Shown here piece after piece: positions 1 through 32,000 of a stretch of DNA of 32,000 nucleotides (position 1 is its first letter; every line of letters starts with the position of its first letter). The stretch covers positions 840,001 through 872,000 of the forward strand of contig NC_017080.1 in assembly GCF_000284115.1 (NCBI RefSeq), written 5' to 3'. The notes beneath the pieces were generated by a model, which saw only the letters and a list, made by a program, of their open reading frames with translations, had not been told where the DNA came from and made no database searches. Both the position numbers and the translations under genes were made by a program. The stretch is from Phycisphaera mikurensis NBRC 102666 (GTDB lineage: Bacteria > Planctomycetota > Phycisphaerae > Phycisphaerales > Phycisphaeraceae).

Positions 1-73
1 TTCGAACCCACGAACGGTGTGACCCGTTACAGGTTTTCGAAACCAGCGCCTTCAGCCACTCGGCCACCTCTCC
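1..73 (-). tRNA. tRNA-Ser (anticodon CGA), 3' end truncated by window edge
   Basis: The reverse complement reads GGAGAGG-TG-GCC-GAGTGGCTGAA-GGC-G-CTGGT-TTCGAAA-ACCTG-T-AACGG-GTCACA-CCGTT-C-GTGGG-TTCGAA... This gives a 7-nt acceptor arm, a 3-bp D stem and an anticodon loop UU-CGA-AA. It also has a long 5-bp variable arm (class II tRNA) and a T arm GTGGG/TTCGAA. One U-U mismatch sits in the anticodon stem. The last ~17 nt lie outside the window. Confidence 0.85.
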
Positions 74-85
74 TGGTGGGCCGGC

Positions 86-114
86 AATATAGAGCATCGT
101 GCGCCATCTGCCGA
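86..114 (-). promoter_or_regulatory. Candidate sigma70-type promoter for tRNA-Ser (-35 TCGGCA at 114-109, 17-nt spacer, -10 TATATT at 91-86)
   Basis: On the minus strand, TATATT is an isolated AT hexamer in very GC-rich DNA. It ends 12 nt upstream of tRNA position +1. A weak -35 (4/6 match to TTGACA) lies at a 17-nt spacing. Confidence 0.4.
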
Positions 115-229
115 TCGGCCTGCGCCCTCGGAGGCGGCCGGGACACGGCTCACGGTGCGTCAGCCCGCGCCGGCCGCCCCGCAGCGCCACCGCGGTCCTT
201 GCCGGAGCGACCCGCGGAGAACCCCCGAT

Positions 230-275
230 CCGCGGACCGAGAAGCCGTCCGCCCCCGGAGCCCCGCGGTCCGCGG
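230..275. repeat. Copy 1 of the 10-26-10 inverted-repeat element (CCGCGGACCG-N26-CGGTCCGCGG)
   Basis: Left arm exact at 230-239, right arm exact at 266-275, 26-nt spacer. The right arm extends to the 13-mer CCGCGGTCCGCGG (263-275). The element ends 2 nt from the stop codon (278-280) of the PEGA lipoprotein gene, a terminator-like position. Confidence 0.9.
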
Positions 276-277
276 CT

Positions 278-715
278 TCAGCGATCGTGCATCGCCCGCT
301 GCCGCAGCGCCCGCGCCCGCCCGAGCAGGGCGTCGGTCGAGGCGTCGCCCGCGTCGGGGCTCGGCTCCAGAGCGAAGCTCCAGTGCAGGTCGACGTCCGC
401 CCCCACCGCCTCTCCGATCAGGTCCAGCGGCGGGAACTCCCAGAAGGGCGCGACCGCCCGGTGTTCCGTCCAGAGCGGCTCGAAGCCGTCGGCCCGCAGC
501 CGCACGTCGTACACGCCGTAGTAGGTGAACGGGACGGTCACCGGCGTCCGCCCCACCTCCTGGTCGTTGAGGTGGACCAACGCCCCGCTGGGCTCGCTCT
601 GGATCGTGACGAAGCGGTCGGTCCCGCAGCCCGACGAGGCGGACCACGCCCCGCCCACGAGCGCGAGCGACAGCAGCCGCTCCGCAGCCCCCATCTTGAA
701 TCTCGTCTGCGGCAT
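278..715 (-). CDS. PEGA-domain lipoprotein
   Basis: 145-aa ORF. The signal peptide has a lipobox (LVGGAWSASSG-C). The PEGA-like motif is 'VTIQSEPSGALVHLNDQEVGRTPVTVPF..YDVRLRADGFEP'. An alternative ATG lies at 694. It sits 48 nt downstream of the act cluster on the same strand. Confidence 0.75.
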   Translation of the reverse strand: MPQTRFKMGAAERLLSLALVGGAWSASSGCGTDRFVTIQSEPSGALVHLNDQEVGRTPVTVPFTYYGVYDVRLRADGFEPLWTEHRAVAPFWEFPPLDLIGEAVGADVDLHWSFALEPSPDAGDASTDALLGRARALRQRAMHDR

Positions 716-763
716 CCCTGGCGCTCCGCGGTGCTCGGCAACCCCTCCCCGCGGGAAGATCCT

Positions 764-1048
764 CTAGAACGCCTCGGCGACCTCAGCCATCGCCGCGTCG
801 ATCTTGCCGTCGAGGTGGGCACGCTGCCCGTCCTGCAGCCGCACGAGGTCGGCGTTGAGGCCCGCGGCGTCGGCCTGCCGGGCGGCGGCGTTGTTGAACT
901 CCCAGCGGAACCAGCCCGTGGCGCCGGTGATCGTGATGATCAGCAGCAGCACGAAGAGGACCGTCACGAAGGTGATGATCCCGAAGTTCAGCTCGCGGGT
1001 CGTGCCCACGCCGGTCGCGGCGTGGGCGTCTGGGGTCTCAGTGTCCAT
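764..1048 (-). CDS. Small single-TM membrane protein in the ActG position of the ACIII cluster
   Basis: 94-aa ORF with one hydrophobic helix (FGIITFVTVLFVLLLIITITGA). Its ATG overlaps the actF stop by 11 nt, consistent with translational coupling. I recognise no sequence family; the assignment is by position only. Confidence 0.5.
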   Translation of the reverse strand: MDTETPDAHAATGVGTTRELNFGIITFVTVLFVLLLIITITGATGWFRWEFNNAAARQADAAGLNADLVRLQDGQRAHLDGKIDAAMAEVAEAF

Positions 1049-2729
1049 GGGCGGTGCCTCCGGCGGCGGGGTCGTGGGGGTGCTCCTCCACGCGGTGCAT
1101 CGGGGCCCACACGGAGGTGTCCAGCGCCAGGGCCTCGTGCATCCGCGGGTCGCGGTGGGCGACCAGCCGGTGGCGAGCGGCCTTGCGGAGGGCCGCGGCG
1201 ACGGTCAGCGCGAGCAGCCCCACCGCGACGAGCAGATCGATCGGCAGGAAGCCCAGGTCCATCCCCGGGCTGGTGAGAACGGGCATCGCCATCCAGTAGA
1301 AGTCGACGTAGACCATGACCAGCAGCCAGACGGCCATGATCGTCCGCGTCGTGGGGTTGCGCTTCGTCCACGCCGGCAGCAGGATGGCGAAGGGCACCAG
1401 CAGGTGCAGGAACAGCATTGAGAGGGCGATCCAGCTCCAGCCGCCGCCGTAGGTGCCGGCCCCGCCGTCGCTGGCGGTGCCCTGGACCGTCGTGATGCCC
1501 CGGAGCTCGAACCAGTAGGTGGTCTCCGGCAGCGAGGCGTACCAGATGAGCATGAACTGGCTGAAGCTGACGTAGCCCCAGAAGAACACGAAGGCGAAGA
1601 GCAGCTTGGTGAGGTCGTGGAAGTGGGCGGTCTTCACGTTCGGCAAGAAGCCCTGCTTCTTCAGGAAGGTGGCGAGCAGGATGATGACCGCCAGGCCCGC
1701 GGTGAAGGCGTCCGCGAAGAAGATGACGCCGAACATCGTCGAGAACATCACCGGGTCCAGGCCCAGCAACAGGTCCAGCGCGACGCCCATCGTCAGCAAC
1801 GCGAAGCAGATCACCGACACGGGCGCCCACCACTCGCGGCGGTTGGTGTGGGCCACGTCGCCGTCCTCATCCTGCGCCACCGACTTCCGCCAGAACCAGT
1901 AGCCGATCGCGCCCAGCACGCCGAAGTACAGGATCCAGCGGAGCACGAAGAACCACGGCTCGAACCACGGCTGCTTGAGCTCGGTGAAGTACTGCAGGGC
2001 GCCGTCGTACCAGCCCATGTCCGCGTTCTGCTCGGCGACGTAGGAGTAGCCCATCGGGCCGTGGTGCTCGCCGTGGTGCGCGTCCGCGGCGTGGCCGACG
2101 GCGTGCTCGGCCATGCCCTGTCGGACGACGCCGGCGGGGTTCTGGCCCGCCTCGTGGCTCGGCGTGTCGGCGTGCTCGAGGCCGTCGGGGGTGACGCCCG
2201 TGGCGGGCTGGCCGCCGTGCCCGGCGGCGTCGGGCGAGCCCGCGACGGGCCGGGCCCCGGCGGCGGCGAGCTGGATCGCGTCGAAGGGCCCGCCGCGGAA
2301 CGGGCCGTCGGGCGACACCATCGCGTGCTCGCCGGCGGGCGCCTCGAAGGTCTGGGCCCACGGGTACAGCGCACCCTGCCAGGAGGCGACGTAGAGCAGG
2401 ATCGGGAGGAACAGCAGCGCCATCGTCGGCATCGACGCGGCGAACACCTCGGCCAGCCGGCGGACCGTCACGCACCACCCGGCGCGGAACAGCGTCGTGA
2501 TCAGCGTGAAGAACAGGCAGCCGAGCACGATCGACATCGAGAAGGCGTAGCCGATCAGGTAGGCGAAGCCGAAGCGTTGGATCCCCCGCTCGCCGAAGAG
2601 CAGGGCCAGCAGCAGCGCGAGGCCGAGGCAGGCGGCACCGGCGATGAGCAGGTTCCGCATCCACGGCCACGCGCGGCGGCCGAGGATGGCGGTGTCTTCG
2701 GCGGTGAGGGCGGGTGCGTGATGGGCCAT
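1038..2729 (-). CDS. actF: Alternative complex III subunit ActF (NrfD-like polytopic membrane subunit)
   Basis: 563-aa polytopic membrane protein, paralogous in pattern to the ActC ORF. It occupies the last large position in the actABCDEF order. It carries a ~100-aa His/Gly/Ala-rich loop insert (residues ~126-226). Confidence 0.8.
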   Translation of the reverse strand: MAHHAPALTAEDTAILGRRAWPWMRNLLIAGAACLGLALLLALLFGERGIQRFGFAYLIGYAFSMSIVLGCLFFTLITTLFRAGWCVTVRRLAEVFAASMPTMALLFLPILLYVASWQGALYPWAQTFEAPAGEHAMVSPDGPFRGGPFDAIQLAAAGARPVAGSPDAAGHGGQPATGVTPDGLEHADTPSHEAGQNPAGVVRQGMAEHAVGHAADAHHGEHHGPMGYSYVAEQNADMGWYDGALQYFTELKQPWFEPWFFVLRWILYFGVLGAIGYWFWRKSVAQDEDGDVAHTNRREWWAPVSVICFALLTMGVALDLLLGLDPVMFSTMFGVIFFADAFTAGLAVIILLATFLKKQGFLPNVKTAHFHDLTKLLFAFVFFWGYVSFSQFMLIWYASLPETTYWFELRGITTVQGTASDGGAGTYGGGWSWIALSMLFLHLLVPFAILLPAWTKRNPTTRTIMAVWLLVMVYVDFYWMAMPVLTSPGMDLGFLPIDLLVAVGLLALTVAAALRKAARHRLVAHRDPRMHEALALDTSVWAPMHRVEEHPHDPAAGGTAHGH

Positions 2730-2783
2730 AAGGTTCCGCTTGGCGGATGGTCGTTCGATCGGGGATCCGGCGTCGCGGGCGTT

Positions 2784-3734
2784 CTACTCGGCGCCGATGC
2801 CCTCGCCCACGCCGTCGGGCGCGGAGGCGTCTTCCTCGGCGTTGTCGGAAGGCGAAGCGTCGGTGCTGCTGTCGGCGCCGAGCCCGGGCACGGCGGGGTC
2901 GCCCTCGTTGGCGACGACCGTCGGCTCGGGCGGGTTGAGGATCGCTTCGGGGATGTCGGGCTCTGCGGCGGCGTCGGACTCCTCCCCCGCCGCCTCCGCT
3001 TCGGCCGCCTCCGCGAGCACGTCCGCTCTCTGAGCTTCCTGGAGGGCGCGGATGTAGGCGACGACCGCCCAGCGGTCCTCGACCGGCATCGCGTGGGCGT
3101 AACCGGCCATGCTGCCCTTGCCGTTGGCGATCGTGTTGTAGAGGTGCCCCTCGCTGTACAGCTCCGGGCCGTAGGCGAGTTTGTCGCCCTCGAGCTTCAT
3201 CAAGCTGGCGGGCGGCACCCAGACGGTGCCGAGCCCGCGGCCGGAGGTCATCAGCTGCTGCGCCCGCTGGTGGACCGGCCCGTTGCCGCGGCCGTCGAGG
3301 CCGTGGCAGAGGCTGCACATCGCGTCGTAGCGCTCCTGGCCGTGCTTGACGAACAGCTCGTCCACCGTGATCTCTTCCGGGAAGCCCGTCAGGTAGTGGG
3401 TGGTCGTGCCGGAGGGGTTCTCCTCGGTGGCGGCGGCCTCCACCAGCTCGAAGCCGCGGTTGAGGTGGTCGTCGTCGCCGAGCTGCCCCCGCCCGACGGC
3501 TCCGGGCACCGCCGGACGCATCGCCCGGCCGTCGGCGAAGAGCGCGGAGGCGCCCTGTGCCTTGTGCTTCACCTGGTTGTCCATGTCCTGGAACAGGTGG
3601 ATCCGCGGCTCCTTGTGGTAGCTCGTGGAGTGCATCAGGAACAGCGTCAGCGGAACCAGCGACGTGACGGCGCCGAGCAGCAGCACGAAGACGAGGGGCC
3701 GCGGGGGCGAGGGCAGGTGGAGGGGGAGTTTCAT
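2784..3734 (-). CDS. actE: Alternative complex III monohaem cytochrome c subunit ActE, with an acidic Ala/Glu/Asp/Pro-rich C-terminal tail
   Basis: 316 aa. N-terminal TM helix, a single CxxCH (CSLCH) and a downstream Met ligand region (GKGSMAGYAHAMP). It lies between actD and actF. Confidence 0.8.
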   Translation of the reverse strand: MKLPLHLPSPPRPLVFVLLLGAVTSLVPLTLFLMHSTSYHKEPRIHLFQDMDNQVKHKAQGASALFADGRAMRPAVPGAVGRGQLGDDDHLNRGFELVEAAATEENPSGTTTHYLTGFPEEITVDELFVKHGQERYDAMCSLCHGLDGRGNGPVHQRAQQLMTSGRGLGTVWVPPASLMKLEGDKLAYGPELYSEGHLYNTIANGKGSMAGYAHAMPVEDRWAVVAYIRALQEAQRADVLAEAAEAEAAGEESDAAAEPDIPEAILNPPEPTVVANEGDPAVPGLGADSSTDASPSDNAEEDASAPDGVGEGIGAE

Positions 3735-3794
3735 GATCCCGTGGCTCCGGGCTTCGCCCGGGCGGATGGTGGGTTCGGTGCGGCGGGAGGCGTC

Positions 3795-4457
3795 TTAGTC
3801 CCGCACGAGGTCGGTGGAGAGGGCGCCCTGGTCCTGGAGGAACTTCAGCGTGCGGTGCTCGTCGAAGCGGGGGTCGTCGGCCTGGATCGCGAGGATGAAG
3901 CGGTCGTCGGTGGCCCGCTTCATCAACGGGCTCTTGAAGAGCGGGTTGAAGAGCATTGGCAGGCGGTTGAGCAGGAACATCGCGAACACCGCCGTGTAGG
4001 CGGCGAACATGATGGTCAGCTCGAAGATCACCGGGATGTACGCCGCGAGGGCGGCATAGGGCTTGCCCGAGATCAGGTACTGGTACCCCTCCAGCGACAC
4101 CGGGATGAGGGGCACCCCCTGCGGGCCGGCCATCGTGTAGAGCGTGAGGGACAGGCCGGTGGCCATGCCGCCGAGCCCCATCGCCAGCACGATCCAGGGG
4201 AGGATCGTCGGCTTCACGTCCAGGGCCGCGTCCATGCCGTGGATCGGGAAGGGCGTGTGGACGTCGGTGCGGGTGTACCCGGCCTCGGTGCAGCGCTTCG
4301 CCGCCATCAGCACCGAGTCGACGGTGTCGAACTCGGCGAGCAGGGCGTAGGGCATGCCCGCGTCGATGCTCGCGGCCACGCGGTGCCCGCGCGGCAGGTC
4401 GATCAGCGTCTCGGAAGTCGGTTGGGAGGCGGCGGTGGTCAAGGGTTCGCTTCGCAA
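3795..4457 (-). CDS. actD: Alternative complex III subunit ActD (DUF3341-type membrane protein)
   Basis: 'YALLAEFDTVDSVLMAAKRCTEAGYTRTDVHTPFPIHGMDAAL' followed by two TM helices is the DUF3341/ActD pattern. The start is uncertain. The track start at 4457 is a TTG, and the first ATG is at 4355 (186 aa). High GC3 between 4355 and ~4420 suggests translation starts upstream of the ATG. Confidence 0.8.
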   Translation of the reverse strand: MRSEPLTTAASQPTSETLIDLPRGHRVAASIDAGMPYALLAEFDTVDSVLMAAKRCTEAGYTRTDVHTPFPIHGMDAALDVKPTILPWIVLAMGLGGMATGLSLTLYTMAGPQGVPLIPVSLEGYQYLISGKPYAALAAYIPVIFELTIMFAAYTAVFAMFLLNRLPMLFNPLFKSPLMKRATDDRFILAIQADDPRFDEHRTLKFLQDQGALSTDLVRD

Positions 4458-4634
4458 GGAGGGAGGTGGCGGGCGGCGGTTCCGACTCGGCGGTGCCGGG
4501 TGTGCGGCCGGTGCGTCTGCATTCTCAAGGGGCGGTTCGCGGGTCGGCGTCCTGGGCGGGGGTGGGTCGCGGGAGGGGCGGGCAAAGACGAGATCGTGCT
4601 TCCGCTGCGATCCGCACGCCCGCTCGCTTCTGCA

Positions 4635-6047
4635 TCAGTGGTGCGAGGCATGGGCCGCGGGCATGACCGTCTTGACCTCGGAGATCGCCACGGTCGGAAG
4701 GAACTTGAGGAAGAGCAGGAAGTTGGTGAAGAACAGCCCGAAGCTGGCGGTGAACATCAGCCCGTCCACCCAGGTGGCCTCGAAGAGCGCCCAGCTCGAC
4801 GGCAGGAAGTCGTTGGAGAGCGAGGTGATGGTGATCACGAAGCGCTCGAACCACATGCCGATGTTCACGCCCATCGCCGAGATCATCACGATCCAGGGGT
4901 TCAGGCGGAACCGCTTCACCCACATCAGCTGCGGAGCGCAGATGTTGCAGAGGAACATCGTCCAGAAGGCCCAGGCGTAGGGCCCGAAGGGGCGGAAGAG
5001 GAAGATCGCCTTCTCGTAGTGGTGGCCGCTGTACCAGGCGTAGAAGAACTCGGTGGTGTAGGCGAACGCCACGATCATGCCCGTTCCGAGCATCACCTTG
5101 GCGCAGTTGTCGATGTGCCGCTCGGTGATGATGTCCTTGAAGCCCAGCAGGTAGCGGGCGGGGATCGCGAGCGTCAGCACCATGGCGAAGCCGCCGAAGA
5201 TGGCCCCCGCCACGAAGTACGGGGGGAAGATCGTCGTGTGCCAGCCGGGCAGCTGGGCGACCGCGAAGTCGAAGGACACGACCGAGTGCACGGAGAGCAC
5301 CAGCGGGGTGCACAGCGCCGCGAGCAGCAGGTACGCCTTCTCGAAGCGGCTCCAGTGGCGGCTGCTGCCGGTCCAGCCCAGGCTGGCGATGCCGTAGCCG
5401 ATCTTGGCGATGCGGTTCTTCGTGCGGTCGCGGAGCGTCGCGATGTCCGGCACCATGCCCGTGTACCAGAACAGCAGCGAGACGCTCGCGTACGTGGAGA
5501 CCGCGAAGACGTCCCAGAGCAGCGGCGAGCGGAACTGCGGCCACATCGCCATCTGGTTGGGGTACGGGAAGAGCCAGTACGCGAGCCAGGGGCGGCCGAC
5601 GTGGATGGCCGGGAAGATGCCGGCGCAGACGACCGCGAAGATCGTCATCGCCTCGGCGAAGCGGTTGATGCTCGTCCGCCAGTTCTGGCGGAACAGGAAG
5701 AGGATCGCGGAGATCAGCGTGCCCGCGTGGCCGATGCCGACCCAGAACACGAAGTTGATGATTGGGAAGCCCCAGGCGTTGGGCTGGTTGTTGCCCCAGA
5801 CGCCCACGCCGGTGGTGACCAGGTACCCGATCAGGCCGAAGAACAGGCCCGCCAGCCCCACCGCCGGGACGAACAGCACCCACCACCAGATCGCCGGCCA
5901 GGACACGGCCACGCGGGAGACGCGGTCGGTGACGTCGCGGAAGCCCAGCCCACCGAGCACCAGCGGTGCGCGGCGGGTGGGATCGTCGCCCGTGTTGGAT
6001 CCCGCGTCGCGGGGGCCGAGGTCGTAGCCGGGGTGGATGGAGGCCAT
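4635..6047 (-). CDS. actC: Alternative complex III subunit ActC (NrfD/PsrC-like quinol-interacting membrane subunit)
   Basis: 470-aa polytopic membrane protein with NrfD-family hallmarks ([27 protein letters not shown]...). ATG start at 6047. Confidence 0.88.
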
Positions 6048-6075
6048 GAAGCTTGTTTCAGGTCGTCCGCCAGTG

Positions 6076-6121
6076 CCGCGGACCGTGATCGGTTTGGGTC
6101 GTTCGAGCCCGCGGTCCGCGG
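6076..6121. repeat. Copy 2 of the 10-26-10 inverted-repeat element
   Basis: CCGCGGACCG at 6076-6085 and CGGTCCGCGG at 6112-6121, 26-nt spacer. The right arm extends to CCGCGGTCCGCGG (6109-6121). It lies in the 235-bp actB-actC spacer, 29 nt upstream of the actC ATG. Confidence 0.9.
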
Positions 6122-6282
6122 ATGTTCGGTCGTGTCAGCCGCTCCGGGTCATCGTCGCGGGGCGAGGCAGGGCGGGCGGGCGGGATCGGCCTGGGGCCTG
6201 GGCTTCGAGCCTCCGGCGGCTCCATCTCCGCGGCCCTCCGCGGTCCTCCGCGTCGTCCCGCGTGGCGCGGCCCCCGTCCGCT

Positions 6283-9200
6283 TCAGCCGTGGTCGTGGCT
6301 CTTGCTCGTGTCCTTGCCCTTGGCCGACGCGACGGGGTTGCTGATCTTGGCGAGGTACTCGGTGCGGGCGCGGTGGTTGAGCTCGGAGAGCAGGGCGTAG
6401 CTGCGCGGGTTGTGCTGCTGGAGGACGCTCACGTGGCTGTCGGGGTCGTTCAGGTTGCCGAAGACGATCGCGTCGGTGGGGCAGGCGTTCTGGCAGGCGG
6501 TCCGGATCTCGCCGTCCTGCACCAGCCGGTCTTCGTCGGCGGGGTTCTCGCCGGCGGTCTTGCGCTTGGCCCAGTCGGCCTTGAGCGCGATCTTGGTGCG
6601 GCTGATCCGCTGCGTGCAGTACGTGCACTTCTCCATGACGCCGCGCATCCGCACGGTGACGTCGGGGTTGAAGAGCATCCGGCGCACCTGGTCGACCACG
6701 TCGCCTTGCTGCGTGTCGGCGAAGTCCAGCCAGGGCTTGTTCTGGACCTCGATGCCGAGCTTCTTGCTGCGGAAGAAGGAGCTGTCCAGCTTCGAGTGGT
6801 AGTCGAAGTAGTTGAAGCGACGCACCTTGTAGGGGCAGTTGTTGCTGCAGTAGCGCGTGCCGATGCAGCGGTTGTAGACCATCGCGTTGAGGCCCTCGGT
6901 GTCGTGCACCGTGGCGGCGACGGGGCAGACCTGCTCGCAGGGCGCGTTCTCGCACATCACGCAGGCCAGCGGCATGTTGACCGAGCCGAAGGTCTCGCTG
7001 GTCGTGCCCTCGGGATCGCCCTTGAAGTAGGTGTCGATGCGGATCCAGTGCATCTCCCGGCTGATGAGCACCTGATCGCGGCCGACCACCGGGATGTTGT
7101 TCTCCGCCTGGCAGGCGACCACGCACGCGTTGCAGCCCGTGCAGGTGCTCATGTCGATCGACATGCCCCAGGCGTGGGGCACGTTGAACGTGTCGGGGCC
7201 GTCGGGGTTGGGCTGAACGAACTTGGGCTGGTCCGGCCCGGTGACCGAGGGCGGGTCGAACAGCTGCAGCCGGATGTCGGTGTGTGCCCCGGCGGAGGCG
7301 AAGCCCGGGTTCGCGAGGTAGGCGGCGAGGGTCGCCTCCTTGACCGTGTAGCCGCTCTGGTGGGGCTTCTTGCCGGCCCGCTTCTGGATCGCGTAGTCCT
7401 CGATCGCTCCGCGGCCGTGCTGGCCCTCGGGCTTGAAGGGGCTGATGAGGTGGTGCGTCGAGGTGGTCGCGAGCTGCGTGTGCCCGCCCGCGCTGGCGAT
7501 CGTCGCCGGGGCCGACCACATCTGGCCGCTGGACCGCAGCGGGTACACGTTCTGGCCGACGCCGGTGCCGACGTTGCCGCTGACGCGGCGCCCCTGGCCG
7601 ACGTTGACGACGGCGACGCCCTTCGCCTGGCCGGGCATCACGTACACCGGCAGATCCACCGAGCCGGTGGCCGTGGTCACGGTGACGGTGTCGCCGTTGT
7701 CGACGCCGAGCCCGCGGGCATCGGCCATCGAGAGCCGGACCGGGTTGTCCCAGGTGACCTTCGTCAGCGGCTCGGGGAGCTCCTGGAGCCAGCCGGAGTT
7801 GGCGTAGCGGCCGTCCCCGATCGAACCCTCGGCGAAGACGAGCTGGAAGTCGCCTCCGGGAGCGTCCGGCAGCTCCGCGGCCGCGGGGCTGCCGACGGAA
7901 GCCGACGCGAAGGCGGAATCGCGGACGAGACCGTCGTGGACGAAGCCGCGCCAGGCCTTCTCGGCCTCGATGCCCGAGAGCTCGCCGGCGAACACCTGCG
8001 CCTGCGGGTCGTAGCCGGACGCCCCCACCACCGGGGCCCAAGCGCGCCGCACCAGGTGGTATCCGAGGCTGCCCGGGGCGGAGACCGCGGGGTCGCCGCT
8101 GGCGATGGCGGCCAGCTCGATCGGGGTGCGGCCGCCGAAGAGCGGCTCCAGCAGCGGCTGCTGGAGCAGGAGGGTGCCGTCCCAGGCGCGGCCGTCGCCC
8201 CAGCTCTCCAGCGCGTGGGCGCGGGGCAGGTGCCAATCGGCGGCGGCGGAGGTCTCGTCGACGTAGAGCCCGAGGCGGACGACCGTTGGCGCCTTGGCGA
8301 AGGCCTCGGCGACGCCGAGATCGGCCGGGGCGTCGAAGACCGGGTTGCCGTCGAGCACGAGCAGGGTGTCGACCTCGCCGCGGTCGAGCTTGGCGAGCAG
8401 CGAGCTGAGCGAGGGGAGGCAGGCGGCCTCGGCCGCGGGCAGCTCCAGCACGCGGACGGTCTCCCCGAGATTGCCCAGCTTCGCGTTGATCGCGGCGGCG
8501 AGGGCGTGGGCGGCGGCGGGCTGCGCGCGGCCCACGGTGACGAGGGTGCGTCCGCGGGCGGCGGCCTGCAGGTCGCCGGCGAGGGGGGCGAGGAAGCCCT
8601 CGGCCTCGGCGGGGAGCAGCTCGGGGGCGGGGTGGGCGACGCCGGCGACGCCGAGGCGGGCGGCGAGCTCCTGGAGCGCCGCCAAGACGCACGCGGGCGT
8701 CACCTGCATCGTCACGTCGGCGCTGGCGAGCGTGCAGGTCGGCGACGGAGCCGCGGCGTACAGCCGGCTCATCCCCGCCTCGCCCTCCACGCCCCTCTGC
8801 AGGCCGCGGTCGGACGAGCGGCGGTTCACGGCCCAGCCGGCGGCGTTGCTCAGGTAGCCGGGCCCCTCGGCGAGGAAGTCGTCGTCGAAGCAGGCGATGA
8901 CGTCGGCCTTCGCCGCGTCGGCGACGAGGCGCACCGGCTCGCCGCCGAAGGCGAGGGCGAGGCCTTCGATCTCGTTGTCGCGGTTCAGCGGCTCCCAGAC
9001 GTGCCAGCTGCCGGCGCCGTGCTTCGCCTCGAAACGCTTCTTGGCTTCGGCGGCCGCCGGGCCGCTCTGCGGCGTGGCGAGCACGGCGACCCGGCCGGCG
9101 AAGGGCTCGGCCGCCAGGAACGCCTCGAAGGTGGAGGCCCCCCCGGCGAAGGGCTCCGCCTCCTCCCCGGCGCCGCGTGCGCGGTCGACCCGGATGACCG

Positions 9201-9786
9201 ACCGGCTGCGGTCGGGGTCGTACATCTCCAGGCAGGAGGCCTGCGCGGCGTTGTCGGCCTTCCCGGTGAAGGCGTTGAGGCGGTTGAGGGCGTGGATGGC
9301 GCCACCGGACGCCGCCTCGGGGTTCTTCTCGGCGGCCAGCCACGCCGCCTGGAGCGCGAGGAACGCTTCCGGATCGCCCACCGTGGGGTCCAGCGGGTTG
9401 CCGTCGAGCCCGATCGGCCGGCCGTCGAAGCTGGTGACGAACACGCCGCGGGCGTAGCCGCCACGCTCCACCATCGAGGCGAAGCGCTCGGGCACGCCGG
9501 GCATCGTCCCGTCGGGACGCGCGTTGTAGGGAAGCACCTGCTCCTTGGGCCAGCGGCGGCAGCCCTGGAGCGTGAGCCCCGCGAGGGCGATCGAAGCGCC
9601 CGCGAGCCGCATGAACTTGCGGCGACCCATCGACAGCAGCTCGTCGGGGTCGTACCCGGGGAACTCCTTCGCCAGCGAGGCGCGGACCTCCGGCGAGCCC
9701 GCGTGCTCCTCCAGCGACCGCCAGTAGGCCTGCCCGGCGGGGGCGTCGTCGGTCGGGGGCGCGATGGCGGCGGAGCGTTCGTTCAC
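6283..9786 (-). CDS. actB: Alternative complex III subunit ActB (molybdopterin-oxidoreductase-like domain fused to a 4Fe-4S ferredoxin-like domain)
   Basis: The N-terminus has 'YWRSLEEHAGSPE..EFP' followed by the twin-arginine signal 'GRRKFMRLAGASIALAGL'. The C-terminal Cys clusters are CTGCNACVVACQAENN, CVMCENAPCEQVCP, CIGTRYCSNNCPYKVRRFN, CTYCTQRI and CQNACPTDAIVFG. I trimmed the track ORF (to 10620) to the GTG at 9786, because its upstream part overlaps actA in another frame. An alternative ATG lies at 9630. Confidence 0.88.
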   Translation of the reverse strand: MNERSAAIAPPTDDAPAGQAYWRSLEEHAGSPEVRASLAKEFPGYDPDELLSMGRRKFMRLAGASIALAGLTLQGCRRWPKEQVLPYNARPDGTMPGVPERFASMVERGGYARGVFVTSFDGRPIGLDGNPLDPTVGDPEAFLALQAAWLAAEKNPEAASGGAIHALNRLNAFTGKADNAAQASCLEMYDPDRSRSVIRVDRARGAGEEAEPFAGGASTFEAFLAAEPFAGRVAVLATPQSGPAAAEAKKRFEAKHGAGSWHVWEPLNRDNEIEGLALAFGGEPVRLVADAAKADVIACFDDDFLAEGPGYLSNAAGWAVNRRSSDRGLQRGVEGEAGMSRLYAAAPSPTCTLASADVTMQVTPACVLAALQELAARLGVAGVAHPAPELLPAEAEGFLAPLAGDLQAAARGRTLVTVGRAQPAAAHALAAAINAKLGNLGETVRVLELPAAEAACLPSLSSLLAKLDRGEVDTLLVLDGNPVFDAPADLGVAEAFAKAPTVVRLGLYVDETSAAADWHLPRAHALESWGDGRAWDGTLLLQQPLLEPLFGGRTPIELAAIASGDPAVSAPGSLGYHLVRRAWAPVVGASGYDPQAQVFAGELSGIEAEKAWRGFVHDGLVRDSAFASASVGSPAAAELPDAPGGDFQLVFAEGSIGDGRYANSGWLQELPEPLTKVTWDNPVRLSMADARGLGVDNGDTVTVTTATGSVDLPVYVMPGQAKGVAVVNVGQGRRVSGNVGTGVGQNVYPLRSSGQMWSAPATIASAGGHTQLATTSTHHLISPFKPEGQHGRGAIEDYAIQKRAGKKPHQSGYTVKEATLAAYLANPGFASAGAHTDIRLQLFDPPSVTGPDQPKFVQPNPDGPDTFNVPHAWGMSIDMSTCTGCNACVVACQAENNIPVVGRDQVLISREMHWIRIDTYFKGDPEGTTSETFGSVNMPLACVMCENAPCEQVCPVAATVHDTEGLNAMVYNRCIGTRYCSNNCPYKVRRFNYFDYHSKLDSSFFRSKKLGIEVQNKPWLDFADTQQGDVVDQVRRMLFNPDVTVRMRGVMEKCTYCTQRISRTKIALKADWAKRKTAGENPADEDRLVQDGEIRTACQNACPTDAIVFGNLNDPDSHVSVLQQHNPRSYALLSELNHRARTEYLAKISNPVASAKGKDTSKSHDHG

Positions 9787-9866
9787 GGCGTCGTGGAGGG
9801 GGGAGCGGCCGGGGAGGGGCCGCCGGGTTGTCGTTCGGGTCGGGGTTTGGGCCGGCGGCGGGGGCC

Positions 9867-10769
9867 TCAGCGGTGGCAGGTCGAGCAGGCCTGCATGTAG
9901 GCCTGGTTGTGGATCTGCATCTGCTTCTTCATCAGGTTGCCGATGAACAGCTGCTGCGCGTCGGCGTCGTCCTCCGCCACGGTGCCGGCTTCGACGGCCT
10001 GCCGCACGCGGGGGTCGTCGATCGGCTTCCAGACCATGCTGGTGACCTGGTCGGCGGGGCGGAGGTGCTCCTCCGGGGCCCGGTGGCACTCGATGCACCA
10101 GCTCATGGACAGGTTGCTCACCTGGTGGACGCCCTCCTCCCCCATCTGATCGACCCGGCCGTGGCAGGTCACGCAGGCGACGCCCTTGGTGACGTGCGCG
10201 GCGTGGTTGAAGTAGGCGTAGTCCGCGACGTCGTGGACTTTGATCCACTCGATCGGCTTGCCGCTCTGCACGCTGGCGTACACCGGGGCGAGCTTCGTGG
10301 AGTTGCTCTTGACGGCGAGGCCGCCCTTGAACCGCTCCTGCAGGCTCTCGTCGTTGCTGGCGCCGGCCCCGTGGCAGGCGACGCACGTCTGCGTCGGCGG
10401 GATCGCGGCGAACGCCGCGTTCTTCACCGTCGTGTGGCAGTAGGTGCAGTCCATGCCGAGCTGGCCGACGTGCAGCGCGTGGCTGTACGGCACGGGCTGC
10501 TCGGGCCGGTACAGGTTGTTGAGGTTGTTGGGGTTGAGGCCCAGGTAGGCCGCGGCCGGCACGTAGGTGGCGGCCCCGATCAGGCCGAGCACCATCAGCG
10601 GGAGCAGGTAGTTCGCCCAACGCGGGAACACGAAGGCCCGGTTTTCGGGTTCATGGTCCGGGGGGGAGGTCTCCGCCGGGGAGCCGCCGCCCGCGGGCGG
10701 CGTGGGGTGGGCACCGGCCGCGCCCGAGGGCGTGGGGTCCGGGTGCGGCTGTTGGGTTTCGTCGGCCAT
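9867..10769 (-). CDS. actA: Alternative complex III pentahaem cytochrome c subunit ActA
   Basis: 300 aa with an N-terminal TM anchor. It has five CxxCH motifs (CTYCH, CVACH, CVTCH, CIECH, CSTCH). It is the first gene of the cluster. Confidence 0.88.
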   Translation of the reverse strand: MADETQQPHPDPTPSGAAGAHPTPPAGGGSPAETSPPDHEPENRAFVFPRWANYLLPLMVLGLIGAATYVPAAAYLGLNPNNLNNLYRPEQPVPYSHALHVGQLGMDCTYCHTTVKNAAFAAIPPTQTCVACHGAGASNDESLQERFKGGLAVKSNSTKLAPVYASVQSGKPIEWIKVHDVADYAYFNHAAHVTKGVACVTCHGRVDQMGEEGVHQVSNLSMSWCIECHRAPEEHLRPADQVTSMVWKPIDDPRVRQAVEAGTVAEDDADAQQLFIGNLMKKQMQIHNQAYMQACSTCHR

Positions 10770-10974
10770 CGTCAGGTGCCGGCCGTGGCCGGAGAGGCTC
10801 CGCGGGGTGCACGCGGAGCGGTTCGGAGCAATCGGAGAGCGGGTCGCGGACCAGCGTACGGGAGGAGCGGCCGATCCGCAGGAGGGGGATCGGGCGCCTC
10901 TGAGATCGGGCGTTTTGGGGTGGCCCGTGCACCCGCGCCGGCGGCCGGGTGGAGGTTAGGCACCGCCGCCGATC

Positions 10975-11020
10975 CCGCGGACCGTTGCCGCTTTCTTGCG
11001 GAAACGGCCGCGGTCCGCGG
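10975..11020. repeat. Copy 3 of the 10-26-10 inverted-repeat element
   Basis: CCGCGGACCG at 10975-10984 and CGGTCCGCGG at 11011-11020, 26-nt spacer. The right arm extends to CCGCGGTCCGCGG (11008-11020). It lies 22 nt downstream of the stop of the 11042-11476 gene and ~205 nt upstream of the actA ATG. Confidence 0.9.
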
Positions 11021-11041
11021 GCCGAGCGGCGCCGGGGCCGC

Positions 11042-11476
11042 TCACGCCGCCGCGCCCACGGCGTTTCCGCTGGGCCGCAGGGCCAGCAGGGCCATCGTGA
11101 GCAGGCCCGCGAGCAGGCCGCCGGGGAGGAAGGCGTCCGCCACCATCGCCGCGATGCACGCGAGCACCACGCCCACCTCCAGCACCGCCCACACCAGCAT
11201 CAGCCCCCGGCGGTAGCCCTCCGCGTCGGCCGGCTTCTTCTGCCAGGGAGCGACCAGGACCCCGCTCTTGAGCACCAGCGCCGCGGGCACCAACACGAAC
11301 GCCCACACGATCGCCGGGAGCAGCAGCCACGCCGCCGCGCCCGCGCCGCCTCCGGGCGCGCCGGCGGTGTCGACCACCGCGGCGGAGACCGTCGCCACGG
11401 CTCCCGCGCAGAAGGCGTTCCACGCCCACCAGGCCCGGGTGATCTCGCCACGTGCTTCTCGGGGTGGGGTCGGCAT
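11042..11476 (-). CDS. Small polytopic membrane protein, unknown function
   Basis: This is the last 144 codons of the 564-aa track ORF, starting at ATG 11476 (MPTPPREARGEITRAWWAWNAF...). It has 3-4 hydrophobic helices and high GC3. The upstream part of the track ORF overlaps panB out of frame and is rejected. Confidence 0.6.
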   Translation of the reverse strand: MPTPPREARGEITRAWWAWNAFCAGAVATVSAAVVDTAGAPGGGAGAAAWLLLPAIVWAFVLVPAALVLKSGVLVAPWQKKPADAEGYRRGLMLVWAVLEVGVVLACIAAMVADAFLPGGLLAGLLTMALLALRPSGNAVGAAA

Positions 11477-11656
11477 GGCCGCGAGAATAAGCCGCGTCGG
11501 GGGCCTCGCGACGGCGTCTCCACCGCGAGCGCGACGCCGGAGGCCGGGCGGGCGGTCCAGCCGCCGGCTCGCTCCACGGTGTCGGTGGAGCCGGGCCGGC
11601 GTGATCCGCTTGGTCGGCGGTGCTCGATCCGGCGGCGGGAGGGGGGGAAGGGAAGG

Positions 11657-11678
11657 GGTGGGCAGGGCGGTGCCCACC
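11657..11678 (-). terminator. GC-rich hairpin 32 nt downstream of panB (8-bp perfect stem GGTGGGCA/TGCCCACC, 6-nt loop)
   Basis: The perfect inverted repeat was read directly. On the mRNA strand it is followed by a pyrimidine tract (CCTTCCCTTCCCCCCCTCCC) rather than a U-run, so it is not a classical intrinsic terminator. Confidence 0.3.
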
Positions 11679-11709
11679 GCGGCAAAGAAGCTCCGCGGGC
11701 CCGCCCGCT

Positions 11710-12555
11710 TCAGGCTTCCCGCTTCGCGTAGGGCCCGCCGTCCCGGAGCACCTCGCCGGCTCCCACGGCCTGCACCCAGCGGCGGGCGGCGTCGGCGAGG
11801 GCGTCGCCGCCTCTGGCGATCGGCTTCACGAAGGAGGGCTGGCGGTCGGTGAGGCCCAGCAGGTCGTGGAGCACGACCACCTGGCCGTGGACGCCGGGCG
11901 CGTCCTCGGTGATGCTCGGTCCGGCTCCGCAGCCGATCACCGGGATCGACACGGCCCCGACCACCGCCGCGGCGGCCTCGGCGGTGGCCTGCTCGACGAG
12001 CAGCATCGCCGCGCCGGCACGCTCCAGCGCGGCGGCGAGCTTGGCCATCTCCTGGATTCTCGCATCCGTCCGCCCCGCGACGACCGGGACGCCGGTCCGC
12101 CCGGTCCGCTGCGGACCCCAGCCGATGTGCGCGACGACGGGGATGTTCGCCCGGTCCAGCTTGGCCACGAGGTCGACGTGGCGGTGATCGACTTCCAGCT
12201 TCACGGCGTCGGCCATGCCCTCGGTGAGGAAGCGGCCGGCGTTGCGGACGGCCTCGGCGTCGTCGGCCTGGTAGCTGAGGAAGGGCATGTCGCCCATGAG
12301 GAAGGCGTTGGGGGCGCCGCGCCGCACCGCCGCGGTGATCGCGAGCATGAAGCCCAGGCCGGCGTGGACGGTGTCCTCGAAGCCGAGCACCATGCTGCCG
12401 GCGGTGTCGCCGACGAGCAGCACATCGAGGCCGCCTCGGGCGAGCCACCGCGCCGTCGTCGCGTCGTAGCAGGTGAGCATCGCGAAGGGCCGCCGGTCGC
12501 GGGCCCGGTGGCGGAGGTCGCGGAGGGTGGTGCGGGCGGATCCGGGCGGGCTCAT
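11710..12555 (-). CDS. panB: 3-methyl-2-oxobutanoate hydroxymethyltransferase (ketopantoate hydroxymethyltransferase)
   Basis: 281 aa with the PanB signature blocks. These are 'AMLTCYDA', 'DVLLVGDTAGSMVLG', 'GDMPFLSYQ', 'AVKLE', 'IPVVAHIGWGPQ', 'IPVIGCGAG' and 'HGQVVVLHDLLGL'. Confidence 0.9.
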   Translation of the reverse strand: MSPPGSARTTLRDLRHRARDRRPFAMLTCYDATTARWLARGGLDVLLVGDTAGSMVLGFEDTVHAGLGFMLAITAAVRRGAPNAFLMGDMPFLSYQADDAEAVRNAGRFLTEGMADAVKLEVDHRHVDLVAKLDRANIPVVAHIGWGPQRTGRTGVPVVAGRTDARIQEMAKLAAALERAGAAMLLVEQATAEAAAAVVGAVSIPVIGCGAGPSITEDAPGVHGQVVVLHDLLGLTDRQPSFVKPIARGGDALADAARRWVQAVGAGEVLRDGGPYAKREA

Positions 12556-12575
12556 GGCGAAGGTGTAGCCGGGAT

Positions 12576-12621
12576 CCGCGGACCGCGGCCGCCTCGGGCC
12601 GATAACGGCGACGGTCCGCGG
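12576..12621. repeat. Copy 4 of the 10-26-10 inverted-repeat element (opposite polarity)
   Basis: CCGCGGACCG at 12576-12585 and CGGTCCGCGG at 12612-12621, 26-nt spacer. Here the LEFT arm is the 13-mer CCGCGGACCGCGG (12576-12588). It lies exactly 20 nt from the panB ATG (12555) and 20 nt from the GH130-like ATG (12642). Confidence 0.9.
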
Positions 12622-12641
12622 AATCGCGGGCGATCGAACCG

Positions 12642-14264
12642 ATGCCCCCCGGCGGCCGCATTTCTACCGTCTGCGGCGCCCGCACGACCGCCGCCGAAGG
12701 GATCCCGCTTTTGTCCGAGACCGCGACCGCACCCACGCACCCGCCCGCCGCCGCCGCTGGAGGATCGACGCCGGTCCGCGTCGACCGCTACCCCTCCCGC
12801 TTCCAGGCGGACGACAAGCGGGTCATCGCCCGGTACTTCAACGTTGGCGGCGCCGAGCGGATCCGCCGCGTCGGGGAGCGGGTCGCCGGGATGACCGACC
12901 GCGAGGTCGCCGACCTGCTCACGCTCACCATCGAGCGCTTCGGCGACCGCCACCGCCGGGTCGAGAAGAGCTTCGAGCGGCACTTCGAGCGCGCCAAGCC
13001 GGACCTCTTGGACCCCGATGCGCTCAGCAACGAGCGCAAGCTGCTGCTGGGCTCGTACTTCACGATGGAGTACGCGATCGAGGCGGCGGCGCTCTTCAAC
13101 CCCTCGATCGTCCCGCACCCCGACCAGAGCGGGGTCGAAGACGGCGGGCTCCGCTTCATCATGAGCCTGCGGGCCACCGGGGAGGGCCACGTCTCCTCAA
13201 TCGTGTTCCGCACCGGCGGCGTCTCCGGCGACGGGAAGGTGAGCTTCGATCCCTCCAGCCGGCTGGTGGCGAAGATGCGGGTGGCGCAGGACCAGACCTT
13301 TGAGAAGAAGCTCTTCTTCCAGAAGCTCATCGAGATGGGCGCGTACACCGAGGCCGCCAAGCCGGCATTGGACGCGCTGCCCGCGGAGTTCCACGACGAG
13401 CAGCTCGAGGCGACGCTCGACCGCGTCGCGGGCCGGGAGGACCTGCCCGAGGGCTACGCGGAGGCCGCCGAGCAGATGCGGTGGCTGGCCCACAGCAACT
13501 ACACGCTGAAGATCCCCGAGGAGAGCGGACCCGACGAGATCGTCATCTTCCCCACCAGCGAGAACGAGAGCCGCGGCATCGAGGACGTCCGCTTCACGGC
13601 GTTCACCGACGACGACGGGGAGGTCACCTACTACGGCACGTACACCGCGTACAACGGCTTCCGCATCCTGCCGCAGCTGCTCGAGACCAAGGACTTCCAC
13701 ACCTTCGGGATCCACACGCTCAACGGCCGCTACGTCCAGAACAAGGGCATGGCGCTGTTCCCGCGGAAGATCAACGGCCGCTACATGATGATCTCGCGCC
13801 TCGACGGCGAGAACATGTTCATCATGAACAGCGACAACCCGCGGTTCTGGAACCGGGCCCAGAAGCTCTGCGGCCCGATGTACCCCTGGGAGTTCGTGCA
13901 GATCGGCAACTGCGGCCCGCCGATCGAGACCCCCGCCGGCTGGCTGCTGCTCACCCACGGCGTCGGCCCGGTCCGCCGCTACTGCATCGGCGCTTGCCTG
14001 CTGGACCTCGACGACCCCAGCCGGGTGATCGGCCACCTCGACCGCCCGCTGCTCGAGCCGCAGGAGGACGAGCGCGACGGCTACGTGCCCAACGTCGTGT
14101 ACTCGTGCGGGGCCCTGGTCCACAACGACACGCTGGTGCTGCCCTACGCCGTGAGCGACTCGGCGTCGACGGTGGCCACGCTGTCGATGACCGAGCTGCT
14201 GAACCAGCTGACCAAGCACTCCCGCAGCTGCCCGCTCCCGGACCGCCGCATGGACGGGCGGTGA
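12642..14264 (+). CDS. GH130-family-like glycosidase/phosphorylase (beta-propeller) with a ~300-aa N-terminal domain of unknown function
   Basis: The C-terminal half has GH130/DUF377-type blocks. These are 'SENESRGIEDVRF', 'YYGTYTAYNG', 'NKGMALFPRKINGRYMMISR', 'GNCGPPIETPAGWLLLTHGVGP' and 'GYVPNVVYSCG'. The only ATG start is at 12642, so the start is uncertain. Confidence 0.75.
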   Translation: MPPGGRISTVCGARTTAAEGIPLLSETATAPTHPPAAAAGGSTPVRVDRYPSRFQADDKRVIARYFNVGGAERIRRVGERVAGMTDREVADLLTLTIERFGDRHRRVEKSFERHFERAKPDLLDPDALSNERKLLLGSYFTMEYAIEAAALFNPSIVPHPDQSGVEDGGLRFIMSLRATGEGHVSSIVFRTGGVSGDGKVSFDPSSRLVAKMRVAQDQTFEKKLFFQKLIEMGAYTEAAKPALDALPAEFHDEQLEATLDRVAGREDLPEGYAEAAEQMRWLAHSNYTLKIPEESGPDEIVIFPTSENESRGIEDVRFTAFTDDDGEVTYYGTYTAYNGFRILPQLLETKDFHTFGIHTLNGRYVQNKGMALFPRKINGRYMMISRLDGENMFIMNSDNPRFWNRAQKLCGPMYPWEFVQIGNCGPPIETPAGWLLLTHGVGPVRRYCIGACLLDLDDPSRVIGHLDRPLLEPQEDERDGYVPNVVYSCGALVHNDTLVLPYAVSDSASTVATLSMTELLNQLTKHSRSCPLPDRRMDGR

Positions 14265-14351
14265 CGGCCCCCGCGGGCCGCTGCCGGGACCGGGACCGGG
14301 ATCGGACCCGTCGCCGACCGCCGGGACCGGCGGCTCCGGCGGTCGCGGCGA

Positions 14352-15296
14352 TCACGCGCCCGCGGGCACCCGCATCCGCAAGGCTCCGGGCTCGGCGGTC
14401 ACCTCCAGCCGGTCCGCCTCGGAGGACTCGCCGTCGGCGTTCAGCGGCAGCGGCGCCTCGCTCTCGACGCGGAGCTCGGTGAGCGAGGCGGCGACCAGCG
14501 GGCGGGGCGGCCAGGCCCGCGGGTCGGCGTCGGGGGCGTCGCCGCCGGGCCGGCGGAGGCGGCGGCTGAGGGCGACGCGTTGCGTCAGCCGCAGGTCCGG
14601 GAGGATGAGCACCTCGAAGCGGCCGCTGGCGAGGCGGGCGGCGGGGGCGACGCGGAAGCCGCCGCCGGTGAAGCGGCCGTTGCTGGCGACGACGCCGAGC
14701 GCGTCGCCGCGCCAGGCGAAGCGCGAGCCGTCCGGCCCGCGGCCGGTGACGCGGACCGGCGTGGCTCCGACGACCGCCGCCCGGGCGGCGCCCCAGGCGG
14801 TGTAGGCGGCTCCGCCGGCGAGAGCCTTCACCGCGTCGGGCGTGGAGGCCGACGTGCCGGCGATGGCGCCGAACGAGATGGCGTTGACGGCCCGCCGCGG
14901 CTCGCCCGCGGGCCGCGGCACGCGGAGCACGTCGATGCTCCGCGCCGGCCAGCCGAGCACGCGGGCGAGGGCGTCTTCGGGCGCGGCGTCGTCGGTGCCG
15001 AGGTGGCGGGCGAAGTCGTTGCCGGTGCCGTTGGGCACGAGGCCGATCTCGCAGTCCGCGCCCGTCTCCAGCACCGCGTTCGCCGCGAGGTGCAGCGAGC
15101 CGTCGCCGCCGAAGGTGACCAGGAGGTCGGCCCAGGCGGCTTCCTCGCGCAGCTCGGCCTCCGGGTCGTCGCCCACGGCGTGGCGGCGGACCTCCGCGCA
15201 GCCGCGGACCGCGGCGTCCAGGGCGTCATCGCGCACGCAGTCCGCGGATCCGAAGAGAACGAGGCGGCCCGGGCTCGGGGGTGGGCTGTCCTTCAC
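14352..15296 (-). CDS. Diacylglycerol-kinase-family (DagK/YegS-like) lipid kinase
   Basis: This is the last 314 codons of the 1049-aa track ORF. It carries DAGK catalytic-domain motifs 'LLVTFGGDGSLH' and 'IGLVPNGTGNDFARHLG'. I take GTG at 15296 as the start (VKDSPPPSPGRLVLFGS...). The upstream ~730 codons of the track ORF are Arg/Pro junk overlapping real genes. Confidence 0.75.
   Translation of the reverse strand: MKDSPPPSPGRLVLFGSADCVRDDALDAAVRGCAEVRRHAVGDDPEAELREEAAWADLLVTFGGDGSLHLAANAVLETGADCEIGLVPNGTGNDFARHLGTDDAAPEDALARVLGWPARSIDVLRVPRPAGEPRRAVNAISFGAIAGTSASTPDAVKALAGGAAYTAWGAARAAVVGATPVRVTGRGPDGSRFAWRGDALGVVASNGRFTGGGFRVAPAARLASGRFEVLILPDLRLTQRVALSRRLRRPGGDAPDADPRAWPPRPLVAASLTELRVESEAPLPLNADGESSEADRLEVTAEPGALRMRVPAGA
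15202..15247. repeat. Copy 5 of the 10-26-10 inverted-repeat element (one mismatch; opposite polarity; inside the kinase coding sequence)
   Basis: CCGCGGACCG at 15202-15211 and CAGTCCGCGG at 15238-15247 (A for G at position 2), 26-nt spacer. The left arm extends to CCGCGGACCGCGG (15202-15214). On the minus strand it translates as GSADCVRDDALDAAVRGC. Confidence 0.8.
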
Positions 15297-15335
15297 GCGC
15301 GCCGGGACGCTACGCCCGGCCGGTAGCCTCGGCGG

Positions 15336-15845
15336 ATGCTCGCGGAGACGGACCTGCCGACGCTGCTCGCGGATCTGCGGCCGCGCCTGCACGGCGGCGC
15401 TTTCTGCTTCGTCGCCGCGGAGGACGCGGCGGGCCTGGACGCCGCGGCTTCGGTGCGGGAGGCGGAGGGCTGGTCGTGGCTGGTCCCGGTCGCCCGGGCC
15501 GAGGCGGCGGGCTTGCCCTTCGACGGCCGGTTCCGCTGGATCACGCTGGAGGTGCACTCCGCCCTGGGAGCCGTCGGCCTCACGGCCGCCGTGGCGACGC
15601 GGCTGGCGGCCGCGGGCATCGCCGCGAACGTCATCGCCGGCCGCCTCCACGACCACGTGCTCGTGCCCGAAGCGCGGGCGGAAGAGGCGGCGGCGCTGCT
15701 GGAGCCCGCTCAGCCGCCCGGCGGCCAGGCGATCCAGTCGCCGTCGACGGCCTCTTCGGGCGGGGCGAAAGCGGCGCGGTTGCCGCCGGCCTCCTCGGTC
15801 GGCAGGACGCCGCCGTCGTCGTCGCCGTCGGCGCCGAGGCCGTAG
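15336..15845 (+). CDS. ACT-domain protein (ACT_7/DUF2241-like)
   Basis: 169-aa ORF. 'RWITLEVHSALGAVGLTAAVATRLAAAGIAANVIAGRLHDHVLVPEARAEEA' matches the small ACT-domain family pattern. The last ~45 codons (Pro/Ser/Ala-rich) overlap the convergent gene and may be read-through until the first available stop. Confidence 0.65.
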   Translation: MLAETDLPTLLADLRPRLHGGAFCFVAAEDAAGLDAAASVREAEGWSWLVPVARAEAAGLPFDGRFRWITLEVHSALGAVGLTAAVATRLAAAGIAANVIAGRLHDHVLVPEARAEEAAALLEPAQPPGGQAIQSPSTASSGGAKAARLPPASSVGRTPPSSSPSAPRP

Positions 15846-17494
15846 ATCACCGGCCGGCCGTCGCGGATCGTCCACCGCATCGGCGTGCCGTGCAGCGGGT
15901 CGAGCGGGATCTCGTGGAGGTACGCGGGCACCAGCTTGGCGTAGCCGGTGGAAGGTTCCGGAAAGCTCCCGGTGGCGAGGCGGTGGCGGTGGAGGGCGAG
16001 GGCGAGGAGGGCGGCGTCGCGGCGGGCGTCGCTCTCGAAGGCATCGCGGCGGGTCGCATCGAGGGCCGGGAGCAGCTGGGTCACCATGCCGTAGCGCATC
16101 GCTCCGAGGGGGCCGTCGACCGCCGCGTCGAGGGCCGCCGGCGTGGGCAGTTCCCACGCCTGGTGCAGGGGGACGCGGAAGCCGGCCGCGGCCGCGTCCA
16201 TGGCATCCCGGTGCACCGCGGCAAGATCGGAGCGGGAGGCCGAAACCAGCAGCGCCAGCGGCAGCAGGGAGGCTTCCACCGGGTTGCTGTCGGTGACGCC
16301 GGATCCGGGCAGCGAGCCTGCCGCACCGAGCATCGTCGCGAAACCGCGGACGCCCTCGGGGGTGATCCGGCCGCCGCCGCGGCCGTCGTCGGTGAACATC
16401 CGCTGGAGCAGGTCCTCGAATATCAGCCGCTCGCCGAGCAGGGCCTCGTCTGTCACCGGCCTCGGGCGGTCGCGGACCCTTTCCTGGAGGCGCCGCAGCT
16501 CGAAGCGGCTGAACAGCTCTGGATCCAGCGTGAGGGCCTCGGCCAGCAGCCCATCCGCCTTGGCCTGCACGCTCGAGGCGACCAGTGCGTTGATCAGCGT
16601 CGGGTGCTCCAGCGCCCAGTTGGCCAGGCGGAGCAGGCCCGCAGAGGCGGCCGCGGTTCCCGCGGCGTCGCCCGCCGCGGCGGCGTGGACGCCCCGGGCC
16701 CGCAGCACCCCGGCGGCGTTGCGGAGCTGGTGGAGGTGGTCGAGGCGGACCTCCATGAGCGACGACAGCGGAGCGACGCCGCCTGCGGCGTCCGCATCGC
16801 CGGGCGGACGCGCGAGCGAGGCCTCCCATCCCAATGCGGGCCGGGCGAGCGCCGCGTCGAGCGTGTCGAGCGGGTCCGCGTGCTCGTTGAGGAAGCCGAT
16901 CAGCGACGGCCACGCCGAGTCGCCGGGGCTCGCGTCCAGCGGCGGCCCGCCGCGCGTCGGAAGGTCCAGATTGCTCATGGCTTCCTGCAGCAGCGGCCAC
17001 GCCCGCTCCCGGTCCGGCACCGCCGCCGCGACCGCGTTGAGCCGGGCGAGGTGGTCGACGCTCACCCGCGGCTCGCCGCTGTAGAAGCGGATCGCGAGGA
17101 CGGCGTAGAAGACGGCGAAGGCCCCGAGGGCCCACCAGACGCAGGTCTTGAGCTTCGAGAGAAAACCGCGGTTGCGCTTCTTCGCGCGGCGGATGAGCTT
17201 CGCGGCGACGGCGGGGTCGCCGAAATCGTGTTGCGCCTCGGCGGGGTTTACACCTTGCCGGTCGGCGTCGTGGAAGTGGGCGATCAGCTCGTCGGCGACG
17301 GCGAGCTTCTCCTTGGGGCGGAGCTTCGTCGCTCGCACGGTCGCGAGGACGAGGTCGCGGCTGGCGGTGGCCAGGCCGGAGGCTTCGACGCGGCGGGTCC
17401 ACTCCGATCGGCGGAAGAATCCGCGGACCGTGGCGGATTCGGGCTGATTCGCCTCGCGGTCCGCGGGTTCTTCGGCGGGGGTGTCGGCGCTCAC
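15710..17494 (-). CDS. PadR-associated single-pass membrane protein (HAAS/DUF1700-like cytoplasmic N-terminus, large periplasmic domain)
   Basis: I take the start as GTG 17494, which overlaps the PadR stop (GTGA). The N-terminal helix 'KEKLAVADELIAHFHDADRQGVNPAEAQHDFGDPAVAAKLIRRAKK' is followed by a TM helix (CVWWALGAFAVFYAVLAIRF). A ~450-aa Ala/Leu-rich domain ends in 'IYGLGADGDDDGG...DGDWIAWPPGG'. The upstream part of the track ORF (to 17875) overlaps PadR out of frame. Confidence 0.65.
   Translation of the reverse strand: MSADTPAEEPADREANQPESATVRGFFRRSEWTRRVEASGLATASRDLVLATVRATKLRPKEKLAVADELIAHFHDADRQGVNPAEAQHDFGDPAVAAKLIRRAKKRNRGFLSKLKTCVWWALGAFAVFYAVLAIRFYSGEPRVSVDHLARLNAVAAAVPDRERAWPLLQEAMSNLDLPTRGGPPLDASPGDSAWPSLIGFLNEHADPLDTLDAALARPALGWEASLARPPGDADAAGGVAPLSSLMEVRLDHLHQLRNAAGVLRARGVHAAAAGDAAGTAAASAGLLRLANWALEHPTLINALVASSVQAKADGLLAEALTLDPELFSRFELRRLQERVRDRPRPVTDEALLGERLIFEDLLQRMFTDDGRGGGRITPEGVRGFATMLGAAGSLPGSGVTDSNPVEASLLPLALLVSASRSDLAAVHRDAMDAAAAGFRVPLHQAWELPTPAALDAAVDGPLGAMRYGMVTQLLPALDATRRDAFESDARRDAALLALALHRHRLATGSFPEPSTGYAKLVPAYLHEIPLDPLHGTPMRWTIRDGRPVIYGLGADGDDDGGVLPTEEAGGNRAAFAPPEEAVDGDWIAWPPGG
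17421..17466. repeat. Copy 6 of the 10-26-10 inverted-repeat element
   Basis: CCGCGGACCG at 17421-17430 and CGGTCCGCGG at 17457-17466, 26-nt spacer. The extended right arm is TCGCGGTCCGCGG (17454-17466). It lies 28-73 nt downstream of the proposed GTG start of the HAAS-type gene. Confidence 0.9.
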
Positions 17495-17838
17495 GCCGCA
17501 CCTCCGGGTCGGGGGCCCGTGACGCCGAGCGCCGCCATCGCGGCGGTCACGGTCTCCCACTGCTTCTGCTGCTTGGCCAGTTCCCGCTTGCCTCTGGCGG
17601 TGAGGCGGTAGTAGCGGCGGGGCCGAGTGCCGGCGGTGTCGGTGCGGCCGGCGATGAGCTTCTTTGCCTCGAGGTTGTAGAGCAGCGGGTAGAGCGTGCT
17701 CTGGCCCATCGTGAGCAGGCCCTCGCTCTGGTTCGCCAGCCGCTGGACCAGCTCGTAGCCGTAGCGCTCGCCGGGCTCCAGCAGCTTCAAGACGGCGGCG
17801 GGGCCGGCGCCCCGCATCAACTCGCGTTCGATTCTCAT
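17491..17838 (-). CDS. PadR-family transcriptional regulator
   Basis: 'LKLLEPGERYGYELVQRLANQSEGLLTMGQSTLYPLLYNLEAKKLIAGR......RRYYRLTARGKREL' is the PadR winged-helix pattern. I prefer ATG at 17838 (115 aa). The track start at 17856 is a TTG. Confidence 0.88.
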   Translation of the reverse strand: MRIERELMRGAGPAAVLKLLEPGERYGYELVQRLANQSEGLLTMGQSTLYPLLYNLEAKKLIAGRTDTAGTRPRRYYRLTARGKRELAKQQKQWETVTAAMAALGVTGPRPGGAA

Positions 17839-17850
17839 GGCTGCATCCGG

Positions 17851-17875
17851 TGACAAGGTATGTCAAGCATAGCAT
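17851..17875 (-). promoter_or_regulatory. Candidate PadR auto-operator / promoter region
   Basis: Two overlapping dyads lie 13-37 nt upstream of the PadR ATG. One is TGACA-N5-TGTCA (17851-17865). The other is ATGT-N8-GCAT (17860-17875), one mismatch from the ATGT-N8-ACAT dyad reported for PadR-family operators. The minus strand also contains a perfect TTGACA hexamer. This is a locally AT-rich island. Confidence 0.35.
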
Positions 17876-17930
17876 GAGCCCCGGCCCGCGTCGGCCGCGT
17901 CGCGACGCGACGCGCCTTGCGTGGCGGGGC

Positions 17931-20900
17931 TTAGCCGCGCCAGGCGGCGCGTGCGTCGGCGACGGGCAGCGTGGTGCCGCCGAGGGTGATCCGGCCGTCG
18001 CGGGTCGTCACGCCCAAGCGGCGGACGCGGACGCCGGCGGCGTCGATCAGGTCGGCGTCGGCCTCGGCCACCTCCAGCACGTAGCGCGACGCCGCCTCGC
18101 CGAAGAGCGCGACGATCCCGCCGTCGGGCAGGTCGGCGCCGAGCCCGCGGTCACCGCCGGCGCCCAAGAGCATCTCGGCCACCGCGACCGCGACGCCGCC
18201 CTCGCTGGCGTCGTGCGCGGCCCGCACCCTGCCGGTCGCGATCGCGGCGGCGACGGCGAGCGCGACGCGGTGGCCGGCCTCGGGATCGCACGGGGGGATC
18301 GGGCCGAGCGTGTCGCCGGCGAGGTCGAGGGCCTCCGCGAGGTGCGTCCCGGCGAGCGGCGCGACCTCGGGTTCGGCGGCTTCGGGCTCCACCAGCAGCA
18401 GCACGTTCCCCGCTTCCTTCGCGTCCGTCGTGACGGCATGCCGCACGTCGGCCATCAGCGAGAGGGCGGTGACCAGCAGCGTCGGCGGGATCGCGATGAG
18501 CTCGCCGTCCTCGGTGGTGAACTGGTTGTGCAGCGAGTCCTTGCCCGAGACGAAGGGCGTGCCGTGGGCGATCGCGCCGTCGTGGCAGGCGACGGCGGCG
18601 CGGACGAGCGAGCCCATCGAGTCCGGATCGTCGCAGCTGGGCCAGCAGAAGTTGTCGAGGATCGCCGTGCGGCCGGGGTCGCCGCCGGTGCAGACGACGT
18701 TGCGGACGGCCTCGTCGATGGCGTGCAGGGTGGCGGTGTAGCTGTCGCCGCCGGGCGTCTTCTCGCTGTACCAGGGCGCCACCCCGCAGCCGATCGCGAA
18801 GCCGGCGTGCGCGTCCGGCTTCGCCCGGATGACCGCCGCGTCGCTGTGGCCCTCGCCGACGGGGCCGGTCAGCGGCTTCACGACGGTTCGCGCCTGCACC
18901 TCGTGGTCGTACTGGCGGACGGTGCGGTGCTTGCTGGCGATGTTGGGGTGGGCGAGCAGCTTCAGCAGCGTGTCGGTGGGGTCGACACCACGCAGCGCCG
19001 CGGCCTGCCGGTCCGCCGTGCCGGCGGGCGTCGTTGGCGGGGCGGTCCAGCTCGCCCCGCGGTTGATCGACGGCACGCCGTCGTGCAGCAGCGACATTGG
19101 CAGCTCGCCGACGGGCATGTCGCCCCAGGACAGGCGGAGCAGCGGAGCGTTTCCTTCGTCGAGCAGGCCGAACGCGCCGAGGTCCGACAACTCCACGCCC
19201 TCCTCGTCGGCGAGCGCTTGCAATGCAGCGACCTTCTCCGGCGGCACCGAGAGAACCATCCGCTCCTGCGCTTCGGAGATCCAGACCTCGACCGGCGACA
19301 TGCCGGCGTACTTCGTCGGGGCGTTGGAGAGGTCGACGTGGCAACCGACCTTCTCGCCCATCTCGCCGATGGCCGAGGAGAACCCGCCGGCGCCGCAGTC
19401 GGTGATGGCGGAGAACAGAGGTCCGCCTTCGGCATCTCTCGCCCGCAGCAAGAGGTCCCGCACCTGCTTCTGCGTGATGGGGTTGCCGATCTGCACGGCG
19501 TGGCCGAACTCCTCGGCGTGGGTGTCGGTCAGCTCGGCGGAGCTGAACGTGGCCCCGTGAATGCCGTCGCGGCCGGTGCGGCCGCCCAGGGCGACGATGC
19601 GGTCGCCGGGCTGGACGGCACCGAAGCACTTGTCCAGCGGGATGAGCCCGACGCAGCCGGCGAAGACCAAGGGGTTCGCGACATAGTCGCGGTGGAAGAG
19701 CACCGCGCCGTTGATGGTGGGGATGCCCATCCGGTTGCCGTAGTCGCGGACGCCGGCGGTGATCCGCTCCAAGGTGCGGGCGGGAGCGATGACCCCGGCG
19801 GGCAGCTCGGCCGCGGGGGTGTCGCCGGGAGCCACGGCAAACACATCGGTGTTGCAGAGGGGGTCGGCCACGAGGCCGGTGCCCAGGATGTCGCGGATGC
19901 AGCCGCCGATGCCGGTGGCGGCGCCGCCGTAGGGCTCGATGGCCGAGGGGTGGTTGTGGGTCTCGACCTTGATCGCCACGCCGTGCTGCTCGTCGAGCTT
20001 CACGATGCCGGCGTTGTCGTCGAAGACGCTGACGAGGAAGCCGTCGTCGCGACGCTCGCGGAGGGTGAAGGTGGCCGCGGCGACGGTGCGCTTCAGGAGG
20101 TTGTCGATCTCGATCTCCCCGTCCGCCGTGCGGGAGAAGCCAGCGCGCTCGGCGTCGTCCCGCCCGGAGGAGCCGAAGGCTGCACCGGCGTAGGTCACGC
20201 GGCTCTTGAGCGTCTTGTGGACGCAGTGCTCGCTCCAGGTCTGCGCGATCGTCTCGAGCTCGATGGCCGAGGGCTCGCGGCCGATCCGCTCGAAGTGATG
20301 CTGCACCGCCGCCATCTCCGGGCCGGAGAGGAACAGGTGCGCCGAGCGGGACAGCGTCGCCAGGGCGCCGGCGTCGAGGCCGCGCAGGGGGACTTCGGGG
20401 CGGTCGGGGGCCCGGCCGCCGGGGTGGGCGAAGGCGGCGGGGTGCAGCGGGCGGGTGTGGATCTCCTGCACCACCGGGTTGCCCAGGTGGGCCGCGGCGA
20501 AGGCGGACCAGGCCGCGGGGGGCGGCGCCTCGCCGCGGAAGTCGAAGTCGTAGCGGACGCCGGTGCGGACGCCCGGCGGCTCGCGGAGGCCCAGGAGCGC
20601 GGCGGCCGCCCCGGCGGTGGAGCGTGCGGTGGGGTCCATCACCCCCGGCTTGAAGTGGACCTCCAGCGTGGCGGCTCCGCCGGCGTCGGCCGCGCCCGGC
20701 ACGGCGTGCTCGACCACCGGGTCGGCCAGCAGCCCGCGGGCGAGGCGCTCGAGCGGCTCGTCCGCGAGCTCCGCTTCCAGCAGGTACACCGCCGCGGAGC
20801 GACCGCCGACGATGCCGGCGGCGGGGAACGCGGCCGCCGCGACCCGCCACGCGGCCTCCGCCCGCGGGTCGGGCTCACCACCCGCGGGCCAGACCTCCAC

Positions 20901-20975
20901 GCGGTGGATCCGCGGGAACGCCGCCGGGGCGTCCGCGTCGGCCGGAGGGGGCAGGAGGCCGGAGGAGTCGCTCAT
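17931..20975 (-). CDS. purL: Phosphoribosylformylglycinamidine (FGAM) synthase subunit PurL with two N-terminal PurS-like modules
   Basis: 1014 aa from ATG 20975. PurL blocks are 'ELETIAQTWSEHCVHK', 'VETHNHPSAIEPYGGAATGIGGCIRD', 'GGRTGRDGIHGATFSS' and 'DCGAGGFSSAIGEM'. The N-terminal ~190 aa contain two PurS-like units. Confidence 0.88.
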   Translation of the reverse strand: MSDSSGLLPPPADADAPAAFPRIHRVEVWPAGGEPDPRAEAAWRVAAAAFPAAGIVGGRSAAVYLLEAELADEPLERLARGLLADPVVEHAVPGAADAGGAATLEVHFKPGVMDPTARSTAGAAAALLGLREPPGVRTGVRYDFDFRGEAPPPAAWSAFAAAHLGNPVVQEIHTRPLHPAAFAHPGGRAPDRPEVPLRGLDAGALATLSRSAHLFLSGPEMAAVQHHFERIGREPSAIELETIAQTWSEHCVHKTLKSRVTYAGAAFGSSGRDDAERAGFSRTADGEIEIDNLLKRTVAAATFTLRERRDDGFLVSVFDDNAGIVKLDEQHGVAIKVETHNHPSAIEPYGGAATGIGGCIRDILGTGLVADPLCNTDVFAVAPGDTPAAELPAGVIAPARTLERITAGVRDYGNRMGIPTINGAVLFHRDYVANPLVFAGCVGLIPLDKCFGAVQPGDRIVALGGRTGRDGIHGATFSSAELTDTHAEEFGHAVQIGNPITQKQVRDLLLRARDAEGGPLFSAITDCGAGGFSSAIGEMGEKVGCHVDLSNAPTKYAGMSPVEVWISEAQERMVLSVPPEKVAALQALADEEGVELSDLGAFGLLDEGNAPLLRLSWGDMPVGELPMSLLHDGVPSINRGASWTAPPTTPAGTADRQAAALRGVDPTDTLLKLLAHPNIASKHRTVRQYDHEVQARTVVKPLTGPVGEGHSDAAVIRAKPDAHAGFAIGCGVAPWYSEKTPGGDSYTATLHAIDEAVRNVVCTGGDPGRTAILDNFCWPSCDDPDSMGSLVRAAVACHDGAIAHGTPFVSGKDSLHNQFTTEDGELIAIPPTLLVTALSLMADVRHAVTTDAKEAGNVLLLVEPEAAEPEVAPLAGTHLAEALDLAGDTLGPIPPCDPEAGHRVALAVAAAIATGRVRAAHDASEGGVAVAVAEMLLGAGGDRGLGADLPDGGIVALFGEAASRYVLEVAEADADLIDAAGVRVRRLGVTTRDGRITLGGTTLPVADARAAWRG

Positions 20976-21050
20976 CGCCGGAGGGTAAAGTGGCACCGCC
21001 AGCGAGCCGATCCGGCGGCCGCCGGCGGGCACCCCGGAGCCAGACCCCCG

Positions 21051-21419
21051 ATGCGGCCTTCACGTGCGATGCAGCCAAGCAGCGGCCTGGGCCGCGTCGA
21101 CGAGGCCCTCCTGGAGGGCAAAGCCTGGTGGTGCCCCTGGCTGGCGATCTTCTCCGCCTGCGCGGCGGCGTCGGTCACGCTCTTTGTCCCGGCGATCCGG
21201 TCGCCGTGGATCCTCGCGGTGTTCCCGCCGCTGCTCGTCGGCGCGGTGGGCGGCTGGCGCGGCGTCTTCCACGGGAATGCCCCGCAGAAGGTCGCCAGCG
21301 TCTTGGGCATCTTGATGATCCTCGGGCTCTCCGCCGTCCTCGTGCAGGCCTTCTTCGCGGTGGAGCTGGGCCAGGGCATCTCGTCCGCCACGTCGACCAC
21401 CGGCATCACGGACTACTGA
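21051..21419 (+). CDS. Small 3-TM membrane protein, unknown function
   Basis: This is the last ~120 codons of the 1189-aa track ORF (the remainder is antisense to purL). ATG codons lie at 21051 and 21069. It has three hydrophobic helices (WLAIFSACAAASVTLFV; ILAVFPPLLVGAVGGW; VLGILMILGLSAVLVQAFF) and high GC3. Confidence 0.55.
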   Translation: MRPSRAMQPSSGLGRVDEALLEGKAWWCPWLAIFSACAAASVTLFVPAIRSPWILAVFPPLLVGAVGGWRGVFHGNAPQKVASVLGILMILGLSAVLVQAFFAVELGQGISSATSTTGITDY

Positions 21420-21421
21420 GC

Positions 21422-21454
21422 GGCGGTCCGACGCCGGTCCAACGCCGGTTCAGC
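21422..21454 (+). repeat. Three tandem 11-nt direct repeats (GGCGGTCCGAC / GCCGGTCCAAC / GCCGGTTCAGC)
   Basis: Read directly. The period is 11 nt (about one helical turn). It lies in the spacer between the small membrane protein stop (21419) and the TPR lipoprotein gene. Confidence 0.6.
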
Positions 21455-21566
21455 GTCGACCGCGCCGGGCCGCGGAGGCGAGCGAACCCCCGGCCGCGGC
21501 CGGAGGTACGATCCCGACGCCCCCGGCCGTAGGCGGCAGCTTGTTCCCCGCGTGATTGATCGCGTC

Positions 21567-22625
21567 ATGTTTCTTCCTTCCGGACGCCGTCGGCTTCGCT
21601 TCCCCCATCCCGCTCGCAGCGCCGCCGCGGCGCTCGCGGTCGCCGCGGCGTTCCTGCTGCTGCCCGGCTGCGCCGCCGGCGGCGGCAGCGGCGGCGGCGG
21701 GGTCGCGCCCGCCGGCCGCGCCGCCCCGCCCGAGGCGGTGGCCCGGGCCGACCGCCACGTGGGCGTGGCCGAGACGCTGGCCGAGGAGGGCAAGCTCGAC
21801 GCGGCCCTCGCCGAGTTCGGCGCCGCGCTCGAGGACAACCCTCTCATGGTCGAGGCGCACCTGGGCATGGGCGGCGTCTACCACGAGATGGACGAGCCCC
21901 AGCAGGCGGCGCGGGCGTACGAGCGTGCCGCCGCCATCGACCCCGACAACGCCGAGGCCCGCTACCGCGAGGGGCTGATGCGGCAGGTGCTCGGCGAGCT
22001 GCCCCGTGCCATCGGCCTCTACCTCGAGGCCCTCGCGATCGAGCCGGACAAGCCCGAGGCCAACCGCGACCTCGCCTCGGCCTACGTCCAGGCGGACCGG
22101 CCGGATTACGCGCTGCCCTACGCCGAGCGGGCGGTCGAGCTTTCGCCCGACGAGCAGGCCGCCTGGGCGAACCTCGCCGCGGTGCAAAACCTCCTCGGAA
22201 ACCACCCCGAGGCGCTGGGGTCCTACCGCACCGCGACCGAGCTCGGCCCGCTCGATGACCGCGTGCTGCTGGGACTCGCGAGCACGCACCTGAAGCTGGG
22301 CAACTTCCAGCGGGCCAGCAACACGCTGCAATCGGTCGTGCGGACCCGCCCGTCGGCGACCGCGTACGAGCGGCTGGGCTACGCCGAGTTCAAGCGCCGC
22401 AATTTCTCGGACGCGCTGGAGCACTACCGCGCCGCGCTCGCCCTCGACGGCAACGAAATCGGCGCCCTCAACGGCCTCGGGGCGGTGCTGGTGACGTACT
22501 ACATCCAGGGCGGTCGCAACGAGCGGGAGCAGATCGACGAGGCCATGGAGGCGTGGCGGCACTCGATCCGGCTGCGCCCGCAGCAGAGCGCGATCGTGGA
22601 CCTCTTGGCTCGCTACCGCCGCTGA
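21567..22625 (+). CDS. TPR-repeat lipoprotein
   Basis: The signal peptide has a lipobox (AAAFLLLPG-C). Multiple TPR units follow (e.g. 'AEARYREGLMRQVLGELPRAIGLYLEALAIEPDKPEA'). I prefer ATG 21567 over the GTG track start at 21552. Confidence 0.8.
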   Translation: MFLPSGRRRLRFPHPARSAAAALAVAAAFLLLPGCAAGGGSGGGGVAPAGRAAPPEAVARADRHVGVAETLAEEGKLDAALAEFGAALEDNPLMVEAHLGMGGVYHEMDEPQQAARAYERAAAIDPDNAEARYREGLMRQVLGELPRAIGLYLEALAIEPDKPEANRDLASAYVQADRPDYALPYAERAVELSPDEQAAWANLAAVQNLLGNHPEALGSYRTATELGPLDDRVLLGLASTHLKLGNFQRASNTLQSVVRTRPSATAYERLGYAEFKRRNFSDALEHYRAALALDGNEIGALNGLGAVLVTYYIQGGRNEREQIDEAMEAWRHSIRLRPQQSAIVDLLARYRR

Positions 22626-22913
22626 GGGACCCGCCGGGCGGCGCGGCAGGACGCGCGGGCTTCCGGGGCGGACGGTGCGGGGCCGCGGCGGTCGCGTGCG
22701 CGGGCTCGCGGCGGCGAGCCGGCTGCCGACGCCGCGGGTCGGATCCAGATCCGGCGGCGTCAAGGCCGGGTGGCGGAGGCCCGTCGCTCGGGCATCGGGG
22801 GACTCCTCACGCGTGGAAATGTCGTCACAGCCGTTAATCGGGCGGGCGGATCGGCCGATGGCCGCGGCAGCGGTTGCGGGGGTCCGCACGCCGTCCCGCC
22901 CCTCACCGACGCG

Positions 22914-24992
22914 ATGCAAGCACGAACCTCCACCGCTCCTCGGACCGCCCGCCGCCGCACCCCGTTGATCGCCCGCAGGCGTGCCCTCGCGGCCGGCGCG
23001 GTCGCGGCCTCCCTGGTGGCCGCGGGCGGCTGCCGCTCGCCGCTGGACGAGGCCCGCCGGGCGTCGATCGACTTCCGCCACGACCTGCTCCGCGACTTCC
23101 GCGAGCAGGTCGAGGCCTCGGTCATCGCCCCCGACGCGGAGCAGTCCGCCTTCGCCGACCGGCTGGCCGAAGCCTCCATCCCCGACCCGCTCGAGGACCC
23201 GGCCGTGTGGTGGTCCGCCGCCTCGCGGGACGCCGTCTTCGGCGACGGGGCCACCCTCGAGGCCTCGCTCGACGACCTGCTCAAAGCGACGCTGGTCCAC
23301 TCCAGCCAGGTGAAGGTCTTCAGCGACCTGCCGCTGATCCGCCGAACCGCCGTCGCCGAGGCCGAGGGCCGCTTCACCCCCCGCTTCTTCGCGGAGGGCC
23401 GCTACGACAACACCAACGAGCCGGTGGGCAGCACGCTGCAGACCGGCGGACCCGACCGCTTCAAGGAAGAGGAGATCCTCGGCGAGATCGGCCTCCGCAA
23501 GCGGACCCGCAGCGGCGCCGACGTGACGCTCTCCGAGCGGCTCTCGTACACCGACAACAACTCGGTGTTCTTCGTGCCCAACCCACAGAGCCGGGCCCAG
23601 CTCGCGCTCTCGGTCGTGCAGCCGCTGCTCCGCGGGGCCGGCACGGGCTACAACACCTCCATCCTGGAAATCGCGGAGATCGACTCCGAGGCGGCCCGCG
23701 AGGAGTTCGTCCGCCAGGCCAGCTTCCACCTGATGGAGGTGACCCGGGCGTACTGGAACCTCTACCTCGTGCGCAGCCGGCACCTGCAGGACCAGCGGCT
23801 CTTCGAGGCGACGCAGTCGCTCGTCGACAAGGCCGAGGCCCGGGCCGGCCTCGACACGCCCGGCGAGGTGCTGCTGCGTTCACGCTCGGCGCTCAACGAG
23901 CGACGCAGCGGCCTGATCCGCAGCAAGGCCGCGATCCGCAACGCCGAGGACCGCATCAAGAGCCTCGTGAACGACCCCGAGCTCATCGGCGGCGGGCGTG
24001 AGCTGGTGCTCGGCGACCTGCCGACCGCCTTCCCCGAAGCGCCGAAGCTGGTGCCCACCGCCGAGGCCGCGCTCCTGCACCGCCCGGAGGTCAACCAGGC
24101 CTTCCTGCAGTGGCGGGCCGCCGCGGTCCGCTCGGGCATCGCGCAGAACGAGACGCTGCCGCAGCTGGACGCCATCGCCGAGGTGGCGACCTCGGGCCTG
24201 CGGGAGGGCGGCGAAACGGGCGAGGCGATCGACGACCAGTTCAACAGCGACCTCTCCTTCACGCTGGGCCTCCGCTTCGAGACGCCGATCGGCAGAAGCG
24301 AGCGGGACGCCCGCGCCCTCCGCCGCCGCCTGGAGCTCCGCAGCCAGGGCAACCAGGTGAAGGTGACCATCGAGACGGTGCTGCTGGAGGTCAAGGTCGG
24401 CGTCCGCGAGGTGCGGACGGCGTACGAGGACCTGGTCAGCCGGCACGGCACCCTGCTCGCCACCCGCGAGGACACCCGGATCCTGCAGGAGCGTTGGGAC
24501 GGCGGCCTGGACACCTCCGGCCTCGGCGGCGTCACGTACCTGAACCTCCTGCTCGACGCTCAGGTGCGGCAGAACGCCGCCGAGCGGGCCTACGCCGAGG
24601 CGCAGGCGACCTACCGCGTCGCCCTCGCCGGGCTGGAGCGGGTGAAGGGCACGATGCTGCGGTACCGCGGCATCGAGGCGGTCGAGGGAGAAGCCGCCGA
24701 CGGCCTGCCCGAGCTGCGCCTGGAGCCGAGCGTCGGCGAGCCGCTGGCGGCCGACGCTTGGCCGCGGACCGCGGGGCCCGCGGCCGCGGCGGCCGCGCCG
24801 TCCGCGGAGGAGCCGGCCGCGCCGCCCGCGGAGCCGGCGTCCGGGCCCGCGGGGGAGGCCGCGCCGGTCGCGGCCCGCCGGCCGGCGCCGCTGCTGGACG
24901 CCGGCGAGGACGCGCCGATCGACCACGAGAGATGGCTGGCCGAGCTCGAGGAGCTCAACGCCCTCTCCACGGCGCTCACGAACCCCTGGTGA
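22914..24992 (+). CDS. TolC/outer-membrane-factor family lipoprotein with a Pro/Ala-rich C-terminal tail
   Basis: 692 aa from ATG 22914. The signal is 'RRRALAAGAVAASLVAAGG-C' (lipobox). It has two-fold repeated TolC-type coiled-coil/beta segments ('LALSVVQPLLRGAGTGYN', 'AEDRIKSLVNDPEL', 'TYLNLLLDAQVRQNAAERAYAEAQATYRVALAGLERVKG'). The track start at 22770 (GTG) is rejected because codons 22770-22913 have only ~75% GC3. Confidence 0.8.
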   Translation: MQARTSTAPRTARRRTPLIARRRALAAGAVAASLVAAGGCRSPLDEARRASIDFRHDLLRDFREQVEASVIAPDAEQSAFADRLAEASIPDPLEDPAVWWSAASRDAVFGDGATLEASLDDLLKATLVHSSQVKVFSDLPLIRRTAVAEAEGRFTPRFFAEGRYDNTNEPVGSTLQTGGPDRFKEEEILGEIGLRKRTRSGADVTLSERLSYTDNNSVFFVPNPQSRAQLALSVVQPLLRGAGTGYNTSILEIAEIDSEAAREEFVRQASFHLMEVTRAYWNLYLVRSRHLQDQRLFEATQSLVDKAEARAGLDTPGEVLLRSRSALNERRSGLIRSKAAIRNAEDRIKSLVNDPELIGGGRELVLGDLPTAFPEAPKLVPTAEAALLHRPEVNQAFLQWRAAAVRSGIAQNETLPQLDAIAEVATSGLREGGETGEAIDDQFNSDLSFTLGLRFETPIGRSERDARALRRRLELRSQGNQVKVTIETVLLEVKVGVREVRTAYEDLVSRHGTLLATREDTRILQERWDGGLDTSGLGGVTYLNLLLDAQVRQNAAERAYAEAQATYRVALAGLERVKGTMLRYRGIEAVEGEAADGLPELRLEPSVGEPLAADAWPRTAGPAAAAAAPSAEEPAAPPAEPASGPAGEAAPVAARRPAPLLDAGEDAPIDHERWLAELEELNALSTALTNPW

Positions 24993-25095
24993 CCCGCGTG
25001 CCGCCCGCCGCTGCCCGCGGCTCCGCGGCACCCCCGACCCGCACGACGCCCGGCTCCTCCGCCGGCTCCCGCTCTCTCTTTCCACCCGCTCCGCC

Positions 25096-28000
25096 ATGCC
25101 CGAGCCACGCCCCTCCGCCAAGCCCGCCCGCCGCGGCCCCCGCTACTCCACCCTGGAGCCGCGGCTGCTGATGGACGCGAACCCGGTGGCCGCCGGGGCG
25201 CCGCCGGAAGAGGTGCAGCTCGGGGAGGACTTCAGCTTCGAGCTGTCGTTCCAGAACGACGAGCTCGCCGGCGGAGAGACCGGCTTCGGCCCCTTCATCG
25301 ACCTGATCTTCCCGACCGCGGGCGAGGACGGCGCCGGCGCGAACGGCAACGCCGCCGATCCCGCCGACGACGACGGGATCACCTTCAACTCCGCCTCGTA
25401 CCTGGGCTCGGCGGTCGACGCCGAGACCTTCGTCTTCGAGGACACCAACGGCGACGGCACCGGCACGATCCTGCACCCCCACGCCGTCGACGCCAGCGGC
25501 GACCCGCTGGAGGTCACCGGCAACGCCGGCGACACGCTGGTGGTGCTCACGCTGCCCTTCGGCTCGTACACGCCCGAGCAGCCGGCGGCGAACGTTCAGA
25601 TCAACGCGACGCTCTCCGGCGACGCCGACCTGGGCACGCCGCTGCAGATCCAGACCCGGGCCGGCTTCGGCTTCGGCGCCGACGCCGCCGACAACCCCGC
25701 CACCGACCCCTCCATCGTCGGCGAGAACGGCACCGGGGCGTTCACCGCTTACGGCGTCACGCCGACGCTGCTCTCGCTGGACAAGGTCTACAACGGCCCC
25801 GAGGGCGAGACCGCCACCGGCCCGAACTTCGAGCGGAGCTACACCGTCACCGCCTCGATCGCGTCGGGCCAGACGCTCAGCGGCTTCTCCATCGAGGACG
25901 ATCTGCCCGACGGGGTCGTCCTCACCGGCGACTTCAGCGGCAGCTCGCTGGACGCCGACGGCAACGGGCCGACCGTGACGGTCGACACCTCCTCGGGCCG
26001 GCCGGTCGTCACCGCGTCCTGGGCGGGCGTGGTCAGCGGCGACGTGGCGTTCGTCTACGCCTTCGTGGCGCCCGAGCTCACCAACGGGACCCCGCTGATC
26101 GATCCCGACACCGGGGCCTCGGTCCGCGTCTCGGACCCCGACGCCGACTTCCGGCCCGGCAACGTCGACGCCACGGCCGAGGGCCTCTGGACGCCCGACG
26201 ACGCGCGGGACCGCACCGGCAGCCCGGTGTCGGCCACGGCGTCGGTGGAGGCGGCCGAGCCTTTCGACGCCAAGAGCCTCGCGGTGCAGAAGAGCGTCGG
26301 CGTGGTCGGCGGCGGGTCGGCGGTGCCGGGGGCCGTCCTCGAGTACACGATCGACTTCCAGATCAGCGACTTCTTCAGCTTCGACGACCTCCAGCTCGAG
26401 AGCGTGATCAGCGACGGCCAGCGGCTCAAGGCCGATGCCGCGCCCACCTTCAGCTTCACCGACCGCGACGGCACCGCCACGGGCGGCTTCACCGCCGGCG
26501 GCGGGACGTACTTCACGGTCGACACGAGCGACATCGACGGCGTGAACGACGGCAGCGGCGACACCGTGCTGACCTTCGACGTCTCGGGGGCGATGGACGC
26601 CGTGGGGGCCGCCGCCGACCACGACCGCGTGCTCCGCGGCGGCGAGTCGGGCGCCACCGGGGCCGCCGCGGCCACTGGCCGCGTCGTGTTCCGCACGGTC
26701 GTCCAGGACGCGTTCACCGACGACTTCTCCAGCGGCGACCCCTCCGTCGACCAGAACGACGGCCTCACCGCCACCGTGACCGCCACGGGCCGGGTGCTCG
26801 CCGAGGCCGACCTCTCGCCCACGGGCCACACCGCCTCGGACGGCAGCGGCGCTGGGGTGACGATCGCGAGCGCGGGCTTCACGAAGACGCTGTACGCGAT
26901 CAACGGGAACCCCGTCGGCGCGGGCGATCAGCTCATCTCCCCCGGCGACGAGGTCACCTACCGGCTCACCTACACCAGCCCGGCCACGGACTTCGAGGGC
27001 TTGGTCTTCACCGACTTCCTCCCCAAGCCGGTCTTCGACGCGGGCAGCCTCACCGGCCCCGGCAACGGCTTCACGAACGTGCTCAACGGCGACGGCGTGC
27101 CCGACGCCGGGCAGGCGGCCTACGGCCCCGCCGACGAGTACTTCGCGTTCGCGCAGTCCGACAACGCCAGCGGCGACGCGATCCGCGACCTGCCGATCCT
27201 CACCGAAGAGGGCGGCAACGCCTTCAACCTCGCCTTCGGCACCGCCGACGACCCCGGCAACACGCAGCGCGTCATCGACGTGCTCTTCACCGTCGAGGTC
27301 GGCACGGAGCCCTTCGCCGACGGCCTCAAGCTCACGAACCTGGCCCAGGCCAGCGAGTCCAACACCCAGGGCGGCAGCACGAGCGCCCCGGCGATCATCC
27401 AGATCCGCCTGGGCGAGCCCGACGTGCGCCTGATCACCGGCGTGGTGGCGGTCGGGGCGGGGGAGCCCGGGACGTTCTCCGGCGGCGCGGGCGGTCTTGG
27501 CGGCGCGAGCTTCGCCGCCGCGGGCACCGCCAGCGACGACGACGCCGGCACCACCGCCGACGCGGCCTTCACCGGCGCGGTCACCTCCGCCTCGCTGGAG
27601 GCCGACCCGATCGACAACGACCTCTCCGGCGTCGACGCCGGCGACGTCGTGCGCTTCGCCACCGTCATCGAGAACACGGGCTCGTCCCCGAAGGGCGCCT
27701 ACGACGTCGCCTTCGCCGCCGTCGCCCCGCGCGGCTTCGACCCGGCGACGATCCAGAACCTGCAGGTGACCCGCGGCGACGGCACCGAGCTCACCCTCGG
27801 CACCGACTACGTGCTCCGCGGGTCGGGCTTGCTGGATTTGGGCATCGAGCTCGTCGACACCGGCGGCACCACCCGCGGCGCCCTGGCCGCCGGCGACGCC
27901 ACCGACGGCAGCAACCTCGTCGTGGTCACCTACGACCTCACCGCCAGCGGCCCGGCGACCGGCGAGGCGGACAACGGCCCGGCGGAGGCGGGCTCGGGGG

Positions 28001-31000
28001 CCCTGGACGCCAGCGCCGGCTCGTCCACGCTGCTCTCGTACACCAACACCGAAGGCAACACGAACTTCACCGACGGGACGCGTGGGGACGACGTCCGCGT
28101 TGCGTTCGATGCGCCCACCATCGCGTCGGCGACGGTGGGCACCGGCTTCACGTCGAGCTTCGTGGACAGCCTGCACGAAGCGGTGATCGGCGAGACGGTG
28201 CGCGTCCGCGTGGTCGTGGAGGTCCCCGAGGGCGTCAGCCGGGATGTGGTGGTCAGCACGGACCTCGGCGACTCCTACGCCTTCACCGGGATCACCGAGG
28301 TCCAGACTTACGGGGCGTTGACGCGGGCCAGCGACGGGGGGACGTACGACCTCCCGCTGGTGCAGTCCGCCGTCACCGTCGCCGATCAGGGGCGCTCGTT
28401 CTCGGTGGACCTGGGGGACATCGCCAACGCCAGCAACGACAACGACGCCGTGCACGCGGTGGTGTTCTTCTACGAAGCGATCGTCCTCGACGTCCCTGCG
28501 AACGTCCGCAACGCACAGCCTCCGATGCTGACGGATCTCGCCTACGACGCCGACGGCGAGCGGCAGGCAGTGGCTCCGGCGCCCGGCGACGACCCCGACC
28601 GCGTGCGCATCCTCGAGCCGCGGCTGGACCTGACCGTGACCGCGGACGCCGATCCGGGCCCGGGCGTGTCGCGCGAGGTGGAGGCGGGTGAAGAAGTCCG
28701 CTACACCATCCGGCTCGAGAACAACGGGCCGTCGCACGCGCTGCAAACCACGGCCTACGACGCCGAGCTCGGCGTGACCTTCGAGGCGGGGCTCGGCGAC
28801 GTGACGGTGCTCGGCGTGACCGACTCCCGCGGGATCTTCACCGCCGCGGACTTCGAGTTCGTCGGCGACCACCTCCGGCTCAAGGACCGCGACCCGGGTT
28901 CCGGGGTCGATCGCACCTTCGATCTCGCGCCCGGCGAGTCGATCGAGCTGGACGTGGCGGCCACCGTCGCCGAGGGCGTCTCGCCCGGGCAGTCCCTGCT
29001 GGCCGACGGGTCGCTGCGCTACACCTCCACGCCCGGCGAGCCCAACGACCCCTCCGCCGAGAACGCGGACGACCAGGAGCGGCTGTACTTCGCGCTCGAC
29101 GCGCCCGCGCAGGACAGCGTGGTCGTCCGGGACGTCGTCCCGGTCAAGACGATCCTGACCTCCAGCGAGGCGCACACGGCGGAAGCGGGCGACGCGGCGA
29201 CGCTGGCGGTGGGTGAGATCGTGCGGATCGAGATCGCCGCGGAGCTGCCGCGGTCCACCCTCGCCAACCTGCGCCTCGCCGACCTGCTGCCCGAGGGCAT
29301 GGCCCTCCGCGGCGACGGCGACGTGCGGGTGAGCTTCGTGTCCGACGCGACGATCACCGCCAACGAGCTGCCCGCCGGCGCCGACAACGACGCCGACCCG
29401 GCCACCGAGCCGCTGCCCGCCGGCCGCGTCTCCTCCTCCACCGATCCGGGCACGGGCGTGACGACGCTGATCTTCGATCTCGGCGACGTGGTGGTCGGGA
29501 GCGACGGCACCGACGGCAACCCCGAGCGGGTGCTGCTGTCCTACGCCGCCGTCGTCACCAACAAGGCCTCCGCCGAGGCCGGCGGCGGCGGCGCCTTCGC
29601 GGCGGAGGTGCTCATCGGCCCGGAGACCGCCGGTGAAGGCACCGCGTCCAACACCGTGACGCTCGCCTACGTCGAGCCGGCGGTCACGGACCTGGCGACC
29701 TCGGTGGCCGCGGCCAGCGGGGCCGACGCCGGCGACTCCGTCCTGTTCACCTCCCGCTTCTCCAACAGCGGCAAGGCCGACGCGTTCGAGGTGACGCTCC
29801 GCGACGACATCGGCGACCCGGCGGACCTGACGCTGGACCCCGCGAGCGTCTCGGTGACGGTGGGCGGCACGCCGGTCGCCTTCACCAACGCCTCCACCGG
29901 CAACCAGCTGCTCATCGTGCTCGACGACCCGCTGGCCGCCGAGTCGGCGGAGGTTGTGGTGAGCTACAGCGCGACGCTCTCGGGGAACCTGGACGCGGGC
30001 ACCGCGATCCAGAACGCCGCCGAGGTGAGCTTCACCAGCCTGCCCGGCGACGGCACCGACGCCGGCACCGGGGGCAACGGCACCGGATTGGCGGCGGGCA
30101 CGCCGGGCGGGACCCAGGGCGAGCGGACCGGCGCCGGCGGCGTGAACGACCACGTCGACACGGACGCGGATCTCGGCACCACGGCCTCCCCCACCATCGA
30201 CCTGCTGGCGCCCGCCACCGCCGCGGCCTCCGTCGGCGACGAGGTGACCTGGGAGGCCCGGGTCACGCTGCCCGAGGGGCGGACCCGGAGCTTCAGCGCG
30301 AGCTTCGACGTTCCCGACGGCCTGGCCGTGACCGGCTGGCGCATCGTGCCCGGCGGCTTCGCCGGCACGCTGCCCACCCCCACCCAGACCTCCGGCGGAG
30401 CCAGCGGGGAGGACCTGACGCTCTCCTTCGGCGACCTCACCAACCCCGCCGACGGCGGCGGCGGCAACGACGGCTTCCGCATCGAGTTCGACACCGTCGT
30501 GGTCGACGAGGCCGCCAACGCCGACGGCGCCCGCCGCACGCTGCTCGCCAATCTGGACTTTGTCGACGGGCAGGACGACGCCAGGGACGACCGGGACGCC
30601 ACGGCGGAGAGCGTGACGGTGGTCGAACCGGATCTCTCGGTCGCCACCGCCGCGTCGGGCGGGGCCACCGCGAGCGACCCGGTCACCTTCGTGACCACGG
30701 TCGTGCACACGCCCGGCAGCTCCGCCACGGCCTACGACCTCTCCTTCGCCGACGCCGCCCCGGCCGGCTTCGTGGTCACCGGGATCGCCGGGGTGGCGGC
30801 CGCTCCGGGCACCACGCTCCCCGCCGGGCTCAACGCGGCCTCGTTCGAGGTCGCTCCCGATGGGCGGTCCGTCCGCCTGGTCGCCGGCGTCGCCGAGGCG
30901 CTGGACCTGCCGCTGGGCACCGGCTTCGAGCTCACCTGGACCGCGTCCGCGACGGCCGAGGCCCTCGCCGGCGCTGCCTATGCGAACGACGCGCAGCTCG

Positions 31001-32000
31001 CCTGGACGAGCACCGACGGCGAGCCGGGGGCCGGCGAGCCGGGCGAGCGCGACGGCAGCGACGGCGTCGGGTCGGCCCCCGCCTACCAGCAGGACGCCAG
31101 CGGCCTGGTGGTGGTGGAGGCGGAGCGGTACCACGGCAGCAGCGACGGCAGGGATTCGATGTGGTCCGTCATCGACGCGGGCGGCGGCGCCACCGCCGTG
31201 CGCGCCGATCCCAACGCGGGGCTCAACACCGACACCGACCTCGCCTCGCTGTCGCCCCGGCTGGATTACCGCGTGGAGTTCGACCGCAGCGGCACGCACT
31301 ACGTGTGGGTCCGGATGCGGGCCGATCCCGACTTCCCCGGCGGCAACGACAGCCTCCACATCGGCCTCGACGGGGCGAGGATCGCGTCCTCGGACCGGAT
31401 CTCCGCGAGCAACCAGACCGAGTTCATCTGGACTCGGAACACGATGGACAGCGCGGAGACCCGGGCCCACATCGACGGCATCACCGCCGGTGAGCACACG
31501 CTGAACCTGTGGATGCGCGAGGACGGCGTGGAGGTGGACCGGATCCTGCTCACCGACGACGGGTCCTTCACGCCGGGCTCGGGCGTGGGACCCCCGGCGA
31601 GCGCCGGCGGCCCCGACGGCACGACCGACCGCTACGCGGCGGAGGCTTCGGCCGAGCGGACGCTTCCGGCGGACCTCAGCCTCACCAAGCGCTTCCACGG
31701 CGACCCCGCCGCCGGCGGCACCATCGACTCGGCCGCGATCGGCGACACGGTCACCGTCGAGCTGGTGCTGGACCTCTCCGAGGGCACCACCTCCGGCGTG
31801 TCCATCGCCGAGCGGATCCCCGCGGGCCTCCGCCTCGTGGACGGCAGCCTGCGGCTGCTCTTCGACGCCGGCGTCTCCGCGCCCGACGCGGCCGACGCGT
31901 TCAGCGTCGCGGCCAACGGCGTGGACCACACGCTGTCGCTGGGGGACGTCGTCGTCGAGCCCGACGGCGGCTCGGGCAACGACCGCGTCACCATCCGCTA
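25096..32000 (+). CDS. Giant repeat-containing surface/secreted protein (DUF11/TIGR01451-like beta-sandwich repeats plus an embedded lectin-like module), 3'-partial
   Basis: I read the frame from ATG 25096 to the window end (2301 codons) and found no stop; GC3 is very high. It is absent from the ORF track only because it never closes. The N-terminus is 'MPEPRPSAKPARRGPRYSTLEPRLLMDANP'. At least seven units match the 'conserved repeat domain' pattern. Examples are 'VEAGEEVRYTIRLENNGPSHA..TAYDAEL', 'ADAGDSVLFTSRFSNSGKADAFEVTLRDDIGD' and 'AAIGDTVTVELVLDLSEGTTSGVSIAERIPAGL'. Confidence 0.85.
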   Translation, partial: MPEPRPSAKPARRGPRYSTLEPRLLMDANPVAAGAPPEEVQLGEDFSFELSFQNDELAGGETGFGPFIDLIFPTAGEDGAGANGNAADPADDDGITFNSASYLGSAVDAETFVFEDTNGDGTGTILHPHAVDASGDPLEVTGNAGDTLVVLTLPFGSYTPEQPAANVQINATLSGDADLGTPLQIQTRAGFGFGADAADNPATDPSIVGENGTGAFTAYGVTPTLLSLDKVYNGPEGETATGPNFERSYTVTASIASGQTLSGFSIEDDLPDGVVLTGDFSGSSLDADGNGPTVTVDTSSGRPVVTASWAGVVSGDVAFVYAFVAPELTNGTPLIDPDTGASVRVSDPDADFRPGNVDATAEGLWTPDDARDRTGSPVSATASVEAAEPFDAKSLAVQKSVGVVGGGSAVPGAVLEYTIDFQISDFFSFDDLQLESVISDGQRLKADAAPTFSFTDRDGTATGGFTAGGGTYFTVDTSDIDGVNDGSGDTVLTFDVSGAMDAVGAAADHDRVLRGGESGATGAAAATGRVVFRTVVQDAFTDDFSSGDPSVDQNDGLTATVTATGRVLAEADLSPTGHTASDGSGAGVTIASAGFTKTLYAINGNPVGAGDQLISPGDEVTYRLTYTSPATDFEGLVFTDFLPKPVFDAGSLTGPGNGFTNVLNGDGVPDAGQAAYGPADEYFAFAQSDNASGDAIRDLPILTEEGGNAFNLAFGTADDPGNTQRVIDVLFTVEVGTEPFADGLKLTNLAQASESNTQGGSTSAPAIIQIRLGEPDVRLITGVVAVGAGEPGTFSGGAGGLGGASFAAAGTASDDDAGTTADAAFTGAVTSASLEADPIDNDLSGVDAGDVVRFATVIENTGSSPKGAYDVAFAAVAPRGFDPATIQNLQVTRGDGTELTLGTDYVLRGSGLLDLGIELVDTGGTTRGALAAGDATDGSNLVVVTYDLTASGPATGEADNGPAEAGSGALDASAGSSTLLSYTNTEGNTNFTDGTRGDDVRVAFDAPTIASATVGTGFTSSFVDSLHEAVIGETVRVRVVVEVPEGVSRDVVVSTDLGDSYAFTGITEVQTYGALTRASDGGTYDLPLVQSAVTVADQGRSFSVDLGDIANASNDNDAVHAVVFFYEAIVLDVPANVRNAQPPMLTDLAYDADGERQAVAPAPGDDPDRVRILEPRLDLTVTADADPGPGVSREVEAGEEVRYTIRLENNGPSHALQTTAYDAELGVTFEAGLGDVTVLGVTDSRGIFTAADFEFVGDHLRLKDRDPGSGVDRTFDLAPGESIELDVAATVAEGVSPGQSLLADGSLRYTSTPGEPNDPSAENADDQERLYFALDAPAQDSVVVRDVVPVKTILTSSEAHTAEAGDAATLAVGEIVRIEIAAELPRSTLANLRLADLLPEGMALRGDGDVRVSFVSDATITANELPAGADNDADPATEPLPAGRVSSSTDPGTGVTTLIFDLGDVVVGSDGTDGNPERVLLSYAAVVTNKASAEAGGGGAFAAEVLIGPETAGEGTASNTVTLAYVEPAVTDLATSVAAASGADAGDSVLFTSRFSNSGKADAFEVTLRDDIGDPADLTLDPASVSVTVGGTPVAFTNASTGNQLLIVLDDPLAAESAEVVVSYSATLSGNLDAGTAIQNAAEVSFTSLPGDGTDAGTGGNGTGLAAGTPGGTQGERTGAGGVNDHVDTDADLGTTASPTIDLLAPATAAASVGDEVTWEARVTLPEGRTRSFSASFDVPDGLAVTGWRIVPGGFAGTLPTPTQTSGGASGEDLTLSFGDLTNPADGGGGNDGFRIEFDTVVVDEAANADGARRTLLANLDFVDGQDDARDDRDATAESVTVVEPDLSVATAASGGATASDPVTFVTTVVHTPGSSATAYDLSFADAAPAGFVVTGIAGVAAAPGTTLPAGLNAASFEVAPDGRSVRLVAGVAEALDLPLGTGFELTWTASATAEALAGAAYANDAQLAWTSTDGEPGAGEPGERDGSDGVGSAPAYQQDASGLVVVEAERYHGSSDGRDSMWSVIDAGGGATAVRADPNAGLNTDTDLASLSPRLDYRVEFDRSGTHYVWVRMRADPDFPGGNDSLHIGLDGARIASSDRISASNQTEFIWTRNTMDSAETRAHIDGITAGEHTLNLWMREDGVEVDRILLTDDGSFTPGSGVGPPASAGGPDGTTDRYAAEASAERTLPADLSLTKRFHGDPAAGGTIDSAAIGDTVTVELVLDLSEGTTSGVSIAERIPAGLRLVDGSLRLLFDAGVSAPDAADAFSVAANGVDHTLSLGDVVVEPDGGSGNDRVTIR

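What the first reader, a model, noticed from the sequence alone, without database searches (positions are those of the whole stretch)
230..17466. Six dispersed copies of a polar inverted-repeat element with invariant 10-26-10 architecture (CCGCGGACCG-N26-CGGTCCGCGG)
The copies are at 230-275, 6076-6121, 10975-11020, 12576-12621, 15202-15247 (one mismatch) and 17421-17466.

- **Spacing:** in all six, the two 10-nt arms are separated by exactly 26 nt, while the spacer sequence is largely different. Only a weak shared core resembles ..TCGGGCYGAT.. in copies 2, 4 and 6.
- **Flanks:** these tend toward GAT|CCGCGG...CCGCGG|ATC.
- **Polarity:** exactly one arm per copy extends to the 13-nt quasi-palindrome CCGCGG(A/T)CCGCGG. 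That is the right arm in copies 1, 2, 3 and 6 (copy 6 reads TCGCGG...) and the left arm in copies 4 and 5.
- **Chance expectation:** at ~36% G, 36% C and 14% A or T, a 10-mer with nine G/C and one A/T occurs about 1.4e-5 per position. That predicts roughly one chance hit on both strands of 32 kb. I see 11 exact and one 1-mismatch half-sites, all paired at the same distance.
- **Contexts:** two copies follow stop codons, one is in an operon spacer, one lies between divergent starts, and two are in N-terminal coding sequence. None occurs in 17.5-32 kb.

The candidate explanations are:
1. A REP/REPIN-like mobile palindrome family.
2. A bipartite operator for a dimeric or tetrameric DNA-binding protein (half-site centres 36 bp apart).
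3. RNA hairpins acting as terminators or stabilisers.

I do not recognise this element as a described family.
Basis: partly seen in the sequence, partly recalled or inferred. Interest (0 to 1): 0.8.

Follow-up and report, generated by a model that had tools for sequence, protein, structure and literature searches.

The report
Dispersed 46-bp palindromic docking motif
A 46-base mirror-image DNA motif, with two invariant 10-base ends and a middle of fixed length but free sequence, is scattered at gene boundaries in the planctomycete Phycisphaera mikurensis and its closest relatives. It looks more like a high-copy docking site for an unknown DNA-binding protein than like a jumping element or an RNA hairpin.

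Summary
The window is Phycisphaera mikurensis chromosome. It holds seven copies of CCGCGGACCG-N26-CGGTCCGCGG, not six: five exact and two with one mismatch. The missed copy lies at 24762-24807. None is expected by chance.

- **Distribution:** the motif recurs in close relatives. All 24 arm pairs in 139 kb of DNA not selected for the motif have a 26-nt spacer. About 40 marine metagenome contigs also carry it. Three more distant Phycisphaerae loci carry none.
- **Conservation:** at orthologous sites the arms are invariant while the spacers diverge to about 40-70% identity without indels.
- **Spacer:** it is not random. A/T frequency peaks at 74% at element positions 19 and 28, with A and T about equally accepted.
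- **Symmetry:** the two halves vary independently. There is no covariation and no polarity.
- **Coding copies:** three copies lie inside coding sequence. The kinase (DAGK) copy adds no length. Its arm codons show no synonymous change in four species (0/5 against 75/137 elsewhere).

My best reading (about 0.45) is a dyad-symmetric double-stranded docking site for a dimeric DNA-bending protein. The rivals are a REP/MITE-like element, an uptake-signal-like drive and a protein-bound RNA hairpin. I found no described family that matches.

The parts
230..275 (.). Copy 1, exact arms with a 26-nt spacer. It lies 2 nt downstream of the stop codon of the PEGA-domain gene (278-715, minus strand).
6076..6121 (.). 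Copy 2, exact. It lies in the 235-nt ActB-ActC spacer of the alternative complex III operon, 28 nt upstream of the ActC start codon. It is present at the same position in all four genomes compared.
   Evidence: In alignment A1 both arms are invariant, the spacer is about 46% invariant with no indels, and the upstream intergenic DNA cannot be aligned.
10975..11020 (.). Copy 3, exact. It lies 21 nt after the stop of a 144-aa membrane protein gene (11042-11476, minus strand) and 205 nt upstream of ActA. The relative L123 has an orthologous copy; L124 and L126 do not.
12576..12621 (.). Copy 4, exact. It lies in the divergent panB / GH130 intergenic region, 20 nt from the panB ATG. L123 and L126 have orthologous copies with one mismatch each. 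In L124/L125 the copy is decayed or absent.
15202..15247 (.). Copy 5, one mismatch (CCGCGGACTG on the sense strand). It lies inside the diacylglycerol-kinase-family (DAGK) gene at codons 17-32, and the true gene start is GTG 15296. The same copy with the same mismatch is present in three relatives.
17421..17466 (.). Copy 6, exact. It lies 24 nt after the PadR stop codon and inside the N-terminal codons (about 10-25) of the 594-aa gene, whose GTG start overlaps the PadR stop (GTGA). L184 has an orthologous copy.
24762..24807 (.). It has one mismatch (CCGTCCGCGG) and a spacer that is 100% G+C. It lies inside the low-complexity C-terminal tail of the outer-membrane efflux protein gene (22770-24992, plus strand). 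This is the least certain member.

Best explanation
The element is a dyad-symmetric site of about 48 bp on double-stranded DNA. It is read by a sequence-specific dimeric (or dimer-of-dimers) DNA-binding protein found in Phycisphaera mikurensis and its closest relatives.

- **Half-sites:** each reading head recognises one invariant half-site, (A)(not A)CCGCGGACCG(Y)(S)(G).
- **Spacer:** the 26-bp spacer acts as a ruler and as a bendable linker. A/T patches at element positions 19 and 28 sit where the minor groove would face the protein. Together with the A/T at positions -1, 7, 40 and 48, they give a roughly 10-bp-periodic pattern about the dyad.
- **Copies:** hundreds of copies sit at gene boundaries. 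There the bound protein would act as an architectural, insulating or roadblock factor, or as a very broad regulator.

**Shown:** the invariance of the arms, the fixed spacing, the symmetric A-or-T patches, the independence of the two halves, conservation in place including at synonymous sites, and restriction to this lineage.

**Inferred:** that a protein binds, that the DNA is bent, and what the bound complex does.
For: 1. **Spacing is strict.** In 138.7 kb of P. mikurensis and relatives' DNA that was not selected for the motif, all 24 genuine arm pairs have a 26-nt spacer. Orthologous spacers differ at 30-60% of positions but never in length. In unrelated high-GC genomes the same two 10-mers occur once per locus, at spacings spread over 12-42 nt. 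Only 3 of 120 were at 26.
2. **The spacer has a mirror-symmetric composition rule, not a sequence.** A/T frequency is 0.74 at spacer positions 9 and 18, against 0.10-0.23 at most other spacer positions. At element position 19, T (47) and A (41) are about equally accepted. That is what minor-groove or bendability read-out of duplex DNA predicts, and not what base-specific read-out of a single strand predicts.
3. **The halves vary independently.**
   - Inner positions 11-16 match between the two arms no more than chance predicts (162 observed, about 152 expected).
   - Folding energy equals that of elements with re-paired halves (-29.83 against -29.50 +/- 0.38 kcal/mol).
   - There is no polarity.
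4. **The arms are held in place.**
   - At ActB-ActC all 20 arm bases are invariant in four genomes, while 14 of the 26 spacer columns vary and the flanks cannot be aligned.
   - The same holds after PadR in two genomes.
   - In the DAGK gene, 0 of 5 arm codons show synonymous change in four species, against 75 of 137 conserved codons elsewhere (Fisher p = 0.02).
5. **The DAGK copy adds no length** relative to an outgroup homologue or to the Pfam DAGK_cat profile. It is therefore not a simple 46-bp insertion.
6. **Mismatch counts fall off steeply.** There are 16 exact copies, 8 with one mismatch and about 1 with more. Where a site is lost it is thoroughly decayed.
Against: - No binding protein has been identified, and none can be with these tools.
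- Twenty invariant bases across hundreds of sites is far tighter than ordinary operator or nucleoid-protein sites. That tightness suggests copying, homogenisation or a drive as well as selection.
- How so many 20-base-perfect sites arose without a copy-and-paste step is unexplained.
- Non-orthologous spacers are marginally more alike than the re-paired-halves null predicts (p about 0.03-0.06). One pair at unrelated loci shares 21 of 26 spacer bases.
- The half-site centres are 36 bp apart (33 bp between the central A and T). That is long for a simple dimer.
- Every copy can also form a stable 10-bp stem as a single strand (112 of 112 folds). A hairpin form is therefore not excluded.
- The metagenome copies were selected for exact arms and N26, so only the 24 unselected copies speak to invariance.
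Confidence: 0.45

Rival explanations
1. The element is a REP/REPIN- or MITE-like miniature mobile palindrome. A 46-bp unit with 10-bp terminal inverted repeats was spread by a transposase, either a RAYT/IS200-like enzyme acting on the single-stranded hairpin or a transposase that binds terminal inverted repeats. The copies have since diverged in the spacer. Their present effect, if any, is that of REPs: mRNA 3'-end protection, supercoiling sites or insulation.
For: - The element is high-copy, GC-rich, palindromic and lineage-specific, and sits mostly at gene boundaries, as REPs do.
- A copy-and-paste origin is the simplest way to obtain hundreds of 20-base-perfect sites of identical length.
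- There is a marginal excess of spacer similarity between unrelated loci. One pair shares 21 of 26 spacer bases with no flank or protein similarity.
- One relative (the L124/L183 organism) has few intact copies, several decayed copies and orphan half-sites, as expected after loss of a maintaining enzyme.
- RAYT-type transposases are reported in another planctomycete, R. baltica (PMC3733652).
Against: - There is no GTAG or CGTC tag and no target-site duplication in the flank matrix.
- Spacers of different copies share only a weak half-site consensus, about 7 bits in total.
- The arms stay perfect at orthologous sites while spacers diverge. A transposase cannot enforce that in place.
- The DAGK copy is length-neutral.
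- A 26-nt loop and A-or-T degeneracy are not what hairpin-reading HUH enzymes need.
- No transposase domain is listed among the genes of about 139 kb of element-bearing loci. This is weak evidence, because a RAYT is usually single-copy.
Confidence: 0.25
2. The element is an uptake-signal-like or other drive-maintained self-recognition motif. A DNA receptor or a conversion machinery prefers DNA that carries the motif. Biased uptake or repair followed by recombination then creates and preserves copies in place, as proposed for USS in Pasteurellaceae and DUS in Neisseriaceae.
For: - An invariant core is maintained at orthologous positions, including inside coding sequence and at synonymous sites.
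- One coding copy arose without any length change.
- The ratio of exact to one-mismatch copies is about 2:1.
- A/T tracts sit at fixed positions next to a GC-rich core. From my own knowledge, the extended Haemophilus USS has helically phased A/T tracts, and Neisseria DUS often occur as inverted pairs at gene ends.
- The motif is absent from viral contigs and from more distant Phycisphaerae.
Against: - Known uptake signals work as single cores of 9-12 bp. Here the cores are essentially always paired at one exact distance.
- The density, about one per 4-5 kb, is lower than for USS or DUS.
- Copies are strongly biased to gene boundaries.
- To my knowledge natural competence has not been reported in planctomycetes.
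- A 20-base bipartite motif is hard to build stepwise.
Confidence: 0.12
3. The element works as RNA. The transcribed copy folds into a 10-bp G+C stem with a 26-nt loop, and a sequence-specific RNA-binding or processing protein recognises it. This sets mRNA ends or stability, for example uncoupling ActAB from ActCDEF expression.
For: - All copies fold with the full outer stem, with a minimum free energy of about -30 kcal/mol.
- Most copies lie in transcribed spacers: just after stop codons (2, 12, 21, 24 and 24 nt) or 20-46 nt before start codons.
- Four of the five independent single mismatches are transitions that keep a G-U pair on one strand.
Against: - There is no covariation anywhere.
- There is no strand polarity, and the A/T skew has no link to gene strand (14 against 8).
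- A and T are interchangeable at the conserved patches. That has no meaning for RNA.
- A strict loop length is not needed for a hairpin.
- There is no U-tract, and no copy is called as a terminator.
- No Rfam family matches.
- Copies are tolerated inside three genes.
Confidence: 0.12

Closest known systems
REP / BIME elements and REPINs (RAYT-associated repetitive extragenic palindromes; E. coli, Pseudomonas and others; survey in PMC3733652)
   Same: Both are short, GC-rich and palindromic, with hundreds of copies. Both sit at gene boundaries and within operon spacers, are lineage-specific, and are sometimes found inside genes. BIME-1/RIP elements also consist of two inverted units around a linker of fixed length that a bending protein (IHF) binds.
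   Different: Here only the 10-nt arms are shared. The 26-nt middle is not homologous between copies but its length is fixed. There is no GTAG or CGTC tag and no tight hairpin. The arms are held invariant in place across species. No associated RAYT is known; this could not be tested.
DNA uptake signal sequences (USS of Pasteurellaceae, DUS of Neisseriaceae)
   Same: Both have an invariant core of about 10 nt in very many copies. Both are maintained at orthologous positions, including in coding DNA, without signs of transposition. Both have A/T tracts at fixed distances from the core (USS), and DUS occur as inverted pairs at gene ends.
   Different: Here the cores are always an inverted pair at exactly 26 nt, with essentially no functional singles. 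Density is lower. Competence and a receptor are unknown in planctomycetes.
MITEs such as Neisseria Correia elements
   Same: Both have terminal inverted repeats around a short interior, occur in many intergenic copies, and may have an internal protein-bending site.
   Different: MITE copies share their interior sequence, are longer (about 100-150 bp or more) and carry target-site duplications. None of these is seen here.
Dyad-symmetric operators and nucleoid-protein sites (for example CAP-, Fis- or IHF-type sites with A/T at positions where the minor groove faces inward)
   Same: Both have two inverted half-sites at a fixed distance and halves that vary independently. Both have A-or-T degeneracy at fixed positions with a period of about 10 bp.
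   Different: This site is much longer (46-50 bp), and its 20 core bases are much more invariant. It has far more copies than a typical regulon, and the neighbouring genes share no functional theme.

Membership tests
REP / REPIN (RAYT-mobilised) | An imperfect palindrome of 20-40 nt that folds into a tight hairpin, with the whole sequence (stem and loop) shared among copies | tested here: not met
   Only the 10-nt arms are shared. The 26-nt interior carries about 7 bits of consensus and is not homologous between loci.
REP / REPIN (RAYT-mobilised) | An unpaired GTAG or CGTC tetranucleotide tag at one end (PMC3733652) | tested here: not met
   The flank matrices of 59-64 copies show only A at position -1 (50%) and 'not A' at position 0. 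There is no tag (definition).
REP / REPIN (RAYT-mobilised) | A RAYT (Y1 HUH transposase) gene in the genome, flanked by the repeats | not testable with these tools
No transposase domain is listed among the genes of the fetched loci. The ORF between two close copies in L163 is a small membrane protein.
REP / REPIN (RAYT-mobilised) | High copy number and a mainly extragenic location | tested here: met
   There are 7 copies in 32 kb, 24 in 139 kb of unselected DNA, and about 40 more contigs in metagenomes. About 11 of 15 distinct sites are intergenic.
MITE | Terminal inverted repeats plus a target-site duplication and an interior shared by copies | tested here: not met
   Inverted termini are present. 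There is no direct repeat in the flanks and the interior is not shared. The DAGK copy adds no length.
Intrinsic (Rho-independent) terminator | A G+C stem with a 3-8-nt loop, followed by a U-tract | tested here: not met
   The loop would be 26 nt. Positions 47-56 have no T run. None of the copies is called by the terminator scan. Three copies lie inside genes.
Uptake signal sequence (USS/DUS-like) | A short invariant core in very many copies, kept in place at orthologous positions in coding and non-coding DNA | tested here: met
Uptake signal sequence (USS/DUS-like) | Single cores are functional units, so many unpaired copies exist | tested here: not met
   All 12 exact half-sites in the window are paired. 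In 139 kb all 24 genuine pairs have N26, and only about a dozen orphan cores occur, several of which look decayed.
Uptake signal sequence (USS/DUS-like) | A naturally competent host with a sequence-specific DNA receptor | not testable with these tools
   No genome-wide gene inventory and no experiment were possible.
Dyad-symmetric protein-binding site on duplex DNA | Two inverted half-sites at a fixed distance | tested here: met
   All 24 unselected pairs have N26. The background in other genomes is spread over spacings of 12-42.
Dyad-symmetric protein-binding site on duplex DNA | Half-sites vary independently, and degenerate positions obey a strand-symmetric rule (A or T) | tested here: met
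Dyad-symmetric protein-binding site on duplex DNA | A cognate binding protein | not testable with these tools
   This needs a pull-down, EMSA or DAP-seq.
Curated structured RNA family (Rfam) | A match to a covariance model, or covariation that supports the pairs | tested here: not met
   No Rfam match at gathering score in the window. The arms never vary, so they carry no covariation, and the spacer shows none.

The most novel reading that the evidence does not exclude
The motif is a genus-wide 'self' mark that a drive creates and preserves in place. The drive would be biased DNA uptake or biased repair and conversion by a dimeric receptor that reads two cores 36 bp apart on bent DNA. That would make it the first uptake-signal-like system outside the Proteobacteria, and the first with an obligatory bipartite, fixed-spacing signal.
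Probability: 0.12. Interest if true: 0.85.

Novelty: new variant of a known kind. Interest (0 to 1): 0.6.

Why it matters
Planctomycetes have almost no characterised cis-elements or nucleoid proteins. This 46-bp site is likely present in hundreds of copies; that figure is extrapolated from 7 copies in 32 kb. Its 20 invariant bases, exact spacer length and conservation across species give a ready bait for finding its partner protein.

If the partner is an architectural or roadblock protein, the element marks gene and operon boundaries in this lineage. One example is the split of the alternative complex III operon. It could also serve as a genetic tool.

If instead the element is drive-maintained or transposase-maintained, it is an unusual case in which only the termini and the length of a repeat are preserved. 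That bears on how REP-like families persist.

Tried and rejected
- **Genome-collection scan.** I ran it with a wide gap (N12-42). I reused the output as a background control.
- **Source identification by paper search.** It found nothing. The source was identified instead from an exact panB protein.
- **P. mikurensis plasmid.** Fetching it by accession failed.
- **Crude codon-bias gene caller.** It was too noisy and I dropped it. I used phase plots and public gene calls instead.
- **Polarity tests.**
  - The spacer's T-rich strand does not track the gene strand (14 against 8).
  - The CGG extension and the oriented matrix show no polarity.
- **Covariation and inner-stem tests.** Both were negative. 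The 2.3 kcal/mol gain over shuffled spacers is explained by the shared half-site consensus.
- **Recent copy-and-paste.** The excess spacer similarity over a column-permuted null mostly disappears against the re-paired-halves null.
- **Searches that found nothing.**
  - Rfam.
  - Viral contigs.
  - Terminator scan.
  - Literature search for the 10-mers, which returned only primers and unrelated uses.
- **Candidate RAYT.** The ORF between two close copies in L163 is a small membrane protein, not a RAYT.
- **Neighbouring 144-aa gene.** It encodes a membrane protein, not a DNA binder.
- **PadR next to copy 6.** I considered it as the binder and set it aside. One local regulator is an unlikely reader of hundreds of sites beside genes that share no functional theme.

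Full report
**Source and gene map.** The window is 100% identical to contig JACHEL010000007.1 of assembly GCA_014207395.1. Its panB protein is identical to one that NCBI names Phycisphaera mikurensis, a planctomycete of class Phycisphaerae with about 73% G+C. Codon-phase plots, Pfam hits and the public gene calls give the following map:

| Gene | Coordinates | Strand |
|---|---|---|
| PEGA-domain protein | 278-715 | - |
| Alternative complex III operon | ActF-like 1038-2729, ActE 2784-3734, ActD 3795-4457, ActC 4635-6047, ActB 6283-9786, ActA 9867-10769 | - |
| 144-aa membrane protein | 11042-11476 | - |
| panB | 11710-12555 | - |
| GH130 | 12642-14264 | + |
| DAGK-family kinase | 14352-15296 | - |
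| ACT-domain protein | 15336-15845 | + |
| 594-aa protein | 15710-17494 | - |
| PadR | 17491-17856 | - |
| PurL | 17931-21032 | - |
| TPR protein | 21552-22625 | + |
| Outer-membrane efflux protein | 22770-24992 | + |
| Giant surface protein | 24979 to beyond the window | + |

**Checking the observation.**
- The pattern CCGCGGACCG-N(20-32)-CGGTCCGCGG matches five times, always with 26 nt between the arms, at 230, 6076, 10975, 12576 and 17421. None of 100 shuffles gave a match.
- The copy at 15202 has one mismatch.
- The window has 12 exact half-sites against 1.31 +/- 1.09 expected, and every one belongs to an element.

**Is it specific to this lineage?**
Those hits still serve as a control. 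Their spacings are spread over 12-42 nt, and only 3 of 120 are at 26.
- I reached relatives through panB and DAGK homologues.
- In 138.7 kb of P. mikurensis and close-relative DNA that was not selected for the motif (panB 85-89% identical), there are 24 arm pairs with at most one mismatch. All 24 have N26. Three apparent exceptions are artefacts of extended arms or of an orphan half-site next to a full copy.
- Density differs between organisms:

| Organism or loci | Copies per kb |
|---|---|
| L123/L184 organism | about 0.3 |
| P. mikurensis | 0.22 |
| L126 | 0.19 |
| L124/L183 organism | about 0.07 |

- The L124/L183 organism also has orphan and decayed copies.
- A metagenome scan for the exact N26 pattern returned 53 contigs. 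About 40 look like family members, most of them from one marine assembly, and they do not overlap the reference loci.
- Three more distant Phycisphaerae loci, including Algisphaera agarilytica, have no half-site and no other recurrent inverted repeat.
- There were no matches in viral contigs.

**Anatomy.**
- A weight matrix of the half-sites (118 from 59 copies) shows more than the 10-mer:
  - A at position -1 (50%), and almost never A at position 0.
  - The invariant CCGCGGACCG at positions 1-10.
  - Y at position 11, with C and T near 50:50. My family filter required Y there.
  - S at position 12 and G at position 13 (71%).
  - An A/T patch at positions 18-20.
- Across the spacer, A/T frequency is 0.74 at spacer positions 9 and 18 (element positions 19 and 28). 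It is 0.10-0.23 at most other spacer positions.
- At position 19, T (47) and A (41) are about equally used.
- Individual patches tend to be homopolymeric (TTT or AAA). This explains why many spacers are strongly T-rich on one strand. The two patches are oriented independently of each other.

**No polarity and no covariation.**
Across 64 copies it is present on 0, 1 or 2 arms in 37, 24 and 3 elements. Independent arms predict 37.5, 23 and 3.5.
- Orienting every copy to maximise information gives 8.63 bits. Elements assembled from randomly re-paired halves give 8.25 +/- 0.25 bits.
- The T-rich strand does not follow the gene strand (14 against 8).
- Inner positions 11-16 of the two arms match no more often than independence predicts.
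- As single strands, all copies fold with the 10-bp stem, with a minimum free energy of about -30 kcal/mol. Real spacers fold 2.3 kcal/mol better than shuffled ones.
- Elements with re-paired halves fold just as well (-29.50 +/- 0.38 against -29.83; p = 0.18). The extra stability therefore comes from the shared half-site consensus, not from pairing selected within each copy.

**Evolution at orthologous sites.**
- **ActB-ActC spacer.** The element is present in all four genomes, 28-29 nt upstream of the ActC start. Both arms are invariant, 12 of 26 spacer columns are invariant, there are no indels, and the upstream intergenic DNA cannot be aligned.
- **After PadR.** Two genomes share the element with perfect arms and only about 38% spacer identity.
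- **Upstream of panB.** The element is present in three genomes with 0-1 mismatch. In L124/L125 a sequence of similar length that looks thoroughly decayed takes its place, rather than a clean 46-bp gap.
- **After the 144-aa gene.** It is present in two of four genomes.
- **Mismatch spectrum.** Among the 24 unselected copies it is 16 exact, 8 with one mismatch and about one worse. Four of the eight are a single shared event in DAGK.

**Copies inside genes.**
- Copy 5 lies at codons 17-32 of the DAGK-family gene. Its real start is GTG 15296; the public call at 15236 is too short.
- The same copy, with the same C-to-T mismatch, is present in three relatives.
- The region is no longer than in a 33%-identical outgroup or in the Pfam DAGK_cat profile. 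This copy is therefore not a simple 46-bp insertion.
- Across the four species, none of the five conserved codons whose third base lies in an arm shows a synonymous change. Elsewhere in the gene, 75 of 137 do (Fisher p = 0.02).
- Copy 6 lies in the N-terminal codons of the 594-aa gene, which starts at a GTGA overlap with the PadR stop. L184 has the same arrangement, with a coding signal in that frame.
- Copy 7 lies in the low-complexity tail of the efflux protein.

**Weighing mobility.**
- Pairwise spacer identity between copies has a heavier upper tail than a column-permuted null.
- Against the more appropriate null, which keeps half-spacers intact and re-pairs them, the excess is marginal (p about 0.03-0.06).
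- One pair at unrelated loci shares 21 of 26 spacer bases.
- There is no tag, no target-site duplication and no transposase among the genes of the fetched loci. The whole genome could not be searched for a RAYT.

**Interpretation.**
- Four features are what a dimeric protein reading duplex DNA would impose:
  - the exact spacing, kept through heavy substitution;
  - the mirror-symmetric A-or-T patches;
  - the independence of the halves;
  - nucleotide-level conservation in place.
- A hairpin-reading enzyme or a structural RNA would not impose these features.
- Relative to the dyad, the A/T positions fall at about +/-4.5, +/-16.5 and +/-24.5 bp. That is close to the 10.5-bp series expected if the minor groove faces a protein around which roughly 50 bp is bent. 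This step is inference.
- I put this reading at about 0.45.
- The near-perfect identity of 20 bases over hundreds of sites, and the question of how the sites arose, keep a REP/MITE-like origin (0.25) and an uptake-signal-like drive (0.12) alive.
- A protein-bound RNA hairpin is least favoured (0.12). There is no polarity, no covariation and no U-tract, and no Rfam family matches.

**Comparison with known families.**
- It resembles REP/BIME elements in abundance and placement, but fails their testable defining features (PMC3733652).
- It resembles USS/DUS in being kept in place, including in coding DNA, but is obligatorily bipartite.
- It resembles nucleoid-protein sites in symmetry and A/T phasing, but is far more invariant.
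- I found no paper that describes it.
- I class it as a new variant of the known kind 'dispersed intergenic palindromic repeat'. Its partner and function are unknown.

Noticed in passing
window 15236-15296 (DAGK-family gene, minus strand): The public gene call starts at 15236, inside the element. That cuts off about 20 N-terminal codons, including the conserved RLVLFG strand. The real start is most likely GTG 15296.
   Followed up: yes
window 17491-17494, and L184 8084-8087: The 594-aa gene starts at a GTG that overlaps the PadR stop codon (GTGA), which suggests translational coupling. In L184 the public calls place minus-strand genes here, but the codon-phase signal supports the plus-strand orthologue.
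   Followed up: partly
window 15710-15845: The called 3' end of the 594-aa gene (minus strand) overlaps the ACT-domain gene (plus strand) by about 135 nt. One of the two calls is probably too long.
   Followed up: no
L123 19240-19300 and 19590-19640; L126 17500-17560 and about 17870-17910; L124 about 17400-17540: In the relatives, but not in P. mikurensis, the ActB-ActC spacer is 290-500 nt long. It carries three tandem CACGGATG-like units and, about 300 nt downstream, three CATCCGTG units, which are their reverse complement. These flank a conserved stretch with a possible small ORF. This is a second, unrelated repeat system.
   Followed up: no
L124 12270-12560: An insertion of about 250 nt between the 142-aa gene and ActA carries tandem CAGGTCTCAGGTCTCAGGG units and their inverted counterpart CCTGAGACCTGAGACCTG. 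The other genomes lack it.
   Followed up: no
L123 10879-13925; L124 10879-11795; L126 10771-12139: The relatives carry toxin-antitoxin-type and Uma2-family genes (PIN, Uma2) between panB and the 144-aa gene. P. mikurensis has none there, so this is a small variable island.
   Followed up: no
L123 9348-9392; L183 17224 (minus strand); L123 1307 and 1372: These are decayed or partial elements. One has a 1-nt deletion in an arm but an intact 26-nt spacer. The others are orphan half-sites, one of which still carries the typical TCGG-TTTTC start of a spacer.
   Followed up: partly
window 24979-32000 (plus strand): A giant open reading frame of more than 2340 codons runs off the end of the window. 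It has GH115_C, DUF11 and MG10-like domains, and its start overlaps the end of the efflux gene.
   Followed up: no
window 6048-6282: The alternative complex III operon is interrupted by an unusually long ActB-ActC spacer of 235 nt. The only parts of it conserved across species are the element and the 28-nt leader before the ActC start.
   Followed up: partly
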